64,000 bases of DNA from Bdellovibrionales bacterium. Its GTDB lineage: Bacteria; Bdellovibrionota; Bdellovibrionia; Bdellovibrionales; UBA1609. The stretch is taken from assembly GCA_965243065.1 (NCBI GenBank), contig CBDETO010000005.1, positions 1,470,672 to 1,534,671 of the forward strand, given 5' to 3'. The position numbers and the translations under genes were made by a program. The notes beneath the pieces were generated by a model. It was not told the origin of the DNA, ran no database searches, and saw only the letters and a list, made by a program, of their open reading frames with translations. Of the stretch, positions 1-64,000 are shown piece after piece. How positions within the stretch are numbered: the first letter of the stretch is position 1; every line of letters begins with the position of its first letter.

Positions 1-2
1 AA

Positions 3-272
3 TGTGTAGATGCCTGTCCTGAGGATTGTTGTACCACGAGCAACAGTTGCACAGTGCCAGGTGACCTTAGCAGTTGCACATCCACAACCACTTGTTCTAA
101 GTGTCCGGCCTGTTTGCAAGCCTGTGAAAATGAGAAGATTCGGTGTAAGAATGAGTGTCGTACATGTGGTGGCACGGTTTATCCGAGTTGTGATGATGAG
201 GGTTTTTGTGAATGTAAGTGGCCTTTTGAAGCTTGGACCCCTTCTGTGTTACCAGATGGGGCTCCTTTATAA
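3..272 (+). CDS. C-terminal end of a cysteine-rich, probably secreted protein (CDS continues upstream of the window)
   Basis: Frame 3 is open from nt 3 to the TAA at 270-272. The tail CVDACPEDCC..CSKCPACLQACENEKIRCKNECRTCGG..CECKW has 16 Cys in 89 aa. The first 60 nt are 50% G+C by direct count, above the AT-rich flanks. Confidence 0.4.
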   Translation, partial: CVDACPEDCCTTSNSCTVPGDLSSCTSTTTCSKCPACLQACENEKIRCKNECRTCGGTVYPSCDDEGFCECKWPFEAWTPSVLPDGAPL

Positions 273-330
273 AGTGTGAGTCTTTTATTTTGGAAAAACA
301 TTTCGAAGATGAATAAATAAGGGAGGGAAT

Positions 331-436
331 TTGTCATTCCCGCGGAAGCCCTGTCATTCCCGCGAAAGCCCTGTCATTCCCGCGAAAGCCCTGTCATTCC
401 CGCGAAAGCCCTGTCATTCCCGCGAAAGCGGGAATC
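331..436. repeat. Tandem array of a 20-nt hairpin-repeat unit (family R1), 5 copies
   Basis: Units start at 331, 351, 371, 391 and 411: (T/C)TGTCATTCCCGCG(G/A)AAGCC. The last unit runs into the complete hairpin ATTCCCGC-GAAA-GCGGGAAT. Confidence 0.9.
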
Positions 437-448
437 TCATTGCTCTTG

Positions 449-589
449 CTCTTCAGTAGAGAATAGAGAGCAAAAGACTCAAACATGCGGTTTGCCACAG
501 TAGCAACCTTTGGTTGCTCATGTGTCAAGCTTGTCCCCGCGAAAGCGGGGATCCGACTCGCTTTTGCCCCCTATTCTCTCCTGAAGAAG
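449..589 (+). repeat. MITE-like palindromic element, family R2, copy 1 (with a nested R1-type hairpin)
   Basis: Terminal inverted repeats are CTCTTCAGTAGAGAATAGAGAGCAAAAG (449-476) and CTTTTGCCCCCTATTCTCTCCTGAAGAAG (561-589), with a central hairpin GCAACC-TTT-GGTTGC. The same element occurs at 43157-43275 and inverted at 56647-56766. Only copy 1 has GCTTGTCCCCGCGAAAGCGGGG inserted at about 529-550. Confidence 0.8.
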
Positions 590-599
590 TTACCTTTAT

Positions 600-775
600 C
601 CCTGTCATTCCCGCGCAAGCCCTGTCATTCCCGCGGAAGCGGGAATCCAGTAGATGAACAAGACCCCCGCTTTCGCGGGGGTGACAATACTTTCGCGGGG
701 GTGACAATACTCCCGTGGGGGTGACAATACTCCCGCAACGCTGTCATTATTCCCGCAACGCTGTCATTCCTGTAC
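600..775. repeat. Cluster of R1-type hairpin-repeat units in both orientations
   Basis: Forward units CCTGTCATTCCCGCG.AAGC sit at 600-648. Reverse-orientation units (C)GCGGGGGTGACAATAC x3 sit at about 665-730. Forward CGCTGTCATT units continue to about 775. Confidence 0.8.
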
Positions 776-783
776 GCGCTCAC

Positions 784-1032
784 TTAGTTTTTAACAGGCT
801 TTGAAGTGTCTTGTAATGTTTCTCCTTCTTTCTGTTCTTTCATAAATTCATTATAAACCTCTTCTTGCACCACTTTGTGGTTAAAATCCACTTTATATAA
901 AGGAAAGATTTTCCTTACTTTTAATTCTGTACTGTCTAAAAGTATCTCCTCCCTGGTTGAAAAGGCCGTATCTGCGGCGGTGGAGAAAAGGCTAAAAAAC
1001 CAGGGAAATAAGAAAAACAGTTTTAATTTCAT
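784..1032 (-). CDS. Small secreted hypothetical protein (82 aa)
   Basis: The N-terminus MKLKLFFLFPWFFSLFSTAA looks like a signal peptide. Its ATG overlaps the TGA of the upstream L24-like gene (ATGA at 1029-1032). Confidence 0.45.
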   Translation of the reverse strand: MKLKLFFLFPWFFSLFSTAADTAFSTREEILLDSTELKVRKIFPLYKVDFNHKVVQEEVYNEFMKEQKEGETLQDTSKPVKN

Positions 1033-1265
1033 TTTTTAGGTTTTTGGTTTTTAGCCGCTGAACTCAAAAGACGAATATTAGAGTAATCTATCCATCCTTC
1101 TTTTTTTTGTATTCCTTCCTTTTTATCGAAGTGGGTTTGCACTCTCACTCCCTGAAGGCGAGCTTTTAGTTTAAGGGTATCCATTTCCAACACTTTGGCT
1201 TTTTTTCCTTTTTCAGAACCGGAAATAACCAAAGCTTCATCTCCTTTTTTTATCTTTAGTTTCAA
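1029..1265 (-). CDS. KOW-domain protein resembling ribosomal protein bL24 (78 aa, short)
   Basis: KIKKGDEALVISGSEKGKKAKVLEM is the bL24 KOW signature and the tail ..KEGWIDYSNIRLL resembles the bL24 C-terminal part. It has a TTG start with AAGGAG 8 nt upstream, and TTGA overlaps the rpmB stop. Confidence 0.6.
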   Translation of the reverse strand: MKLKIKKGDEALVISGSEKGKKAKVLEMDTLKLKARLQGVRVQTHFDKKEGIQKKEGWIDYSNIRLLSSAAKNQKPKK

Positions 1266-1594
1266 GGTCTTATCTCCTTTTTATCTTCTTTTTTTACCAA
1301 TTTCGTTAGATTCTGTTTGTGAATCCTCTTTTCCATATTTTTTCTCAATTTTAAAGCAAAAGGAGAGAGCTGGTTTAAAGGAAGTTTTATTAAAAAAGGA
1401 TCAATCCCCCCGCTTTTATCTATAGAGCGAATCGTACTAGCTGCTACTTTGAGGCGAAAAGATCTCTTTAGGCATGGGCTATAAAAGGTCTTGGCTCGCA
1501 CATTGGGAAAAGCTCTTGATTTTGTTTTAATATTAGAATGGCTGACTAAATTCTTAACCACCGGTTTTTTACCTGTTAATTCACATCTAGGCAC
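1262..1594 (-). CDS. rpmB: 50S ribosomal protein bL28 with a basic C-terminal extension
   Basis: MPRCELTGKKPVVKNLVSHSNIKTKSRAFPNV..LKVAASTIRSIDKSGGID matches the canonical L28 pattern (C.VTGK.P..GN.VSH...TKR.F.PN). About 35 extra Lys-rich residues follow. Confidence 0.8.
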   Translation of the reverse strand: MPRCELTGKKPVVKNLVSHSNIKTKSRAFPNVRAKTFYSPCLKRSFRLKVAASTIRSIDKSGGIDPFLIKLPLNQLSPFALKLRKNMEKRIHKQNLTKLVKKEDKKEIRP

Positions 1595-1847
1595 AATAAT
1601 ACTCCTATTTAATAAGCCTGGAAGCCTCCCCTATAAGGTAGGGATCAGACAAGCTCAGTATATTGATATATACTCAACAGGTGTCCATTCGTCAATAAAT
1701 CAAAAAAATAGGTTTATTTTCTTTAATTTTTATTGTTTTAAAAGGATACTATTGGTAATAGAAAGAACAAGATATACTATAAAGCCGGTCAAAAAAAAAG
1801 AGCCAAATGGATCGGTATAGGACAAACTAGAATAAGGAAAAGAAAAA

Positions 1848-2114
1848 ATGGAGAAATCATCATTAAAAAAAATAAAAAATAAAAAATCGGTAAAATTAGA
1901 TTATAAGTCTCCCGTTACTCTTTATCAGTTTATATCAGAAGGGGGTAAAATAAACCCCGCTCGTATCACCTTGCTCACACATTCTGAGCAAAGAACCCTG
2001 CGGAAAGCTATAAAAAAAGCCAGACGCTTGTCTTTACTACCTGCCTGCGCTCGCGCCTACGATGATTTTGGATACCCTGAGCAAATATCCGCCTCCCCGT
2101 TTGAAATAGATTAA
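1848..2114 (+). CDS. rpsR: 30S ribosomal protein bS18
   Basis: LDYKSPVTLYQFISEGGKINPARITLLTHSEQRTLRKAIKKARRLSLLP matches the S18 core (IDYKD...L..FI.E.GKI.PRR.TG....QR.L..AIKRAR.L.LLP). Confidence 0.8.
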   Translation: MEKSSLKKIKNKKSVKLDYKSPVTLYQFISEGGKINPARITLLTHSEQRTLRKAIKKARRLSLLPACARAYDDFGYPEQISASPFEID

Positions 2115-2237
2115 TTTTTACTTTCTTTAAAACTTTGTTTCAGAGTATTTCTAAAAGAATTAGGCCAAACAGGTCACAAGGATTTGCACATTCTATATCC
2201 ATTGTAGAGGACAGAAAAACGCCCCCCGCTTTCTAAC

Positions 2238-2417
2238 TTAAATCACCCACTCAATAGCTTTCCAGTCTCTATTTTTTTCTGTTGTGCCAATCAGCCGTAC
2301 CCCCTGCTCTTTTTTATGTATAATCATCCATCTATTTTTTTGTTTGAGTTTTTTTAGACACCAATAGTTCGGGTTGAGACCAAATTCTTTTAACTGCGTG
2401 ATGAGATGTTTATTCAT
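2238..2417 (-). CDS. Small hypothetical protein (59 aa), not in the supplied ORF track (below cutoff)
   Basis: Minus-strand ATG at 2417 is preceded by AAGGAGG 6 nt upstream (plus strand ..CATTTATACCTCCTT..). The frame is open to the TAA at 2238-2240 and translates MNKHLITQLKEFGLNPNYWCLKKLKQKNRWMIIHKKEQGVRLIGTTEKNRDWKAIEWVI. Confidence 0.4.
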   Translation of the reverse strand: MNKHLITQLKEFGLNPNYWCLKKLKQKNRWMIIHKKEQGVRLIGTTEKNRDWKAIEWVI

Positions 2418-2565
2418 TTATACCTCCTTACATGTTGTCTTAAAGAAGGAAGAGCAAATGAGCATCCATGTAAAACAAGGTAAAAACAACTCTATAAGGT
2501 ATTAAAAATACGAAATCGGGACTGTGATCCCAATTCCGAATATTTTAAATATCCTGGTCTGGTTT

Positions 2566-2614
2566 GATTCCCGTTCCCTGTTTTCACGGGGACAAGCTTT
2601 ACAGGAATGACAGG
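2566..2614. repeat. R1-family hairpin-repeat fragment (reverse orientation)
   Basis: GATTCCCGTTCCCTGTTTTCACGGGGACAAGC..ACAGGAATGACAGG. The last part is the reverse complement of the CCTGTCATTCCTGT motif seen at 766 and 43112. Confidence 0.6.
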
Positions 2615-2648
2615 TCAGAAAAACCTACCGGCTTAGTGTAAGTATAAA

Positions 2649-3263
2649 TTATAAAATAGGATAAAGAGAACAATTTTCAGATGTTAGGGAGAGTTCCCGA
2701 ATACGGCTTTCTTTCATATTTTTAGCACCAGGTAATTTCTTAAATACTTTTTTTTCTAAGTTCAATAAAGCTTCTTTTCCATAATAAAAAAGGATCTCCT
2801 CTTTAATGAGGCAAAAAAGGGAGACATCTATATCAGATAACCAATTCAGTTTATCTTGATGAGCAAGAGGGGGAGTATCTCCCCAAGCGATACGAATAAT
2901 TAAACTATATCCCCCGAACAAAGCTTCTTTTACTGCACCTAAGCTGGCGAAAGGTTCACGACAATCTCTGGAAACCACTTTAAAATCTTTAATGAGTTTT
3001 TTAGTTCTTGAAAACAAAGCATAGCAACTTCCTGGAGTATTGTACTTTTTACAGTTTTCGATCAGTACTTTTATCAGGGGTTTTACTCTGGTTTTAATTT
3101 TTGGGTCTTTGTAAAGAATTCCTTTTTGTTGGGCTTTAAAGTTATTTATCTGTGTGCGGCAAATAGTGTGCGGAGGGTCTTGTACCACTATAAACAAGAT
3201 AGCTGCTCCTAAAACTACAATAACAAATATATTTTTAGGAAGAGATAAAAGCCACTGAACCAC
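2649..3263 (-). CDS. Hypothetical membrane-anchored protein (204 aa)
   Basis: Long ORF with an N-terminal hydrophobic helix (NIFVIVVLGAAILFIVV). No motif recognised. Confidence 0.5.
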   Translation of the reverse strand: MVQWLLSLPKNIFVIVVLGAAILFIVVQDPPHTICRTQINNFKAQQKGILYKDPKIKTRVKPLIKVLIENCKKYNTPGSCYALFSRTKKLIKDFKVVSRDCREPFASLGAVKEALFGGYSLIIRIAWGDTPPLAHQDKLNWLSDIDVSLFCLIKEEILFYYGKEALLNLEKKVFKKLPGAKNMKESRIRELSLTSENCSLYPIL

Positions 3264-3329
3264 AACTACTTACCTTTACTGCTGGGATTTCTCCCGGACA
3301 AAGAAGAGATAAAAGCCACTGAACCACAA

Positions 3330-3962
3330 CTACTTACCAACTAAATCCCCACATAAGCGATAGTTTTGCAGAGATCTTTTGTGTCTTTTCTTATTTCCTT
3401 TTTGGATCCACACACTTTTGTCTTTTGGGCAATAAAAAACAGCATACTTTCTTAGCCCATATACATGCGCCATATAGGTTAAGGTACGATTAATAGCATT
3501 AATATTGTCTTTTCTTTTTCCACGAGAAACTTTTATAGCTTCCAGCTGGGGCCTTAACCCTTGTAACAAATTATATGTGTAAGATTGTTGGTGGTAGGGT
3601 AAGAGTTGGGGAAATTGCTTCAATTCTTCTATTTTATTTATCATTTTTGATAGGGTTAAATGAATACGACCTTCTTGATTAGAGTAGATAGCATGATGAA
3701 GATCTACTGCCTCGTCTAATAAAGCAGTAAGAGGATTTTCTAATTCTTCTTTTATGGGAAAAGCCTCTCTTTTTATAGCAAAACTAAAAGAAGAAAAAAG
3801 GACCAAAATAACGATACCGAGCCTGTAGGGAATTTGCGCCCGCCAAACTCCTTTTATCCTTGGAAGAAAAAAAGAACCCATCGGAAAACCCAAACCAAAT
3901 TGATATAAAAAATAAAATAGCCACATATATTTATACATATTAAAAAAGGCCGATTCTCGCAA
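3330..3962 (-). CDS. Hypothetical membrane protein (210 aa)
   Basis: Long ORF with two hydrophobic segments in the first 70 aa. No motif recognised. The start may be one of the internal Met codons. Confidence 0.5.
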   Translation of the reverse strand: MRESAFFNMYKYMWLFYFLYQFGLGFPMGSFFLPRIKGVWRAQIPYRLGIVILVLFSSFSFAIKREAFPIKEELENPLTALLDEAVDLHHAIYSNQEGRIHLTLSKMINKIEELKQFPQLLPYHQQSYTYNLLQGLRPQLEAIKVSRGKRKDNINAINRTLTYMAHVYGLRKYAVFYCPKDKSVWIQKGNKKRHKRSLQNYRLCGDLVGK

Positions 3963-3998
3963 ACCGGCCTCTTATTAAATCAATCCTCTAAAAAACCA

Positions 3999-5114
3999 CT
4001 AAAAATCAAATGTCGTTTGTAATTGAACTTGCCAATAAGGATCGTTGTTAGCTAAGTCAAACACACCACCTAGAAGTTTAATGGCAAAACCACCAGCATA
4101 GCTTTTCTTAACATATACATCTGCTTCAATGACTTGTGATGCACTCATTTCTTCACCACCTTTAGGGTGCTTACCGGCATTACCCCATTGGCCCCAAGAA
4201 CCGATAGAATGAAAATAAAGTCCGACTATACCCACTTCAAAATCCTCACTGGGCATATAAGAGATACCACCTTCCCCGTAGATAGTCCCATTACCCCATT
4301 GAACGACATCCAACAAACCGGAACGAGGGTGACGATTGTAGTAAAAAGCGTCGTAACTATCTGACTCGTAGTGACCTCCTACATAAATACGCGCATCAAA
4401 ATCCAGAGTGTATCCCAGCTGGCCATCAACCGCATACTGACTGACGATCTCACCTAATTGTGTTCCATGAATAACACCAGAAAGTTTATAGTCAACACCA
4501 GATATATCACCACCTATACCAACACCTAAACGAACATGATCATCACCATCATCATTGATGGCATATACACCATATAGGTTAGCCATTTTAAATTCTTCAG
4601 GTAGAGACCGCACATCTAAAGACAGCCCCAAGGCTTTTTGATGTAAAGAGGCTTCATTGTTGCCTTGCCACACATTAGGTAAATAAGCTCCCCATACATC
4701 CACAGCCAGGCTCTCTGTATTGTAACTCAAAAAAGCCCCATCCATAACATAGGGGTAGTCACTGTAATCATTTATGCCTATGGATGAACCATCCGCCACC
4801 TGGTAAGGAGAGCGTCCCAACCTGAGCATTAATTCATCTGACATTTTCCAATCACCATATCCATATAGTCTTATTTCATTATCGAAATAATTTTTGTCGC
4901 CCCATTTGTAGTTTGTCAACAACCAGAAATGGCTCTCAAACATTTCATTAGGACGAAAAGCTCCGGAGAACTTAAACCGTTGATTAAAGATATCTTGCAT
5001 ATCTTGTTGGTAATAAATACCTCTGGTGCGGTGCTGACCGCCGAATTCCACATCCATTGCAAAAGAAAATGGAGTTGTGAAAAACAAGGCGAATAAAAAA
5101 TACAATTTTTTCAT
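3999..5114 (-). CDS. Outer-membrane beta-barrel (porin-like) protein
   Basis: Signal peptide MKKLYFLFALFFTTPFSFA. The composition is aromatic/Gly-rich with alternating hydrophobic residues, and the C-terminal ..QLQTTFDF ends in Phe as in OMP beta-signals. Confidence 0.6.
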   Translation of the reverse strand: MKKLYFLFALFFTTPFSFAMDVEFGGQHRTRGIYYQQDMQDIFNQRFKFSGAFRPNEMFESHFWLLTNYKWGDKNYFDNEIRLYGYGDWKMSDELMLRLGRSPYQVADGSSIGINDYSDYPYVMDGAFLSYNTESLAVDVWGAYLPNVWQGNNEASLHQKALGLSLDVRSLPEEFKMANLYGVYAINDDGDDHVRLGVGIGGDISGVDYKLSGVIHGTQLGEIVSQYAVDGQLGYTLDFDARIYVGGHYESDSYDAFYYNRHPRSGLLDVVQWGNGTIYGEGGISYMPSEDFEVGIVGLYFHSIGSWGQWGNAGKHPKGGEEMSASQVIEADVYVKKSYAGGFAIKLLGGVFDLANNDPYWQVQLQTTFDF

Positions 5115-5690
5115 AAATAAACTCCTTGGTTTTATGTTTATTTTCTTAATAATAGTTTTTTATACCCACCATTTTAAAAAAGAGTCAATATAAGTATTTT
5201 CAAAAAACAGGACTTTTTATTGAATTTTACGCTGTTTTCTATAATAAAAGCAGTAAAAGTGACTTTAATTAGCGTATTTACTCAAAGCAAAACAGCCTTA
5301 CTTGCCCCTTTTAAGGTGATTCATTCGGTCAATGCCACCTTTTTTTAAGAAGCAAAATCCTCTTACATTGGCCCTCTGGTTTTAGTTCATTTTCGGTATT
5401 CTGGCTGATTTACTGTATTAAAATTTAATTTTTATGGATATTATGGACTTAAATACGGGTATTTTTTTAAGTTTTTTGAGGGATGTAACCCTTCCGGCGC
5501 GATATTTTTAGTTTTATCGTGACATATATTGTCAAACCCTACATCTTGTATAGTATTTATAAGCTATGCAATATTAAAACTCCGCTCAAGTTTAGCTTAT
5601 TGCATTTTTGAGATAAGTGATTTTGTTTTATATAAAGTGTTTTAGGACCAACCAAGGCAAAGATAAGAGATTGTAAATCATATAAGATAA

Positions 5691-5767
5691 CGGGGAGTAG
5701 CGCAGTCCGGTAGCGCATCCGCTTTGGGAGCGGAGGGTCGCAGGTTCAAATCCTGTCTCCCCGACCA
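5691..5767 (+). tRNA. tRNA-Pro (anticodon UGG), CCA encoded
   Basis: Manual fold: acceptor CGGGGAG/CTCCCCG, D-arm GCGC-AGTCCGGTA-GCGC, anticodon arm TCCGC-TTTGGGA-GCGGA (TGG at 34-36), T-arm GCAGG-TTCAAAT-CCTGT, discriminator A, CCA. Confidence 0.9.
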
Positions 5768-5888
5768 TCTGATTGCACGAACTTTGTAAATTCTGTGTTT
5801 GGACATTTCAGGAAATGTCGGGGTATTTCAAGCCCCTGAGTTTCTTGGTTAATCAGGCAACTGCCATTTCACTGTGTTTATGTCTGGG
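5751..5888 (+). repeat. Direct repeat, left copy: tRNA-Pro 3' end (17 nt) plus 121 nt downstream (att-like core plus element left arm)
   Basis: Identical to 21651-21779 over 129 nt at a fixed offset of 15900, then 2 mismatches in the next 9 nt, then divergence. Confidence 0.9.
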
Positions 5889-6024
5889 TATTTCCCAGTA
5901 TTTCAATCTGTGGCTACAAATGGCTACATATTTAGCTACACGGATTTTCAACTTAGTCAGGGGCTTCTTTGGTGGATAAAAGATTTGATGCGTTGTAAAT
6001 AGTCTTGATTATAATGTCCATTAT

Positions 6025-6285
6025 ATGATAACTATCATATATAACCCTATATTAGTAAAGTTATATATGAACCAATCAAAAAAACACTTACCAATAATAG
6101 CAAGAAATATCAGAAAATATAGAAATGAAAAAGGTATCTCTCAAGATAAACTTTCTAAACTTGCAGAGGTATCATTTAACACAATTACAAAAATTGAAGC
6201 AGGAGATACACCAAATCCAACTGTTGAGACCGTAAGGAAGATTGCTATTGCTTTAGATGTTACTATTGATAACTTAATGAAATAA
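6025..6285 (+). CDS. XRE-family helix-turn-helix transcriptional regulator
   Basis: IRKYRNEKGISQDKLSKLAEVSFNTITKIEAGDTPNPTVETVRKIAIALDVTIDNL is a classic HTH_3 (Cro/C1) pattern. The real start may be MNQSKKH at 6067. Confidence 0.8.
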   Translation: MITIIYNPILVKLYMNQSKKHLPIIARNIRKYRNEKGISQDKLSKLAEVSFNTITKIEAGDTPNPTVETVRKIAIALDVTIDNLMK

Positions 6286-6409
6286 AAATTATGTCAGATC
6301 AAATATCATCAAAAAACCTTTGGAAAAATCTTTTTGAAAAAAAAGAAGTAGTTGAGCTTTCAGAGCGGGTCAACCCCCTAAATTTCGGACTGAAATCTTG
6401 TCATTTTTG

Positions 6410-7338
6410 TCATAATCTAAGTTCATAATCGGCTAAGTTGAGCCGAGGAAGGCGTTTTTTAAACTCCTCTATGGTCATATTTAACGCCCCATGTATTTTC
6501 TTCTTTCTGTAAAATTCAATAAACTCCACCATTGTCTCATGTGCTGAACGGAAGTCTAAAAATGTTCTGGGGCCTGTCACATTAGCCGATACTAAGGAGA
6601 AGAAAGACTCAATATACGCATTCTTATTAGGACACCTAGGAGGTATAAACTCATGCACTACAGGAAGAGTCTTTATTCCCTCTGACAGCTTTTTAGAGGT
6701 CATCTGAGGACCATTATCAGAGCGGATCACCAGATTATGGTCTTTAATGATTTTATGTTCTATAAGACCTACTTTTAAAGTCCTTAAAATATCCTCTGCT
6801 AAACACCTCAGCCCTATATGATAAGCCACTATATCCCTTGTAAAAACATCTATAAAGGCACACAGGAAGAAAAACGCAACCCCCCCACTATGCAATAAAA
6901 TACGCCCATATTTAATATCAAATTGCCAGAGTTGATAAGGACCAGTAATAACCCTATTCTCATACGCTGTGTGGCCTTCTCTTTTTCTCTTTTGTTTCTT
7001 ATGAAGTAGAAGATGGTTTTCCTTACAGATAGAGTACATCCTCTTATGGTTGATAGGACGAACCTTAAGGTATGGGTCCTCATTAGCATACTGCGCTAAA
7101 ACTCTATGACCTCCACTTGTGTCAAAAAAACTCTCCTTCTGTCTTTTTTTCCTTACCCAATCAGCTATCTGCTGATCCTCTACGGGATGCCTGGAAACTC
7201 TTTTACGCAAAGGATGACAACTAAAACACACTTTCTTAGAGGATATAAAATCAAATTAGGTAGAACGCTTAATACCCACTTCCTGTAAAATCTCATTCAC
7301 AGAATGCAGAGGGTAAGCTCCCTTTGTAAGTTCCTTTG
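6410..7338 (-). pseudogene. IS3-family transposase OrfB (DDE integrase core), interrupted by a nonsense codon
   Basis: DDE pattern: WQFDIKY.., ..VIRSDNGPQMTS.., ..NKNAYIESFFS. Upstream in the same frame it reads ..EVGIKRST*FDFISSKKVCFSCHP.. with TAA at 7256-7258 where Tyr is expected. Confidence 0.75.
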
Positions 7339-7659
7339 CTAATTCTTTTCTTCTGGCAAAATCTGAACCGTTTTTTTTACAATGTCACGAAGAAGCCTGA
7401 CTCTTTCATTAAGCTTTGCGTTTTCCCTCTTAAGCTCCAGTAAATCTTGAAAATGACGACTCTTCTCTAAAGACTTCTTTTCAAACTTCTTACTCTTCCT
7501 CTTTACATCTGACTTCCAGTTATACACAGTTTGCTTGCTCACATTATAATGGCGGGCTACCGCCTCTGCTGATCCACTCTCCGCTAACTCTAAAAGAGCC
7601 TTCTTTTTCAACTCCAATGGATACTTAACCTTTGTTTTACTCTCTATATCTGACATCAA
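7339..7659 (-). CDS. IS3-family transposase OrfA (HTH)
   Basis: YPLELKKKALLELAESGSAEAVARHYNVSKQTVYNWK followed by a leucine-zipper-like coiled coil is the typical IS3 OrfA pattern. Confidence 0.8.
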   Translation of the reverse strand: MMSDIESKTKVKYPLELKKKALLELAESGSAEAVARHYNVSKQTVYNWKSDVKRKSKKFEKKSLEKSRHFQDLLELKRENAKLNERVRLLRDIVKKTVQILPEEKN

Positions 7660-7741
7660 TAACCCCCTTTTAGTAGAACATATCCTCTCTTATAAGAATA
7701 TCCTAACATCTATTAGATCTCAGTCCGGATTATATAGGGGG

Positions 7742-8287
7742 CTAAAGAGGTTTTAAAGAATGGCTGAGTAAGGTTTTAAGAAGAGTAGTTTTTCCCTGAC
7801 CTGTAGCTCCTGAAACAACAGTATGTTGAACTCTTGATCTTAAATCCAAAAGAACAGGTCTTTTTGAAATAAGAGAAATACCAATAGGAGCGGATTCTTC
7901 TTTTTCCATAAGAGAACTAAGCCTTGAAAATTTTACTTTCTTTTTCTTAAGTTTTTCTACTGTGATCTTTTCCAAAGGAAGAGTTTTATTAAAAGACCAT
8001 GAGAAATACCAATGTCTTAAAAAGAAATATAAAGCGGAACCCATAAAGAAATAAAAAAGATTCCAATTATTAAATAAAGACATTTTTTCATGGGCAAAAC
8101 AATAAAGCCAAAGACATCCAACAAGCCATCCACATAAAACAAGTGAGCGAGCAATATTTTCAAACACAGCTCCCACTCCTGACTTGGCTTTAACAGGCAT
8201 TATGGAAAAATGAATCACAGCCCAGATAGCCATGATAATTTCTTCCATAAAATCTTCTAAAGTTTTATCTTTCTCTTTGCTAACCAT
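7742..8287 (-). pseudogene. N-terminal fragment of a TraD/VirD4/FtsK-like coupling ATPase, cut off at the IS3 junction
   Basis: Hydrophobic segments are followed by the Walker A motif VVSGATGQGKTTLL only 14 aa before the stop, and the stop abuts the IS end at 7741. The rest of the NTPase domain is absent. Confidence 0.6.
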
Positions 8288-8383
8288 TTACGCCCTCCTT
8301 TAACTCTGTACCTTCTATCTATGTTGTTTTACCTTTCTTTTTATGCTTCTTACCTATATCTTTTTTACTATTTTTCCAGCTTG

Positions 8384-9253
8384 TTATTTTGTTTTTACTT
8401 TCAGCCACTCCAACAGAGTAAGGTTTCCGTATCTATGAGATATGACTTCTTCCAAGTTTGAATAATGAGCAATAGAGATGTATTTCCTACTTTGGAAGGC
8501 TCTTATAAGCCTTTGCATTTTCTTAATATGAGCAGTGACATACAGAACATGAGTAAAACGAGACCTTCTGTATTCAGCCATTTTCAGAAAATAAAGTTTC
8601 CTACTTTTTAAATGCAGCTCCAATTCTATAGCTAGTTTATAATCTTCACCCTGGATATAAAAGTCAGGAAGAGGTTCATACTTTCCATTATGTAAAGTGT
8701 TTTTTAATTCCTTAACTTGATTTTCAAAGATAGCTTTTTTGTTTAAAAGCTTTTCCAGTCTTTCTCTTACAGAAAAAAGTAAGAGCTGATGTGTTCTTTT
8801 CCAGTCACTACTTTTTCTTTTCTTTAAGTAGCATTTATCAGAAAGACTTATTACTTTTAAGTTTCTTCCAATAAGTCCCATAGAAGAATTATCCAATGTT
8901 CTTTTAAGATTATGGAAAGCAACAGGCTCTATGGAAATATAACCTTGATTTTTTAATTTGCTGAGACGATTACAGGCGGAAGCATCAGAAGAAAAAAACT
9001 TTTTCTTTATGTCACTATAAAAACAAAAGTCTTGATTCTGGAGAAGATCAATAATTTGTTTATCTCTTCCAGTTAGTCTTACATTTGCAGGTTGAGCTTT
9101 TTTATTTCTTTTTTCCTGATTTAGTTTTACAGATATGTTTGATAAATTCCTCCTGCCCTCAAGCCCTCCACGAAAGGGTGCGAGGGTATTCGGGCAGGGT
9201 GAATTTATGTTTGTTGAATATTTTTTAAATATCTCTTCTTTTCTCTCAGACAT
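8384..9253 (-). CDS. Replication-relaxation (Replic_Relax)-like protein of mobile elements
   Basis: LTGRDKQIIDLLQNQDFCFYSDIKKKFFSSDASACNRLSKLKNQGYISIEP matches the N-terminal wHTH pattern of the family (LT.RD..IL..L...R.L...Q......S...A.RRL..L...G.). It sits next to a coupling-ATPase fragment. The assignment is from memory only. Confidence 0.5.
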   Translation of the reverse strand: MSERKEEIFKKYSTNINSPCPNTLAPFRGGLEGRRNLSNISVKLNQEKRNKKAQPANVRLTGRDKQIIDLLQNQDFCFYSDIKKKFFSSDASACNRLSKLKNQGYISIEPVAFHNLKRTLDNSSMGLIGRNLKVISLSDKCYLKKRKSSDWKRTHQLLLFSVRERLEKLLNKKAIFENQVKELKNTLHNGKYEPLPDFYIQGEDYKLAIELELHLKSRKLYFLKMAEYRRSRFTHVLYVTAHIKKMQRLIRAFQSRKYISIAHYSNLEEVISHRYGNLTLLEWLKVKTK

Positions 9254-9797
9254 TTACTACCTCCTAACTCAGTTTTGCAGCACTCACTTTATTTGCAAAA
9301 CCCACTAACTTAAAACTTAATGCCTAATTCTCTTTATTTCTGTAATGTCGTCATTCCTTTGAAGCTGTCATTCCGGCCTTGAGCCGGAATCCACATCACA
9401 ATATATATTCCTATCCTTTCTTTATACTCAACTTAGTTTCTCTTTGTCTTTAGCACTCACAATCTTTAATCGCTGATCATATAAAATGATTAAAAATAAA
9501 AAAACAAATAAAAAAAATAATTTTTTCATGTAAGATTTTGATTTTATTACGGGAACGAGAGGTTATAAACATACATAAACAACCACTAACGGTTACTGCC
9601 GGTTACCAGCGGGAACTACAGGGCAATTCAGGGAAGAATTACAGACAGCTTTATTTTATGTTTTTATATACGGAGACCATTGATTTTAACGCACCGCAAC
9701 TATATTAGATGGTTGGTTTTATCTGGAATAAAGAGTTCTTGATTTCAAATTGATTTCCATTTGCGGTGATGCTATAAAAATTTAACAAGGGGATATA

Positions 9798-10043
9798 ATG
9801 CTCAATTTGAAATGGATCAAAATTAAAGGCCATGGGATAGAAGATGTTTTCGCATCTTACAACTTTTCTGGTGACACTTTTGAAGTTGAAGGTTTTACAG
9901 GAAATGCAGGTGTGTATGAAGTTTCTGGTGATTTACCAAAAGACTTTCCTAATCCTGCAACAGTAAACTTTTCTAAGTCTGGAAGGTTCAGTTTGTTGCC
10001 GACAGTTGAAAAATTTCAGGATCAATCTCCTGCTGAAATCTAA
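9798..10043 (+). CDS. Hypothetical protein (81 aa)
   Basis: ORF with the purine-rich AAGGGGA about 6 nt upstream of ATG. No motif recognised. It is tail-to-tail with the PLD gene (1-nt gap). Confidence 0.4.
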   Translation: MLNLKWIKIKGHGIEDVFASYNFSGDTFEVEGFTGNAGVYEVSGDLPKDFPNPATVNFSKSGRFSLLPTVEKFQDQSPAEI

Positions 10044-10044
10044 C

Positions 10045-10590
10045 TTATAATGGATATTCCTTAGTTGCATCCTTGAGGATACTCTCTACAAATAACTTTA
10101 TTCCTTTTTTCTGTTTATCATTCATTTGATTGATACAAGCTCCTAATTCGTTGTTACATTTAGATTTATTCAAGTCATCACCTAAACCATTATAAGTGAG
10201 GTTTTGTGAACCAAATAAAATCGTGTTAAAGTCAGCAATTAAAACTTTTGCATGAAGGTGTTTATCAAAGTACCAAAGAACCTCATTCCCTGAGCCTAGA
10301 CGATATCTAAATTTATTCTGATCTAAACCTTCTTGAATATTTTTAAAATCATTTCTTCTCATCTCGTTATCGGGATTACGACTAATCATAATCAGTTTTC
10401 TACCTCCTGTACCCTCACTAAAAACTGTCTTAAAAATTTTCGAGAATATTTGTGAATCAATAAAAGGAGAAATCACATAAAACTCACTAGCATTAGATTC
10501 CAAAATCCTCCAAAATAAGTTTCTGAAATCATACTGCCCCGTTTTTCTTACTGTTACTAATGGAAAAATAAAATCCAACTCAACCTCCAA
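10045..10590 (-). CDS. Stand-alone single-HKD phospholipase-D-family nuclease (Nuc/BfiI-catalytic-domain-like)
   Basis: Canonical HxK-x4-D-x6-GSxN motif: HAKVLIAD-FNTILF-GSQN. At 181 aa there is room for the catalytic domain only. The start overlaps the upstream gene by 11 nt. Confidence 0.75.
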   Translation of the reverse strand: MEVELDFIFPLVTVRKTGQYDFRNLFWRILESNASEFYVISPFIDSQIFSKIFKTVFSEGTGGRKLIMISRNPDNEMRRNDFKNIQEGLDQNKFRYRLGSGNEVLWYFDKHLHAKVLIADFNTILFGSQNLTYNGLGDDLNKSKCNNELGACINQMNDKQKKGIKLFVESILKDATKEYPL

Positions 10591-11794
10591 ATAATTTTTT
10601 TACTTCATGACCAGTAGTATGCATATCATATACCCAATCAAAATCTACATCCTTGATTTTTATGAATTTACCATCTTCTTTCTTTAAAACACCGTGGTCT
10701 TCTAAGAACCTCAGAGAATGTTCAGGCCATTCTTGGTCTATAGGTTGACCTTTTACTACTTTATTTACAATTTCTAAAGTTTTATTTATCTTCCCTGAAT
10801 CTTTTTCAAATTTGAAGAAAATATCTAGAAACCAAATCGGTGTCTTAGAAATTGTATTTCCTAGGACTTGGATACCTGTTTCAGTTAATTTGATTTGTCT
10901 CGGGGGAACAGTGCCAGTTTTATGATCAGAAAATGTACTCAAAGTCCAATGCCTCACATCTTCTAGTTTTATTGGAATTAATTCAATCAAATTGATATTT
11001 TTGAGTAGCCTAAAGTAATTATTTACTACATCAGCTGTATTTCTGAATTTGCGAGCCTTCTCACTGTCACTTAAAGCTTTGCATGTACTATCTTCCATCG
11101 CACTTCTTAATTCATTCTCAAAAGCTATTTTATAGTCGAAAGAGCCTCTTTCCTTTTCCACAAAGTGACTATCAATTCTATTTATAACCATCCTTTCTGT
11201 TACTAGATTATCTATCTCAGAGAGTGGCCAAAATCTACAGGCTGTTAAAGCTATGTCATCAATTTCGCAACGGACTGAATGTTCCTTTGCCTTCATCGCA
11301 GCATACAATATCATTAGAAAGATACGTAAACGATATGCTCCATAGCTGGCTTGTCTATGTCCCTCCTTAAAGATATTTTTTTTCTTGGATTGTGGTGAAA
11401 CTACTTTAACTCGTACTATATACTTTTGTAAAAATTGTAGTAGGTTCATTCCTTCTACGATTTCCTCACCTCGTCTAGTGACCATATCTTCATCATCTAT
11501 GGCTCCCATTGTTCTAAGAAATGACTGCATGGTTCTTATATCTGCAGGATCAGTCTGCTTGCTTCGATCATAAGCTTTATACTGATTTTCACCTTTCATT
11601 AGATTTAAGTATCGTTCTTCACGCTCAGAACTAGATATTGGGCGACTGTCTCTTTTCCTTCGTTTAAGATAAGTTTTTATCATCTCTTGGTATCTATCCT
11701 CGAAATTATAACCAGCCCCCTTGATTTGAATAATCAAACCTCTACAACCACTTTGCCGACTATCCCTGCCAGTATATTGTTTTTTTGTTGCCAT
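10580..11794 (-). CDS. Hypothetical 404-aa protein, middle gene of the MTase-PLD operon (candidate DNA-recognition/specificity partner)
   Basis: Long clean ORF that starts 3 nt after the MTase stop and overlaps the PLD start. I can name no catalytic motif in it. Confidence 0.5.
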   Translation of the reverse strand: MATKKQYTGRDSRQSGCRGLIIQIKGAGYNFEDRYQEMIKTYLKRRKRDSRPISSSEREERYLNLMKGENQYKAYDRSKQTDPADIRTMQSFLRTMGAIDDEDMVTRRGEEIVEGMNLLQFLQKYIVRVKVVSPQSKKKNIFKEGHRQASYGAYRLRIFLMILYAAMKAKEHSVRCEIDDIALTACRFWPLSEIDNLVTERMVINRIDSHFVEKERGSFDYKIAFENELRSAMEDSTCKALSDSEKARKFRNTADVVNNYFRLLKNINLIELIPIKLEDVRHWTLSTFSDHKTGTVPPRQIKLTETGIQVLGNTISKTPIWFLDIFFKFEKDSGKINKTLEIVNKVVKGQPIDQEWPEHSLRFLEDHGVLKKEDGKFIKIKDVDFDWVYDMHTTGHEVKKLFGG

Positions 11795-11797
11795 AAT

Positions 11798-13039
11798 TTA
11801 TTTCTTGAATATTTGTACTACTTCACAAAGTTTCATTCCCCCTCGTGACCTTCTTTCTCTAAGAAAAACTTCATGTGTAGATGAAAAACCGACTTCCTTA
11901 GCAATACGCTCTAAGTGTTTATGAGTGGGAATATGAACATTATTAAACGCAGAATCGCCCATGACAGAGTAAGCTACTCCGCCTTTACGTAAAACTCTAT
12001 ACATACTTTCAGTCACATGCCACATTTCATGAAAATAGTTTGCAACCATAGGCGTAATTCTCGGATCATATGCCTTTCTTCTAATAGCCTTTATTGTTTT
12101 ATTAATTTCTTTAATAGAGAACATTTCAAATGTACGATTTTGAGCAGTATTAATACTGCATGTAATTGAAGCTTTTCTAAGATTTTTTAAATCTGCATCT
12201 GTCTGTAAGAGACCAGATAACCAAAGTTCTAGCTTCGTATTTCTACAATAATTTGTTCCATTCAAATAAGGAGGTGAAGTAATGATTAAATCCACATCTC
12301 CATCAGCTGTCCATTTTAGACTTTCGGCAGAAGAGCAATATATTTTAGCTCTCCCAATTGCATACACTTCTAAATTACAAATATCTGAAATTATTTGCAT
12401 CAATCTTTTTTCAAATTCAACCTTTGCTTTTTTAGTATTCCACAGTTCTTTTGGTCGATATTTCAAATCAGGAGATCGTTTAAGGTTAGAGATTTCGACT
12501 GAGATAGATAATAAAGACAATAGAAAAATTATTTTTAAATCTTCATCTTCAATAGCCTCAATGTTACTACGAATCTTGAAAATTTGTCTTAAGTTTTCCC
12601 TAGAGTAGTAGTGTTTACCTTTGAAAATATTAGTTAAATAATTTTCTTCAGGTTCTTTATCAATCACTTTTTTCATTAAAAGGTAGATTTCATTCTTAGT
12701 AAGATCACCACGTTTAATTTTTCTAGCCAAGCGAAATGAATGATGTGTTTTTCCTTCCCCAATCAATTTCATAACGGGATTAATATCATATCCTTGGAAG
12801 AACTTATCCGACAATACTGTTTCTACACCAGTTGTTGAACTCCCTGCAAATGGATCGACCACATGATAAGAATGAGGATTTTCTTTTAGAATTTCTTTAA
12901 CAAATTGATGACTATAACCTTCCGTATAGCTAAACCAACTGTGAATAGGTATATACTTATTTTCTTTAAATACTCCAGCATCACGCAGTTTGAACTGCCT
13001 ATTATTCTCCCATAATGGATAACTTCCTAATTCTTCCAT
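11798..13039 (-). CDS. DNA methyltransferase (N4-C or N6-A, amino-MTase; motif order I then IV)
   Basis: AdoMet motif VVDPFAGSSTTGVE near aa 62 and catalytic motif DLIITSPPYLNGTNY near aa 255. Confidence 0.8.
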   Translation of the reverse strand: MEELGSYPLWENNRQFKLRDAGVFKENKYIPIHSWFSYTEGYSHQFVKEILKENPHSYHVVDPFAGSSTTGVETVLSDKFFQGYDINPVMKLIGEGKTHHSFRLARKIKRGDLTKNEIYLLMKKVIDKEPEENYLTNIFKGKHYYSRENLRQIFKIRSNIEAIEDEDLKIIFLLSLLSISVEISNLKRSPDLKYRPKELWNTKKAKVEFEKRLMQIISDICNLEVYAIGRAKIYCSSAESLKWTADGDVDLIITSPPYLNGTNYCRNTKLELWLSGLLQTDADLKNLRKASITCSINTAQNRTFEMFSIKEINKTIKAIRRKAYDPRITPMVANYFHEMWHVTESMYRVLRKGGVAYSVMGDSAFNNVHIPTHKHLERIAKEVGFSSTHEVFLRERRSRGGMKLCEVVQIFKK

Positions 13040-13220
13040 GAATTAGATTCCTTTGTTTATTGCTATGATTTAGTTGTCTGTTCTTATGGAAATATTATGT
13101 CATAGGTCAGTAACCTTTGGTAACATCCATATATGAATAGGACTAAGGTCTTTAAGTTATAGAATAGTTAAACCAATTGAAAATATTAACATATAGTTAC
13201 AATCCATTTCGATTATTTAC

Positions 13221-14345
13221 CTATACTATTATTTCTTTAATATGAGATTGTAATTCCTGTATAAAGTTTTCCATATTATCTTCGCTCCAAAACAGAACTT
13301 TATATTGACGTATATCGAAAGGAAGTTCTCTTACTAATTTCTTATTACAGGTATAAATGACAGGTATATTTTTACCTTTAGCATATCCAGCTTCAAAATA
13401 AACACTACCTCTAGGTTGCTTTTCTTCTGAAGTTAAGTCACATATAACAAACCGAGCCTTCTCTATTTCAGATAAAATTTCGTCATCAATTTTGTTGTTA
13501 TGTTTTTTATCATCAATTCTTAAAGGTTTATACCCTGTTTTTTTGACTGCCACTTCAACATTTTTTTTCAGATTATCCATAGAAGGATCAATCCACATAG
13601 CAATAAAAGCAGTATTTGATTTCTTATTTGGAATTTTATTTTCAATCTCTTCAATTCTTCTCCAACCTTTTGAACTTACTATAATATCAAGATTACCCCC
13701 AACATAACTACCTTCACAATTAATATCTTTTGATTCTTGTAGAGAATTCATTAAAAATCGAAACGCTGTTGAATTAGTACAGTAGGTTAGAGCAGATAAA
13801 AAAGGGACAGGATTCTCTCTTTTATTCGGATGTATGAGCATCCTAAGTGGATTATGATAGTTCCAACTATCTCTTCTATTTGAATCTATATCTTCCAGAG
13901 TTATAACACTCCCTATATCACTTGAGTACCGTTTCACTAAACCTTCTAACAATAAATAAGATCTTTCATGCTGATTAGGGATAGGTAATAACTTCTCTAA
14001 CCAATCATCACTTTTTATTATTTTATCAAGAGAAGGTATATTACCTTTCAAATTCTCTCTTGCAATCAAGCCAGATAAACGAATTTTTTCATCTTCACTT
14101 AATAATCTTGAAATATTTTTATTATCCTGATCAAAGGTTGTGAGTTCTGTACCAAAATATAATAATTCTTCTGAAATATATTTCCCTCCAGCCCAAGGAT
14201 TATATACTTCATATTTATGTGGTGAATCTGAAGGTTTCTTGCGAAAATAAGGAGGGTAATCCATAGCTTTCTCCTCAAAATTAACAGGCCATCTGTCATC
14301 AAAAGGATACAGGTGTGTACCCCATATAATACATTTGCGATTCAT
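13221..14345 (-). CDS. Two-domain protein: unknown N-terminal region plus C-terminal nucleoside 2-deoxyribosyltransferase-like / TIR-like domain
   Basis: The C-terminal 130 aa read TAFIAMWIDPSMD..IDDEILSEIEKARFVICDLTSEEKQPRGSVYFEAGYAKGKNIPVIYT. This fits the F(V/I)AMPF ... IAD.T ... NV.(F/Y)E.G.A..GK.VI pattern of NDT-like Rossmann domains, with the conserved Glu in YFEAG. Confidence 0.55.
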   Translation of the reverse strand: MNRKCIIWGTHLYPFDDRWPVNFEEKAMDYPPYFRKKPSDSPHKYEVYNPWAGGKYISEELLYFGTELTTFDQDNKNISRLLSEDEKIRLSGLIARENLKGNIPSLDKIIKSDDWLEKLLPIPNQHERSYLLLEGLVKRYSSDIGSVITLEDIDSNRRDSWNYHNPLRMLIHPNKRENPVPFLSALTYCTNSTAFRFLMNSLQESKDINCEGSYVGGNLDIIVSSKGWRRIEEIENKIPNKKSNTAFIAMWIDPSMDNLKKNVEVAVKKTGYKPLRIDDKKHNNKIDDEILSEIEKARFVICDLTSEEKQPRGSVYFEAGYAKGKNIPVIYTCNKKLVRELPFDIRQYKVLFWSEDNMENFIQELQSHIKEIIV

Positions 14346-14393
14346 TTATGTTTTTCTCATTAAAAAAAAGGAATACTCCTTGTATAATAATAT

Positions 14394-14957
14394 TTATTTG
14401 ATTTTTTGGTTATTTGCACTTTTTGAACTTTCTTTATTTTTTTCACAATATTTACTTATATCAGTAGCAACTTTAGAATAGTCATCAGCAGCCCTAGATA
14501 AAGCAGCATGAGCTTTAGAATGATCAGCATATACTCTTGAGTAATTAGAAAACCCTTCTTTAATAGCTTTAAATATTTCAAAATAGGATTTAAATGCATC
14601 AGAAAAAGCTTTAGATATATCAGCACTAGCTTTAGAAAAGTCCATATAAGCTTTAGACATATCTTTAAGTACTTCCTTACAAGCTATTGTATTTTTAAAA
14701 CTAAAATATTTAAAACAATTATAAGTTATAATATCAGTATACACTTTAGATAGATCAGAAAAAATTTTGGAATATTCATCTCCGGCTTTGGCTAAGGATA
14801 GTTGAGTAAAAAGCTTTCTTTTTGGAAATTTCACTTTACTTATATTGGAAAGAGCTTTATCCCGATCAGATTTTATTTTTTCACATATCGGATCAACCTC
14901 TTTTCCTTCTGCAAAACCTACAAATAACAAACTAACAATAATTAATAGTCTTTTCAT
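14394..14957 (-). CDS. Secreted repeat protein (SKA/SKV-motif repeats)
   Basis: Signal peptide MKRLLIIVSLLFVGFAEG. Motifs of the form D(I/F/L)SK(A/V) recur more than 8 times (DLSKVYTD, DMSKAYMDFSKASADISKAFSD, DHSKAHAALSRAADDYSKVATDISKY). Confidence 0.5.
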   Translation of the reverse strand: MKRLLIIVSLLFVGFAEGKEVDPICEKIKSDRDKALSNISKVKFPKRKLFTQLSLAKAGDEYSKIFSDLSKVYTDIITYNCFKYFSFKNTIACKEVLKDMSKAYMDFSKASADISKAFSDAFKSYFEIFKAIKEGFSNYSRVYADHSKAHAALSRAADDYSKVATDISKYCEKNKESSKSANNQKIK

Positions 14958-15001
14958 ATTAGATTCTATTTTACTTTTGAAAACTTTAATCCATTTATCC
15001 G

Positions 15002-15235
15002 TTAGCCATTATTTTCTCTCTCATATTTGAGCTTCATTTCAATAATATTTCTCCAATAAGATTCGGCATTTACATACAGACAATGTAAATGATACCACTT
15101 ATCTCTTATTTTTTCCTTGTGGAAAGACCCCTCATTTTCTTGAAAAAAAGAGTTATTATCATCAAAAGCTTTTTTCATATCCTTTTGAGCTGAAATCATT
15201 TGTCTGTCTAAAAAATTTAAATATGTTTGATCCAC
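15002..15235 (-). CDS. Small hypothetical protein (77 aa)
   Basis: ORF only, in the same orientation as the downstream genes. No motif recognised. Confidence 0.3.
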   Translation of the reverse strand: MDQTYLNFLDRQMISAQKDMKKAFDDNNSFFQENEGSFHKEKIRDKWYHLHCLYVNAESYWRNIIEMKLKYERENNG

Positions 15236-15386
15236 TTATCCCCCTTTTTTTATTGTTTATGCTCAGATTATGTATATACCCTTTTAGGCACGCTCCTATA
15301 AATGACAACACTGAGTGCAAAAATAAAAAAGTCAAGATAACCATGTATGATTTCATCAACTGTTTTCACAGAAGCTGAATGAAAAA

Positions 15387-15525
15387 TCTTTACGGGAATT
15401 TTACGGGATGTTCTGGTTAGGAGAGGGAAAAAGCGGTTAGCAACGGGAAGCAAGAGTGGCTTTTTGTTGAACGGTTCAGTTATTTTTGACTTTTGAAACT
15501 CTCCCCCTGCGTCCTGTATCCCCGA
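15387..15525 (+). repeat. Conserved element arm, copy a, ending in a degenerate tRNA-Pro core
   Basis: TCTTTACGGGAATTTTACGGGATGTTCTGGTTAGGAGAGG..GCGGTTAGCAACGGGAAGCAAGAGTGG.TTTTTGTTGAACGGTTCAGTTATTTTTGACTTTTGAAAC aligns with 21527-21650. It ends GCGTCCTGTaTCCCCGA, against GCGTCCTGTCTCCCCGA at 21649-21665. Confidence 0.8.
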
Positions 15526-15612
15526 TATGATTGTAAATAATTGAAATTACAGGAATTTTTATAAAAATATTTTTTAATTAAGCATAATCAGCTAGTATTT
15601 TCTTAGCATCAT

Positions 15613-17256
15613 TCAGCCTTGCAATTTTTTTTCAGTATTTCCTAAAAGAATAGAAAGTTTCTTATCTTGTTGCAGTCCCGTAGCAAGAAGCAGAAGATCA
15701 AGAGGGAGTGCTCCAATTCCAGAAGAACTATCTTTAGCTGAAAGAAACTGCAAGCCCGGAGCAACATAGTAGGCTCCTTCACGAAATTTTGGATTCTCCT
15801 GAAGAAATTTTTTTAAACCAGATCGGGAATGTGTTTTGGAAGTTCCAACTTCAAAAGCTAAGGGCTGAATAGGATCATCATAAATAAAGTCCACTTCATA
15901 GTTTCTCCGTCTCCAATGATAAAGACGAATACTGGATTGTATTCCCAAATGATATAAATGAGATGCAACTAAATTTTCCTGAAGTTTTCCCAATTCTGAT
16001 GGCTCATTAAAAATTTGATCTTTTTCTTTTTGTAAAGCCGCATTCCTTATTGCAACATCAACAAAATAGACCTTCTTTTGTCTTCTCTGTATGCTTCTTT
16101 CATTATTGTCATAATTGGAAAGTGTAAATATGAGATAAGTCTGAATTAGATAGCTCAAATAACGCTCAATTGTTAGAACACCCACTTGAGATATGTCTTT
16201 GCTAATTCCTGTAGGAGATAGCAATCCTGTAATTTGCCCGGCTAAAATATAAAGCAATCTTTCAAGAGCCATAGGATTATCAATCCTGTAAGACTGTGGG
16301 ATATCTTTATAAATAGCTCTTTCGATAGCATCCGATCTTAACATCTGCTGTGCTCTATGGAAGTAGGATTCTTCTACGGCAAGCAGACTATCTATGGTTT
16401 GTGCTACATCTTTTTGGTTTATTTGCGTGGTTCTTTTCTGAGTATTTTTAACTTCATTTTCACTGGCTAAAATCTTAGGTAACTCTGTTTCTAATCCTTT
16501 TTTAATACGCTTTTTAAGGCTTTTCAAAAATTCCTCTTCTTCCTTTTTTCCGGCTAGAAACTCAGGAAAACCACCAAGAGAAATCAAGAGCTTTCGCTCA
16601 TCTTCAAAATTAAGTTGGGTATGAGAAAATGATTGTGCGATAATTTTTATAGTATTGTGTAGGCAGTGTTTCTTTTTACTAATAGGAAATTTAATATGTT
16701 TTCCATAAAGCTGAAGCAACTCTGTTAGCAGATAAGGCGTTAAGTGAAATTCTTTCCACCGGCCAACACCACTTTCTTTTCCTTTTTGCAAAGCTACAGT
16801 GGCACTGGAGCTTGCAATAATACATACGGGCCAATGTTCATCATAAAAAGTTTTTAACCATAAATCCCACTTTTCAACATAAACCAGTTCATCTAAAAAC
16901 AGATAGAGAGGTTTTTCTCTTGTAGCTTTAGCCAACTTCATTGCCTCTTTTACAATAGAACCTAAATCCAAGGGCATGAGCATGGGATGATCCAGGCGAA
17001 CCCATTGAATTTTGCCCGAGGGTATTTGATTGTTCAGCAAATGCCGAACAGTTTGATACATAACAGTTGTTTTTCCGACACGTCTCGGCCCTAATATAAT
17101 AAAATGCCGTTTCAAACTAGAAGGTAAAATATATTTCCAGAGATATTTGGCTAAAGGCCGTTCTGTTGAAGGAGCAAGAGAATCAGGTACAGAGTTACTT
17201 TTCCACCAAGGGTTTTGCTCTGCTACAATAGATTGAATTAGTTTAAGGTCTTTCAT
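15613..17256 (-). CDS. AAA-family ATPase with DUF4143-type C-terminal domain
   Basis: Walker A ILGPRRVGKTT and Walker B LYLFLDELVY. The C-terminal ..LYHWRRRNYEVDFIYD.. matches the AAA_14/DUF4143 architecture. Confidence 0.7.
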   Translation of the reverse strand: MKDLKLIQSIVAEQNPWWKSNSVPDSLAPSTERPLAKYLWKYILPSSLKRHFIILGPRRVGKTTVMYQTVRHLLNNQIPSGKIQWVRLDHPMLMPLDLGSIVKEAMKLAKATREKPLYLFLDELVYVEKWDLWLKTFYDEHWPVCIIASSSATVALQKGKESGVGRWKEFHLTPYLLTELLQLYGKHIKFPISKKKHCLHNTIKIIAQSFSHTQLNFEDERKLLISLGGFPEFLAGKKEEEEFLKSLKKRIKKGLETELPKILASENEVKNTQKRTTQINQKDVAQTIDSLLAVEESYFHRAQQMLRSDAIERAIYKDIPQSYRIDNPMALERLLYILAGQITGLLSPTGISKDISQVGVLTIERYLSYLIQTYLIFTLSNYDNNERSIQRRQKKVYFVDVAIRNAALQKEKDQIFNEPSELGKLQENLVASHLYHLGIQSSIRLYHWRRRNYEVDFIYDDPIQPLAFEVGTSKTHSRSGLKKFLQENPKFREGAYYVAPGLQFLSAKDSSSGIGALPLDLLLLATGLQQDKKLSILLGNTEKKLQG

Positions 17257-17440
17257 TACGATCCATTTAATTTGCTTATAATGCTTAATATGTTAAATAA
17301 GCACTACAGTGTGATATTTAATATATCACATAAGACTCATATGTGAAGAAAATAATGCTTAATAAGACTAAACACTGTAATCAATTATTTCAAGGGAACT
17401 CATCAGCCATTTGCGGTTAGTTTTAAGCCTTTTTTATGCA

Positions 17441-17662
17441 CTTGCCGGTCATCTGCCGGCTGTTTTTAGCTTTTTTAGAAAGTTTCCGCCTACTTTCCGC
17501 TCATTTTTCCCATTTCTCAGAGACTTTCCGCCTACTTTCCGCTGGTTTTTACCCACTTTTACAAAGTTTCCGCTCACTTTCTGCTGGCTTTTTCCATTTT
17601 TCAGAAACTTTCCGCCTACTTTCCAGTGTGTTTTTTTTCGGTTTTTTAGAATTTTCTGAAAC
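17441..17662 (+). repeat. 42-nt tandem repeat array (about 5 copies), iteron-like
   Basis: The core TTTCCGC(C/T)(T/C)ACTTTC(C/T)GCT starts at 17483, 17525, 17567 and 17609, an exact 42-nt period. A degenerate copy sits at 17441. The 23-nt inter-core segments are also related (..TTTTTCC.ATTT.TCAGA.AC). Confidence 0.85.
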
Positions 17663-18594
17663 AGATATCTCTGTCAGAATTTTTTGTAAAATAGTTTAAA
17701 ACTTTATTAAAAATGATCTTTACGCTCCTCACTTCCTCAGCGTCCAACAAAGGATAAAAAATTTTTAGGAAGGGGAACTTTTTATTGTTTTTCTAAAGCT
17801 CTTAGGCAGCTTTATTTGATAATTTCAACTTTTCTAAAATAGGTTTTAAAGCTTTTTCCAATTTGACAAAATGATCTATCATCTCCTCTTGAATTTGATC
17901 CCATTCACTTTCTGGACTCCTATAGCCACCTATATCAAACCATTTCAAGAAGCCTTCCTTATTGCTTTTTGCAAAACCCCTATTTTTACTATTATCTTTC
18001 TGTTCTAATACAAAACCAATTTCAGATTCCAAACTCTTTTTCAATTCAAAAAACTTCTCCTTTAATTCTGGGTTGAACAGAACAGAGACAGCTACTTTGT
18101 CTGTATTCACCCAACAACCAAGCTGCACACCTGTCTTCTCAACTTCATTATGCCTATTTGTCCACCAATGAGGCTTGTCATTAGAAAAAAAGCTCGTTTT
18201 ATTTTTTGCTTTTTCTAAAAAACTTCTCCAAAAATTTATTTTTAATTGCTTTCTCCCGCTTTGTTCCTTTTTCTGTTCACCTATTTTCCTCATTTCTATA
18301 CTTGGTCTGCAAATAACTTTAAAAAACGGAGCAGGATTTGAACTATCAATTTGATAGCTTTCCAGTTGGATCAAGTAAAAATCCTTATCTGTAAACTCAT
18401 TAAGCCAATCAATTACATTGATATGCTCTTGTCTAACTTCTTTTGCAACCCATACAGCTATTTCAGACTCCATATTTATCATGTAAGTCATAATTTGTCC
18501 TAGATGTTTGTGATTAGTTTTTTCTAGCTGATTTTCTATAATGACTTTGTCCTTGACCCCCAAAAAGAGGCTACCTCCTAAATAAGGAGGAAAA

Positions 18595-18954
18595 GTGGAA
18601 AGGTTCTATAAGAGAGTTCCAAAAGAGCAAAGGTTCTTAATTTTGTCAGAGCATTTCAATGGCGGTTTGAGTATATCTGAGTTATCTAGGAAGTATCAGA
18701 TTCAACCAGCTACGATCTATAAATGGAGGGAGAAGATGAAAAAAGAAGAGGAGAAGCTTTCTTTTGATTCAAAGCCACTTTTGGAAGAGATAAAGCACTT
18801 AAAGCAAGAAAACAGTCTTTTAAAGGAAACAGTGGCTCAACAGGCATTGGATATCACCACACTCAAGCAGTTCAATGAGTTTGTTAAAAAAAAGCGGAAG
18901 GAAGAAAGACGGAGTATGCAAAAGAGTTCCTTGAGGGTCAGAGGATCGAAGTGA
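18595..18954 (+). CDS. IS3-family transposase OrfA
   Basis: HTH region GGLSISELSRKYQIQPATIYKWREK plus a leucine-zipper-like segment. GGAGG lies upstream of the GTG start. Confidence 0.85.
   Translation: MERFYKRVPKEQRFLILSEHFNGGLSISELSRKYQIQPATIYKWREKMKKEEEKLSFDSKPLLEEIKHLKQENSLLKETVAQQALDITTLKQFNEFVKKKRKEERRSMQKSSLRVRGSK
18888..18894 (+). promoter_or_regulatory. Programmed -1 ribosomal frameshift heptamer A AAA AAG of the IS3 element
   Basis: In the orfA frame the sequence reads GTT AAA AAA AAG. I translated the -1 frame from here (KAEGRKTEYAKEFLEGQRIEVSKKR..) and it is stop-free into orfB. Confidence 0.7.
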
Positions 18955-19787
18955 GCAAGAAGAGGTTTTGTGAGTTGATTGATATTCACCCAAAGTCCAT
19001 TCACAAGGGTAAAAAGGTTAAGGCCATTTCCACTGCCAAGAGGAAGCGAGAGGAAATGGATAAAGAAGTGTTGTCAGGGATTAAGGAAGTGATAAGGCAC
19101 CGTAGTACTTATGGTTATAAGCGGGTGACAGCTTTATATAATAGGAAGAGGGTGAACAATGGTCTGAGCAGGTATAACAAGAAGCGTATTTATCGTGTCA
19201 TGCGGGATAATGGTTTGTTGCTTCCGAAATCAGGTATTTTGAAGAGGGAGCATAAGGGCACGGGTAAAGTGATGACGTTATATTCAAACACCAGGTGGTG
19301 TTCAGATTGTTTTGAGATACATTGTTTTAATGGGGAGAAGGTGTATGTGTGTTTTGTTTTAGATAGTCATGACAGGGAGATAATAAGCTTTGTGTCTTCT
19401 TATCGTCCGTTGTTATCGGAAGATATTCAGAGTTTAATGGTTATGGCTGTAGAGCGTAGATTTTCAGGCGGAAGAGCTTCTAGGGAGATTGAGTTTTTAT
19501 CGGATCGGGGGAGTATTTACAGGGCTTATAATGTGCAGGCTTTAGCCAGGCGGTTGGGCTTAAAATCGTGTTTTACAAGAGCTTATAGTCCTGAAAGCAA
19601 TGGTATGGCGGAAGCCTTTGTGAAGACATTAAAGAGGGATTATGTGTATGTGAGTGATTGTTATGATGCACAGACAACGATGAAACTATTGGAGCAGTGG
19701 ATATATGATTATAATCACAGGGCACCGCATTCCAGCCTTGGAATGCGTTCTCCGGTGGAGTATATTAAATTAACACAATCGAGGTAG
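18951..19787 (+). CDS. IS3-family transposase OrfB (DDE), normally expressed as an OrfAB fusion
   Basis: ..RWCSDCFEI.., ..FLSDRGSIYRAYNVQALARRLGLK..YSPESNGMAEAFVKTLKRDYV..YNHRAPHSSLGMRSPVEY closely follows the IS2 InsD pattern. The -1 frame is open from the slippery site to 18951. Confidence 0.85.
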   Translation: MSKKRFCELIDIHPKSIHKGKKVKAISTAKRKREEMDKEVLSGIKEVIRHRSTYGYKRVTALYNRKRVNNGLSRYNKKRIYRVMRDNGLLLPKSGILKREHKGTGKVMTLYSNTRWCSDCFEIHCFNGEKVYVCFVLDSHDREIISFVSSYRPLLSEDIQSLMVMAVERRFSGGRASREIEFLSDRGSIYRAYNVQALARRLGLKSCFTRAYSPESNGMAEAFVKTLKRDYVYVSDCYDAQTTMKLLEQWIYDYNHRAPHSSLGMRSPVEYIKLTQSR

Positions 19788-20324
19788 CCAAAAATGGGGG
19801 CCAATCCAACTTTTTTATTTTCTTTCGTTGTGGCGCTAATATCCACCCTAAAATCAGAGTTACTCCAAGAACTCTCCGTTTCTGATTCCTCTAACTCTAA
19901 TCCAATAGCCTCCCCTAGAATATCTAGATTATCATTTAACCAGTTGGTGAAATCTGTATCTTCACGAGACCATATTTCCCGTAGTTCAACTTTTTTTAAT
20001 CTTCCTATTTTCATTTTTTTCCTCTTTTTCTAATTATTTACTCTATCGGCCTTTTTCTAAAAAATATAAATTTTAAATACAATTAGCATAAATAAAAAAA
20101 GTTTCCACCTTAGAAGAGAGATATCCCTATTTTCAATAGCTTGTCTTATGATATTTTTCAAAGCGGTAATTCATATGCAACAATTCATATGAAGCAACTT
20201 ATCTATAAATTTATATTTCTATATGAAAAAAATTTAAGCTTATGAAAGCTCTTGACATTTTAAATAAACTCATTGATTTTCTAAGATTAAATTTTGGATT
20301 TGACGTTTTTGGAGAATAAACAAG

Positions 20325-20693
20325 ATGAATCTTTTGCAATCAGGTCTAATAAAAAAAATAGCAAAAAGTCCAATTAATCCTATTTTGTATCTATGTATTT
20401 TTATTTCTATTCCTCTATTTTATTTAGCAACAAAGACAGAAGGTTATATATCTGTAACTTTTATTATTATAGCAACCTTTATTATAATATTATTTTTTAT
20501 AGCGTATTTTTACTTACTTTTTAAAAATCCCGAATATCTTCGTTCGGAACAGTATCAATTTCAAATGAATCAAATGAGATTTTATGGTGATAAAGACAAT
20601 CCAAAAAGTATAGAAATAGGTACTATTGACTCTTTAATAAAAAAACCAAAACAAGATAGCTCACCCAAGGCAAAAGAAAATGAATCAAAATAA
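20325..20693 (+). CDS. Small membrane protein (122 aa, 2 predicted TM helices)
   Basis: PINPILYLCIFISIPLFYLA and VTFIIIATFIIILFFIAYFYLLF are hydrophobic helices. The gene overlaps the next ORF by 14 nt. Confidence 0.45.
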   Translation: MNLLQSGLIKKIAKSPINPILYLCIFISIPLFYLATKTEGYISVTFIIIATFIIILFFIAYFYLLFKNPEYLRSEQYQFQMNQMRFYGDKDNPKSIEIGTIDSLIKKPKQDSSPKAKENESK

Positions 20694-20973
20694 AAAAGTA
20701 TATTTAATTACATACTCTACAGATGTAAACTTTAATATAGTTCGCCAAAGGATAAACGAACTTGTAAATAAAGGATATATTATTGATTGGTGGTATTATA
20801 TTGATAATACTTATTTGGTTGCTTCTTTATTGGATGCAAATACACTATACAATCAAATTAGTTCCTCTATTGCAAATAAAAGTTTTTTAATTATTGAAGT
20901 TAAAGCTGAAAATGTACAAGGCTGGCTACCGCAAAGAGCATGGAATTGGATACTTAAACATAGGAACTCTTAA
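20680..20973 (+). CDS. Small soluble hypothetical protein (97 aa)
   Basis: ORF overlapping the upstream membrane-protein gene. The pattern VYLITYS..W.Y..NTYLV.S...A..L...I......SFLIIEV....QGWLP..AW.W suggests a small alpha/beta fold. No family name can be given with confidence. Confidence 0.4.
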   Translation: MNQNKKVYLITYSTDVNFNIVRQRINELVNKGYIIDWWYYIDNTYLVASLLDANTLYNQISSSIANKSFLIIEVKAENVQGWLPQRAWNWILKHRNS

Positions 20974-21061
20974 TATCGTCCTATCTTTGAACTTTTAAAA
21001 AAATTATTTAGACTTTTCCTTATCAATTAAGTCATCTGATTTTTGAAACTATAAGAAATTT

Positions 21062-21397
21062 TTAATGATTTAAAAAGCTCATTATTACATTTACAATTGA
21101 AGCAATAAAAATCAGTATCCCTATTCTCAGAGAAATTTTTCTGCCTTTCTTTTCTTCAATATACCTTTCTTCATTTTGTTTTAAAATCTTCTCTAAGAGT
21201 TTTGCTGTATTTACCTGAGCACTATGAATTTGTGCCTTTCTTTGAGTCGTTCTATGAATTGCTTCTTCTACTTGCTTGTTTCTAAATTTGAAAGAAGAAA
21301 TAAGCGAAGCTACATCTATTTTAGGCACTTTTGTGTTTTTAACATTATTATCAATAGAAACAGGTTGATGTGTTTTGATATTTTCTTCTGTTTTCAT
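21062..21397 (-). CDS. Tail-anchored hypothetical protein (111 aa)
   Basis: ORF with a C-terminal hydrophobic helix LRIGILIFIASIVNVIMSFL. No motif recognised. Confidence 0.35.
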   Translation of the reverse strand: MKTEENIKTHQPVSIDNNVKNTKVPKIDVASLISSFKFRNKQVEEAIHRTTQRKAQIHSAQVNTAKLLEKILKQNEERYIEEKKGRKISLRIGILIFIASIVNVIMSFLNH

Positions 21398-21526
21398 AAT
21401 GCTATAAAATATTAGAAATCATAAAAAAAGGCAAATTTCTTTTAAAAATGGATTAAAAATATTAAAAAAGCTTTCTCTTAGAGGTTCTTTTGTATGCGAT
21501 ATAAAGGAGTAACTCCCACGAGTAGT

Positions 21527-21650
21527 TTTTACGGGAAATTTACGGGATGTCCTGGTTAGGAGAGGTGAGAAGCGGTTAGCAACGGGAAACAAGAGTGGTT
21601 TTTTGTTGAACGGTTCAGTTATTTTTGACTTTTGAAACCCTATGCCTGCG
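21527..21650 (+). repeat. Conserved element arm, copy b, immediately left of the intact tRNA-Pro core repeat
   Basis: TTTTACGGGAAATTTACGGGATGTCCTGGTTAGGAGAGGTGAGAAGCGGTTAGCAACGGGAAACAAGAGTGG..GTTATTTTTGACTTTTGAAAC aligns with copies a (15387) and c (31001). Confidence 0.8.
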
Positions 21651-21788
21651 TCCTGTCTCCCCGACCATCTGATTGCACGAACTTTGTAAATTCTGTGTTT
21701 GGACATTTCAGGAAATGTCGGGGTATTTCAAGCCCCTGAGTTTCTTGGTTAATCAGGCAACTGCCATTTCACTGTGTTTGTGTCCGGG
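21651..21788 (+). repeat. Direct repeat, right copy (tRNA-Pro 3' core plus 121 nt)
   Basis: See 5751-5888. TCCTGTCTCCCCGACCA followed by TCTGATTGCACGAACTTTGTAAATTCTG.. is identical to the sequence after the tRNA. Confidence 0.9.
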
Positions 21789-21960
21789 CCTCCCGACCCC
21801 CTTATATAGGGTGGACAAAATGGATTACTTGAGTTTGAGTTATAAAACAGAAAGAAAAGCAGCAAACAACAAAGGGGGAATGCTTGAAAAGATACACAGA
21901 AGAGGGAGAATTTATGCGAGATATTCTCCCTCTATAATCCTGTGGCTTTCAATAAGGTTT

Positions 21961-23127
21961 TTACAAAACAACTTCCGATAGACAGTAATCTCTATCTTTA
22001 AAAGTGTTGCCTATTTTATCTCTGACGATACGTAGAGTTTCAGAATCAGTATCTTCAGGCATATTGAGGTTTGTAGGGTAAGTAATATCTATATACTTTT
22101 CATATCTTGCTGCGTCTTTTCTGATGTTATCTACTACCCAAATATCCCGGTGAATAGGATTAGTACTTCCTGAAGTGCTCATAACAGTATAATGAGCAGG
22201 TGTACAAAGAGTAGGATCATCTTCTTCTGAAGCAACAGCAGTCGCCTCCTCTGCCGATGCAGGATCATCTTCTTCTGAAGCAACAGCAGCCGCCTCCTCT
22301 GCCGATGCAGGATCATCTTCTTCTGAAGCAACAGCAGTCGCCTCCTCTGCCGATGCAGGATCATCTTCTTCTGAAGCAACAGCAGCCGCCTCCTCTGCTG
22401 ATGCAGGATCATCCCCTGCTAAAACAGCATCTCCTGAAGTAGAACCATCATCAGCCTCTGTTAATGCAGTATCATCTCCTCCTGAATCTACAGCTGTATT
22501 ATCACATATAGTGTATTTCGTGCTTCCTGTAGTATATACTTCTATTTTCTGAATTTTCGATGCAAATTCACTTTGTTTTACAATCAGACACACATCATAA
22601 CTCAAACTCTTTACACCCACAGCCCCATCAGCAGATTTATAAGAAATATCTAGTCTGGCCCCATAAAGAGGGGGTGCTCCGTGGTATCTTTGAAAAATCT
22701 CGCCTTGCGGAACAATTATATAAACCTCTTCTTCCTTTGTAGCTTCTGCCAGCTGAATCTTAACGGTTTCCAATTCCCTTTCTTTTTGATCTAAAGTCGC
22801 CAGCAGTTCCCCCAACTCCAATTCCTTTTCTTTTTGATCTAAAGTCGCTCGCAATTCCCCCAACTCCAATTCCTTTTCTTTTTGATCTAAAGTCGCTTGT
22901 AATTCCCCCAACTCCTTTTCTTTTTGATCTACATTAGCTTGCACTTCCTCTATTGCTTTTTTAACCTCATTTAACTCTGTACTGATTATATTGGGTACTC
23001 TTGCTTTTTCACAACCACTGCCTGGAATTAAAATAAATAAAGCCAAAGACAGATTGACAACTATTTTCCGACTTTTAAAGATAGATATCATTGAATAAAC
23101 CCTCCGTTTTTTAATTTCAAATATCAC
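21961..23127 (-). CDS. Lipoprotein with coiled-coil and acidic tandem repeats
   Basis: Lipobox LFILIPGSGC. It has about 3.5 copies of ATLDQKEKELELGELR and 4 copies of DDPASAEEA(A/T)AVASEE. The likely true start is the internal MISIFKSRK. Confidence 0.65.
   Translation of the reverse strand: MIFEIKKRRVYSMISIFKSRKIVVNLSLALFILIPGSGCEKARVPNIISTELNEVKKAIEEVQANVDQKEKELGELQATLDQKEKELELGELRATLDQKEKELELGELLATLDQKERELETVKIQLAEATKEEEVYIIVPQGEIFQRYHGAPPLYGARLDISYKSADGAVGVKSLSYDVCLIVKQSEFASKIQKIEVYTTGSTKYTICDNTAVDSGGDDTALTEADDGSTSGDAVLAGDDPASAEEAAAVASEEDDPASAEEATAVASEEDDPASAEEAAAVASEEDDPASAEEATAVASEEDDPTLCTPAHYTVMSTSGSTNPIHRDIWVVDNIRKDAARYEKYIDITYPTNLNMPEDTDSETLRIVRDKIGNTFKDRDYCLSEVVL
22213..22416. repeat. 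48-nt tandem repeat, 4.25 copies (acidic repeat of the lipoprotein gene)
   Basis: The unit AGGATCATCTTCTTCTGAAGCAACAGCAG(T/C)CGCCTCCTCTGCCGATGC starts at 22213, 22261, 22309 and 22357, with a partial copy at 22405. Confidence 0.9.
22765..22945. repeat. 48-nt tandem repeat, about 3.5 copies (coiled-coil repeat of the lipoprotein gene)
   Basis: The unit TTCCCCCAACTCCAATTCCTTTTCTTTTTGATCTAAAGTCGC.... starts at 22807, 22855 and 22903. The last copy has a 6-nt deletion, and a partial copy precedes at about 22765. Confidence 0.85.
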
Positions 23128-23362
23128 AAAACCCTATCACACCCTTATTATAGATGTCCATAACTAAGTTATTTGTATATCATATCTAGTGTAATTATTT
23201 CACCTCTGTTATTTCGCTATACAACATAATAAGGCGACTATTAATGGAATATACTTCATTGGAAAACACCGAAGTTACAAGGGTTAGTTTCTGAACCTGT
23301 AAAAATCAAAGCTCAGGTTTTATATTTTTTGGTTAGCTTATCAGCCGAAGCGAAATGGCAAG

Positions 23363-24448
23363 TCAACGATGTTCTGTTCCCCCCTTGCGGGTGAGATAAT
23401 CCCCGGATACAATTTTTCTCAAACAGCGATCTCCGTTTTGGTCCCTGGTTTCTGTGGGAGTGCGAAGAACAACCCCTTCACGAATATGATCAGCACCTTC
23501 AATAACTGTCTTCCCGTCAGCCAGCTGGTTGGCCCGTTCGATCTCCTTACCTCCCGGACACTCTGTCTCCCCAAGAAGAGGAACGCAACAAATCCCAGCC
23601 TCCTGAGCCAAAGCCTGCACCTCTGTAAAGTCCGCATACTGCCATCCATTTTCACTACCCAGTTTAACAATAGCTTCAAAAATATAAAACTCCGGCTGCT
23701 GATGTCCGTAATGAATATCCTGTACTTTTCGACCCACAATCTCACCAATCACACCGGTTGCAAAAGCCTTTGGCCATTTGGTATCCAGAGCTTTTCTTAT
23801 TTCTGAAAGTTTTGGTCCCAATATTTTGTGGTATAGATTCTCCTTATCTTGTTTCAAAGCCATATTCTTTGCCGCAAGCCCTTTTGAGGAAATAACAACC
23901 TCTCCCTTGTAAAACACGACAACACAGAGGGTCCCATGCAGCTTTTCTGTAATAAGAACCTTCGTCCCTGGCAGGATGGCTTCAGGATCAGACTTCCAGC
24001 TCTCAACATCATACCGGGGAAGCCGGACAGGGCTTACATAAACCTGACCTTCCATTCGCACGGGAACCGGTGGTTCATACTTGGTTATTCCTAAAAATCC
24101 ACTCACATCCTCTCCCTCATTAAAACTTTTTTGTTCACCTGTTTCCGGGTGAGTCAGCTTTCCATCTTCAAAGGGAAGGATCAAGCCCTGAGAGAGAATC
24201 TTCCTAAGCCTTATGGCCTTAACTCTATTCTTACGGCTTCCCGCTAGCCGCCCTTCTACCCCGATAACTTTCTGAATAGCTTCAGGAACAAGAGCCTGTT
24301 CAGGAATATAGACCACCTTTTCACCTACCCGGTGTTGCCCTCTGCCCACCACAACTTGCCAACCTCCAATACGAGCCACATCTAATCTGTCCGCATGCGG
24401 ATGAGTAGAAACCTCATCCAGATGGCACACCTTTACTTTAAATTCCAT
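23363..24448 (-). CDS. ATP-dependent RNA ligase (Rnl2/Rnl5-like; N-terminal OB-like domain plus nucleotidyltransferase domain)
   Basis: The N-terminus VKVCHLDEVSTHPHADRLDVARIGGWQVVVGRGQHRVGEKVVYIPEQALVP follows the DRB0094-type RNA ligase pattern. Motif I is ITEKLHGT (K-x-H-G as in T4 Rnl2 EKIHGTN). G+C is far above the flanks. Confidence 0.6.
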   Translation of the reverse strand: MEFKVKVCHLDEVSTHPHADRLDVARIGGWQVVVGRGQHRVGEKVVYIPEQALVPEAIQKVIGVEGRLAGSRKNRVKAIRLRKILSQGLILPFEDGKLTHPETGEQKSFNEGEDVSGFLGITKYEPPVPVRMEGQVYVSPVRLPRYDVESWKSDPEAILPGTKVLITEKLHGTLCVVVFYKGEVVISSKGLAAKNMALKQDKENLYHKILGPKLSEIRKALDTKWPKAFATGVIGEIVGRKVQDIHYGHQQPEFYIFEAIVKLGSENGWQYADFTEVQALAQEAGICCVPLLGETECPGGKEIERANQLADGKTVIEGADHIREGVVLRTPTETRDQNGDRCLRKIVSGDYLTRKGGTEHR

Positions 24449-24538
24449 TAATCCCCCTACTTGATTATACTAAATTTATCCTACGACTGATCCGGTATGG
24501 AATCCGCACCCTTAACCCTCTTAGAAGAAGTTACAGAT

Positions 24539-25293
24539 GGTTCAAGATAACTTAAAGTGGTCATTTTTAATAAGTTTTAACAATATTCTATATAAGTCAT
24601 CTTGTCTATAATTAAATCTAAATTCACACTCTTTGAGATGCAAGTAAAAAGTATCCTTATTCATTCCTCTAAATTTAGATAATCTCACTTTAGCTAATCC
24701 CCAAAAGTTTTCAATTCCATTGATATGGTTTTTTATATTCTTTTGTTCTCTTTTTGCAAACTCATTCTTACCATGATGAACTCTGTAATGCTTTGTATAG
24801 CCCATATTCATTAACCCATCATAAGTCTTAAAATCATCTGTATATACAATAACTAACCTAGATATTCTTTGATTTATAAGGGGAATAATGACTTTTTTAG
24901 AGCAATTCTTAATAACTTGGGTATAGACTTTATCTTCTCTGTGTTTAAGGCCAAACACGATTGTTTTACCATAAGAGCCTCTTCCTCTTTTTCCCTTAAT
25001 GCGTTTAGCTCCGAATTAACTTTCATCTATTTCTATTTCTTCTTTTTTGAAAGGGCTTTGTTTCTCACAAAATCGGGCAATCTGCATTCTGATTTGTTTT
25101 AAAATTTTGTTAGTTGTGGGGCGACTTACTCCTGATAGAAAAGCTATTTGTGTAGCTGTTAAATCAGCAGAGAAAAACTTAATAATTTCTCTAAATTTCT
25201 TCTCTGAAATACGGGGACGAATAAAATACCTACTTTTCACAGTCATAACAATAAGTTAACTCCTATTAAAGTCAACTCAAATAGTCATGAACC
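24539..25293 (-). mobile_element. IS1595-family (IS1016-size) insertion sequence with inactivated transposase
   Basis: 755 nt. Imperfect IRs: GGTTCAAGATAACTTAAAGTGG (24539-) against the reverse complement of ..GTCAACTCAAATAGTCATGAACC (-25293) = GGTTCATGACTATTTGAGTTGAC. It has a single transposase frame. Confidence 0.75.
24542..25246 (-). pseudogene. IS1595-family (ISXO2-like DDE) transposase with an in-frame nonsense codon
   Basis: The two ORFs (25246-25016 and 24958-24542) are in the same frame. The junction reads EIEIDES*FGAKRIKGKRGRGSYGKTIVFGLKHREDKVYT, with TAA at 25016-25018 replacing the Tyr of the family motif DESYFGG.RKGKRGRG. Confidence 0.75.
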
Positions 25294-25564
25294 TTTTTAT
25301 TAAAATGTAGTTTTCAAACTATGTTTATTTGTTTAATTTTTTTCAGATAAGAACCGATAATATTTTTATGCATTACTTAGTTGGTGGGTTGTTCCTCTTT
25401 TGTTCAATAAGTTTTGTTCGTTTCATTTACTTATACTATTCCAGTAAAAGAGATTTCGAAAAATTAAATCAACCTTATAATATAGGGAATTATATAAGAA
25501 GCCTTAGAAATGTAGATTGTCCTTGACCCCCAAAAAGAGGCTACCTCCTAAATAAGGAGGAAAA

Positions 25565-25924
25565 GTGGAAAGGTTCTATAAGAGAGTTCCAAAAGAGCAA
25601 AGGTTCTTAATTTTGTCAGAGCATTTCAATGGCGGTTTGAGTATATCTGAGTTATCTAGGAAGTATCAGATTCAACCAGCTACGATCTATAAATGGAGGG
25701 AGAAGATGAAAAAAGAAGAGGAGAAGCTTTCTTTTGATTCAAAGCCACTTTTGGAAGAGATAAAGCACTTAAAGCAAGAAAACAGTCTTTTAAAGGAAAC
25801 AGTGGCTCAACAGGCATTGGATATCACCACACTCAAGCAGTTCAATGAGTTTGTTAAAAAAAAGCGGAAGGAAGAAAGACGGAGTATGCAAAAGAGTTCC
25901 TTGAGGGTCAGAGGATCGAAGTGA
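25565..25924 (+). CDS. IS3-family transposase OrfA (copy 2)
   Basis: The translation is identical to the copy 1 OrfA (119 aa). Confidence 0.85.
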   Translation: MERFYKRVPKEQRFLILSEHFNGGLSISELSRKYQIQPATIYKWREKMKKEEEKLSFDSKPLLEEIKHLKQENSLLKETVAQQALDITTLKQFNEFVKKKRKEERRSMQKSSLRVRGSK

Positions 25925-26739
25925 GCAAGAAGAGGTTTTGTGAGTTGATTGATATTCACCCAAAGTCCATTCACAAGGGTAAAAAGGTTAAGGCCATTTC
26001 CACTGCCAAGAGGAAGCGAGAGGAAATGGATAAAGAAGTGTTGTCAGGGATTAAGGAAGTGATAAGGCACCGTAGTACTTATGGTTATAAGCGGGTGACA
26101 GCTTTATATAATAGGAAGAGGGTGAACAATGGTCTGAGCAGGTATAACAAGAAGCGTATTTATCGTGTCATGCGGGATAATGGTTTGTTGCTTCCGAAAT
26201 CAGGTATTTTGAAGAGGGAGCATAAGGGCACGGGTAAAGTGATGACGTTATATTCAAACACCAGGTGGTGTTCAGATTGTTTTGAGATACATTGTTTTAA
26301 TGGGGAGAAGGTGTATGTGTGTTTTGTTTTAGATAGTCATGACAGGGAGATAATAAGCTTTGTGTCTTCTTATCGTCCGTTGTTATCGGAAGATATTCAG
26401 AGTTTAATGGTTATGGCTGTAGAGCGTAGATTTTCAGGCGGAAGAGCTTCTAGGGAGATTGAGTTTTTATCGGATCGGGGGAGTATTTACAGGGCTTATA
26501 ATGTGCAGGCTTTAGCCAGGCGGTTGGGCTTAAAATCGTGTTTTACAAGAGCTTATAGTCCTGAAAGCAATGGTATGGCGGAAGCCTTTGTGAAGACATT
26601 AAAGAGGGATTATGTGTATGTGAGTGATTGTTATGATGCACAGACAACGATGAAACTATTGGAGCAGTGGATGATTATAATCACAGGGCACCGCATTCCA
26701 GCCTTGGAATGCGTTCTCCGGTGGAGTATATTAAATTAA
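25921..26739 (+). pseudogene. IS3-family transposase OrfB (copy 2), C-terminus frameshifted
   Basis: Identical to copy 1 up to ..KLLEQW. The 4-nt deletion then replaces IYDYNHRAPHSSLGMRSPVEYIKLTQSR with MIIITGHRIPALECVLRWSILN. Confidence 0.8.
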
Positions 26740-28585
26740 CACAATCGAGGTAGCCAAAAATGGGGGCCAATCCAAGATTTTTCACCTGATCAACAAGTTC
26801 TTAGTTCAAAAGTACGAAATACACTTAAACAACCAATAAACAAGTCAAATATCCTACCCCTAACCCCTGCTATATTAGATAGTACTTGGGAAGGAGCTAA
26901 TATAATGCGCCAGTATTTGTGTATAGATGACAATTTCTATGAAGGAATTTCTAAATTATCTAATGAAACAATAGAAAATTTTTCTGATTTGTCCGCTAAA
27001 CTCAAAACCTATGAACATAGTTTTCAAGGGTTAACAGAGGGTAGTCTAAGCAAAATTAAAGGGCATATAGCTGAAAGTCACATTGCTGAGCATTTTAAAG
27101 AGGCTGGAATAGCAGTTACTTGGCCGGAAGCTTCTAATCAAGAAGGGTTTGATCTATTATTTAATGGGAATCCCATACAATCAAAATTTATTGAAGACGC
27201 CAATAATCTTGTGGAACACTTTCAAAAATATCCAGATATACCTGTTGTTATTCCTTCTGATGCAAACAACATACCGGAAACAGCCTTTCATTTTGACCCT
27301 TCTGAAGGTATAGGTAATTTATTTAATTATCTTAAAGACAATCCTGAAAACGCAGTTATTGTGGATCACAAACTCTCTAATGTGAATTTAACAGAGAGTA
27401 TTGAACAAGGTTCAGACTTAGCCACAGGAACTGTTGATTTTAATTTTCCTTGGGTTACTGCTGCTTTTTCTAGCTTTCGTGAATTAAATCTTCTTATAAA
27501 TAATGACACGGATATTTCTTCATCTATTAAAAATATGGGGCTTGATGTAGCTGGTGTCGGTATAGGCGCAATGACCGGCGGAGAAATTGGAGCAATAGCA
27601 GGTTCTATTATCCCTGGCCCTGGAACAGTTATCGGAGCTGGTATGGGTGTTGTTATTGGTGCTATTATGGGTCGTAACATTACAAATGATATAAAACAAG
27701 AACCGCTAAAAGAAGCTATAAAAAAACTAAAGAAGTCAAGAAGAAGATTGAAATTAGAAGCGAAAAAAATACAAGAAAAATATAATCAACAGTTTAATAA
27801 ATTCAAAAAAGAGGAACAAAATAAAATAAATTGTAAAGCCAAAGAAAGCAAGGAAACTGTAAGAAGAAAAATAAGCACTCTTAGAAGATGGGCAGTGAAT
27901 CGAGAAAAGCTTTCAGATAGTTTAAAAACCAATCTGTTAAAAAATATTGAGGATCAAGGACAAGTAAAACATATTAAGAAAAAAGAAACACCAAGTTTGA
28001 TAGAATATTTATGGCTAGATCAAAAAATGATAATGCTAATAGCGTTTCAAAGAAATATAAACAAATATAAAAAGTATTTCATAGAAAGCTTTACACAAAA
28101 TAAATTTAAAGATAAGGGAGATTTGTTTCAGGAATTTTCTAAAAAAGGATTGTGTCAAAAATATATTTTATCAGAAATAAAAAAATCAGAAGAACAAAGA
28201 AAAACAAAGGAAAACTATTTGATGAATGAAATTAAAAAGGAACAAGCAGGTATATTGAAACTCCGTGCTAAATCTATGAAACGTCTCGCTTCTAAGGTGG
28301 AAAAATATATTGAACAGATAAAGAGAGATTTATTTCCATATATTAAGGACATAAAAAGCTATCATGATCTTTTAGAAAAAGAAACTAAAAAATTAGGAAG
28401 AAAGCCTGCCTAAGATAGCTATTCTATTAAAACAGATTTTTAATAAGACCTTTACTCATCAAAGGCATATTAAACATTATAACTTTTTAATCGATATTAA
28501 AATAAAGAAGTCAGATTAGTTTATTCAGATTACATATATAAAAATCTTTCATTGTCGACAGGGTATGAAAAATGATGCCTACCAA

Positions 28586-28610
28586 CTGTCTACTTTTCAG
28601 GGACGATCCA
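28586..28610 (+). repeat. Left copy of a 25-nt inverted repeat bracketing the three-gene cassette
   Basis: CTGTCTACTTTTCAGGGACGATCCA. The reverse complement of 30906-30930 is CTGTCCACTTTTCAGGGACGATCCA (24/25 identical). Confidence 0.85.
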
Positions 28611-28672
28611 TGAACCTACCATATAATCTAACTGTTACTTGTCTGTGATTGTTACCTAATTATCCAATTCCC

Positions 28673-29095
28673 CTATTTTATTCCATTTAACCTTGGAGTC
28701 CATTTAGAATCAGAAGCAAGCTTTTTTGCATAATTTATTTTTTCATCCACTTCTATATTTTCAGGTAAGTTGATATCAGCATGGTAAGGGTTATCTTTTA
28801 TAGGTGTTGCCTGAACTGTTCCACCATTTTTTCTCACATCTCTAGCTTCTATTTTTGCCCAGCCATAAAAAGATCGTTTTCTTCCTTCTGTTCGTGATCT
28901 TAACTCTGCATTTTTATCTTGAATTTGAGTAAGTATTTTTTTTGAGCAAAAACCAAAACGATCTACTGAAAGAGATCTGCTTTCTTTATAAAAGAAAATA
29001 TTAAAATCTATATTACCTCTGATAGCTCTCTTTACTTGTCCACTAGAAAAAACAGCTCTTCCAAGAAAATCATCATCGTGAATATTTTTATGCAT
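28673..29095 (-). CDS. Hypothetical protein (140 aa), last gene of the three-gene cassette
   Basis: The ORF overlaps the upstream gene by 8 nt (ATGCATAA). Conserved-looking segments are LSVDRFGF and FYGWAKIEARDVRKNGGTVQATPIKDNPYHADINLPE. I cannot assign a family. Confidence 0.5.
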   Translation of the reverse strand: MHKNIHDDDFLGRAVFSSGQVKRAIRGNIDFNIFFYKESRSLSVDRFGFCSKKILTQIQDKNAELRSRTEGRKRSFYGWAKIEARDVRKNGGTVQATPIKDNPYHADINLPENIEVDEKINYAKKLASDSKWTPRLNGIK

Positions 29096-29861
29096 ATTGA
29101 TATTTTGTGTCCGTAGTAGAATTATAAATTACATTCTGTATTTTAAAAGGAAGTAGATCCTTATCAGGAGTAACCACTAATGAGGTTTTTTTTGTAAAGT
29201 CTTCATTTAAAGAGTACTTTGTTTCTTTGTTGAGTTTTGCAAATGTTTTCCATAAAAGATCATAAGGGAAATCTTCAATATTATCACAACGAAATCGACT
29301 GTTTTTCCCATCTAGTGTGGAAAAGTATGCAACACTACCATTAGAATCACAAAGTATTAATATTCCTCTCCCTTTATAAGGATTACAATCAATAGCAATT
29401 TCTTGATTTTCTGTGGGATATATATAATACTCATAATTGGGAAATTTTTTATAGACGGCATTTAAAATTTTTTGAGCATTTTCCTCTGCTATCTCACTAA
29501 AACTTTCAAAGCCTTCTTCTTCACACTCTTTATGTAAATTATCTAAAGTTTCATTTAGATTTTTTAAAATCTCATTCTTCATAATAATAAGACCTTGTTC
29601 CACTTCAGCCTCAATCTGTTGTATTTTCTCTTTAATTGAAGAATTTACTCTTATAGAGAAAGTCGTGAATAATACATTGTAATTGGATAAAAGTTTTGTA
29701 GTAGTGTCTTTTAGAACCACACGGTATTGAGTATCCAAATAAGATAGTTCTTCCTTCCAAGATGAAACGGAATTATCAAACTTTTCCAATGAAAAAGGAA
29801 CAGTATAAGCTTTAGATTTATTTGAAATAGATGATTGTTTTTTCCAAAATTGCCAATTCAT
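29088..29861 (-). CDS. Hypothetical protein (257 aa), middle gene of the three-gene cassette
   Basis: The start overlaps the upstream stop (TAATG). It has a central coiled-coil-like stretch and a C-terminal beta-rich segment YYIYPTENQEIAIDCNPYKGRGILILCDSNGSVAYFSTLDG. No family assigned. Confidence 0.5.
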   Translation of the reverse strand: MNWQFWKKQSSISNKSKAYTVPFSLEKFDNSVSSWKEELSYLDTQYRVVLKDTTTKLLSNYNVLFTTFSIRVNSSIKEKIQQIEAEVEQGLIIMKNEILKNLNETLDNLHKECEEEGFESFSEIAEENAQKILNAVYKKFPNYEYYIYPTENQEIAIDCNPYKGRGILILCDSNGSVAYFSTLDGKNSRFRCDNIEDFPYDLLWKTFAKLNKETKYSLNEDFTKKTSLVVTPDKDLLPFKIQNVIYNSTTDTKYQYA

Positions 29862-30517
29862 TAGAAACCCTCTATAAACTGTTTAGATTTTTTATAATTC
29901 TCTTCCAACTCTCCAATAATATTTATTGTATTGTCAGTATAGCCACTTGGGTAATGAACATTTACTTTGAAAAATGGGACAAAGTCTTTTTCAGTTTCTT
30001 GAAGCTGGGTATTTTGCTTTACCCTTTCCACCTTTCTGGCTGTAACATTGAACTGCTTTCCCCTCACATTATAAGATAGATCAATACTACGTATTTCCCC
30101 TTTATTACTTTCAAAATTTAAATGAGCACTGTCCATATTAACTACTTTTTCAATAAAGGACTGATATCCTAAATCATCCCTTATAAAATCAAAATTTATA
30201 CCAATAGCCTTGTAATTAATATTAAATAACTGAACATACTTAGAGCATATATCTTTTAAAGTATTCAAATTGTTTAAATTATCTGATTCATTAATATTAG
30301 GGTTTGAAAACTGAAATAGTGTTTTATTAGGTTCACCTATTATATTAAATCCGTTGCTATAATAGATTTGACTCACAACAGGTGTATTAAAAGAATTGCT
30401 TTTCTTTTGAAAACTTTCTGGAATAACTTTTTGATTCACCAAAAACTCATGATTCACAGATGCCACATGATCTTGCGTCACTAAAACTACTGAACAATTT
30501 ATTAATATTAATTGCAT
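29861..30517 (-). CDS. Hypothetical protein (218 aa), first gene of the three-gene cassette
   Basis: Clean ORF with a 660-nt AT-rich non-coding region upstream. No motif recognised. Confidence 0.5.
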   Translation of the reverse strand: MQLILINCSVVLVTQDHVASVNHEFLVNQKVIPESFQKKSNSFNTPVVSQIYYSNGFNIIGEPNKTLFQFSNPNINESDNLNNLNTLKDICSKYVQLFNINYKAIGINFDFIRDDLGYQSFIEKVVNMDSAHLNFESNKGEIRSIDLSYNVRGKQFNVTARKVERVKQNTQLQETEKDFVPFFKVNVHYPSGYTDNTINIIGELEENYKKSKQFIEGF

Positions 30518-30804
30518 ACCTTAATTAAATCTACTGAAAATTATCTTTTTATTTTTTAACACAGAAAACTATTTAAACGGCATGTTGTAACTTTCAAGCA
30601 GATTAAGAATAATGTGATAGGTTTTCTTGATTCGTCAAGCCTAAAGTACTGAAAGCCGATTTAATTCCTGTTTTTTCTACCCTGATATATATTCCAAATC
30701 AGATGTCTGAAGATTCTTTTCAAACAATTTATAATAAAAAATCTCCTTTTTTATTATCGTCATAAGCTTAAGACTACTTAAACACAGATTTAAAGTAAAA
30801 TTGA

Positions 30805-30900
30805 CCACTTTCGTACTTTTTTAGAAATTGTTCGCTACTTTTCTCTGATTTTTCCACTTTTTAGAAAGTTTCCACTTATTTTAAAAACTACTAAAAAAGA
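30805..30900 (+). repeat. Degenerate copies of the 42-nt iteron-like repeat
   Basis: ..CCACTTTCGTACTTTTTTAGAAA / TTGTTCGCTACTTTTCTCTGATTTTTCCACTTTTTAGAAAG / TTTCCACTTATTTTAAAAAC.. aligns with the unit TTTCCGCCTACTTTCCGCT + ..TTTTTCC.ATTT.TCAGAAAC at 17441-17662. Confidence 0.6.
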
Positions 30901-30905
30901 CTGAT

Positions 30906-30930
30906 TGGATCGTCCCTGAAAAGTGGACAG
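30906..30930 (-). repeat. Right copy of the 25-nt inverted repeat bracketing the three-gene cassette
   Basis: TGGATCGTCCCTGAAAAGTGGACAG on the plus strand. See 28586-28610. Confidence 0.85.
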
Positions 30931-31000
30931 GGAAAAACGGGACAATTTACCTCCAGAGGTTTACCTGTTTTACTTTTAAATAAAGTAACTTTTTACAAAA

Positions 31001-31101
31001 TCTTTACGGGAAATTTATGGGATATGCTGGGTAGGAGAGGTGAGAAGCAATTAGCAACGGAAAGTAAGAGTGGATTTTTGTTAAACGGTTCCGTTATTTT
31101 T
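31001..31101 (+). repeat. Conserved element arm, copy c, truncated by an IS1595 end fragment
   Basis: TCTTTACGGGAAATTTATGGGATATGCTGGGTAGGAGAGGTGAGAAGCAATTAGCAACGGAAAGTAAGAGTGGATTTTTGTTAAACGGTTCCGTTATTTTTCA aligns with copies a and b. The alignment stops where IS-end-like sequence begins. Confidence 0.75.
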
Positions 31102-31156
31102 CATGTGATAACCATAGGTTAACTACCTTTTAAGTCAACTCAAGTTATCTTGAACC
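31097..31156 (+). mobile_element. Solo IS1595 end fragment (about 60 nt)
   Basis: TTTTCATGTGATAACCATAGGTTAACTACCTTTTAAGTCAACTCAAGTTATCTTGAACC parallels the IS right end TTTTCACAGTCATAACAATAAGTTAACTCCTATTAAAGTCAACTCAAATAGTCATGAACC (25235-25293). Confidence 0.65.
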
Positions 31157-31177
31157 AACAATTTATCCCCTACGATC

Positions 31178-33493
31178 TTATTGAAATTGGCGGTTTATCA
31201 AGAGCAATGTATGTAAGGTGTCTTCTCGATCTACCTGTACTTCCGATTCCCAACGGGCCGGATCCAGATGCCAGTGGCTAAAACGCATAGGAGCACTGAT
31301 GGGGTTGTTATCAGTAAAAACGGGTATCTCTCCGAAATGAAATAGATAAGTTATAAAAGCATACGCCCCTCTTTTATTATTAATGAGAAGAAGGTCATAA
31401 ATAAGTTTTTGTTCAAAAACATCCAATAACGGTTCCAGCTCTCTAGCCGTTAAGTATTGGGAAAAATCCCTATCCAGGTATTCCATTGCGTTTTCTTGGT
31501 AGTAAATGAAGAGAAAAATCTCAAATAAGTCTTTTATAGAAAGTTGCTCCTGGGCACTATAAAATTTACTAATGGTAGCTATATAGCTTTTTTTCTTTTT
31601 TTCATCTAAGGAAAGCGACTCTAAAAGCTTGGGAAATCCGGCAAACACAGTAGAAGGAAGTTGCAGTAAGTAATCCCAAATACAATCGGCGTGCACATAA
31701 TAGGTTGTACTTTTGCAACTTTGACTTTCTCGTAAAGTATCTAAAGTGATCTTCAAAGAAGAAGTAAAAAAAGAAAATAATTCCAAAATTTCTTCTTCCT
31801 GTAAGATTCCATCCCCGTTGGATCTGGATGTGAGGAAATCACCGTGTTTAAACATTTGAAAACCTAATGTTTGAAAGCGCGGCCACTGCATATCCTGGTA
31901 AATAGAAATGGCCACAGCGGTCCATTCTTTTATCATGGTATTCCACAGCTTCTGATCCACCTGTTTGTTTGCTCTTTTCGTATAAGAGGAGGTGATGAGT
32001 TTCATCAGCCAGGACTGCCAATTCAGATGACTCAATAAGGGGATAGGACCAGTTCTATCTGTATAAAAAGACAGCCTGTTATCTGATGTTACATTTATAT
32101 TTCTACTCAGCCATTTGTGAGGAGATCCAAATAAAGAAGAGGGTTTCTGTCCGGTTTGTATTTGTTGTTCCGTCCTCATCCAGGAATTTAAGTATTGCCG
32201 TAAAACAGTTAAATGCGATTTTTGGATCCGATCACTAAGACGACCGGAAGGGGATTCATATATTTCTTTTGTATCGGTTATAGTGAAAGTCATATCAGAA
32301 AAGCTCATCTGTAAATTGGCTTTTTGAAAGTCCACCTTATACTTACATACATTTTTATTTGCCAGGGGATGAAGTAAAAAACAAAATGTGGAGCGTAAGC
32401 TTAGGCGAAATACCGGTCGGGATAAATAAGGCAGAAACCATAATTGGCTAACCAGGGCATCAATGTCTGTTAAGAAAATATCTTTTTCTCCTGACTGTTT
32501 ATGCGCAAGCCGTACCAGATCTAAACCATAAGATATAAAGTACTGCGTATGTTGAATCACATTTACATTCAACCAACTTTGATTCTCCAAAAACCTTTTA
32601 TGGTAAAGCCAAAGAATGGTTAATTGGCCAAAAGATTGTAGGAGATCAGGCCACTCCGAACTTGGAATAATATTCTCGGGAGAGGAAAAGAAAATTTTTT
32701 TCCACTTTTTTATTAAGGACAAAGAGCGGTTCCAGTAAAGCAGGTTATCATTTGAAAAGCCTAATGTCTGTAAATGGGATGGTAAGTGCTCCAGAAGAGA
32801 TAAATCAGCAGACACAGAGAGCTTTGATAGCTGAGAACCTAAGCTAATTAAATGAGTGGTCATTACTTCCGTAGTCATAATAAATTGCTCCATAGAAACC
32901 AGCTTGTTATTCAAAATGGAAATAATTCCGGGGATAGTCCCCTTATTCATAGCTCTCATTCTTTTTCTAAAAATCGCCAGCATTTTTCGGAAAGTGGCTA
33001 TTTCTTTTTTGGTAAGCCTGTCTTGACGCCCTCCTATAAAGCCCGTCTTAAGTTGAAGAAAAGCTTTACTCATAGTTTCAGCTTTTTCTTTTCTAGCTCC
33101 CATATACTGCATAAAACGACGAAGCTCTGTTTGTGTGTAATAGCCGTGATTTTCTGTAGTAGTATGATTTAAAAACAACTGGATACTGTTATCCATACAG
33201 TCAAAAAACTCTTCTAGTGCACGAGGAGAAGATTGAGCAGAAAAATAATGAGAAATAAACTGGGTGTGATCTTTAAAACAAGTGCTTTCCAGGGAAACAG
33301 CAGATACGAACGCACAACGAAATACGACAAACAATAAAAATAAACTAAGCCAATTTGAGTTTGTCTTCTCTTTTTTTTTCCAAAGGGAAAAGAAGCTATG
33401 AAGGGCGCAAATTCTATGCTGGTTTGGCATAACAAACAAAAAAAAATTAGAAGGCATAACTAATGCCTCCAAAAATACGGCTTTTATTTGCAT
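31178..33493 (-). CDS. Large hypothetical protein (up to 771 aa; true start probably internal)
   Basis: Long uninterrupted ORF that overlaps the 3' end of the upstream OMP-like gene by 47 nt. An N-terminal hydrophobic segment WLSLFLLFVVFRCAFVSAVS may act as a signal/anchor. No motif recognised. Confidence 0.55.
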   Translation of the reverse strand: MQIKAVFLEALVMPSNFFLFVMPNQHRICALHSFFSLWKKKEKTNSNWLSLFLLFVVFRCAFVSAVSLESTCFKDHTQFISHYFSAQSSPRALEEFFDCMDNSIQLFLNHTTTENHGYYTQTELRRFMQYMGARKEKAETMSKAFLQLKTGFIGGRQDRLTKKEIATFRKMLAIFRKRMRAMNKGTIPGIISILNNKLVSMEQFIMTTEVMTTHLISLGSQLSKLSVSADLSLLEHLPSHLQTLGFSNDNLLYWNRSLSLIKKWKKIFFSSPENIIPSSEWPDLLQSFGQLTILWLYHKRFLENQSWLNVNVIQHTQYFISYGLDLVRLAHKQSGEKDIFLTDIDALVSQLWFLPYLSRPVFRLSLRSTFCFLLHPLANKNVCKYKVDFQKANLQMSFSDMTFTITDTKEIYESPSGRLSDRIQKSHLTVLRQYLNSWMRTEQQIQTGQKPSSLFGSPHKWLSRNINVTSDNRLSFYTDRTGPIPLLSHLNWQSWLMKLITSSYTKRANKQVDQKLWNTMIKEWTAVAISIYQDMQWPRFQTLGFQMFKHGDFLTSRSNGDGILQEEEILELFSFFTSSLKITLDTLRESQSCKSTTYYVHADCIWDYLLQLPSTVFAGFPKLLESLSLDEKKKKSYIATISKFYSAQEQLSIKDLFEIFLFIYYQENAMEYLDRDFSQYLTARELEPLLDVFEQKLIYDLLLINNKRGAYAFITYLFHFGEIPVFTDNNPISAPMRFSHWHLDPARWESEVQVDREDTLHTLLLINRQFQ

Positions 33494-34877
33494 ACATGTC
33501 TATATTTTTTTTTGTCTGTTCGATAGTGAACGGAAAATCGGAAAAGAGCAGATCGCCGGATACAAAAATAGAGAAGGCTTTTTTAAACATTAAAGAACCG
33601 TAAAAGGAGACGAGAAAATACTCATGCAACAAATGGTAGATAACCCGGGTTTTGAATTGAGCGGAATAAGTTTTATCAAAGGCTATACTATGGCTTAATC
33701 CGGCACTAACCGCCCGGGAGAATTGAAATAAATCTTCCCTAAAAATTTGCTTTTTTATATCAGGAAAAACTTTTGATGTAATATCCTTTTCCCCTTCCAT
33801 TTGGATTCGATGAGTGTAACCTATATGTAAAGTAGTTTCTTCTTCTTGATCTTTTATCTGCATCTCTCCTTTAGCGGAAAGATGCCATTCTTTCTGAGGT
33901 GGAAAAAAAAGCCATTTGGCTGTTCCCGGAGTATGTGTTTCAGGATGATTGTAAGTGATAGAAGTTTTAAGAAAGTAGTTCGTATTTCCTTTTATATCTG
34001 GAGTGAGTTCCTTAGTTTGAACAACAAAACCACCACTTACTAAATGGTGATGCAAAATCACCGGTTCCAAAGGTGTGTCCACCAGGTAACCTTCTTCGTG
34101 ACTACCGACGGGTTCTTTAGCTAAAGGGAGCTTGATCGGACTTTTTAATTTTATTTTATTCATAGGCTTATAAGCATAGGCGATATAGGTCCCTTTATAG
34201 GAAGCCCGTCCGCTAAAGGAGAGTTTTAAAAAATCCGTTAAAGGAGGATCTTGAGTTTTATATATTGGTACAATATTAGTGGAACCAATTTTCCCCGAAG
34301 GAGGGGAAATAAACCATGGATTTTTAGATACTAGTTCACCCTTCTTATTTTCAAAAGGAGGAGTAAAGTCAGGAATAAAAACAAAAGAACCAAAAAGACC
34401 TATTTGTCCATTTTCGTAGTTGAAATGTCTAAAAATCCCGGTTAAACCGGCCCATTTAGGGCGTAGAGCATCATCCGTATAAGAGGGTTGCCACAGTCCT
34501 CTATTCCAAAAGGAATCCGCCCAATCCCATTTTTCTTTTTTCCGACCAAAAATCCATATTCCCTCCGGTCGTTCAAACTGGACATTAAGCTCATAAGGAC
34601 GAAAATAATGATAATCTTCTGTCCAATTATAAGTATAATCCATTTTTATTTGAAATAAAAAACGATTAGAGAGAGGTTGTTGTGCTTTTAGTTCGGCACG
34701 AGACGCATACCGATTATGATCCTCGTTGAGAAAGCGCGTAACAGAACTATCTATAGTAAAATGGCTTTTTTGTCTCGTTAAGTCCTCCTCCACCGTCCAC
34801 GGAAAAGCCTGACTTTTTGTAGATAAAAAAAGGGATACGAAAAGACAAACAGAAAAAAACCAATGGAGCATAATCAT
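33447..34877 (-). CDS. Outer-membrane-like protein, paralog of 35167-36603
   Basis: Signal peptide MIMLHWFFSVCLFVSLFLSTKSQA and a C-terminal GGISYAF (terminal Phe). Shared blocks with the divergent neighbour: W.WADSFWNRGLWQP...D.L.PK.AGLTGIF and FIPDFTPPFE..KGELVSKNPWFISPP. Confidence 0.6.
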   Translation of the reverse strand: MIMLHWFFSVCLFVSLFLSTKSQAFPWTVEEDLTRQKSHFTIDSSVTRFLNEDHNRYASRAELKAQQPLSNRFLFQIKMDYTYNWTEDYHYFRPYELNVQFERPEGIWIFGRKKEKWDWADSFWNRGLWQPSYTDDALRPKWAGLTGIFRHFNYENGQIGLFGSFVFIPDFTPPFENKKGELVSKNPWFISPPSGKIGSTNIVPIYKTQDPPLTDFLKLSFSGRASYKGTYIAYAYKPMNKIKLKSPIKLPLAKEPVGSHEEGYLVDTPLEPVILHHHLVSGGFVVQTKELTPDIKGNTNYFLKTSITYNHPETHTPGTAKWLFFPPQKEWHLSAKGEMQIKDQEEETTLHIGYTHRIQMEGEKDITSKVFPDIKKQIFREDLFQFSRAVSAGLSHSIAFDKTYSAQFKTRVIYHLLHEYFLVSFYGSLMFKKAFSIFVSGDLLFSDFPFTIEQTKKNIDMYANKSRIFGGISYAF

Positions 34878-35166
34878 TCCTTCTTATCGAGAAATATAAA
34901 CATAAGGGATTAATATTGTATAAGTTCTGATAATTTTTACGAATTATTATAATATATAAGGCTCTTTTCCATAAAACTCAATATTTAATCGGGAAATTGT
35001 AAAATTTTCACTTGGTTACTAGTGTGACTATGCTGTAATAGTGTGTTTGTATTTGCATACCCTTTTACAGAGAATCTCTGAAGGGCGTAAATTCTTGACC
35101 GGTTCGGTATAGATCATTAATACCCATCCCGTTTTTTAAAGATATAAGAAAGGGTTACTTAGAAAA

Positions 35167-36603
35167 ATGATGACACTTATCTGGAAAAAAATATATATAT
35201 TGTCTTTTATTTTTCTTCTATCCTCCGCAGGGGCCGAGCTAGATATTTCTCTTAAATATTCCGGTTACATCACACCCATTGATTTAAAAGGACCTTTAAA
35301 TCATTACATAGATCTGGGTTTGGATTTCAAGCATTATAGAAATAGAAAATCTTGGTTTTATGGAGCTGAACTACTCTCTCTTATTTCTTTAAATGAAAAC
35401 AGCCAAAGACACTTATCCATTCCTGATTTATTTTTAGGGTATAAATGGACCTCGGTTTTAAATGGTTACAATTTGAGTCTGGTTTTAGGACGATACAAAC
35501 AGCTACATGATCCCCAAAAGGGACCAAATAAAGAAAACCCTTTTTTACTGAATGCCACGGGAACCTGGAGCTTTATGGATGAAGTATGGAGCCTAGGTCT
35601 ATGGCAAGGTCGAACGAACTGGGATTACTTACAACCAAAGTCAATGGGCTTGATTGGTTCTTTTTTCACTATTGAAAAAAATAAATGGATGTTCACTCTT
35701 TTTCTATCCGGGTTGTTTTTGCCGGATCAAGGACCTTCCATTGAAATAGAAAAAGGTAAAGTCAGTTCAGTGAGTCGCTGGTTTGTATCTCCTCAGTCGG
35801 AGTTCATTGTGTTCAGCCAAAAATTTCAAGCTTTTTATTGGTTGAAAAAACCTTATCTAAAAAATGTAGTTTTGAATGACAGTGTGGCTCTACAATTTCG
35901 TTTTGGAAGCCAGGAGGACCAATGGTTTAACTTAGCTTATGCGTACAAACCTGTAAATCAAACTTATTTTAAAATAGATAATAGTTTCTCCATAAATAAA
36001 AAGGCAATTGACACTAATATTTATTACCAAGCTTTCAAACACTCGCTTATATCTATGGATTTTGGGCTAAAAAACAATATTTTCACTTCTGTATTATCCG
36101 TTACCCAGGAATCACCTAACCAGCCTCATGTACCTGAAAACTGGATCGTCCCCACTTTACCCAGAGGTTTGTTTTTGTCTGCTTATTTTGCACTCGATTT
36201 AGAGCCTTATCATTTACCGATTGAGCTATTAAATTTTAACTTCCTCTACTCCATGTTCGCAGATCAAAAAAGACTGCCTTCCACTGGGGAAGAGCATCTT
36301 AAATTGGATATGAATATCAGCCGGTTCAGATTATATCATGGTTTTTCTGTGTCCGTTTATAGCAGAGAGTTTCAATGGAACAATCAATCTGTTTCCTTAG
36401 GTTTAAGTTATTGGTACTCTATTCCTGAAAAGGGAGGATGGTTGAGCGCATCTATCCAATGGCACATAAAGCCCCATTTCATTATAAAGTCTGGAGTAGA
36501 TATTATAGGCCAGGATAGTGGTGGTTCAAACCCAGGAAGTTTTTTTGATTTATATAAACAAAATGACAGAATCACCCTTCAGTTGGTGTATACCATTAAA
36601 TAA
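35167..36603 (+). CDS. Outer-membrane-like protein, paralog of 33447-34877
   Basis: Signal peptide ..ILSFIFLLSSAGA. Blocks WSFMDEVWSLGLWQGRTNWDYLQPKSMGLIGSFF and FLPDQGPSIEIEKGKVSSVSRWFVSPQ align with the neighbour. Confidence 0.6.
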   Translation: MMTLIWKKIYILSFIFLLSSAGAELDISLKYSGYITPIDLKGPLNHYIDLGLDFKHYRNRKSWFYGAELLSLISLNENSQRHLSIPDLFLGYKWTSVLNGYNLSLVLGRYKQLHDPQKGPNKENPFLLNATGTWSFMDEVWSLGLWQGRTNWDYLQPKSMGLIGSFFTIEKNKWMFTLFLSGLFLPDQGPSIEIEKGKVSSVSRWFVSPQSEFIVFSQKFQAFYWLKKPYLKNVVLNDSVALQFRFGSQEDQWFNLAYAYKPVNQTYFKIDNSFSINKKAIDTNIYYQAFKHSLISMDFGLKNNIFTSVLSVTQESPNQPHVPENWIVPTLPRGLFLSAYFALDLEPYHLPIELLNFNFLYSMFADQKRLPSTGEEHLKLDMNISRFRLYHGFSVSVYSREFQWNNQSVSLGLSYWYSIPEKGGWLSASIQWHIKPHFIIKSGVDIIGQDSGGSNPGSFFDLYKQNDRITLQLVYTIK

Positions 36604-36606
36604 ATG

Positions 36607-36680
36607 TGATGGCGGTAGGACTCGAACCTACGACCTACAGCTTAGAAGGCTGTTGCTCTATCCAACTGAGCTACGCCACC
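36607..36680 (-). tRNA. tRNA-Arg (anticodon UCU), no encoded CCA
   Basis: Manual fold of the reverse complement: acceptor GGTGGCG/CGCCATC (one G-U), D-arm GCTC-AGTTGGATA-GAGC, anticodon arm ACAGC-CTTCTAA-GCTGT (TCT at 34-36), T-arm GTAGG-TTCGAGT-CCTAC. Confidence 0.85.
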
Positions 36681-37107
36681 CCTCCTTGTTACTTGCGCAT
36701 TCCATATGAAAAAATCTTAACAGATTTTTTGCTCTGTGTATCCTGCTCTCTTTGATCGCAGCCTACACACAACCGCTCCTCACTTAGTGTCTGATAGATC
36801 GCTCCTACGACCTAAAAGCTTAGAAGGCTGTTGCTCTATCCAACTGAGCTACGCCACCCCTCCTTGTTACTTGCGCATTCCATATGAAAAAATCTTAACA
36901 GATTTTTTGCTCTGTGTATCCTGCTCTCTTTGATCGCAGCCTACACACAACCGCTCCTCACTTAGTGTCTGATAGATCGCTCCTACGACCTAAAAGCTTA
37001 GAAGGCTGTTGCTCTATCCAACTGAGCTACGCCACCCCTCCTTGTTACTTGCGCATTCCCTTATGAAAAAATCTTAACAGATTTTTTGCTCTGTGTATCC
37101 TGCTCTT
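36626..37107. repeat. 178-nt tandem repeat (2.7 copies) that begins inside tRNA-Arg
   Basis: CTTAGAAGGCTGTTGCTCTATCCAACTGAGCTACGCCACC.. recurs at 36641, 36819 and 36997, an exact 178-nt period. Each unit has the 5' ~55 nt of the tRNA plus ~123 nt of its upstream region, including the hairpin AAAAAATCT-TAAC-AGATTTTTT. Confidence 0.9.
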
Positions 37108-37113
37108 TTATAT

Positions 37114-38445
37114 TCATTCATCTTGCAAAGAATGGCTTTTATCTCCTGATTCTAAAGAATCACCCGAAAAGAAAATAAAAATAAGGCCCGTCAACATAGC
37201 TAATAAAGAAGCTAATAAAATACTGAGCTTAGAATAAACAGCCAATTCTGGATACTTAGGAAAGCTTAAGTGAGAAATAAATAAAGCCATTGTAAAACCA
37301 ATACCAGCCAAAAAACCCACTCCGGTCAGTTTTCTCCAGTTAAAATCCTTCGGCCAGCAAGCTAATTTTAATCGAACAGCGAAAAAGGAAAACAGGACAA
37401 CCCCTATAGGCTTTCCTAAAAAAAGACCAAATAAAATCCCCAGAGACACAGGGTGAGAGCTAAATTCCATAAAAGAAAATCCAGACTTAAACTCCACGCC
37501 GGCGTTAAAAAAAGCAAATACGGGCATAATAATCCAGGCCACATAAAAATGCAGTTCCTCAATTAATCGGTGGGCGGGCGTATGCAAAGACTGTACCATG
37601 TTCGTCAGTTTTTTAGCTGTCTTATAAGAAGGAATCCTCGATGAAGAAAAGTCTCTGATACCTTCCCACTTTTGATCTTTATTCTTAATTCTTCCCGCCG
37701 GACACATTAAACCTAAAATAACTCCAGCAACAGTGGCATGAACCCCACTTTGTAAAACAAAAAACCATAGACCAAACCCACAAAAAATATAAAAAAGAAA
37801 ACTTTTAATACCCATCTTCTTCGCACAAAAAATTATAAATATAAGCCCGCCGGCGAAAGCCAAAAAACGACCGGAGATTTCTTGAGAATAAAACAAAGCA
37901 ATCACTAAAATAGCCCCTAAATCATCCACAATAGCTAAAGCCAGTAAAAACACTTTTAATGAAAAAGGCACTCGTTTAGACACAAGACTTAAAACTCCTA
38001 TAGCAAAAGCAATGTCCGTAGCCATAGGAATACCCCAACCCACTTGAGTGATACCCTGAGGGTTAAAAACCAAGTAAAATAAAGCCGGAATAAACATACC
38101 CCCTAGAGCCGCAAAAATAGGTAAGGCTGCTTTTTTAGGGGTTGACAGCTCACCTACGCTTAATTCTCTTTTAATCTCCAAACCCACAACAAAGAAGAAG
38201 ATCACCATCAGGGCATCGTTAACCCAATGATGAAGAGAAAAAGAAAGAGAAAAGGGGCCTAAATGGATTCCTACTGGATAATGTAAAATTTTATAATACA
38301 CTTCAGACCAAGGAGAATTAGCCCACAGCAAAGCTAACAAAGCACAACATAAAAGCACAACCCCTGTACTGGCTTCCAAAGAGAAAAACCTCTCTAAAGG
38401 AGAGATCCATTTTTTTACTGCTTTTCCATAAGAGATGTTTAGCAT
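37114..38445 (-). CDS. nhaA: Na+/H+ antiporter NhaA
   Basis: About 12 TM segments, with NhaA signature blocks WVNDALMVIFFFVVGLEIKRE and LLALAIVDDLGAILVIALFY. Confidence 0.85.
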   Translation of the reverse strand: MLNISYGKAVKKWISPLERFFSLEASTGVVLLCCALLALLWANSPWSEVYYKILHYPVGIHLGPFSLSFSLHHWVNDALMVIFFFVVGLEIKRELSVGELSTPKKAALPIFAALGGMFIPALFYLVFNPQGITQVGWGIPMATDIAFAIGVLSLVSKRVPFSLKVFLLALAIVDDLGAILVIALFYSQEISGRFLAFAGGLIFIIFCAKKMGIKSFLFYIFCGFGLWFFVLQSGVHATVAGVILGLMCPAGRIKNKDQKWEGIRDFSSSRIPSYKTAKKLTNMVQSLHTPAHRLIEELHFYVAWIIMPVFAFFNAGVEFKSGFSFMEFSSHPVSLGILFGLFLGKPIGVVLFSFFAVRLKLACWPKDFNWRKLTGVGFLAGIGFTMALFISHLSFPKYPELAVYSKLSILLASLLAMLTGLIFIFFSGDSLESGDKSHSLQDE

Positions 38446-38513
38446 GTATTAACCTTTTGTAATAATTTGTTCGACCAGGGCATTTTTAAACAAAATGGAA
38501 AATGGGTAAATAC

Positions 38514-39275
38514 TCATTGCTTAGGGTCAATTTTAGTATAAACCGGTTTTTGTCTCTGCCTTCTGAGCCGTAAGAACTTTGTTTCTATTTCCGTCGTCCA
38601 TTTTTTATAATTATTAAAAATAGTTTCTGTATCCGCTGGTTCCTGTACCGGTCCTACATGCAAATACATTTTTCCTGGTAAAGGAAACATTTTTCCTTTT
38701 GGCCATAAACTCCGGTTTTTTTGCAAATAAAGAAATAAAATCGGAGTCTTCGTTTTTGTAGAAAAAAGACTTACTCCGCTCTTGAAGGGCCTCAGAGAGC
38801 CATCCTGCGAGCGGGTGCCTTCAGGGAACATCACTAGCCATATCCTTTTCAAGCTCATTAACAAATTGATACATTTTTTTACCGAGTCTGTGTTTTGCGT
38901 TACTCGATCTAAAGGGATAGCTCCCAAAAAATATTTAGAAAAAAAGCGCAAAAATCGGCTGCTAAACCAATAATCTTTGGCTGCTAAAATATAAAGATCC
39001 ATCCAATGAGAAAAAGGAATAGAAGTTAAAATAGCCGGTCCATCTAAATGACTGGCGTGGTTGGATATAATAATCAACTTGGGATATTTTTTGTAAAATC
39101 CCCTAAAATTTCCTTTCACTCTTAAACGTATATAAAATTTAAAAACCAGGCGCAAAAATAAAGCCCATAAACCCCGAGTAAATAAGTGACCGGAGATTTT
39201 TTCATAATCAAATATATTATCCCATATATTTGGTTCATCTGATAGAGGTATATCTTGATTTTTCATTTCCGGCAT
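38514..39275 (-). CDS. plsC: 1-acyl-sn-glycerol-3-phosphate acyltransferase family protein
   Basis: Acyltransferase motifs NHASHLDG (HX4D) and MFPEGTRS. Confidence 0.75.
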   Translation of the reverse strand: MPEMKNQDIPLSDEPNIWDNIFDYEKISGHLFTRGLWALFLRLVFKFYIRLRVKGNFRGFYKKYPKLIIISNHASHLDGPAILTSIPFSHWMDLYILAAKDYWFSSRFLRFFSKYFLGAIPLDRVTQNTDSVKKCINLLMSLKRIWLVMFPEGTRSQDGSLRPFKSGVSLFSTKTKTPILFLYLQKNRSLWPKGKMFPLPGKMYLHVGPVQEPADTETIFNNYKKWTTEIETKFLRLRRQRQKPVYTKIDPKQ

Positions 39276-39438
39276 ATTATATATCCCCCTCCTTTTTTTT
39301 TATTCTCACATACATATACGGGCGGCACTCGAGCCCCGGCCTCTCGAGACAGGAATGAAACCAACAAATTATATACCGATCCGGCATATAATAAAAGTTT
39401 ATCTTGAGCTTAAAGCCATTTCGCTTTAAAAGGTTTTT

Positions 39439-40662
39439 ATGAAATGCGTATTATTAGAAGGTATCCATAAAATAGCAGGAGAGCAGTTAAGAGGACAAGG
39501 CTTGCAGGTGGACCATGTAAAATCCGCTCCCGACACGAAAGAGCTTTTGTTACAGAAAAGCTGCTTGGCTTTGGGTATTCGATCCCGTACCCGTATTACA
39601 AAAGATATTCTGGAAGCTCTTTGTCCATCTCTTAGATGGATTGGAGCTTTTTGCATTGGCACAGATCAAATTGATTTAAACACCGCCCGTCGGATGGGAG
39701 TGCCTGTCTTTAACGCTCCCTACGGAAATACAAGGAGTGTAGCTGAATTGGTGATCTCGCATATCATTGCCCTATCTCGGCAAAGTTATAGTTTTAATCA
39801 AAAACTGCATCAACGAAAATGGAATAAAACAGCCCAGGGCAGTAAAGAAGTCCGGGGAAAAACATTGGGCATCGTAGGATATGGCCATATCGGCACGCAG
39901 GTCAGTATATTAGCGGAATCTATGGGAATGAAGGTGATCTACTTTGATATCATTGAAACATTACAAATGGGAAACGCCCATCCGGTAAAAAATCTTAAAG
40001 AACTAATGAGTTTTTCTGATTTTGTTACTTTACATGTACCTCAAACTCCCACAACAAAAAATATGATTCAGGAAAAACAACTGAGATGGATGAAAAAAGG
40101 CTCCTTTCTTATTAATACCAGTCGCGGCACAGTAGTAAATCTGGAAGATCTAAAAAGAACTCTCCAGGAGGACCACTTAGCTGGAGCGGCTTTAGATGTT
40201 TTTCCAGAGGAACCACAAGCAAAAGACAGCACCTTTATTTGCCCTCTACAAGGAATGAAACAGGTTATTCTCACCCCTCACATTGCCGGCAGCACAGAGG
40301 AAGCTCAAGAAAATATTGCTAAACAGGTTAGCACCTCCCTCTTAAAATATCTTTTTCATGGAATATCCGAAGGAGCGGTCAATTTTCCTATCTTAAATCC
40401 TCCTCTCTTAGACCCTACAAAGCAGGGTCAAAGATTGGTCAATATACATAAAAATGTTCCTGGAGTTCTAGGTAACATTAACGGCCTCATGTCTCGTTTG
40501 AAAATTAATATTCAAAGTCAATACCTTTCTACAAAAGAAGATATTGGCTATTTGATTATGGATATGGAACATAAAAATATAAAACCCCTTTGTGAAGCTA
40601 TTGACTCTTTAGACACCTCTATTCGCACCTATATCCTGCCTTTTTCGACAGAACGGTTATGA
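39439..40662 (+). CDS. serA: D-3-phosphoglycerate dehydrogenase (with C-terminal ACT-like domain)
   Basis: 2-hydroxyacid dehydrogenase motifs GKTLGIVGYGHIGTQV, SRG..V and TPHIAGST, with a ~75-aa regulatory tail. About 407 aa is the typical SerA length. Confidence 0.8.
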   Translation: MKCVLLEGIHKIAGEQLRGQGLQVDHVKSAPDTKELLLQKSCLALGIRSRTRITKDILEALCPSLRWIGAFCIGTDQIDLNTARRMGVPVFNAPYGNTRSVAELVISHIIALSRQSYSFNQKLHQRKWNKTAQGSKEVRGKTLGIVGYGHIGTQVSILAESMGMKVIYFDIIETLQMGNAHPVKNLKELMSFSDFVTLHVPQTPTTKNMIQEKQLRWMKKGSFLINTSRGTVVNLEDLKRTLQEDHLAGAALDVFPEEPQAKDSTFICPLQGMKQVILTPHIAGSTEEAQENIAKQVSTSLLKYLFHGISEGAVNFPILNPPLLDPTKQGQRLVNIHKNVPGVLGNINGLMSRLKINIQSQYLSTKEDIGYLIMDMEHKNIKPLCEAIDSLDTSIRTYILPFSTERL

Positions 40663-42968
40663 CCAAAAAAAACAGCCTTCTTGTTTTTTTTCTCCTGTTG
40701 ATTCTCATAGGAGGCTTTACGGTCTCATGGCTGTTTTTACATCTTAATCAAAAAATTAACAACAGTTTAGAAACAGGCTGGCATCGGCCTTTAGTGGAAT
40801 ATTATACCGCCCCGGAAAAAATCCTACTAGGAATGGCTTTATCCCCAAGAGAATGGGAAAAAAAATTACAACAAAGATATTATATTCCACTTTCCCCTAC
40901 AGATCCTCCGCGTCCGGGATATTTTGTATATCACAAATATCCGTCCTGTGGGGAAAAGAAGTGGAAAATACAAGGATCAAACCAGGCCAGTACAGAACAT
41001 AGTCTATCCTGGCAAGATGAAAATACAGGCGCGCCCTTCTGTGTCGGCTTTCAAAACAATAAAATAGTCTCTTTACACAAAAACCATAAAGAGGTGAAGC
41101 TTATTTCTCTTAAACCTTTTGTCTTTGCCCAGTATGAAAACGGAGAACCGATTTTAAAACAATTTAAACCCTTAAACGAGTTTCCCTTTTACTGCTTGCA
41201 ATCCGTGTTAACGGCAGAGGACCATCAATTCATCACTCATGAAGGGATTAGTTTAAAATCCATTATCAGAGCTATAGGGAGAAATCTTAAAGCCGGTCGC
41301 TTGTTAGAGGGAGGAAGCACGATTACACAGCAGCTAATAAAAAATATCTTTTTTAGTCAGAAAAAAAGCTTTTGGAGAAAATTTCAAGAACAAATTATGG
41401 CCCTTCTTTTAGAAACAAAATTGAGTAAAGATGAAATTCTAACAGCCTATTTGAATATAGTTTATATGGGACAAAGTGGTCTGTTTCGCATTCATGGTTT
41501 TAGTGCCGCCGCTCGGTACTATTTTGACAAACCTTTACCCCATTTGGATTTAAACGAATGCGCCATTTTAGCGGGTTTAATCAAATCTCCCGGGCGTTAT
41601 AAACCCTCTACTGACAACAAATTTCTATTACAGAGGAGAAATCATATTCTAAATAAGTTATATGCTAAACAAATTATCAGTAAGGAAGAATTAAATATAA
41701 GCCAATCCCAGGCTATAAGGGTTAATATTCAAAAACCGGCCCCGCCTATTTACTTTACCGATACGGTCTATAAAAAAATAAAAGAGCTTAATTTACCTTG
41801 GAAAAAGGGATTAAAAGTTTTTACCACCCTTTACCCTGATTTTCAGGAAAAAGCCAGTCAGTCTCTTAAAGAAGGGCTTAAGTGGTTGGATAAAAAACAA
41901 GCCCCAAAAGGGGTTAAAGGAGTGCACTTCCAAGAGAATAAGCCAGTAAAAGAAATAAAACCTCCTCCCCTGCAAGCGACTTTGGTCAATGTGGATGTGG
42001 CTACGGGAGCGGTGCGGGCGATTGTGGGAGGGCGTGACTTTAAGACCAGTCAGTTTAACAGGGCTATTCAAGCTAAAAGACAAATAGGCTCTTTAATGAA
42101 GCCAGCGGTGGTTCTTTCCGCTTTAATAGAGAACCCGGACTTAAATCCTTTATCTATTGTAGAAGATAGGAAGTTTATACACAACTACCAGGGTTCCCGC
42201 ACCTGGAGTCCTCGAAACTATAAAAATGATTATAGAGGAAAAGTTCCTTTGTATCAGGTACTCACTTTTTCCCTAAATGCCGGAGCCGCCAGCTTAGGTC
42301 TTAAAACGGGTCTTAAACCTCTTATACAAACTATAAAAGCTTTAGGTGGGCCTTCCACCCCTGCCATTCCCCCTCATCCGGCTTTGGTTTTAGGGGCCTT
42401 AGAACTAAGCCCCTGGATGGTAGCGCAGATGTTCCTAACTATAGCGAATATGGGGACCTATAAAAAACAACATATCATAAAAAAAGTGAGCAGTTTAAAA
42501 GGCACTATCTTATATGAATATAAGAACAAAACAAAACCAGTTATAGACAAAACTAAAGCCGCGATTTTAGTAGGGATGCTAAAAGAGGTCACCCAATCTG
42601 GTACAGCTCGGTGGCTTAAAAGTTTTGCTGCTCCCGTGGCGGGTAAAACAGGTACCACTAATGACGAAAAGGATGCCTGGTTTGCAGGATTTACTCCTGA
42701 GTCTTTGACGGTGGTATGGTTGGGTTTTGATAATAATACACCTCATTACTTAAGTGGCACTAAAGGGGCTTTACCCCTTTGGGAGAATTTTATGAAAAAA
42801 ATACTTCCTTACCTTTCCTCGGAAGATTTTGATTGGCCGGGGGGAGTGGTTCATCAGACATTCCAAATACAAAAAAAGGATTCTCAAAAAGACCTCCCTA
42901 TACAAAATAAAAACTCTGAAGAAGATGAAGAGGTTCAGCTCGTATTTGAAAAAGAATCTCCTAGATAA
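40659..42968 (+). CDS. mrcA: Class A penicillin-binding protein (glycosyltransferase plus transpeptidase)
   Basis: GT51 motifs EDHQFITHEGI, GGSTITQQL and RKFQE. Transpeptidase motifs SLMKP (SxxK), SLN (SxN) and KTGTT. The ATGA overlaps the serA stop. Confidence 0.85.
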   Translation: MTKKNSLLVFFLLLILIGGFTVSWLFLHLNQKINNSLETGWHRPLVEYYTAPEKILLGMALSPREWEKKLQQRYYIPLSPTDPPRPGYFVYHKYPSCGEKKWKIQGSNQASTEHSLSWQDENTGAPFCVGFQNNKIVSLHKNHKEVKLISLKPFVFAQYENGEPILKQFKPLNEFPFYCLQSVLTAEDHQFITHEGISLKSIIRAIGRNLKAGRLLEGGSTITQQLIKNIFFSQKKSFWRKFQEQIMALLLETKLSKDEILTAYLNIVYMGQSGLFRIHGFSAAARYYFDKPLPHLDLNECAILAGLIKSPGRYKPSTDNKFLLQRRNHILNKLYAKQIISKEELNISQSQAIRVNIQKPAPPIYFTDTVYKKIKELNLPWKKGLKVFTTLYPDFQEKASQSLKEGLKWLDKKQAPKGVKGVHFQENKPVKEIKPPPLQATLVNVDVATGAVRAIVGGRDFKTSQFNRAIQAKRQIGSLMKPAVVLSALIENPDLNPLSIVEDRKFIHNYQGSRTWSPRNYKNDYRGKVPLYQVLTFSLNAGAASLGLKTGLKPLIQTIKALGGPSTPAIPPHPALVLGALELSPWMVAQMFLTIANMGTYKKQHIIKKVSSLKGTILYEYKNKTKPVIDKTKAAILVGMLKEVTQSGTARWLKSFAAPVAGKTGTTNDEKDAWFAGFTPESLTVVWLGFDNNTPHYLSGTKGALPLWENFMKKILPYLSSEDFDWPGGVVHQTFQIQKKDSQKDLPIQNKNSEEDEEVQLVFEKESPR

Positions 42969-42997
42969 CTCCTATTAAAGTCAAATAGTCATGAACC
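42966..42997 (+). mobile_element. Solo IS1595 end fragment (32 nt) abutting the PBP stop codon
   Basis: TAACTCCTATTAAAGTCAAATAGTCATGAACC equals the IS right end 25258-25293 minus 4 nt (CTCA). Confidence 0.65.
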
Positions 42998-43111
42998 ATA
43001 TCAAAAATTCCTAACGGGAAGTTAAAGGGCATTGTAAAAACTTTAACTTGCATCATAACACTATCCTCAAAAATAAAACTGATTTTGTTTATCCCCGCGA
43101 AGCTTGTCCTT

Positions 43112-43352
43112 AATTTGTCATTCCTGTACGTGTTCACTAATTCGCTGACAGAATCACTTCTTCAGTAGAGAATAGGAGTCAAAAGGCTCAGACATGCGTT
43201 TTGCCACAGAGCAACCTTTGGTTGCTCATGTGTCAAATCCGAACTCGCTTTTGCCCCCTATTCTCTCCTGAAGAGCTTTTATCTCTATCCTGCTTTGTAT
43301 GTCATCCCTATAGCTAACGGGAAGCCATTTTGTCAGCGAATTAGTGAACATT
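43112..43352. repeat. Composite palindromic repeat: R3 arms flanking R2 copy 2
   Basis: Perfect 20-nt inverted repeat TGTTCACTAATTCGCTGACA (43127-43146) / TGTCAGCGAATTAGTGAACA (43332-43351). The R2 element lies at 43157-43275 with the same TIRs and central hairpin as 449-589. GTCATTCCTGTACGTGTTCACTAATTCGCT recurs at 53801. Confidence 0.8.
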
Positions 43353-43407
43353 TACAATCTGTGTCAAACTTGTCCTCGCGAAACAAGAAGCGGAGATTTC
43401 TGACCGG

Positions 43408-43620
43408 TTAGGTTATAAAACCGCCTTCGAACCAGTGCGCTTCGCAACACGGCTCGAAGGAAAACCACAGGGTAAAAGTGCTAAAGGCTGACAAGGTCCT
43501 CACCAGGCGAAACCCGACATTGCTGCTCCTGTAGTCCAGGTAGCCGTAGTTACGATTCGCGGATCGCAAGTACTGAGCTAAAATTGTACCAACCACCGCC
43601 ACGAAGAACTAAGATGAATT
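43408..43620 (-). pseudogene. Relic of the C-terminal end of an FGE-sulfatase (SUMF1/formylglycine-generating-enzyme) domain
   Basis: Two minus-strand frames read VLRGGGWYNFSS.. and ..AQYLRSANRNYGYLDYRSSNVGFRLVRT. Together they give the hallmark RGGSW...LRSA.R.......R....GFR(L/V)V ending, broken by a frameshift and lacking the rest of the domain. It is locally GC-rich. Confidence 0.45.
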
Positions 43621-43659
43621 TAGTTAAAGAACCTACATGCCTTTTTCGATAAGAAAAAT

Positions 43660-44370
43660 ATGAAGTTTTTATATAGGTTCCTTTTTTCTTTAAGTCTCTT
43701 TTTGATTTTTTTTTTCGTAAAGGCAGAGACAAAAAAACCGATTTCCTCCTCTAACAACAAGCCTTTAGTACTACAGTGGGAGGTTTCTCATTCCAGAAAC
43801 ACGGATCAAATCTCCCTTATTTTTAAACAGAAGTCTGTAGAATTAGTAACAAATACCTCCAGCTATCAAAAGGGTCATGTTGCCCGTTTAGGGCGATTTG
43901 AAACTCCCTTAGATACTAAGCTAAAAAAAATTAAAGATCAGGTACAAAGGTATTATAAACAATTAAGGAAAACAGTGCCCTTATCATCTTTAATTAAAGA
44001 TCCAAGAATTAAGCTACATATAGACCCTCACGCTCCGGTTTTGCGTATTAATGAAGAACAGATAAAATACGAACAAACTTATTTTAAAGCGATGGCTCAT
44101 ATTATTTATAAAGTGTGGGAACATGAATGGACCTGCATAGAATGCGCTTTATACAAGAAAAATAAAAAATTTATTTTGCGTACAGTAAAAAAAAGAAAGT
44201 CAGGGCCAGAAAGCGAAGCTAAAGACAAAGTAAAAAAGAGAGGTAAAACGAAAAAAATAGAAGAAAAAAATCAACAACAAAAATTCTTAAAAAAACGGTT
44301 AAATTGTATCCCTAAAGGAAAAAACAAAGTGGAATGTATTGACCATCAATTTGGTATATTTGAGATATGA
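43660..44370 (+). CDS. Secreted Lys-rich hypothetical protein (236 aa)
   Basis: Signal peptide MKFLYRFLFSLSLFLIFFFVKA. No motif recognised. Confidence 0.5.
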   Translation: MKFLYRFLFSLSLFLIFFFVKAETKKPISSSNNKPLVLQWEVSHSRNTDQISLIFKQKSVELVTNTSSYQKGHVARLGRFETPLDTKLKKIKDQVQRYYKQLRKTVPLSSLIKDPRIKLHIDPHAPVLRINEEQIKYEQTYFKAMAHIIYKVWEHEWTCIECALYKKNKKFILRTVKKRKSGPESEAKDKVKKRGKTKKIEEKNQQQKFLKKRLNCIPKGKNKVECIDHQFGIFEI

Positions 44371-44527
44371 AACTATTTATGATGTAAGTGACTCTTATGT
44401 TCCAGGAAAAGAAAGAAAAATGATACCCCTCGGGTATGATCCTCGTTTCTACGGGAACAAGCTTTCTCACCCCTTTACCTTTGGTTCCACTTAAGTAAAT
44501 GGGTTTTTAAAATTTGGATTTTCAAAT

Positions 44528-46417
44528 ATGGTTAGTCTATTTTCAAAATTTGTTTTCGCAGGAGAGAGGATTTGTTCAAAGGGGGTGTATTTTATCTCTT
44601 GTATTGCCTTTTTGTGCGGAATAACCAGCTTTTATGTTTTTGCGGAGCAAACAGAGAGATTCCCTAATTGGCTTTTTCATTTCCGAGGTTTGTCACGCCC
44701 CTTTCCTATTGAAGCAAGCTTAAAGGGAAATGAAGTGGATATGTCCTCTGTTCTTTCCGCTTTGGAAAGAGTTACAAAGTCCCCTTACGACTATATTTCT
44801 GAAATAGATTTTATTGTCTCTGAAGTTTCAGAAACAATAAGTCTTTTGTGTGGGAAATCCCAGCTTCCTGAAACTTGTAAAGAAAAAGCCAATACCGAAT
44901 TACAGAAAACTCAGAATAAAATATATCAGGCCCTGGAAAATCAAATTTTATATCCACTAGATCACCAACCGATAGGTGAGGCGAGTGCACCTAGATCCTT
45001 AAAACAGAGTATGGATGCATTGGATTTCGATTGTCTGGAGAAGTGCAATAATAGTGGTTTAATTAATGTCCTACGATATAGTTCTTCGGCTGACTACTCT
45101 CAACTCTATGACAAAATAAAAAGCCAAAATGGGACATGTCAAAAAAATATTTTAGATGCATTAACAAAAGAGCTGGAGTATGAAGAGTTTCCTAAAAGAT
45201 GTTTGGAAGAAGAGAACAAAAACCACCCTGTTTGCAAATCCATGCTTAAAGATCTCAATATTGTCCGGGATCGCGTTTTCGATATAGTGGAACTAGCTTA
45301 CGGCCCGGAGACTTTAAAAACCACCGAGGCGGCAGCTCCCTGTCTGGATTGTATGAGTAAAGACGGAGGAGAAAATGAATCTGTCAACCTTTTTAGTGAT
45401 TTGATTGCGAATATTCAGAAGCAAATTCAATGCCATAAGCTCAAGCCCGGTCAGGAAAAAAGAGTTTATTCTGGTACAGGAAGGGATGACTCCTACAATA
45501 TGAAAAAGGAATCGGATGGGACTTATTCTGTTTCTTTAAACTTGAAGTTTTCTGCGGATGAGGATTATGATGGAAATGTTCCAAAAGATCAGGTTCCTGC
45601 TCATTACATGAAATGGGTGCAGAAATGTATGGATAAGGCTAATCAAAAAATGTTGGGTCCTAATGGAGAACAGCTAAAAATTGTTATTAAATCTCCTCAA
45701 AAACAAGACCCTCGCTGTAGGGATATTGATACAAAAGAAATTGCTATTGGTTCCATAGATCATCGCTCTAACGTTGGAAAATATGAAGCAGATATTGACT
45801 GTCCTACTATAACCCATGAGATTTTGCATCTCCTGGGCTTATGCGATGAATATGAAGAAAGAAGCCGAGGTTATTATGTTGATGCTAAAACAGGAAAAGT
45901 AGAAGGGTACACTCAAAGTGTTTTTAATGAAAAAGATGAAACGAATCAGAAATTCAAAAATAAAGAAGGCTATTCATTTAAACCCGCTTATGGTTGTCGT
46001 GTTACAATAACAAATAGTATTATGTCCAATCAACATAAGATATGGAATAATGTTTTTAGAAATGGTAACATTGACTCCCTTCTCACTCCCGGGCAATTTA
46101 ATGCTATACTTTATGGGTCTTGTGAAGAAAAAAACAAACTATTTAATGAATGCTCTCAGTTGGCTTATAAAAGTTCGGTTACAGAAAAAGATTGTATGGA
46201 AAAAAAACAGCAATGTGAGGAGCAAAACGGCTTAGGCATGAACAGAGGAGAAGAAATAGAGAGAATCAAAAAGGAAATAGAAAGACTAGAAGGTGATCTC
46301 GCACAGTATGAAAAACCCTATAATAAAGGTTCTTACCCTGACAGAATAACAAAAAGACTACCTCGTTTAAGAGAAGAACTGAAAGCAGTGGAATCCTGGC
46401 CGGATACAAATGAGTGA
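44528..46417 (+). CDS. Cysteine-rich putative zinc metalloprotease (HExxH)
   Basis: An N-terminal hydrophobic segment, then CPTITHEILHLLGLCDEYEE (HExxH followed by an acidic DEYE) and many Cys residues. It ends in a C-terminal coiled-coil. Confidence 0.55.
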   Translation: MVSLFSKFVFAGERICSKGVYFISCIAFLCGITSFYVFAEQTERFPNWLFHFRGLSRPFPIEASLKGNEVDMSSVLSALERVTKSPYDYISEIDFIVSEVSETISLLCGKSQLPETCKEKANTELQKTQNKIYQALENQILYPLDHQPIGEASAPRSLKQSMDALDFDCLEKCNNSGLINVLRYSSSADYSQLYDKIKSQNGTCQKNILDALTKELEYEEFPKRCLEEENKNHPVCKSMLKDLNIVRDRVFDIVELAYGPETLKTTEAAAPCLDCMSKDGGENESVNLFSDLIANIQKQIQCHKLKPGQEKRVYSGTGRDDSYNMKKESDGTYSVSLNLKFSADEDYDGNVPKDQVPAHYMKWVQKCMDKANQKMLGPNGEQLKIVIKSPQKQDPRCRDIDTKEIAIGSIDHRSNVGKYEADIDCPTITHEILHLLGLCDEYEERSRGYYVDAKTGKVEGYTQSVFNEKDETNQKFKNKEGYSFKPAYGCRVTITNSIMSNQHKIWNNVFRNGNIDSLLTPGQFNAILYGSCEEKNKLFNECSQLAYKSSVTEKDCMEKKQQCEEQNGLGMNRGEEIERIKKEIERLEGDLAQYEKPYNKGSYPDRITKRLPRLREELKAVESWPDTNE

Positions 46418-46486
46418 GAGTATAGATATTTAGAGTGTGCAAATGCCTGACCTGTTTGGTATAGTGTGAGGTAAAAAAAGAGCGAA

Positions 46487-49282
46487 ATGGATACAAAACA
46501 CAATTTACAACTTCCAAAAACGGATTTCCCGATGAAGGCCCGGCTGCCGGAGAAGGAACCAAATCTTATAGAGTTTTGGCAAAGCAAAAATATTTATCAA
46601 AAACTCCTCAATAAAGGTAAAGATCGAAAATTTTTTAGTTTTGTGGATGGACCTCCTTACGCCAACGGAAACCTGCATATAGGTCACGCCTTAAATAAAA
46701 TTTTAAAGGACATTGTAGTAAAGTACATGAATCTTTCGGGTAAGCATTGCCCTTTTATCCCTGTGTGGGACTGTCACGGCTTGCCTATTGAATTAGCTGC
46801 TCTTAGAAAAATCAAAAAAGAAAAAAAAACCTCTCCATCCCCTCTTTCTCCTGCACAAATAAGGGAGCATTGCCGAAAAGAAGCCGGGTTTTGGGTGGAC
46901 AAACAAAAACAGCAGTTTAAAAGATTAGGTGTTTTGGCTGATTGGGATCACCCCCTTTTAACCATGTCTGCTGAGTACGAAGCCCAGGAAGTACGTGCTT
47001 TAGCCCAAATCGCCAGGAAAAACCTCCTCTATAGAGGTAAAAAACCGGTGTATTGGTGTCCCGCTCTTCAAACCGCTATTGCCTCCTCCGAAGTGGAGTA
47101 CCATAAACACAAAAGCCCTTCTATTTATGTTAAATTTCCTTTTTTGGAACCCCTGAAAGAAGGGAACTTACCCCCTAACAAACCCTGTTTTTTTGTTATA
47201 TGGACCACCACCCCCTGGACTCTTCCTGCCAACCTGGCTATTTGTTTAAAAGCCACCTTTACTTATGCGGTTTTTGACACAGGAACAGAGCTTTTTATTT
47301 TAGCAGAAGATCTAAAAGAAAACTTTGAAAAAAATACTGGGTTAAAACTAAAAAAAATCTTCAGCTTTAAAGGAAAAGAGTGGGAGCATAAAAAAGCCAG
47401 GCACCCCTTTATGGATCGGGATTCTCTGATTGTCCTGGGAGATCATGTCACTAAGGAAGAGGGAACAGGCTGTGTGCACACCGCCCCTGGACATGGGCTG
47501 GACGACTTTATCGTTGGAAAAAAATATAATCTGCCGGTCTTTGTACCCGTTGACGAAAAAGGATGTTTTACTTCCGAAGTGCCGGAGTGGAAGGGCCTTT
47601 TTATCTTTAAGGCTAATCCTTTGATTATGGAAAAATTAAGACAAAACTCCTGTCTTGTAGCGGAAAAAGAAATTGTGCATAACTATCCCTTTAATCCCCG
47701 CTCCTCCACTCCTTTGATTTTTAGAGCGACCGACCAGTGGTTTATCCAGTTTGATAAGCCCGAATATTCCATAAGAAAAAAATCTCTATCCGAGATCAAT
47801 CATAACATTCAATTTTATCCTCAATGGGGCAAACAAAGATTAAGTGCTATGATAAAGAGCAGCCCTGATTGGTGTCTCAGCCGGCAGAGGAACTGGGGGG
47901 TGCCTATTCCTGTTTTTTATTGTCGTCAGTGTCAACATGCCCTTATGTCCGCAGATATAATGGAGGAAGTGGCAGACCAAATGGAAAAGTCAGAAAAAGG
48001 CATCGAATATTGGTTTCTCCATTCTGTGGAAACCCTTTTATCGAATGATAGAGTCTGCCCCAAGTGTCAAAGCACAGAATTTGAAAAGGGCACAGATATT
48101 CTGGATGTGTGGTTTGATAGTGGTATTTGTCACGATATCTTTAAAAAGAAATATGGTGCTCACACTTTTCCGGCTGACCTCTATTTGGAAGGAAGCGATC
48201 AACACCGAGGTTGGTTTCAAACCAGTCTCAATTCCTCCCTTTGTATTAATGACAAAAGCCCTTTTAAAACTCTTATCACTCATGGTTATGTCAACGATGC
48301 AGAAGGATATAAAATGAGTAAAAGCAAGGGAAATGTCGTCAATTTAGAAAGGATTATTCAAAACAGAGGGGCTGAAATTGTACGACTGTGGGTATGCAGT
48401 GAAGATTATTCTCAAGATTCTCAATTTACCGGAGAAATTTTTGACCGGATTAGTGAATCTTATAGAAGATTTAGAAATACCCTACGCTTTATGCTGGGAA
48501 ACCTTTTCGACTTTGATCCCGAAAAAGATATGGTTCCCTTCTCCCGTATGAAAAAAGTAGATCAATGGATTTTAGGCCGGCTAAAAGATCTGGTGGACAG
48601 GACCCAAACTCACTACGAAGGTTTTTTATTCCATAAAATTTATCAAGACTTAAATGTCTTTTTTACTAAAGATCTGTCCTCCCTTTACCTGGATCTGTTA
48701 AAAGACCGCCTATATACTTTTAAAAAAGAGGGCTTGGAAAGAAGATCAGCACAAAGTGCTATTTATCTTCTCTTGAAGAATCTTTTATCCTTGATGAGTC
48801 CTATTATGACCTTTCTCAGTGAAGAAGCCTACCGATACCTCCCAGGAAAAAAAGAGGAAAGCATTCTGCTCACTCCTTTTCCATCCGCACCGAAAGAATG
48901 GCATCAAGCCAAAATACGGGAATATTTTAATACCTGGTTGAAGTGGCGGGAGGAGCTATACTCTCAAATAGAATTTTTACGAAAAGCAAAAGAAATTGGC
49001 TCCAGCCTGGAGACACGAGCTGTATTAAACATGCCAAAGAGTGTTTTGGCCGATTTGAAATGCAGTACGGATGAAGAGGGTATTCTGGATGACTTAAGGG
49101 AGTTATTTATTGTATCTCAAGTGGAGCTGCAGGCTTTGCAGGAGCCGGCTTCGCGGGGAGCAAACCAGATCCGTATAGAAGTGCAAAAAGCAAAGGGGGA
49201 AAAATGCGACCGGTGTTGGAATTACAGTGAAGAGTTGAATAATCAAAAAATATGTCTTAAATGTAAGAGTAACCTATTATGA
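46487..49282 (+). CDS. ileS: Isoleucyl-tRNA synthetase
   Basis: PYANGNLHIGHALNK (HIGH), KMSKSKGN (KMSKS), the editing domain, and a C-terminal Zn-ribbon CDRCWNY..CLKC. Confidence 0.9.
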   Translation: MDTKHNLQLPKTDFPMKARLPEKEPNLIEFWQSKNIYQKLLNKGKDRKFFSFVDGPPYANGNLHIGHALNKILKDIVVKYMNLSGKHCPFIPVWDCHGLPIELAALRKIKKEKKTSPSPLSPAQIREHCRKEAGFWVDKQKQQFKRLGVLADWDHPLLTMSAEYEAQEVRALAQIARKNLLYRGKKPVYWCPALQTAIASSEVEYHKHKSPSIYVKFPFLEPLKEGNLPPNKPCFFVIWTTTPWTLPANLAICLKATFTYAVFDTGTELFILAEDLKENFEKNTGLKLKKIFSFKGKEWEHKKARHPFMDRDSLIVLGDHVTKEEGTGCVHTAPGHGLDDFIVGKKYNLPVFVPVDEKGCFTSEVPEWKGLFIFKANPLIMEKLRQNSCLVAEKEIVHNYPFNPRSSTPLIFRATDQWFIQFDKPEYSIRKKSLSEINHNIQFYPQWGKQRLSAMIKSSPDWCLSRQRNWGVPIPVFYCRQCQHALMSADIMEEVADQMEKSEKGIEYWFLHSVETLLSNDRVCPKCQSTEFEKGTDILDVWFDSGICHDIFKKKYGAHTFPADLYLEGSDQHRGWFQTSLNSSLCINDKSPFKTLITHGYVNDAEGYKMSKSKGNVVNLERIIQNRGAEIVRLWVCSEDYSQDSQFTGEIFDRISESYRRFRNTLRFMLGNLFDFDPEKDMVPFSRMKKVDQWILGRLKDLVDRTQTHYEGFLFHKIYQDLNVFFTKDLSSLYLDLLKDRLYTFKKEGLERRSAQSAIYLLLKNLLSLMSPIMTFLSEEAYRYLPGKKEESILLTPFPSAPKEWHQAKIREYFNTWLKWREELYSQIEFLRKAKEIGSSLETRAVLNMPKSVLADLKCSTDEEGILDDLRELFIVSQVELQALQEPASRGANQIRIEVQKAKGEKCDRCWNYSEELNNQKICLKCKSNLL

Positions 49283-49794
49283 AAACATATTTAAAATATT
49301 TTCTATTTTTAACGATTTCTTTTGCTATTGTGGCCTTGGATCAAGCTACTAAGTTGATGATCCATACCCAATTTAATTTAGGTGAGAAAAAAGTCATTAT
49401 CCCCGGATTTTTCAATATCACCTATGTGAGAAATACAGGCGGAGTGTTTGGTCTTTTCTCCCAAAGCAATGATGTTATCCGTATGGTATTGTTCATTATT
49501 TTGCCGGTTTTAGCTTTCGTCCTGATTCTTTCTATTATACATAAACTGGATATTAAACAAAAATATCAATTATTGGCTTTCTCCTCCATTTTTGGAGGGG
49601 CCTTGGGAAATTACATAGATCGCATCCACTTTGGATATGTGGTGGATTTTTTGGACTTTCATTACAAAGGCAGAGCCTGGCCCGCTTTTAATGTGGGCGA
49701 TATGTGTATTGTCATCGGGGTTTTTTCCGCTATCACCATTATTTACATCACAGAAGAAAAACAAAAAAAGAAGGCCCTTATGGAGGAAACTTAG
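49279..49794 (+). CDS. lspA: Lipoprotein signal peptidase II
   Basis: ALDQATK, NTGGVFG, FGGALGNYIDR and VVDFLDF..WPAFNVGDMCIVIGV are LspA blocks. The ATGA overlaps the ileS stop, the classic ileS-lspA arrangement. Confidence 0.85.
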   Translation: MKTYLKYFLFLTISFAIVALDQATKLMIHTQFNLGEKKVIIPGFFNITYVRNTGGVFGLFSQSNDVIRMVLFIILPVLAFVLILSIIHKLDIKQKYQLLAFSSIFGGALGNYIDRIHFGYVVDFLDFHYKGRAWPAFNVGDMCIVIGVFSAITIIYITEEKQKKKALMEET

Positions 49795-50354
49795 AGATGC
49801 TCAGCAGAATAGGCAGATTCTTTAAGATGAGAAGAGGTTGGACGGGTTTGGCTAGTAGTTTGTTGACGATTTACCAGGTCCATCTCTATACGCACCGTTC
49901 TCATCTGTTCCAGTAGTTGATACAGCTGATACTCATTTTTAGACAGAGCTTTTTTTAGAGAGTCCATCTCTTTACCATAGCTTTGGACAAACTGACTGTT
50001 GCGACGCATTAGGTCCATAACTCTTCTTTGATCTTCTTTTCTCATTTCTGGTTGAACCCAACTTAATATTTTTTCTTCCCACTTTTTAAATGTCTGTTTT
50101 GTCGTGGAATCCAGCTCTTTTTGCGTTTCTGATAAGGAGGACAGTTTTTCCCGTGTTCGACCGAGCCACTTCATTACCTTGGAATAAATCAGATCCATCT
50201 TTTCGTTACAAGCTTCTACTTGCACTTGAGTGCGATCCAGACGAGACACCAAATCTTTCCAGTCTTTGAAAGAGACATACATGACATGGCTGTCCTCTTT
50301 TGGAGAAGAGTTTTTTTGGGAGGGGAATAGTTTATCTATTATTTTTCTAGCCAT
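49791..50354 (-). CDS. Hypothetical coiled-coil protein (187 aa)
   Basis: ORF only. It is convergent with lspA and overlaps it by 4 nt. Confidence 0.4.
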   Translation of the reverse strand: MARKIIDKLFPSQKNSSPKEDSHVMYVSFKDWKDLVSRLDRTQVQVEACNEKMDLIYSKVMKWLGRTREKLSSLSETQKELDSTTKQTFKKWEEKILSWVQPEMRKEDQRRVMDLMRRNSQFVQSYGKEMDSLKKALSKNEYQLYQLLEQMRTVRIEMDLVNRQQTTSQTRPTSSHLKESAYSAEHL

Positions 50355-50496
50355 ATTTATTTTTAGTGAGAATCGTAACTATTAAATTTTATATTTTTTT
50401 TATAAAAGCAAGCTCTGAAGTAAAGCAGCATATTTATTTTTTTCAATGATAAAAAAACACTCGACGAAAGCCCTGTTTATAATTTATCCTTAAATC

Positions 50497-51462
50497 ATGG
50501 CCTCTGTCACTGATTTTAAACAATATCTTTCAAAAAAAGTTCCGGAAAAAAAAAGAGAACACGGGATTATCTATAATTATTTACATTGTTTCTGCGAGGA
50601 GGAAGCACAGTTAAGTTTAGACTTGTTCACGGAGTTCTATAGAAAGGTGCTCTTATTTCCTTATTGGCAAAGCCGCCTGCCCTCTTTACAGCGAGTTTTA
50701 AAAGCGGAATTGACCGCCTTTGAAAAATTTTACTATTCCTCTCAATTACATTTAGAAGATTTAGTTCCTAACGAGCAATGGCAATTGATCACCATACAAA
50801 ACCCGTCAGATCTGATACACCTAGTAAATTATTTTTTGCAAAGCAATATTTCAAAAGGAGATCAAGTCCAGGTGCTTCCCTTAGATAAAGAAAGAGTCCT
50901 GGGTTTGATATTAAGAAGCAATAAAAACTTAGATGTTTTTAGCTTTGGTCCTTTAGCTACTATGAACCAGGGAACACTGGAACCTCTTTCTCCTCTTTCC
51001 GAGTTATACTACTCAGATCAATACGAATTAAGACCGGTCTATCGGCAGGTCCTGGAAGACGGAAATCTTAATTTTATTCATTTTAGTATAAAATGGCCTG
51101 TGGCTACGGGTTATCAATGCCAAGGCTTTTGTTTTCAACAACAGGCTCATTTTAAAAAAAATATAAAAGAAATAGAGAGTTTGTTTTGCCTACTAAAGCA
51201 GATAGAAAGCCGATTTATTCAATCCAAATCAGATCCTCATTATAAGCAGCTGATTCAGTCGCTACATAATCATTATCGCCAAATCCTGACGACTCCTCCT
51301 CCTCATAATGTGCTGGAGACAGAACAATTATTATCTCAGGCTACAAAAGCCCTTAAAGACCTTTATCCACAGGATAGGTTGCTATTTTTGCTTACAGCTA
51401 ATATAGATTTTCACTTTAGAAAACAAAAAAATAACAGTCCGGTAGCAAATCCATCACCATAA
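50497..51462 (+). CDS. Hypothetical protein (321 aa)
   Basis: ORF only. No motif recognised. Confidence 0.45.
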   Translation: MASVTDFKQYLSKKVPEKKREHGIIYNYLHCFCEEEAQLSLDLFTEFYRKVLLFPYWQSRLPSLQRVLKAELTAFEKFYYSSQLHLEDLVPNEQWQLITIQNPSDLIHLVNYFLQSNISKGDQVQVLPLDKERVLGLILRSNKNLDVFSFGPLATMNQGTLEPLSPLSELYYSDQYELRPVYRQVLEDGNLNFIHFSIKWPVATGYQCQGFCFQQQAHFKKNIKEIESLFCLLKQIESRFIQSKSDPHYKQLIQSLHNHYRQILTTPPPHNVLETEQLLSQATKALKDLYPQDRLLFLLTANIDFHFRKQKNNSPVANPSP

Positions 51463-51496
51463 ACTATTGAATTATTGCCTGCCTTTTTTAATAGGA

Positions 51497-51580
51497 CCTT
51501 GGACCCTCCACCGGCAAACTGTTTTCCTGAAGGCATACAAGCTCATGGAAGCACTGTCATTCCCGTGAAAACGGGAATCT
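51497..51580. repeat. R4 half-element followed by an R1-type hairpin
   Basis: AGGACCTTGGACCCTCCACCGGCAAACTGTTTTCCTGAAG (51497-51536) is the reverse complement of 56857-56896. CTGTCATTCCCGTGAAAACGGGAATC sits at 51553-51578. Confidence 0.75.
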
Positions 51581-51661
51581 AGTCCTGTTAAAAAGGAAAG
51601 ACAAATTGTTACCTTCCCATCTCATAGACAAGGGTAGATCCAGCTGAACAAGGATATTCCA

Positions 51662-52432
51662 ATGAAAAGAAAAATTCTTCGATTAAATCATTTTTTATCT
51701 TCTTGCGGGCTGTGTTCTCGCAGAAAAGCAGATGAAATAATTAAAAGCGGGAAAGTTACAATTAATAATAAAAGAAGTTTAGACCCGGCAATGAAGATCC
51801 ATCCCGAAGAGGATCAGGTTAAACTGGATGGGAAAAGGATTTATCCTCCTCAACAAAAATATTACATAGCCTTTAATAAACCTAAAAAAATTATCACTTC
51901 TATGAATGACCCTAAAGGCCGCCCTTGTATAGCCGATTACTTTAAAAAAGCCAAAGACAGAATCTTTCCCGTAGGGAGGTTGGATTGGCATTCGGAAGGT
52001 TTGATTTTGCTTACTAATGATGGAGATTTTTCCAGGAAAGTGTTACAGAAGAAAATACCTAAAACCTATCTATTAAAATTAGACGGACGACCTACGACGG
52101 CTCAGCTTTTGAAATTAAAAAAAGGAGTCTATACAGAAGTGGGAAGATTAAAAGCTGTATATATAAAAGAGTTAAAACAGCAGGCCAGTCAACATAGTTG
52201 GGTAAAAGTAATGCTTACAGAAGGCCGAAACCGTCAGCTCCATCGTATGTTTGAAAAAATCGGCTTTCAAATTAAAGTATTAAGAAGAATTGGTATAGGA
52301 AGATTAAAGTTAAGATCTCTTAAGCCTGGAGAATATTTTTTTCTTTCCCCGATGGATATAAAAAAAGTTTTTTCTTTGCCTTCTGAACTGCAAAGTAAAA
52401 AATCCCGTAAAATATCAAAGCGGGAAAGATAG
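51662..52432 (+). CDS. Pseudouridine synthase, RsuA/RluB family (S4 domain plus catalytic domain)
   Basis: S4 domain RLNHFLSSCGLCSRRKADEIIKSGKVTIN and the catalytic motif GRLDWHSEGLILLTNDG. Confidence 0.8.
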   Translation: MKRKILRLNHFLSSCGLCSRRKADEIIKSGKVTINNKRSLDPAMKIHPEEDQVKLDGKRIYPPQQKYYIAFNKPKKIITSMNDPKGRPCIADYFKKAKDRIFPVGRLDWHSEGLILLTNDGDFSRKVLQKKIPKTYLLKLDGRPTTAQLLKLKKGVYTEVGRLKAVYIKELKQQASQHSWVKVMLTEGRNRQLHRMFEKIGFQIKVLRRIGIGRLKLRSLKPGEYFFLSPMDIKKVFSLPSELQSKKSRKISKRER

Positions 52433-52511
52433 TTGGATCCCTCTTTTAAGATGCTGGAGAGCTTTTGGAAGAACAGTACCTTCCTTTTTTGCAGGAGAGC
52501 TAAATAAAAAC

Positions 52512-53036
52512 TCACCTCTCTTTTTTCATAGCTCTTCGGGCGGCTTTATCCATTTCTTTTCTTTTAACAGCCTCTCTTTTGTCTCTTTTTTGCTTCCCTT
52601 TTACTAAAGCCAGCTCCATTTTGGCTCGCCCGTTTTTAAAATAAATTTTTAAAGGGACACAGGATAAACCTTTTTGGTGTAGCTGACCAAGTAACTTTTT
52701 TATTTCTGGCTTGTTAAGTAAGAGTTTTCTTTTTCTCTCCGGTTCATGGTTCCGATCCGCAGCAGGTCTATAGGGGCCAATATGAACCTTTTGAATATAA
52801 GGCTCCGACCTTCTAAACACCACATAGGAGTCTTTTAACTGACAGTTCCCGTTCCGAAGCGATTTCACCTCCGAACCCGTTAAAACTAGCCCTGCTGAAA
52901 AAGTTTCTAAAATAGAGTAATCAAACCTAGCCTTACGATTAACAGCCACTACAAAGTCAGAGGAAAGCTTTTTTTTTGAAATGGATTTTTTTCTCATATA
53001 CCGATCCGGTATAGAATCCCCATTCCCCGCTTCCAC
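52512..53036 (-). CDS. smpB: SsrA-binding protein SmpB
   Basis: VAVNRKARFDYSILETFSAGLVLTGSEVKSLR..HI.PY....N.....RKRKLLL plus a basic C-tail. The real start is probably MRKKSISKK, 13 codons in. Confidence 0.85.
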   Translation of the reverse strand: MEAGNGDSIPDRYMRKKSISKKKLSSDFVVAVNRKARFDYSILETFSAGLVLTGSEVKSLRNGNCQLKDSYVVFRRSEPYIQKVHIGPYRPAADRNHEPERKRKLLLNKPEIKKLLGQLHQKGLSCVPLKIYFKNGRAKMELALVKGKQKRDKREAVKRKEMDKAARRAMKKER

Positions 53037-53037
53037 A

Positions 53038-53250
53038 TTATTCGTCTAAAGAAGAAGAACTCATCTGCAAACTGATTTTAGGGACATGCGCTCCCTTTAC
53101 TGTCTTAAGCTTATTTGCCACCACATTATCCGCTGCTTTTTGGCAAATTTTTTCAAATTCCACATTTAAGGCTTTAATAGCTTCATCTGAAGTTTTTAAA
53201 CCGCGAGTTTTAAATAAATCCTTAGTTTTTTTAACAATAATTAAAGACAT
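53038..53250 (-). CDS. Small histone-fold-like protein (DUF1931-like)
   Basis: LIIVKKTKDLFKTRGLKTSDEAIKALNVEFEKICQKAADNVVANKLKTVKGAHV resembles the DUF1931 pattern (V.K.KVKE......R.S.DA..AL...V..L...A...A...GRKTV...D). The assignment is from memory only. Confidence 0.4.
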   Translation of the reverse strand: MSLIIVKKTKDLFKTRGLKTSDEAIKALNVEFEKICQKAADNVVANKLKTVKGAHVPKISLQMSSSSLDE

Positions 53251-53410
53251 GTTTTTTCTCCTTTTTTTGTGCTTTTAAATAGATTTTCTTATTTATTATC
53301 AAAAACCCGCCTTCTGTCCAGAGAGAAACCGGATTTTTTCGTATTTTTTACAAAAAAAGCCATTTTCTTGATTTAAAAAGGCCCGAATTCTTTGTTTCTT
53401 TTTTTATTTC

Positions 53411-53692
53411 TTACTTCAAAACCCCGGAAGGATCGCCCGGGTTATTGATTTTTTGCTTTTGGTCATCATCGTCCGCTACCCCAAGACCAATATTAGCCAT
53501 TACATTTGAGGGATTGATCTCCCGCGCCACAGCTTTGCCAGCTCCTTCACTGGCATTGTCACAAGCAGCTATTTTTTGAGCTTCTTTATTATCCACAGAC
53601 CCCACACTCGAAAAAACCTCTAAAGGCAGGAACAAAAGACTATAGACCAGTAAATAACGACAAAAAACTCTCATTTTTAACTCCTTTATCAT
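53411..53692 (-). CDS. Small secreted hypothetical protein (93 aa)
   Basis: The signal-like segment RYLLVYSLLFLPLEVFSS. No motif recognised. Confidence 0.35.
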   Translation of the reverse strand: MIKELKMRVFCRYLLVYSLLFLPLEVFSSVGSVDNKEAQKIAACDNASEGAGKAVAREINPSNVMANIGLGVADDDDQKQKINNPGDPSGVLK

Positions 53693-53828
53693 CTATTGTA
53701 TCTTAACAAACTAATCGGATCTTTTCTCGTTTTTATAAATTTTTTTTAAAGATTCAAAAAAATAGCCTTTTAGTCGGTACTGAAAAAGTTTTATTAATGT
53801 CATTCCTGTACGTGTTCACTAATTCGCT

Positions 53829-56138
<2,310 letters not shown>

Positions 56139-56319
56139 CTACCCATCTGATTTGATCCGTATATGTAGATAAAAACACACAATACCTTGACAGACAAACT
56201 TCTTTGGCAATACCATAAAATTCATCTATTTATACTGATCTTATTTGATCTCCGTTCCCCCGCTTTGGGTTTAAATTAAAATATGTTTTTACAAAATTTT
56301 TTTATAAAAAAAGGCTCTA

Positions 56320-56610
56320 ATGAATAAACAAGATTTAATTAAAACAACGAGATTGGCTCGGTTGAAATTGTCTGAGGAAGAAGCGCAGGAATTTACAGAA
56401 CAGCTGCAATCGGTATTCAAGCACTTTAATCAAATAGCCAGCATTGACACTAAAGGAATAACTCCTTTAGTTTATCCTTTAGAGGGTCTTGTGTCACTGG
56501 AACCTCTCAGGAAAGACCTTGTTCAGAAGGGGGAAAATAAAGAAGTTTTTTTATCTTTAGCCCCCGAGAGACTGGGGAACGAATATAAGGTACCCCCCGT
56601 GATGGATTAG
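56320..56610 (+). CDS. gatC: Glutamyl/aspartyl-tRNA amidotransferase subunit C
   Basis: ARLKLSEEEAQEFTEQLQSVFKHFNQI..IDTKGITP is the typical GatC pattern. The size is right and gatA/gatB lie downstream. Confidence 0.8.
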   Translation: MNKQDLIKTTRLARLKLSEEEAQEFTEQLQSVFKHFNQIASIDTKGITPLVYPLEGLVSLEPLRKDLVQKGENKEVFLSLAPERLGNEYKVPPVMD

Positions 56611-56646
56611 GGAGACGGGAAGGTAACAAAGCAGGATAGAGATAGG

Positions 56647-56766
56647 CTCTTCAGTAGAGAATAGGGATTAAAAGCGAGTTCGGATTTGACACAGGAGCAA
56701 CTAAAGGTTGCTCTGTGGCAAACCGCATGTCTGAGACTTTTAAGCCCTATTCTCTACTTGAAGAAG
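56647..56766 (-). repeat. MITE-like palindromic element, family R2, copy 3 (inverted)
   Basis: CTCTTCAGTAGAGAATAGGGATTAAAAG ... CCCTATTCTCTACTTGAAGAAG. The interior is the reverse complement of 43170-43260. Confidence 0.8.
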
Positions 56767-56853
56767 TGATTTTGTCAGCGAATTAGTGAACACGTACAAT
56801 CCCGCGGAAGCCAGAAGCTCGTTGCTTAAGAGGAGAGGGACTTATTAGTAAAT

Positions 56854-56962
56854 GTATCTTCAGGAAAACAGTTTGCCGGTGGAGGGTCCAAGGTCCTTAG
56901 CTTTCTACCTAAGAAAGACAAGGACCGTCCCGAGAGAGGCAAAGCTGTTTTTCTGAAGATAC
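56854..56962. repeat. R4 palindromic element (about 109 nt hairpin)
   Basis: Arms GTATCTTCAGGAAAACAGTTTGCC..AAGGTCCTT and AAGGACC..GGCAAAGCTGTTTTTCTGAAGATAC, with an inner stem CTTTCT/AGAAAG. The left arm matches 51497-51536 in reverse. Confidence 0.75.
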
Positions 56963-57055
56963 GCAATTAAACGGGAAGTCAAAGGGTTTTATTTGGCGCA
57001 CTTTGGTAAAATCTATGGTGATAGCTTATTCCTATAGAAACCGAATGGATCTAAA

Positions 57056-58531
57056 GTGGATTTATTGAACTGTAAAATAATGGACTTAAGGTCCCTCCTT
57101 CAGAGCAAAAAACTCTCTGCTGAGGAGCTATGTCGCTTTTATTTAGATCGCATTGAAAGACTCAATCCTGCGCTCAACGCGGTTTTGACCATAAGTCCTT
57201 TTGCCCTTCAAAAAGCGCGGGACATAGATAAGCATTTTCCCTCTTACAAAGATCGGCCTTTAATGGGGATACCTATTTTACTAAAAGATGTTTTTTGCGT
57301 AAAAAACATGAAAACCACCGCCGGTTCCAAGATGCTTGAGAACTTTATAGCCCCTTATTCAGCGGAAGTCACAAAGCGTTTAGAAGAAGCAGGAGCTATT
57401 ATATTGGGTAAATGTAATCAAGATGAATTTGCTATGGGAACCAGTAATGAAAACTCCGCTTTTGGAGTTGTCTTAAACCCCTGGAACAAAGAGTATGTCC
57501 CGGGAGGTTCCAGTGGAGGTTCTGCTGCTGCGGTATCAGCCGGCTTATGTGCTGCATCTATCGGTACAGACACCGGAGGCTCTATTCGTCAACCGGCCTC
57601 CTTTTGCAATTTAATCGGAGTAAAACCCACCTACGGACGGGTGAGCCGTTATGGGATGATTGCCTATGCTTCCAGTTTAGATCAAGCTGGCCCCATGACC
57701 ATGTATGTGGAGGACAGCGCTCTTATTTTAGAGATCCTGGCGGGAAAAGATAGTAAAGACAGCACTTCGGCTCAGACAGATGTGCCAAAATGGTTTTCAA
57801 ATCGAGGCTCTGCCAATATTAAAAAACTAAAAGTAGGTTTTTTAAATAAAACCGATGCAGAGTCATTTTGCTCACCCGAAGTCATGCAGATTCTGGAACA
57901 GGTAGCAAGCCTCTTACAATCTCATGGAGCCACTGTGGAAGAGGTCTCCTTACCCTTGATGGATATGGCTGTGCCGGTGTATTATCTGATTTCCACGAGT
58001 GAAGCTTCTAGTAATTTAGCCCGTTACGATGGTATTCGTTATGGTTCTCGATTTGATTTTAAAAACAAAACCCCCGGCAGTTTAGAAGAATTTTACAGTC
58101 AAAATCGAGGCTTTGGATTTGGTAAAGAAGTAAAGCGAAGAATTATCATGGGCACTTATTGTCTTTCCAGCGGCTATTACGATGAGTATTATAATAAAGC
58201 TTCTCAGATTCGCCGGAAGATGAGAGAGAGTTTTATAAAAACTTTTTCTGAGTTTTCTTTACTTCTATCGCCTGTCTCTTTATCCCCCGCATTTAAACTG
58301 GGGGAAAAGCCTGTAGGTTCTCTGGCCTCCTACTTAGTGGATAATTTTACTGTGTCCGCTAACTTAGCAGGGCTTCCCTCTTTATCCGTCCCCGCGGGCT
58401 TTTCCTCCAAAAAATCTTTACCTATAGGAGTGCAACTTATCGGCAATCATTTTGATGAACAAACTCTTTTTGATATAGCTTTATTAATTCAAGAGGAGAT
58501 AAAAGCCGTAGGTAAGAGACCAGTTATATAA
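57056..58531 (+). CDS. gatA: Glutamyl/aspartyl-tRNA amidotransferase subunit A
   Basis: Amidase signature GGSSGGSAAAV..GTDTGGSIRQPA. The ORF-track start is GTG 57056; the ATG at 57080 (MDLRSLL) is an equally plausible start. Confidence 0.9.
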   Translation: MDLLNCKIMDLRSLLQSKKLSAEELCRFYLDRIERLNPALNAVLTISPFALQKARDIDKHFPSYKDRPLMGIPILLKDVFCVKNMKTTAGSKMLENFIAPYSAEVTKRLEEAGAIILGKCNQDEFAMGTSNENSAFGVVLNPWNKEYVPGGSSGGSAAAVSAGLCAASIGTDTGGSIRQPASFCNLIGVKPTYGRVSRYGMIAYASSLDQAGPMTMYVEDSALILEILAGKDSKDSTSAQTDVPKWFSNRGSANIKKLKVGFLNKTDAESFCSPEVMQILEQVASLLQSHGATVEEVSLPLMDMAVPVYYLISTSEASSNLARYDGIRYGSRFDFKNKTPGSLEEFYSQNRGFGFGKEVKRRIIMGTYCLSSGYYDEYYNKASQIRRKMRESFIKTFSEFSLLLSPVSLSPAFKLGEKPVGSLASYLVDNFTVSANLAGLPSLSVPAGFSSKKSLPIGVQLIGNHFDEQTLFDIALLIQEEIKAVGKRPVI

Positions 58532-58636
58532 TACCGATTAAGTTTGAAAATCATGGGACTTAAAGGCCCCCACTGCTTCGGAGCAAAGAACTAAAAAGCG
58601 ACAGCAAAATCAAACCCGCGTGGTAAGGATGATAAT

Positions 58637-60112
58637 ATGAAACAAAATAATAAAGAAAATGGTCTTTCTCGCCGCTATACCCTGCCGGACGGGTGGAAAG
58701 CGGTCATTGGCTTGGAAATACATGCGCAGCTTTTGACAAAGAGTAAGTTATTTTCCTCTGATCCATCCCATTTTATAGAAATGGAAAATGAGCATATTCA
58801 CCCGGTGAGTCTGGGGCTACCTGGCACTTTGCCCGTTCTTAATCAGAAAGCATTGGAGTATTCTGCCCAAGTGGGATTAGCTTTAAATTGTCATATTAAC
58901 CGGCGGGCTGTGTTCGCCAGAAAAAATTATTTTTATCCTGATCTTCCTAAGGGGTATCAAATATCTCAATATGAGCAACCCCTCTGTGAAAATGGTTATA
59001 TCGAGTTTGAACAAGAGGAGGGGCGGAAAAAAGTACGTATTCAAAGGGTGCATATAGAAGAGGACGCCGGGCGATTTCATCACAAGGGAAACTGCTCCTT
59101 AGTGAATTTTAATCGAGCCGGAGTGCCTTTAGTGGAAATTGTGTCCATGCCGGATATTCACTCTCCTACTGAAGCGGCAGAAATGGTTCGTTCTATCAGA
59201 AAAATTTTAAAATACCTGGAGGTTTGTGACGGCAATTTAGAGGAAGGGTCTTTACGCTGTGATTGTAATGTCAGTGTACAAAGAGCTTCGGACCAGCAAT
59301 ATGGCACCCGGACAGAATTAAAAAACTTAAATTCCTTTAAGTTTATTGAAAAAGCTATCGAATATGAAATCCATCGGCAGATTTTAGTGCTCAATGAAGG
59401 CCATAAAGTCCTACAGGAAACCCGTTTATACGACTCCACCAAAAACAAAACCTTTTCTTTGCGCTCTAAGGAAGAAGCCAGTGATTATCGCTATTTTCCT
59501 GATCCCGATCTTTTACCTCTTTGTTTATCTGATGAGTGGGTGGCAAAGCAGGAACAAAAAGTACCAGAATCCTTTTTACAAAAAGCGGATCGTTTTCAAA
59601 AACAATATAAACTCTCTTCAAAAGAGTCTCTTTTAATTACAGAAGAAAGAGCCCGGGCCGACTATTTTGAAAAAATAGCACATACCAAAGCTTCGGCTAA
59701 ACTATCCGCTAATTGGCTTATTAACGAAGTGTTAGCGGGCCTTAATGAAGAAAAAAAGCGGATCCAGGATTGTCCTATTACTCCTGAGAACCTAGGAGAA
59801 ATGTTGAAAATGATTGAAAAAAAGGAGCTTTCAGGAAAGATGGCTAAAAAAGTGTTCACAGAAATGTGGAAGACAAAAGAGCCTCCTCAACAGATAGTAA
59901 AAAAATGGGGACTTAAAAGAATCAGTGATACCTCGGTTTTAACTAATATGGTGACAGAAGTTATGGAGAAGTTTCCAAAACAAGTGGAAGATTACAAAAA
60001 CGGTCGGGAAAAAATTTTTGGCTTCTTTGTGGGAGAAATTATGAAGTCCTGCCGGGGACAAGCTGACCCGGAACAGCTCAATAAAATCCTAAAGGAGCAA
60101 TTAAAAAATTGA
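58637..60112 (+). CDS. gatB: Glutamyl/aspartyl-tRNA amidotransferase subunit B
   Basis: W.AVIGLEIHAQL, NYFYPDLPKGYQISQ, HIEEDAG, R.DCNVS and a C-terminal YqeY-like tail. Confidence 0.9.
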   Translation: MKQNNKENGLSRRYTLPDGWKAVIGLEIHAQLLTKSKLFSSDPSHFIEMENEHIHPVSLGLPGTLPVLNQKALEYSAQVGLALNCHINRRAVFARKNYFYPDLPKGYQISQYEQPLCENGYIEFEQEEGRKKVRIQRVHIEEDAGRFHHKGNCSLVNFNRAGVPLVEIVSMPDIHSPTEAAEMVRSIRKILKYLEVCDGNLEEGSLRCDCNVSVQRASDQQYGTRTELKNLNSFKFIEKAIEYEIHRQILVLNEGHKVLQETRLYDSTKNKTFSLRSKEEASDYRYFPDPDLLPLCLSDEWVAKQEQKVPESFLQKADRFQKQYKLSSKESLLITEERARADYFEKIAHTKASAKLSANWLINEVLAGLNEEKKRIQDCPITPENLGEMLKMIEKKELSGKMAKKVFTEMWKTKEPPQQIVKKWGLKRISDTSVLTNMVTEVMEKFPKQVEDYKNGREKIFGFFVGEIMKSCRGQADPEQLNKILKEQLKN

Positions 60113-61170
60113 TAGTGGCTACAATAGATATCGGTTCGAATACTTCTTTATTATTGATCGCACGCCTTTCAAAAGAAACACCATCTCAAGTTGAGATACT
60201 GGAAGATCAGCTTTTTTTTACCCGCTTAGCTCAGAGCAAATTTTCTATAGATAGATCAAACCGAGATAGAAAAACGGGAAGGGTATGCCGCGAAAGTGGA
60301 AATCCTCCCCTCGCAGAGGGTCTCCTCGCAGAGGGTATCAAAATATCTGAGGAAGCTCTGCAAAGGCAAAAAAATTTTTTTAAAAAGGCCCGTGAGCTTA
60401 TTCACCAATATCCCGTAAAAAAAATAAAATGTGTGGCCACCGCAGCGGCTCGTCAGGCACAAAATGCCCATAAGCTCCTGTCCCTGGGAGAGGAGTACGG
60501 TTTTTCTATTGATATTATTTCCGCAGAGGAAGAAGCTCTCATCAGCCGAAAGGGAGCTTTGTTTAGGCTTTCTATAGATCCTATATCCGCCGTCGTATTA
60601 GATATTGGAGGAGCCTCTACCGAGATCAGCACAGATCATCAATGTTTTAGCCTCCCTATAGGTTCTGTTAATTTAACGGAAGAATTTATCCATAATGACC
60701 CTCCCACAAAAGAAGAAATACGGCGACTGACAGAAAAAATCCAGACCGAACTTAAAACCATACCCTTTTCTTGTTCAAAAAAATCCGTGTTAGTAGCTGT
60801 GGCAGGAACCCCCACGACTTTAGCTTCTTTAGAGAACAAAACAGATAACCTATGCCCTTCGGGTATAACTTCTCCCCCTCCTTCACGTTTGTTCCCCTTA
60901 GAAGATGGATTTTTAAGCCCTGAATTTTCAAACACTATCAGTATCCATGGGAAAACATTAAGTGTCCACCAGGTGCAGCACTGGTGGGAATATTTGTTTC
61001 AAATTCCTTTTGAAAAAAGGAAAAATTTAAAAGGTATGCCTTTTTATCGGGCCGATGTCATGCCAGCGGGTCTAAGTATATTAAAACAAGTTATGAATCA
61101 GTTTCAGTGGAAGGAATGCACTGTTTCAGTAACAGGACTAAGATACGGCTTGTTGTGTCAAACGCAGTGA
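60109..61170 (+). CDS. Ppx/GppA-family phosphatase carrying an apparent in-frame repeat insertion
   Basis: ATIDIGSNTSLLLIA (ASKHA phosphate-1 motif), VLDIGGASTE and VAVAGTPTT. The TTG start overlaps the gatB stop. See the finding for 60235-60335. Confidence 0.7.
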   Translation: MIVATIDIGSNTSLLLIARLSKETPSQVEILEDQLFFTRLAQSKFSIDRSNRDRKTGRVCRESGNPPLAEGLLAEGIKISEEALQRQKNFFKKARELIHQYPVKKIKCVATAAARQAQNAHKLLSLGEEYGFSIDIISAEEEALISRKGALFRLSIDPISAVVLDIGGASTEISTDHQCFSLPIGSVNLTEEFIHNDPPTKEEIRRLTEKIQTELKTIPFSCSKKSVLVAVAGTPTTLASLENKTDNLCPSGITSPPPSRLFPLEDGFLSPEFSNTISIHGKTLSVHQVQHWWEYLFQIPFEKRKNLKGMPFYRADVMPAGLSILKQVMNQFQWKECTVSVTGLRYGLLCQTQ

Positions 61171-61298
61171 GTTTAGTCTATGGTCCAAATTAGGACTTTC
61201 AGATTAGACTTTGTACTTTATTCTTGATTCAATTTTAGATAATAAAACAAGAAAATCTCGGTTTTTAAATTTAACCGATTAAAAACATTTTACAACTT

Positions 61299-62507
61299 AT
61301 GATACATCAACTAGTTTTCTTTTTTTCTATTCTCTTTTCTCTTACTTTAATCCCCTCTTGCACTATTTTTGATTCTAGTGACCTAGAGGAAAACGCAGAG
61401 GAAGAGGATTATTATGAGGAGGATGAGGATTTTATAGAAGAGGAGGAGGCTGCTGAGGAGGAACCAGAGGAATCCTCTTTAGCGGAAGAGGAAGGAATGG
61501 CCCCTCCCCCAGATGAAGAAGAAAATATCTATTATATTGATGAGGAGGATGAGGAATTAATAGCCGAAGAAGAAGGCTCTATTGAAGTGGAAGAGGTGGA
61601 TTCGGACGATTTAAGCACAAATGAAGAAGAATACAGTACAGCAGACAGTTCCTTTTTTTCCCAGGAAGTCGCCACTCCTTCTTCTGGATCGAGAGGAAAA
61701 CCAGCTCCTTCTGTGAAGAAAAAGAAATGGATCTCCTATAAAAAAATTAAAACTAAGCCCTATCAATCCGGGGGATTTTTAGTAAATGCCGTTTATATTG
61801 CTCGCCCAGGGGAAGACATACGAAGTATCAGCAATAAAATTTTTGGTTCAGACCAGGTCCAACAGTTATATGCTATCAATCCGCATTTAAAATCGAGAAA
61901 TGTCAAAGTAGGAGATAAAATTTACTACCAATCTCCCCTTCGTCCCCAGGACTCTGGACAGTTGTTATTTTATTTTGAAGACAATGGAATGTCCCCTCAA
62001 TATCATCAGATTCAGGCCGGTCAGAATATCCGCCAGGTGGCTTCGCAGTTATTAGGACATGCCGATAGCTGGAAAGAAGTCTGGGCTACCAATCCAGAAT
62101 TGCACTCAAAAGGCCTGGTTAATGATGCTTTTGTCCTTAAATATTGGACAGGAATCGTATCCCCTCCGCCGGTTTCGGATGGAGAAGAACTCTCTCCTCC
62201 TCCAGCTTTAGAAGAAGAAACAGCTTTAGAAGAAAATACACCCGAACCAGCTCTGTCCCCTCCCCCTCCCGTAGTGGAGGAAGAAGAGCCCCCTGAACCG
62301 CTCCCCCCTTCAGAGGAGGAGATAAGCCCTCCTCCATCAGATACTCATCTTTCTTCAAAGAATCTGTTGGAGAGACTGGGTACGGATACCCTTATAGGAA
62401 TAGCTTTAGTGCTACTGGCTGTCTTAACTTCTATTTTTATTGTTAAAAAGCGCATGAAAAAGAAGAGTTTTGATTATACAGCCACCAGCTTTGAACTAGA
62501 CGAATAA
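61299..62507 (+). CDS. Acidic/proline-rich protein with two LysM-like domains and a C-terminal TM anchor
   Basis: Signal/lipobox-like LTLIPSC, then long E/D runs. LysM-like segments are YIARPGEDIRSISNKIFGS..LYAINPHL..VKVGDKIYY and YHQIQAGQNIRQVASQLLG..WKEVWATNPEL. A PPP-rich stretch follows, then the TM helix LIGIALVLLAVLTSIFIV. Confidence 0.6.
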   Translation: MIHQLVFFFSILFSLTLIPSCTIFDSSDLEENAEEEDYYEEDEDFIEEEEAAEEEPEESSLAEEEGMAPPPDEEENIYYIDEEDEELIAEEEGSIEVEEVDSDDLSTNEEEYSTADSSFFSQEVATPSSGSRGKPAPSVKKKKWISYKKIKTKPYQSGGFLVNAVYIARPGEDIRSISNKIFGSDQVQQLYAINPHLKSRNVKVGDKIYYQSPLRPQDSGQLLFYFEDNGMSPQYHQIQAGQNIRQVASQLLGHADSWKEVWATNPELHSKGLVNDAFVLKYWTGIVSPPPVSDGEELSPPPALEEETALEENTPEPALSPPPPVVEEEEPPEPLPPSEEEISPPPSDTHLSSKNLLERLGTDTLIGIALVLLAVLTSIFIVKKRMKKKSFDYTATSFELDE

Positions 62508-62821
62508 AGGAGGTTTCTCTATCTCTTACTTTTCTTTGGAGAAAAAAAGAGAAGATCAAAAACTTCCAGATGAGTATAAGTTACTAAAAATACTTTAAAA
62601 TAGTTGAAACCTTCCTCACTTTAAAGAAAAAGGACATTTCAGATTGACAAATAAATAAAAACAAGGATATACTATATTAAATATTTACCTTTAATGTCTT
62701 AAAAAAAATAATCATTATAAAATACCCACTTAAAATAAAGAGGTTTATACTTAGTTTAATTAAGAAAGATAAAAAGTTCTATCTTTGTCTGTTTAATCAA
62801 TATAGCAAATACAGTTAAAAT

Positions 62822-64000
62822 ATGAGTCATTCTGAAGTAGATAAAAATAATAAATCTTACTCTGCAAAAAAAGCGGGAGAGAGTTTTTCCTCTGGAGAAA
62901 GGAAAAACAACCGCCGACCTTCTACACGTTCTCCCCGCTTTCGCAATAATAATCCCTATAACAATAATGGAAATACGGAAAGAAATGTGAACAAAGACCA
63001 TGTTCGTTCCTACCCTCGATCCTTTCGGGAAGACTCTTCTTCTTTTCATCAAGAAGTAGATCTTTCTGATATTAATTTAACGGAAAAGGAAAGAAAAGAG
63101 TTAGATTTTAAAAACCTTAGATCAAAAGATATTAGAGAAGTCATGGTCTTAGCCCATAAGCTTAAAATTGAAAGCCCCGCCGGGATGAAAAGGCAGGACA
63201 TGGTTTTTGAAATACTGAAGCGAGCTGCACAATTGGAAGATATTTATGGAGGAGGGGTCTTAGAAATACTTCCCGATGGCTATGGTTTTTTACGCTCACC
63301 GGATTATAACTATTTGCCCGGGATTGATGATATTTATGTGAGCCATTCCCAAATTCGCCGATTTGGCCTCAGAACAGGAGACAGTATCACCGGCACTATT
63401 CGTCCCCCCAAAGCCGGAGAAAAATATTTTGCCCTACTTAAAGGGGATAATGTCAACTTTGAGTCAACAGATCGTTTAAAAGAAAAAATTTTATTTGATA
63501 ATTTAACGCCACTTTACCCTGAAGAAAGACTAAGTTTAGAATGGAGGCCATCGGAGTACACCACTCGGGTTGTGGACCTCATGGCTCCCTTAGGCAAGGG
63601 GCAAAGAGCTTTAATCGTAGCCCCTCCTCGCACAGGAAAGACAGTTTTACTTCAAAATATTGCAAATGCCATATCTAAAAATCACGAGGAGGTATTTTTA
63701 ATTGTGCTCCTCATTGATGAACGGCCAGAAGAAGTGACGGATATGTCGAGAAATGTCAAAGGAGAGGTGATCTCCTCTACTTTTGATGAACCCCCCACCC
63801 GTCATGTACAGGTGGCAGAAATGGTGATTGAAAAAGCAAAAAGGCTCGTGGAGCATAAAAAAGATGTTGTTATTTTACTGGACTCCATTACCCGATTGGC
63901 TCGCGCCTATAATACAGTCATACCTCCTTCTGGAAAAATCCTATCCGGCGGTGTGGACTCCAGTGCCCTTCATAAGCCTAAAAGATTTTTTGGAGCGGCC
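62822..64000 (+). CDS. rho: Transcription termination factor Rho (5' part; CDS runs off the window) with an Asn/Arg-rich N-terminal extension
   Basis: Not in the ORF track because no stop is reached. ATG 62822 opens a frame that stays open to 64000 (393 codons). Motifs: [14 protein letters not shown] (RNP-like), Walker A APPRTGKT and [13 protein letters not shown]. Confidence 0.9.

Follow-up and report, generated by a model that had tools for sequence, protein, structure and literature searches.

A probable tandem accretion of three decayed, integrase-less modules at a tRNA-Pro gene of a sponge-associated Bdellovibrionales bacterium

Organisation of the tRNA-Pro locus

The window analysed in this study, a stretch of 64,000 nucleotides from an uncultured sponge-associated Bdellovibrionales bacterium, carries in the approximately 25 kb downstream of a tRNA-Pro gene a stack of three modules, here termed A, B and C (Table 1). 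The modules are CIME-like with defence cargo; the integrase end is gone from every one of them and a right arm is kept in each. The initial annotation had described the cargo as typical of defence/mobility islands, and PADLOC and Pfam bear this out with a type II methyltransferase, a PLD nuclease, a TIR-like effector, the candidate systems PDC-S01 and PDC-S11 and elements of the IS3 and IS1595 families.

Decay is demonstrable in module A, where an IS3 copy has taken the integrase slot. Comparison with an ICE at tRNA-Val (L014) places IS3 element A, which ends in terminal inverted repeats CGGACTGA(A/G)ATCT and coincides with unitig breaks at 6398/7721, in the slot of the coupling protein (T4CP) C-terminus, Xis and Int. 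The residual T4CP N-terminus displays 65% aa identity to that of the 556-aa T4CP of this ICE, while the MobC/Replic_Relax-like protein is 57% identical to the 232-aa protein adjoining the same T4CP (and 30% identical, E 4e-18, to a Replic_Relax protein of L015), the order of these backbone genes and their orientation to the tRNA being the same in both. In module B, the AAA_14/DUF4143 ATPase gene has a homologous cargo gene in a further array (L008). In module C, the cargo at 26905..30517 yielded no confident match in Pfam, PADLOC or NCBIfam, and IS3 element C is missing from run X7, where an empty site joins 25513 to 26775. The proposal that an IS1595 end fragment cuts the third right arm was confirmed, as 31105-31156 (52 nt) is 79% identical to the IS1595 end at 25242-25293. 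Beyond this point, housekeeping genes had been thought to resume from 31178; this label is unsupported, as the ORFs of 31178-36603 are without a Pfam or NCBIfam match, and they are present at genome depth in 4/4 samples examined.

The absence of a recombinase reported in the initial annotation was corroborated, and holds for gene fragments as well: Pfam analysis of ORFs of at least 75 aa between 5.7 and 31.2 kb returned DDE transposases only, with no match to Phage_integrase, resolvase or recombinase, and a tblastn search of the whole window with 120 cognate-family integrases produced noise only (best E = 0.011, outside the island).

Table 1. Features of the tRNA-Pro locus (positions in the window)
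Feature	Position	Strand	Basis or remarks
tRNA-Pro(tgg), integration target	5691..5767	+	ARAGORN, Rfam
Left arm type 1, copy 1; integrase-proximal arm of module A	5768..5888	+	matches 21668-21788; aligned with relatives' left arms
HTH_3 (XRE-type) regulator gene	6025..6285	+	Pfam
IS3-family element A	6386..7727	-	orfA 7339..7659, orfB 6410..7231; Pfam
T4CP N-terminal 181 codons, cut at IS3	7742..8287	-	Pfam FtsK_SpoIIIE/TrwB_AAD_bind
MobC/Replic_Relax-like protein, mobilisation backbone	8384..9253	-	homology; weak NCBIfam MobC_subf match
Restriction-modification-like cargo	10045..13039	-	Pfam; PADLOC
PLD nuclease	10045..10590	-	Pfam; PADLOC DrmC/ZacB-like PLD
404-aa protein, restriction-modification-like cargo	10580..11794	-	
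Type II N6/N4 methyltransferase	11798..13039	-	PADLOC MTase_II 3e-47; Pfam
TIR-like / nucleoside 2-deoxyribosyltransferase-like C-terminus, defence effector candidate	13221..14345	-	PADLOC TIR effector 1e-11; Pfam
Module A right arm (15389-15511) and decayed core TCCTGTATCCCCGATA	15389..15527	+	core 3/16 positions mismatched
Left arm type 2, module B	15526..15612	+	aligned with left arms of L006, L014, L015, L017
AAA_14/DUF4143 ATPase, PADLOC candidate system PDC-S01	15613..17256	-	Pfam; PADLOC 1e-47
Four 42-nt iteron-like repeats AGAAAGTTTCCGCCTACTTTCCGC	17431..17634	+	
DUF4268 / PDC-S11 gene, interrupted by IS3 element B	17802..20014	-	Pfam; PADLOC 4.5e-60 from profile position 67
IS3-family element B	18547-19816		IS ends; about 12x depth
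attP-like junction	21528..21788	+	module B right arm 21528-21650, exact core 21651-21666, left arm 1 copy 2 21668-21788
Module C cargo, 388-aa protein with 48-nt coding repeats	21961..23127	-	Pfam; TRF
Module C RNA ligase with PHA02142 OB-fold domain	23363..24448	-	Pfam
IS1595-family element, transposase broken (24542..24958, 25016..25246)	24540..25293	-	Pfam; IS ends
IS3-family element C	25517..26782	+	99.5% identical to element B, 4-bp deletion
Module C cargo, 502-aa glycine-zipper protein	within 26905..30517	+	
Three module C ORFs	28673..29095, 29088..29861, 29861..30517	-	
Module C right arm	31003..31101	+	last ~22 nt and core missing
Solo IS1595 end fragment in place of right-arm end and core	31102..31156	+	

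Arms, cores and variation among strains

Repeat comparison and counts of motifs and cores bore out in detail the repeat anatomy that had been proposed for the region. The core corresponds to the last 16 nt of tRNA-Pro (5751-5766, TCCTGTCTCCCCGACC) and is found exactly at 5751 and 21651 and with three mismatches at 15512, three matches compared to an expected 0.2. As originally described, the tRNA 3' end recurs together with the ensuing 121 nt, 5751-5888 being repeated at 21651-21788 with the first 129 positions identical and the first mismatches at 5880 and 5885. The right arm of approximately 123 nt is present three times (15389-15511, 21528-21650 and 31003-31101; pairwise identity 91%, 88% and 85%), in each case directly left of the core or a core remnant. 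Its opening motif TTTACGGGAANTTTAYGGGAT occurs three times against 0.03 expected, a count reached in 0/100 shuffles; no further copies of the arm exist within the window, and sequencing depth (60 vs 20) equates to three copies per genome, all at the tRNA-Pro locus. The right arm has no match in Rfam and no conserved RNA fold (-5.9 kcal/mol, covariation term -0.04), the latter being consistent with a DNA site.

The left arms are of two types. The two copies of type 1 agree at all but two of their 121 nt, both mismatches lying near the end, and identity among the right arms is no more than 85-91%, a disparity that would also fit a recent duplication or an exchange by homologous recombination. 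Copy 1 contains a degenerate paired arm repeat at about 5807-5831: the exact TTTACGGGA pair of the right arms is missing and only TTTCAGGAAATGTCGGGGTATTTC is found at the expected position, so that the arms of modules A and C may be non-cognate, or the left arm may have decayed. The layout of three modules with right arms set out in the initial annotation stands, but module B, drawn there without a left arm, does possess one: its type 2 arm retains ~45 nt (15526-~15570), consisting of the core-proximal block ATTGTAAATAATTGAAATTACAGGAATTTT only, without paired repeats; related elements have a homologous block on the core-proximal side of their arms. The composite A+B alone still has an exact core on either side, each within a copy of a 138-bp direct repeat, and it may therefore be capable of excision through an integrase acting in trans or through homologous recombination.

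With regard to the suggested comparison with strains that have an empty tRNA-Pro site, two sponge metagenome runs containing the same species (X7 and X8) both lack modules A and B. In these runs the flanks and module C are present at genome depth and about 99.7% identity and depth is zero over A and B, although k-mer contigs were placed at a minimum of 85-90% identity, such that a very divergent allele would also look absent. The junction at 21528-21680 is exact and at genome depth in both runs, and the sequence preceding it differs. In X7 the right arm before module C matches the B arm of the window at 123/123 positions and adjoins different cargo, and this run likewise has 5889-5948, the beginning of module A, followed by divergence.

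Integrase-bearing relatives

A search of relatives for the arms beside an integrase, as recommended in the initial annotation, identified such elements in related sponge-associated MAGs, for example L036 and L018. The family layout reads tRNA, left arm, tyrosine integrase, HTH_17 Xis, MobC-like and/or coupling protein, cargo, right arm and core. Intact members have a left arm of ~110-135 nt, a right arm of ~125 nt and an integrase that converges on the tRNA; some additionally carry type IV secretion genes, and their hosts are sponge-associated Bdellovibrionales/Oligoflexia MAGs. The placement of Int about 100 nt from the converging tRNA is kept even where integrases from unrelated metagenomes are just 42-54% identical. 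Both arms bear paired direct repeats of 8-10 nt, which agree between the two arms of a single element (L020, L033 and L036) and change together with the integrase across loci; on account of this co-variation, they would most likely be arm-type binding sites of the integrase.

The L036 element is complete, spanning 6.46 kb at tRNA-Ala with exact 16-nt core repeats at both ends, Int and Xis, and its right arm is 73-79% identical to the arms of the window (E 1e-12 to 1e-16). This homology to the attR arm of integrase-bearing elements, which extends to L018, upholds the claim that one element family integrated repeatedly. In L018, the right arm, core, left arm and integrase are consecutive, and an ApeA/Vsr/HaeII module devoid of an integrase lies upstream. 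In APA_bin_46 the tRNA-Leu 3' end CCCTCCGCGGGCACCA comes after the right arm in L008 (two copies) and L004, and L005 has an intact tRNA-Leu with a left arm, a tyrosine integrase of 395 aa and an HTH_17 protein after it. At L006 (OZ242172.1), a tRNA-Pro is followed by a 1.8-kb AbiE module, a right arm with an exact core, a MazEF module and a decayed core. The tRNA 3' end located after the right arm is thus that of the tRNA targeted in the respective genome, be it Pro, Leu or Ala.

The elements of L036, L014 and L005 have in common with the window the right-arm family, a tRNA 3' core, the left-arm block next to the core, a backbone of MobC-like and coupling proteins, and defence or toxin-antitoxin cargo. 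The modules of the window differ from them in being devoid of Int and Xis, in their tRNA-Pro core and in the degenerate paired repeat of left arm 1. No element combining the tRNA-Pro core with an integrase was recovered.

Origin of the array

With its repeats, its attL/attR homology, its tRNA-dependent core, its lack of an integrase, the backbone remnant in module A and its polymorphism among strains, the region is probably a tandem accretion of three decayed ICE/IME of one family, inserted site-specifically into the 3' 16 nt of tRNA-Pro. Each module would have entered these 16 nt by site-specific recombination, decayed to a CIME and been followed by a further integration, in an order of events that we infer. 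In module A an IS3 element appears to have replaced the coupling-protein C-terminus, Xis and Int, its role in the loss being presumed; in module B the left arm would have been reduced to ~45 nt; and in module C, where cargo directly follows the left arm, the right core may have been removed along with the IS1595 end.

It is unlikely, if conceivable, that the integrase-less modules represent an active cassette system in which the right arm and core act as a portable recombination site and an integrase from another locus of the genome takes up, excises and rearranges defence/toxin-antitoxin cassettes at tRNA anchors. The integrase-less modules of L006, which are as small as 1.8 kb (AbiE or MazEF only) and keep the right arm well conserved and the core exact, would suit such a system, as would those of L008, L004 and L018 and the finding that differences among strains of the same species fall exactly between the arms. 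Chromosomes of the clade commonly encode several paralogous integrases, and at least three contigs with family integrase genes occur at the depth of the window's genome in each of two samples (20, 18.1 and 20.9 vs ~20-21 in X1; 18, 20.8 and 24.2 vs ~19-27 in X2), but equal depth is not proof that these integrases share that genome. Moreover, left arms are truncated without paired repeats (B and the L006 modules) and cores are decayed or lost (A and C), which makes it unlikely that single modules could be excised by canonical attL x attR recombination; neither a circle junction nor an empty-site joint was resolvable, as the expected products equal existing junctions over >130 nt.

A predominant role for homologous recombination across the shared arms, rather than site-specific integration within the lineage, in generating both the layout and the strain differences is decidedly doubtful. 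The 138-bp repeat would then be the footprint of a recent duplication or a Campbell-type insertion, in keeping with the 129/129 identity of the core and left arm 1 copies, with the B arm and the start of module A shared by X7 despite other cargo, and with a window that has no integrase. However, this process fails to explain why a tRNA 3' core always follows the right arm and why this core differs between species in step with the tRNA; site-specific integration is consequently needed to account for how the modules arose, homologous recombination being only secondary. It is highly improbable that a generic dispersed repeat (REP, MITE or small RNA gene) near tRNA-Pro accounts for the arms, amid otherwise ordinary chromosomal DNA. 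The inner left arm 1 (~80 nt, 21695-21780) and 21800-21860 do reach a depth of about 7-12x in X1 and X7, but this would fit several paralogous elements at other tRNAs rather than a generic repeat. For the right arm, such a repeat is contradicted by copy number and by tRNA-end context: in five other genomes it directly precedes the tRNA 3'-end repeat and bounds integrase-bearing elements, and it lacks the RNA structure or Rfam match of an RNA gene. The objection of a dispersed repeat, raised in the initial annotation itself, is hence not applicable to an arm with three copies per genome, all at this locus.

Tandem accretion by site-specific integration is the published explanation for such arrays, as a three-step model of integration, CIME decay and further integration (PMC5704250), exemplified by the CIME/ICE/IME accretion of ICESt1/ICESt3 of Streptococcus thermophilus (Pavlovic 2004 and Bellanger 2011, summarised in PMC5704250). 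So far as that summary describes the model, each of its steps has a match in the window: site-specific integration takes place at the 3' end of a target gene, decayed units keep att sites and lose integration and transfer genes, and new elements enter a retained att site to form tandem arrays, of which composites can move together. The window is set apart from the streptococcal ICEs by its Bdellovibrionales host, an unrelated integrase and the lack of a functional partner element in the window, and from a textbook CIME by more advanced decay, the exact core being lost from 2/3 modules. Integron cassette arrays and Xer-dependent dif/pdif modules resemble the locus in their recombinase-less modules with a conserved end site of ~100 nt, their frequent toxin-antitoxin or defence cargo and a recombinase supplied in trans. 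Unlike an integron, the array has no adjacent intI or attI (the neighbouring 371-aa ORF encodes an outer-membrane-barrel-like protein) and no attC-like conserved fold in the right arm; unlike dif/pdif modules, its crossover site is a tRNA 3' end. Tycheposons of Prochlorococcus, reportedly described by Hackl et al. in 2023, are said to be tRNA-targeting and to form hypervariable islands of tandem cargo modules with partial tRNA repeats between them, many modules being without a recombinase; likened here by description only, they differ in recombinase, replication modules and host phylum. Tandem accretion is already a well-known route of genomic island growth, and the arrangement at this tRNA-Pro locus is real and differs among strains.

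Repeats and modules at tRNA-Pro

The last 16 nt of tRNA-Pro (the core) and the 121 nt that follow them (left arm 1) recur once further into the region, the first 129 positions being identical and mismatches beginning at 5880 and 5885. A further block of approximately 123 nt, the right arm, starts with TTTACGGGAANTTTAYGGGAT and is present in three copies with pairwise identities of 91%, 88% and 85%; this opening motif was found three times against 0.03 expected, and the core three times against 0.2 expected. The first right arm is followed by a decayed core and the second by an exact one, while the third ends abruptly at 31101, where a 52-nt fragment follows that is 79% identical to the IS1595 end at 25242-25293. 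Among all ORFs of at least 75 aa in the region, Pfam identified DDE transposases but no tyrosine or serine recombinase; tblastn with 120 family integrases revealed no integrase remnant anywhere in the window, and neither Pfam nor tblastn with the excisionase (Xis) of locus L005 detected an excisionase there. The initial annotation had reported the recurrence of the tRNA end, the three-fold block cut at its third copy by an IS1595 end fragment, the decayed and intact cores and the lack of a recombinase, and since the repeat coordinates and the recombinase searches agree with it, its description is accurate.

Features of the window and their positions
Feature	Position	Remarks
Arrays of a 20-nt unit	332-768	TGTCATTCCCGCGAAAGCCC and variants
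tRNA-Pro(tgg)	5691-5767	ARAGORN and Rfam
Core and left arm 1, outer copy	5751-5888	core exact
Core and left arm 1, inner copy	21651-21788	core exact
Decayed core	15512	3 of 16 positions mismatched
Right arm, copy 1	15389-15511	
Right arm, copy 2	21528-21650	
Right arm, copy 3	31003-31101	
Module A	5768-15525	type II methyltransferase, PLD nuclease, TIR-like protein
IS3 element of module A	~6386-7727	
Coupling-protein N-terminal fragment	7742..8287	first 181 codons; ~65% identical to L014
MobC/Replic_Relax-like gene	8384..9253	57% identical to the L014 232-aa protein; E 4e-18 to the L015 Replic_Relax protein
Module B	15526-21667	starts with left arm 2, of which the core-proximal block alone survives; PDC-S01, PDC-S11 gene split by a second IS3
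42-nt iteron-like repeats, module B	17431-17634	four units of AGAAAGTTTCCGCCTACTTTCCGC
Module C	21668-31101	left arm 1 at its start, as an exact copy; RNA ligase, proteins of unknown function, IS1595, third IS3
25-nt inverted repeat	28586-28610 / 30906-30930	96% complementary
42-nt iteron-like repeats, module C	30790-30885	one to two degenerate units
tRNA-Arg(tct)	36606-36680, - strand	
178-nt tandem repeat	36627-37106	2.7 copies, 98% identity
~90-nt repeat	43172-43261 and 56661-56750	opposite orientations

The arms delimit three tandem modules, the cargo of which bears out the defence and mobility character ascribed to it previously (methyltransferase, PLD nuclease, TIR-like protein, PDC-S01, PDC-S11, IS3 and IS1595). 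The earlier layout is sharpened in that module B does have a left arm and exact cores bound only the composite of modules A and B, the sole unit with two exact cores at its ends: the distal core of module A alone is decayed, in module B alone the proximal core is decayed and the left arm truncated, and the distal core of module C is gone. Left arm 2 has only the core-proximal block TTGAAATTAC in common with left arms of the element family described below, and left arm 1 carries a degenerate version of that family's paired direct repeat at the expected distance. By depth, the right arm is present in three copies per genome, all at the tRNA-Pro locus. The inner part of left arm 1 reaches about 7-12x depth, for which paralogous elements elsewhere in the genome sharing this arm are the likeliest explanation.

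Within the window the mobilisation backbone is confined to module A and is a remnant, in which the MobC-like gene and the coupling-protein fragment have the order and the orientation to the tRNA that are seen in L014, an integrative and conjugative element (ICE) of a related genome. An IS3 element and an HTH_3 gene separate this fragment from left arm 1 and occupy the slot in which relatives have the remainder of the coupling protein, the excisionase and the integrase (Int); the integrase of module A would have been lost through an IS3-associated deletion. No database record was found for the MobC-like protein of module A.

Additional repeats were observed in the window, which has a G+C content of ~36% and in its right part holds ordinary core genes (e.g. 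ileS, ligA, gatAB and PBP1). The iteron-like repeats of module B, which recur ~120-200 nt before the module C right arm, may be bound by a replication or regulatory protein that the element encodes. The 25-nt inverted repeat of module C, the surrounding sequence of which has ~14x depth in metagenome run X1, may represent the ends of a small multicopy element. The ~90-nt repeat, 79% identical to positions 745-833 of L005 from another Bdellovibrionales MAG, is a small dispersed element conserved across species. The 20-nt unit near the left end of the window is G+C-rich (47% compared to ~36% around it) and its arrays hold no obvious gene.

An integrative element family with paired arm repeats

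The initial annotation had suggested a search of relatives for the arms beside an integrase gene, and such loci were found. One of them, L036, is a complete 6.46-kb element with an exact 16-nt tRNA-Ala core repeat at both ends. Inward from the first core come a left arm carrying a TTTTAACGGGA pair and then Int, HTH_17, a 232-aa protein, small ORFs, NYN and the right arm. The right arms of the window are 73-79% identical to its attR arm (E 1e-12 to 1e-16); for the arms of L006, L004 and L008 the corresponding range is 82-92%. In L006 (OZ242172.1), a chromosome of 1.56 Mb, a 1.8-kb module with an AbiEii gene and an adjoining 301-aa ORF comes after tRNA-Pro, and after it a right arm (~90% identical to those of the window) and an exact core; next are a MazEF module and, behind it, a decayed core. 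In APA_bin_46, the right arm (two copies in L008, and in L004) precedes the 3' end of tRNA-Leu (CCCTCCGCGGGCACCA) rather than the tRNA-Pro core, with module cargo of ParE-type toxin-antitoxin, AAA_14/DUF4143 and NYN; the same bin holds L005, where an intact tRNA-Leu is followed by a 118-nt arm with TTTACGGGAAATTTACGGGAT and then by two genes, one for a 395-aa tyrosine integrase that is convergent with the tRNA and one resembling HTH_17 excisionases. Finally, L018 shows right arm, core, left arm and integrase consecutively, with an integrase-less ApeA/Vsr/HaeII module upstream. It follows from these loci that the right arm is the integrase-distal attachment arm of an integrative element family whose core tracks the targeted tRNA.

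The L005 integrase has 530 relatives at E <= 1e-10; among the matches listed, the majority are on sponge-associated contigs, the chromosomes measure about 1.4-2.3 Mb and several paralogues per chromosome are common. L014, in the same genome as L006, has TrbC and a VirB4/TraG-like ATPase, followed in order by further ORFs, the 232-aa protein, the coupling protein (556 aa), two small ORFs, HTH_17 and Int, the integrase closing the ICE 110 nt from tRNA-Val, while L015 and other members have a Replic_Relax protein in place of transfer genes. The layout is kept at tRNA-Ser, -Trp, -Arg and -Ala in unrelated metagenomes with integrases that are 42-54% identical.

At family loci a direct-repeat pair lies in the left arm, 40-75 nt from the tRNA end, and in L020, L033 and L036 a matching pair precedes the distal core by ~105-125 nt. 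The repeat sequence varies with integrase subgroup; such covariation of arm and integrase is as expected of arm-type integrase-binding sites, and the pairs are therefore putatively assigned this role. L020 and L033, two JGI metagenome contigs also bounded by core repeats (exact and with one mismatch, respectively), are minimal family members with 3.6 kb and 2.5 kb between the cores, little content beyond Int and Xis, and the paired repeat on both arms.

Paired arm repeats of family loci
Repeat	Loci
TTTACGGGA	L005, L015/L016; right arms of the window, L006, L004 and L008
TTTGCGTGA	L014, L017, L018 (left arm), L022, L039
TCTGTGA	L020 (both arms), L030
GGGTGTGA	L033 (both arms)
TCCGTGA	L027
GTACGTGA	L023
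TTTAACGGGA	L036 left arm (its right arm pairs TTTAACGGGA with TTTGACGGGA); L018 right arm
TTTTAGTGA	L037

The arm motif search led to loci in MAGs labelled Bdellovibrionales. Four of the eight genome matches to the 21-nt motif (Paenibacillus, Nitrosomonadales, Lachnospiraceae and Eubacteriales) do not extend past the motif and were dismissed as chance, approximately two chance matches being expected in 1.2e12 positions. IMG/VR yielded no integrase relatives and a single motif match, also judged to be chance. The window itself was found in sponge metagenomes and, at 100%, in 2025 runs of host-sponge samples, and short contigs of a sponge-metagenome MAG match its left flank identically. As no homologue of the right-flank proteins exists in L006, synteny with that locus gives no right boundary.

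Variation between strains

Contigs of four metagenome runs were placed on the region, and the runs reported are X1, X2, X6, X7 and X8. Modules A, B and C are all at genome depth in X1, X2 and X6; in X7 and X8 the flanks and module C are at genome depth with ~0.3% differences, and depth is zero over 8.0-18.5 kb and 19.9-21.5 kb. Strains of one species therefore vary in what lies between the arms. The arm-core-arm junction is retained: a genome-depth contig of X7 matches 21528-21680 exactly with a different sequence before 21528, and the junction of tRNA and left arm is present in X7, followed by a variant of 5889-5948 and then divergence. Look-ups of module C proteins for a strain without modules A and B returned 1.4-kb contigs or no record. 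The strain differences may have arisen by site-specific or by homologous recombination between the arms; for more than 130 nt the products to be expected match junctions that already exist, and k-mer contigs are consequently unable to reveal them.

The IS3 at 18547-19816 and 25517-26782 has ~12 copies per genome by depth and appears to be currently active in the population, as the module C copy is absent from X7, where the joint 25513->26775 represents the empty site. Two joints at genome-like depth in X1, one fusing the right arm end and core to the IS3 left end (21664/25517) and the other the IS3 right end to inner left arm 1 (19813/21708), suggest that another, IS3-disrupted, arm-core-arm junction exists elsewhere in the genome.

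Integrases able to act in trans are probably present in this genome, since at least three contigs with ~80-88% identity to the family integrase gene occur in X1 and X2 at the depth of the window's genome, equal depth being no proof of this.

Alternative readings and implications

Arrays of small defence modules bounded by repeats call to mind an integron, in which intI and attI adjoin the first cassette and the attC sites share a conserved imperfect-palindrome fold. The window holds no integrase, and the ORF next to the tRNA does not encode a recombinase: this syntenic 371-aa ORF left of tRNA-Pro, considered as a hidden recombinase, has a signal peptide, is outer-membrane-barrel-like, ends in F and has no Pfam match. 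Nor does the right arm behave as a structured RNA or attC-like site, as RNAalifold on eight copies gave -5.9 kcal/mol without covariation, no conserved structure was seen and Rfam gave no match. Xer-dependent modules are bounded by dif-like XerC/XerD sites; the modules here are bounded by a repeat of the tRNA 3' end, the sequence of which differs between genomes according to the tRNA. A second island starting from tRNA-Arg was also rejected, since ORF 35167..36603 stops 3 nt from the tRNA end and leaves no room for it, and no repeats were seen. The 178-nt unit at this tRNA comprises a leader and 5' two-thirds of the gene, and as only the last copy is complete, two truncated pseudo-tRNA-Arg lie upstream of the real gene.

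Like members of the tRNA-targeting, tyrosine-integrase ICE and integrative mobilisable element (IME) family of sponge-associated Bdellovibrionales/Oligoflexia (L036, L014 and L005), the region is bounded by direct repeats of a tRNA 3' end and has the right arm of ~125 nt, directly before the distal core and opening with the repeat pair. Unlike in these references, Int and HTH_17 are absent from beside the tRNA, and the MobC/Replic_Relax-like protein, with or without a coupling protein, persists as a remnant in module A only. The cis-mobilisable element of PMC5704250 is likewise devoid of an integrase; in the window the 181-codon coupling-protein fragment alone remains. The published three-step model given there, in which an element integrates, decays to a cis-mobilisable element and retains an att site that receives further elements, fits the window. 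We conclude that the region consists of decayed ICE/IME elements with defence cargo that have accreted in tandem at a tRNA gene, an already known route of island growth. The earlier proposal of repeated integration by one element family is thereby supported, as the right arms match attR arms of integrase-bearing relatives and the core tracks the tRNA, and it is sharpened in that the family has been identified, intact members found and the slot of the lost integrase located.

The findings point to no new mechanism; the site anatomy and the turnover between strains are clean and useful. The region brings to light a family of tRNA-targeting integrative elements that had not been described, carried by uncultured sponge-associated Bdellovibrionales and with an unusually readable attachment-site anatomy of conserved arm, tRNA-dependent core and paired repeats co-varying with the integrase. 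For annotation, a 25-kb integrase-less island is explained, and the right arm with a tRNA 3' end provides a signature by which others may be found in related genomes. At one tRNA locus, defence and toxin-antitoxin cargo is shown to turn over between strains of one symbiont species. It is conceivable, if rather unlikely, that the conserved right arm and core form a portable recombination site through which integrases elsewhere in the genome capture defence and toxin-antitoxin cassettes devoid of an integrase and exchange them at tRNA anchors. If true, this would account for the differences within one species falling exactly between the arms, and would amount to a tRNA-anchored, integron-like cassette economy in small-genome (about 1.5-2.3 Mb) sponge symbionts.

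Follow-up and report, generated by a model that had tools for sequence, protein, structure and literature searches.

A coupled, horizontally moving three-gene operon of a Bdellovibrionales bacterium as a candidate conflict module, and the inverted repeat that brackets it

Background

Does a near-perfect inverted repeat around three coupled genes define what those genes are, or are the genes themselves the unit of interest? The question arises from a first-pass annotation of a 64,000-nucleotide stretch of Bdellovibrionales DNA (hereafter the window), which singled out three chained ORFs of 218, 257 and 140 aa, here called genes A, B and C, assigned them to no known family and proposed that a 25-nt inverted repeat around them marks a composite or invertible cassette.

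Operon organisation and locus

The genes lie on the minus strand in the order A (29861-30517, 218 aa), B (29088-29861, 257 aa) and C (28673-29095, 140 aa), with limits taken from the ORF list. Their junctions, read from the sequence of that strand, are a TAATG overlap between A and B (29863-29859) and a ATGCATAA overlap between B and C (29095-29088), which bears out the chaining described at first pass. Compared with three relatives, all three genes gave dN/dS values of 0.14-0.39 (0.14-0.16 for A, 0.21-0.39 for B). A-B-C is a single, tightly coupled operon under purifying selection.

The trio occupies the 2-kb stretch with the lowest GC content in the window (28.7%) and sits, as had been described, on the outer margin of a low-GC island that lies downstream of tRNA-Pro; the island carries IS copies and defence-type genes (three IS3 elements, PLD, N6/N4 methylase, AAA_14-DUF4143 and RNA ligase). 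An Rfam scan of the locus and the whole window returned two tRNAs and nothing else. The neighbouring genes converge on the operon: a 502-aa gene (26905-28413, plus strand), which a family search identified as a glycine-zipper protein, and a 771-aa gene (33493-31178, minus strand), for which the family search gave no match. The 502-aa neighbour was considered as a fourth component and rejected, its homologue being absent from all other loci.

Between the A start codon (30517) and the right arm of the repeat (30906) lies a leader of 388 nt (30518-30905, minus strand), close to the 390 nt reported earlier. Its proximal part (30518-30809) is homologous to the leader of relatives, the match to loci L020 and L021 ending at about 30800-30809, and contains what decay has left of an upstream ORF (62-74 aa) that is intact in L020 (1713-1937) and L021 (8379-8567) and disrupted in the window by stops and frameshifts. 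The distal part (30810-30905) contains short AAAGTRG-type direct repeats (D1), of which three fall within 50 nt, compared with a background density of 0.41 per kb and strand. Promoter-like hexamers, which are consensus matches only, occur on the minus strand at 30638-30609 and 30597-30568, and Rfam gave no match on the leader.

Distribution and the moving unit

Synteny in other genomes, proposed earlier as a check, was found: the full trio is present in eight loci (L007, L009, L010, L011, L012, L020, L021 and L024), and the flanking genes differ from locus to locus. The genomes concerned are Oligoflexia/Bdellovibrionales, the flanks are unrelated between them, and no homologues of the window's flanking proteins were found in the other loci. 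A B-like ORF stands directly upstream of C in 27 of the 31 loci examined, in most of them with an overlap or a gap of at most 2 nt; one of the 27 is on a high-GC Binatia chromosome (B, hhalign 97.5%; C, 41% identical). Judged by these comparisons, the B+C pair is the invariant core of the module. DNA homology to L020 and L021 is confined to 28673-30809, a block that ends 63 nt before the left and 97 nt before the right arm of the repeat; of the sequence between block and right arm, the part at 30817-30882 also matches L020. Alignment thus delimits the unit that is transferred horizontally between genomes to window 28673-30809, the trio together with about 300 nt of leader.

The inverted repeat

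The left arm (CTGTCTACTTTTCAGGGACGATCCA, 28586-28610) begins the bracketed segment 63 nt past the C stop codon and the right arm (TGGATCGTCCCTGAAAAGTGGACAG, 30906-30930) closes it 388 nt upstream of the A start codon; the arms are complementary at 24 of 25 positions and enclose 2345 bp (28586-30930), as first noted. At up to 3 mismatches the 25-mer occurs in the window as the two arms only (0 expected from 100 shuffles), and at up to 7 mismatches there are still only two matches in the 64 kb. Searches of 40 related loci and of metagenome (JGI) and viral contigs found no match, so that within these sets it is not the common dispersed repeat that it might have been. Every other locus carrying the module lacks an inverted repeat of this kind.

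Two parts of the first-pass description found no support. Each arm had been given a degenerate partner (28553-28563; about 30960-30975) and the two had been read as small palindromic elements. Folded as DNA, the regions 28545-28615 and 30900-30985 gave z values of -1.15 and -2.08, respectively, the stems predicted at the arms are short, and pairing of the repeat with the named partners is inconsistent. The likeness of the two arm regions, which is the sole similarity between the flanks, ends sharply at 25 nt, and because it stops there the arms are not two small palindromic elements.

At the outer boundaries the sequence reads CCTACCAA followed by CTGTC on the left and GACAG followed by GGAAAAAC on the right, and these flanks show no target-site duplication (no direct repeat of 2-10 nt). 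The 25-mer was also rejected as the end of an IS element of the window: the IS3-type element at 25508-26775 has other ends, and no approximate copy exists in the window. Among ORFs of at least 120 aa between 2.6 and 38.4 kb the only recombinases are DDE transposases, with no serine or tyrosine recombinase. The inverted repeat therefore belongs to the site of insertion in this strain rather than to the module, since it is absent from homologous loci and comes with no target duplication, nearby recombinase or further copy in the sequences searched; the composite or invertible cassette that it was thought to define is given up on the same grounds, together with the lack of a matching IS end in the window.

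How the arms arose can be answered in several ways. They could be the halves of a pre-existing palindrome (a hairpin or terminator, for instance) that stood where the 502-aa and 771-aa genes converge, was split when the module inserted into its centre and now marks the target site. The orientation of the flanking genes agrees with such an origin, as do the sharp ends of the arms' similarity, the position of the module homology block wholly within the arms, the absence of such arms at other module loci and the absence of a target duplication; we nevertheless consider it unlikely, because a look-up of the flanking proteins did not find an empty site, the 63 nt and 97 nt between arms and block (the latter with its partial L020 match) are unexplained, and 25 bp of perfect stem is more than one expects of a terminator. 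That the arms are instead terminal inverted repeats of a non-autonomous cassette (a mobile insertion cassette, 28586-30930), with the trio as cargo and a transposase acting in trans, appears quite improbable. Such repeats do surround a low-GC segment in a locus rich in IS elements, and they lie just outside the segment common to relatives, yet the flanks do not repeat, the IS3-type element has different ends, the 25-mer recurs neither in the window nor in the other loci, metagenome or viral contigs searched, and the relatives carry the module without it. The inner arm tips, moreover, which we take to be 5'-TG...CA-3' as at the ends of IS3-type elements, would if so place the element bodies outside the cassette, where there are none.

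We give hardly any credence to the remaining possibility, that the segment between the arms is invertible (phase-variable) and that site-specific recombination between the two 25-nt arms switches the operon on and off. Known invertible segments do have inverted repeats of similar length at their ends, and three short-read assemblies break at the left arm, a hint of heterogeneity. These assemblies of the locus break or show a 10-N gap at 28600/28602-28642, however, so that the breaks lie at the left arm only and run 32 nt inward; inversion, by contrast, should affect the two arms symmetrically, and the right arm is read through unbroken in L001 and L002. The four assemblies that include the flanks, namely the window, L001, L002 and L003, agree in orientation, the arms are not dyad-symmetric, and the recombinases within reach are of the DDE type. 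Inversion would also not obviously switch expression, because the promoter-like sites lie inside the segment.

The protein families

Gene C belongs to a large family: its profile finds at least 1007 clusters (50% identity) at a threshold of E<=1e-3, and 530 of them pass E<=1e-10; the best 150 clusters are all stand-alone proteins of 92-184 aa. The FYGWA and NPYHADI motifs noticed at first pass are confirmed at residues 76-80 and 102-108. In alignments of 37 and 71 members, sampled from the family of about 1000 clusters, S43, G78, W79, N102 and H105 are invariant, and about nine residues, among them L11-G12-R13, V44-D45-R46 and F76, are nearly so; many of the conserved residues are polar. It is this pattern that makes C look like an enzyme. 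The protein is basic (median pI of 9.4 among close relatives), and the AF2 model (pLDDT 93.2, pTM 0.87) predicts a mixed alpha/beta fold that is not HEPN. Foldseek found no meaningful neighbour of the model in the PDB (best E 0.09, TM 0.28) and no match among viral models (BFVD). Likewise, Pfam and NCBIfam gave no match on window C or on 71 diverse family members, the C and broad-C profiles found nothing in a PDB sequence-profile search, PADLOC-DB v2.0 returned nothing for window C at E<=1 and thus no PDC-M32B match, none of ten C-family proteins carried a cluster name, and tblastn of two C members against all plasmid and phage records was negative. The S-G-N-H order of the invariant residues suggested an SGNH hydrolase, which was rejected because N102 and H105 are just 3 residues apart and no flavodoxin-like fold was matched. 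In the one locus with a C copy but no A and B (L006), C has lost its N-terminus including the LGR motif. From conservation and charge we infer that C is a small basic enzyme-like effector or toxin with a polar site of R13, S43, D45, R46, N102 and H105, whose substrate is most likely a nucleic acid or nucleotide.

Gene B, with 43 homologues by sequence search and family members of 190-300 aa, consists of a variable N-terminal part of ~95 aa, an acidic conserved core at about residues 96-215 (charge -8.2) and a variable tail; the smallest member, in L032, is the core alone (128 aa). The core follows the pattern ..ECEEEGFE.FSE.A..NA..IL...YPTEDREIAIDC...ILILCDSNGSVAYF...GKNSRFRCD. No DNA-binding domain was found in B. 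Pfam and NCBIfam gave sub-threshold matches only on window B and no credible match on three distant homologues, and the B and broad-B profiles had no match in the PDB sequence-profile search; tblastn of the minimal B against all plasmid and phage records found none either. One match among remote gene-1 and B proteins did reach a Pfam cut-off (DUF7341, 27.6 vs 27 bits, on the repetitive B protein of L013) and was disregarded. The PADLOC model PDC-M32A was matched by 9 of 24 diverse B members (best E 1.7e-6), and window B itself matched PDC-M08A only (E 0.0064 over 38 residues). The B core therefore appears distantly related to the PADLOC candidate PDC-M32A, and B is proposed, from its acidic core and fixed position, as a neutraliser or adaptor of C.

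The 41 homologues of gene A share 45-100% identity with it and are uniform in length, at about 215-220 aa. Pfam, NCBIfam, PADLOC (E<=1) and the PDB sequence profile gave no match, in keeping with the first-pass statement that the trio has no known family, which holds for A and C in Pfam, PADLOC and NCBIfam and for B apart from sub-threshold matches; homology to phage structural or metabolic proteins, named earlier as an objection to the trio, was found for none of the three. The AF2 model of A (pLDDT 88.8, pTM 0.85) is built from two tandem beta-alpha-beta-beta-beta-alpha halves, a duplicated beta-alpha-beta3-alpha unit. No sequence similarity between the halves was detected, and their reading as detectable sequence repeats was rejected. 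The best PDB matches by Foldseek were AdoMetDC/prozyme structures (E 7.7e-4, prob 0.99, TM just 0.32-0.37), and TBP ranked 11 among the matches; the model thus weakly suggests an AdoMetDC/TBP-like fold.

In place of A, other loci carry other first genes: 8 loci have family A, another 8 have a family unrelated to it, A2, and the rest have short ORFs in this place. Remote homology of A and A2 was rejected (hhalign probability about 0). The A2 profile and the gene-1 protein of L041 had no match in a PDB sequence-profile search. This 255-aa L041 protein suggested TIGR04255 as a possible relative of gene 1; NCBIfam (TIGR04255) had no match on A, on the A2 proteins of L008 and L013 or on the A protein of L012. 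Comparison of the loci shows a first gene that is swappable between unrelated families.

Gene neighbourhoods

The defence-gene surroundings suggested at first pass are present in the window and in about half of the other loci, which lie among defence, toxin-antitoxin or mobile genes (a raw tally of loci); the remaining half or so have ordinary housekeeping surroundings. On the one side, the neighbours are Fic, methylase and ResIII, AAA_14-DUF4143 and PIN-TPR in L010, a PT-TG toxin in L011, AbiEii in L020 and GmrSD_C in L021, and in L012 the trio stands between an SNF2-NOV_C helicase and DUF1156/HEPN_Swt1/DUF499. On the other, it lies between trxB/response regulator and mnmG in L007, and the L008 copy is among GST and oxidoreductases. 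The 114 neighbours in 15 further loci include strong PADLOC matches to type IIG RM, DpdF, mad2/3, AriA, OloB and PsyrT, a list that is swollen by helicase and ATPase cross-matches.

Possible function

We favour, tentatively and at somewhat less than an even chance, the reading that the trio is a self-contained, horizontally transferred conflict-type module, of toxin-antitoxin or anti-phage kind. C would be the effector, a small basic enzyme with a polar site and a fold that has no PDB counterpart; B would bind and restrain it through the acidic conserved core, with the variable N-terminus tuning regulation. A may be the substrate-binding or trigger-sensing subunit, in the manner of the two TBP-like domains that bind substrate in the RnlA toxin (PMC8266594), and such a role would explain its replacement by other gene-1 families. 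The conflict reading draws on the gene overlaps, the dN/dS values, mobility, the B+C core, the enzyme-like C, the pairing of a basic C with an acidic B, the truncated orphan C, the defence context and the likeness to PDC-M32A. Against it stand the housekeeping surroundings of about half of the loci, the lack of a recognisable toxin fold in C, the size of B (190-300 aa) and of the 218-aa first gene, which are atypical for type II toxin-antitoxin pairs, the weak fold of A (TM 0.32-0.37, halves without sequence similarity), the absence of homologues from plasmid and phage records (tblastn of C and minimal B) and the absence of PDC-M32 model matches for window B and C.

The same half of loci in housekeeping surroundings would suit a small accessory cellular complex that happens to be mobile and is no conflict system, with C as, for instance, a stress- or nucleic-acid-processing enzyme and the other two proteins as its partners; purifying selection on all three genes fits it too, and so does the lack of any known toxin, antitoxin or defence domain in Pfam, PADLOC and NCBIfam. 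We think such a complex unlikely, given the sporadic distribution with flanks unrelated even among close relatives, the frequency of defence and toxin-antitoxin genes as neighbours, the exchangeable gene 1, the truncation of the orphan C and the relation of B to a PADLOC candidate derived from defence islands.

If C is indeed an effector restrained by B, the operon would be a compact immune or addiction module made from protein families that are in no database, with a new enzymatic activity for bacterial conflict systems, a fold that the PDB lacks and a family size of about 1000 clusters (50% identity). The more specific proposal, that B+C with an exchangeable first gene form a new widespread anti-phage or toxin-antitoxin family, in which C represents a toxin or enzyme fold not seen before, marked by an S-G-W-N-H signature, and gene 1 is a swappable trigger sensor, is offered with slightly more reserve than the general one; if true, the exchange of gene 1 while B and C stay fixed would be a natural test of sensor-module swapping. 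The eye-catching inverted repeat is not what makes the locus interesting; the proteins are.

Comparison with known systems

Mobile insertion cassettes, composite transposons and invertible segments of the Hin and Gin type are gene cassettes whose ends are nearly perfect inverted repeats of about 25 nt. The trio shares with them the terminal 24/25 repeat; it differs in lacking a target duplication, a cognate transposase or invertase and a second copy (window and loci searched), in having no alternative orientation in four assemblies, and in that other loci with the same genes have no repeats.

Type II and tripartite toxin-antitoxin systems, such as paaR2-paaA2-parE2 and the toxin-antitoxin-chaperone systems, resemble the trio in their small, overlapping, co-transcribed genes with a basic small protein after an acidic partner, in their sporadic horizontal spread, in islands and near other toxin-antitoxin or defence genes, and in the truncation of an effector copy without partners (L006). 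The adjacent co-transcribed pair that is typical of type II, with the partner directly upstream of the effector, is seen for B and C in 27 of 31 loci. In contrast, the trio matches no toxin, antitoxin or chaperone family; at 190-300 aa B is large and shows no detectable DNA-binding domain, and the 218-aa first gene with its AdoMetDC/TBP-like predicted fold has no counterpart there.

Among the catalogued defence systems (PADLOC-DB v2.0) none accommodates the trio, A and C matching nothing at E<=1. The nearest entry is PDC-M32, a two-gene candidate (M32A and M32B), whose sole published mention that we found is incidental (PMC12429752). PDC-M32A was matched there in an S. meliloti prophage at E 7.5e-153, from which M32A would seem to be a much longer protein than B. 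Both PDC-M32 and the trio are multi-gene candidates with a small second gene, and 9 of 24 diverse B members match M32A, but window B does not and window C matches no PADLOC model; the similarity is probably that of one shared domain. For PDC-M08, PDC-M09 and TIGR04255 we found no mention in the literature.

The AdoMetDC fold (PDB 5tvf, 6bm7, 1msv, 1jl0) is the only PDB fold family that the A model matches at E<=1e-3 (prob 0.99), and both are composed of two similar alpha/beta halves. Unlike those enzymes, A is about 100 residues shorter and bears no sign of a pyruvoyl enzyme, with a TM of 0.32-0.37, an identity of 7-10% and no sequence-profile match. The comparison with RnlA/LsoA, of the RnlAB anti-phage toxin-antitoxin system, concerns the architecture. 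RnlA is absent from the top 50 Foldseek matches of A, and its TBP-like domains are fused to a HEPN RNase, whereas A is encoded on its own and C has a fold other than HEPN. RnlA nevertheless carries TBP-like domains in a tandem pair and requires one of these, TBP1, to bind its RNA substrate (PMC8266594), and A is likewise predicted to consist of tandem beta-alpha-beta3-alpha units, with TBP among its Foldseek matches.

Organisation and spread of the operon

To obtain insight into the three genes of the minus-strand operon (A, B and C, together the trio), we examined their junctions, their selection and their distribution. The genes A (30517..29861, 218 aa), B (29861..29088, 257 aa) and C (29095..28673, 140 aa) had been described as chained by overlaps, and the minus-strand junctions are indeed TAATG for A/B and ATGCATAA for B/C. 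Against three relatives, A gave dN/dS values of 0.14-0.16, and the ranges for B and C were 0.21-0.39 and 0.25-0.38. Dozens of homologues were found for every protein, the same contigs appear in all three match lists, and the few source names among these contigs are 'Oligoflexia bacterium' MAGs; one NCBI MAG contig (GCA_028824845.1) matches the trio locus at 99.96% identity over 5185 nt. Among the fetched loci the full trio is present in L007 (Bdellovibrionales) and in the metagenome contigs L009, L010, L011, L020 and L021, with more distant trios in L012 and L024. The flanks differ in every fetched locus, homologues of the proteins flanking the trio in the window were found in none of the other loci compared, and at the DNA level the two closest relatives (L020, L021) are homologous only across window 28673-30809, i.e. 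across A, B, C and a leader of about 290 nt. This 2-kb stretch is also the GC minimum of the window (28.7%). The operon reading of the first-pass annotation holds: the genes are coupled, and the trio recurs elsewhere as a unit with unrelated flanks. A, B and C are real genes forming a conserved mobile unit.

Directly upstream of A, the close relatives carry an intact ORF of 62-74 aa (L020 1713-1937, L021 8379-8567) with the conserved pattern MN..K.SQP.DLKYISE.RKKEVEQVFNTLGL...MPFKQFSILK. Its window counterpart (within 30518-30809, minus strand) is disrupted by stops and frameshifts; what may have been a small fourth gene is therefore decayed in the window.

An invariant B+C core with an exchangeable first gene

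Using family HMMs of A, B and C, we screened six-frame ORFs of 31 loci encoding a C homologue. C is directly preceded by a B-like ORF in 27 of them, in most cases with B and C overlapping or separated by no more than 2 nt. Among the four exceptions, two have C about 200 nt or less from the contig end. In L041 the gene upstream of C is only weakly B-like: this variant operon (920-2826) encodes a 255-aa protein, whose N-terminus may resemble the TIGR04255 family, a 217-aa protein (WDGYGA...YPNPNGTITFEW) and, last, a C homologue of 179 aa; the 217-aa protein can be aligned in register to the core of B (hhalign E 0.0045). L006 (3046-3483) holds an orphan C, 71% identical to that of the window, with upstream genes unrelated to A or B; about 20 residues at its N-terminus are replaced, and with them the near-invariant LGR motif. 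The B+C pair was also found in the high-GC Binatia chromosome L008 (B, hhalign probability 97.5%; C, 41% identity). The gene upstream of B, here gene 1, belongs to family A in eight loci and in eight others to a second family, A2 (~230-260 aa), with no detectable similarity to A; in other loci a short ORF of 102-141 aa takes this place. The invariant core is therefore B+C, and gene 1 is exchangeable.

Properties of the three proteins

With the C-family profile, at least 1007 clusters (50% identity) were recovered at E<=1e-3, and 530 at the stricter E<=1e-10; among the best 150 listed, every protein stands alone (92-184 aa). In 71 diverse members S43, G78, W79, N102 and H105 are invariant and L11-G12-R13, V44-D45-R46 and F76 near-invariant. 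C has a conserved polar site, and none of the 71 members has a meaningful Pfam or NCBIfam match. The AF2 model of C is confident (pLDDT 93.2, pTM 0.87) and has no fold neighbour in PDB (best E 0.09, TM 0.28) or BFVD. C is a basic protein (median pI 9.4 across close relatives). In B, a conserved acidic core (charge -8.2) stands between an N-terminal region and a tail that are both variable; in L032 the protein consists of the core alone (128 aa). A models well (pLDDT 88.8, pTM 0.85) as two tandem beta-alpha-beta-beta-beta-alpha halves, which show no sequence similarity to each other. AdoMetDC was the only PDB family matched at E<=1e-3 (probability 0.99, but TM 0.32-0.37), with TBP further down the list, and on this modelling we tentatively assign A an AdoMetDC/TBP-like fold.

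Genomic surroundings

In the window, the trio lies at the outer edge of an island downstream of tRNA-Pro (6410-26775) with mixed mobile and defence-type genes: three IS3-type transposase ORFs, two of them (18951-19787 and 25921-26739) with near-identical Pfam domain matches, an FtsK fragment between tRNA-Pro and the trio, a PLD-type nuclease, an N6/N4 methylase, an AAA_14-DUF4143 ATPase, DUF4268, an RNA ligase with a PHA02142 OB domain and an IS1595 fragment. Elsewhere the trio neighbours Fic, a methylase with ResIII helicase, AAA_14-DUF4143 and PIN-TPR (L010), a PT-TG polymorphic toxin (L011), AbiEii (L020) or a GmrSD_C fragment and an IS (L021). The distant A-B-C trio of L012 (770-12417) has a SNF2/DEAD/NOV_C helicase on one side and DUF1156, HEPN_Swt1 and DUF499 on the other, as if inserted in a larger defence locus. 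Among 114 neighbouring ORFs of 15 further loci, strong PADLOC matches include type IIG RM (7.8e-300), DpdF (3.6e-217), mad2/mad3, AriA, OloB and PsyrT. Many ordinary metabolic genes are found there as well. About half of the loci therefore lie in defence, toxin-antitoxin or mobile surroundings and about half in housekeeping surroundings.

The left neighbour of the trio (26905-28413, plus strand, 502 aa) contains a glycine-zipper segment at its centre, a C-terminal half rich in lysine that may form a coiled-coil, and weak PADLOC matches to PDC-M09B (E 3.3e-7) and PDC-M72B; no homologue stands beside the trio in the other genomes compared. We also noted a dispersed repeat (~105-150 nt, 80-88% identity; ...TTTACGGGAAATTTACGGGAT..GGTTAGGAGAGG..AGCGGTTAGCAACGGGAAGCAAGAGTGG.TTTTTGTTGAACGGTTCAGTTATTTTT...) at window 30997-31101, 21528-21626 and 15383-15487 and at L020 5792-5898 and 3906-3993. 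One copy, 65 nt beyond the right arm of the inverted repeat, is truncated. The dispersed repeat has no Rfam match and may represent a MITE or a gene for a small RNA.

The 25-nt inverted repeat

The reported inverted repeat around the trio is present (left arm 28586-28610, right arm 30906-30930, 24/25 complementary) and cannot be chance: the window holds no further copy of the 25-mer at up to 3 mismatches (0 expected, 100 shuffles), nor at up to 7. The degenerate partner arms proposed beside it, and with them the two palindromic elements, are not supported; DNA folds of the two arm regions (z -1.15 and -2.08) are not convincingly better than shuffles, and similarity between these regions ends exactly at 25 nt. 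The first-pass annotation was also mistaken in taking the repeat to define the cassette, since it is absent from every other trio-carrying locus examined; it is not part of the module. JGI metagenome and viral contigs gave no match. An origin as the end of the neighbouring IS was rejected, as the ends of that IS do not match.

Of the explanations for the arms, a pre-existing palindrome split at the insertion site ranks first and is itself rather improbable. That they are the termini of a non-autonomous cassette is still less probable; no target duplication flanks them. Least credible by far is an inverton between the arms: the four assemblies of the locus share one orientation, and no site-specific recombinase was found among the scanned ORFs nearby. 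Three independent short-read assemblies do break here, two scaffolds with a 10-N gap over 28600/28602-28642 and a third contig beginning exactly at 28643 (L002, L003, L004). The gap takes in the left arm's inner end and a further 32 nt, and the right arm assembles unbroken; the breaks therefore concern the left arm only, which simple inversion does not predict.

Both arms contain GAAAAGT(G/A)GACAG and, within it, AAAGT(G/A)G. Immediately inward of the right arm (30810-30930 region) AAAGTRG occurs three times in a cluster, and similar short GAAAGTAGGCGGAAAC repeats are present at the equivalent place in L020 (1340-1440). These sites may share a protein-binding motif and could be operator or iteron sites.

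Proposed function and comparison with known systems

We tentatively propose, at somewhat less than even confidence, that the trio is a conflict-type module. C would be the effector enzyme, B would be its neutraliser or adaptor by way of the acidic core, and gene 1 would provide a swappable subunit that binds the substrate or senses the trigger. The coupling and mobility of the genes, their conservation, the fixed B+C pair, the swapping of gene 1 and the polar site of C are shown by the data; that C is toxic, that B neutralises it and that the trio may serve against phages is inferred. Of 24 diverse B proteins, 9 match the PDC-M32A model of PDC-M32, a PADLOC two-gene candidate system, with a best E of 1.7e-6; the B of the window is not among them. 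The sole mention of PDC-M32 found in the literature is a survey of S. meliloti prophages (PMC12429752). The closest analogy for the role of gene 1 is offered by the RnlA toxin and its pair of TBP-like domains, one of which (TBP1) is required to bind the RNA substrate (PMC8266594). As a small coupled and horizontally mobile operon in islands, the trio belongs to a familiar kind of system; undescribed are its three protein families, the fold of C and a first gene that can be exchanged.
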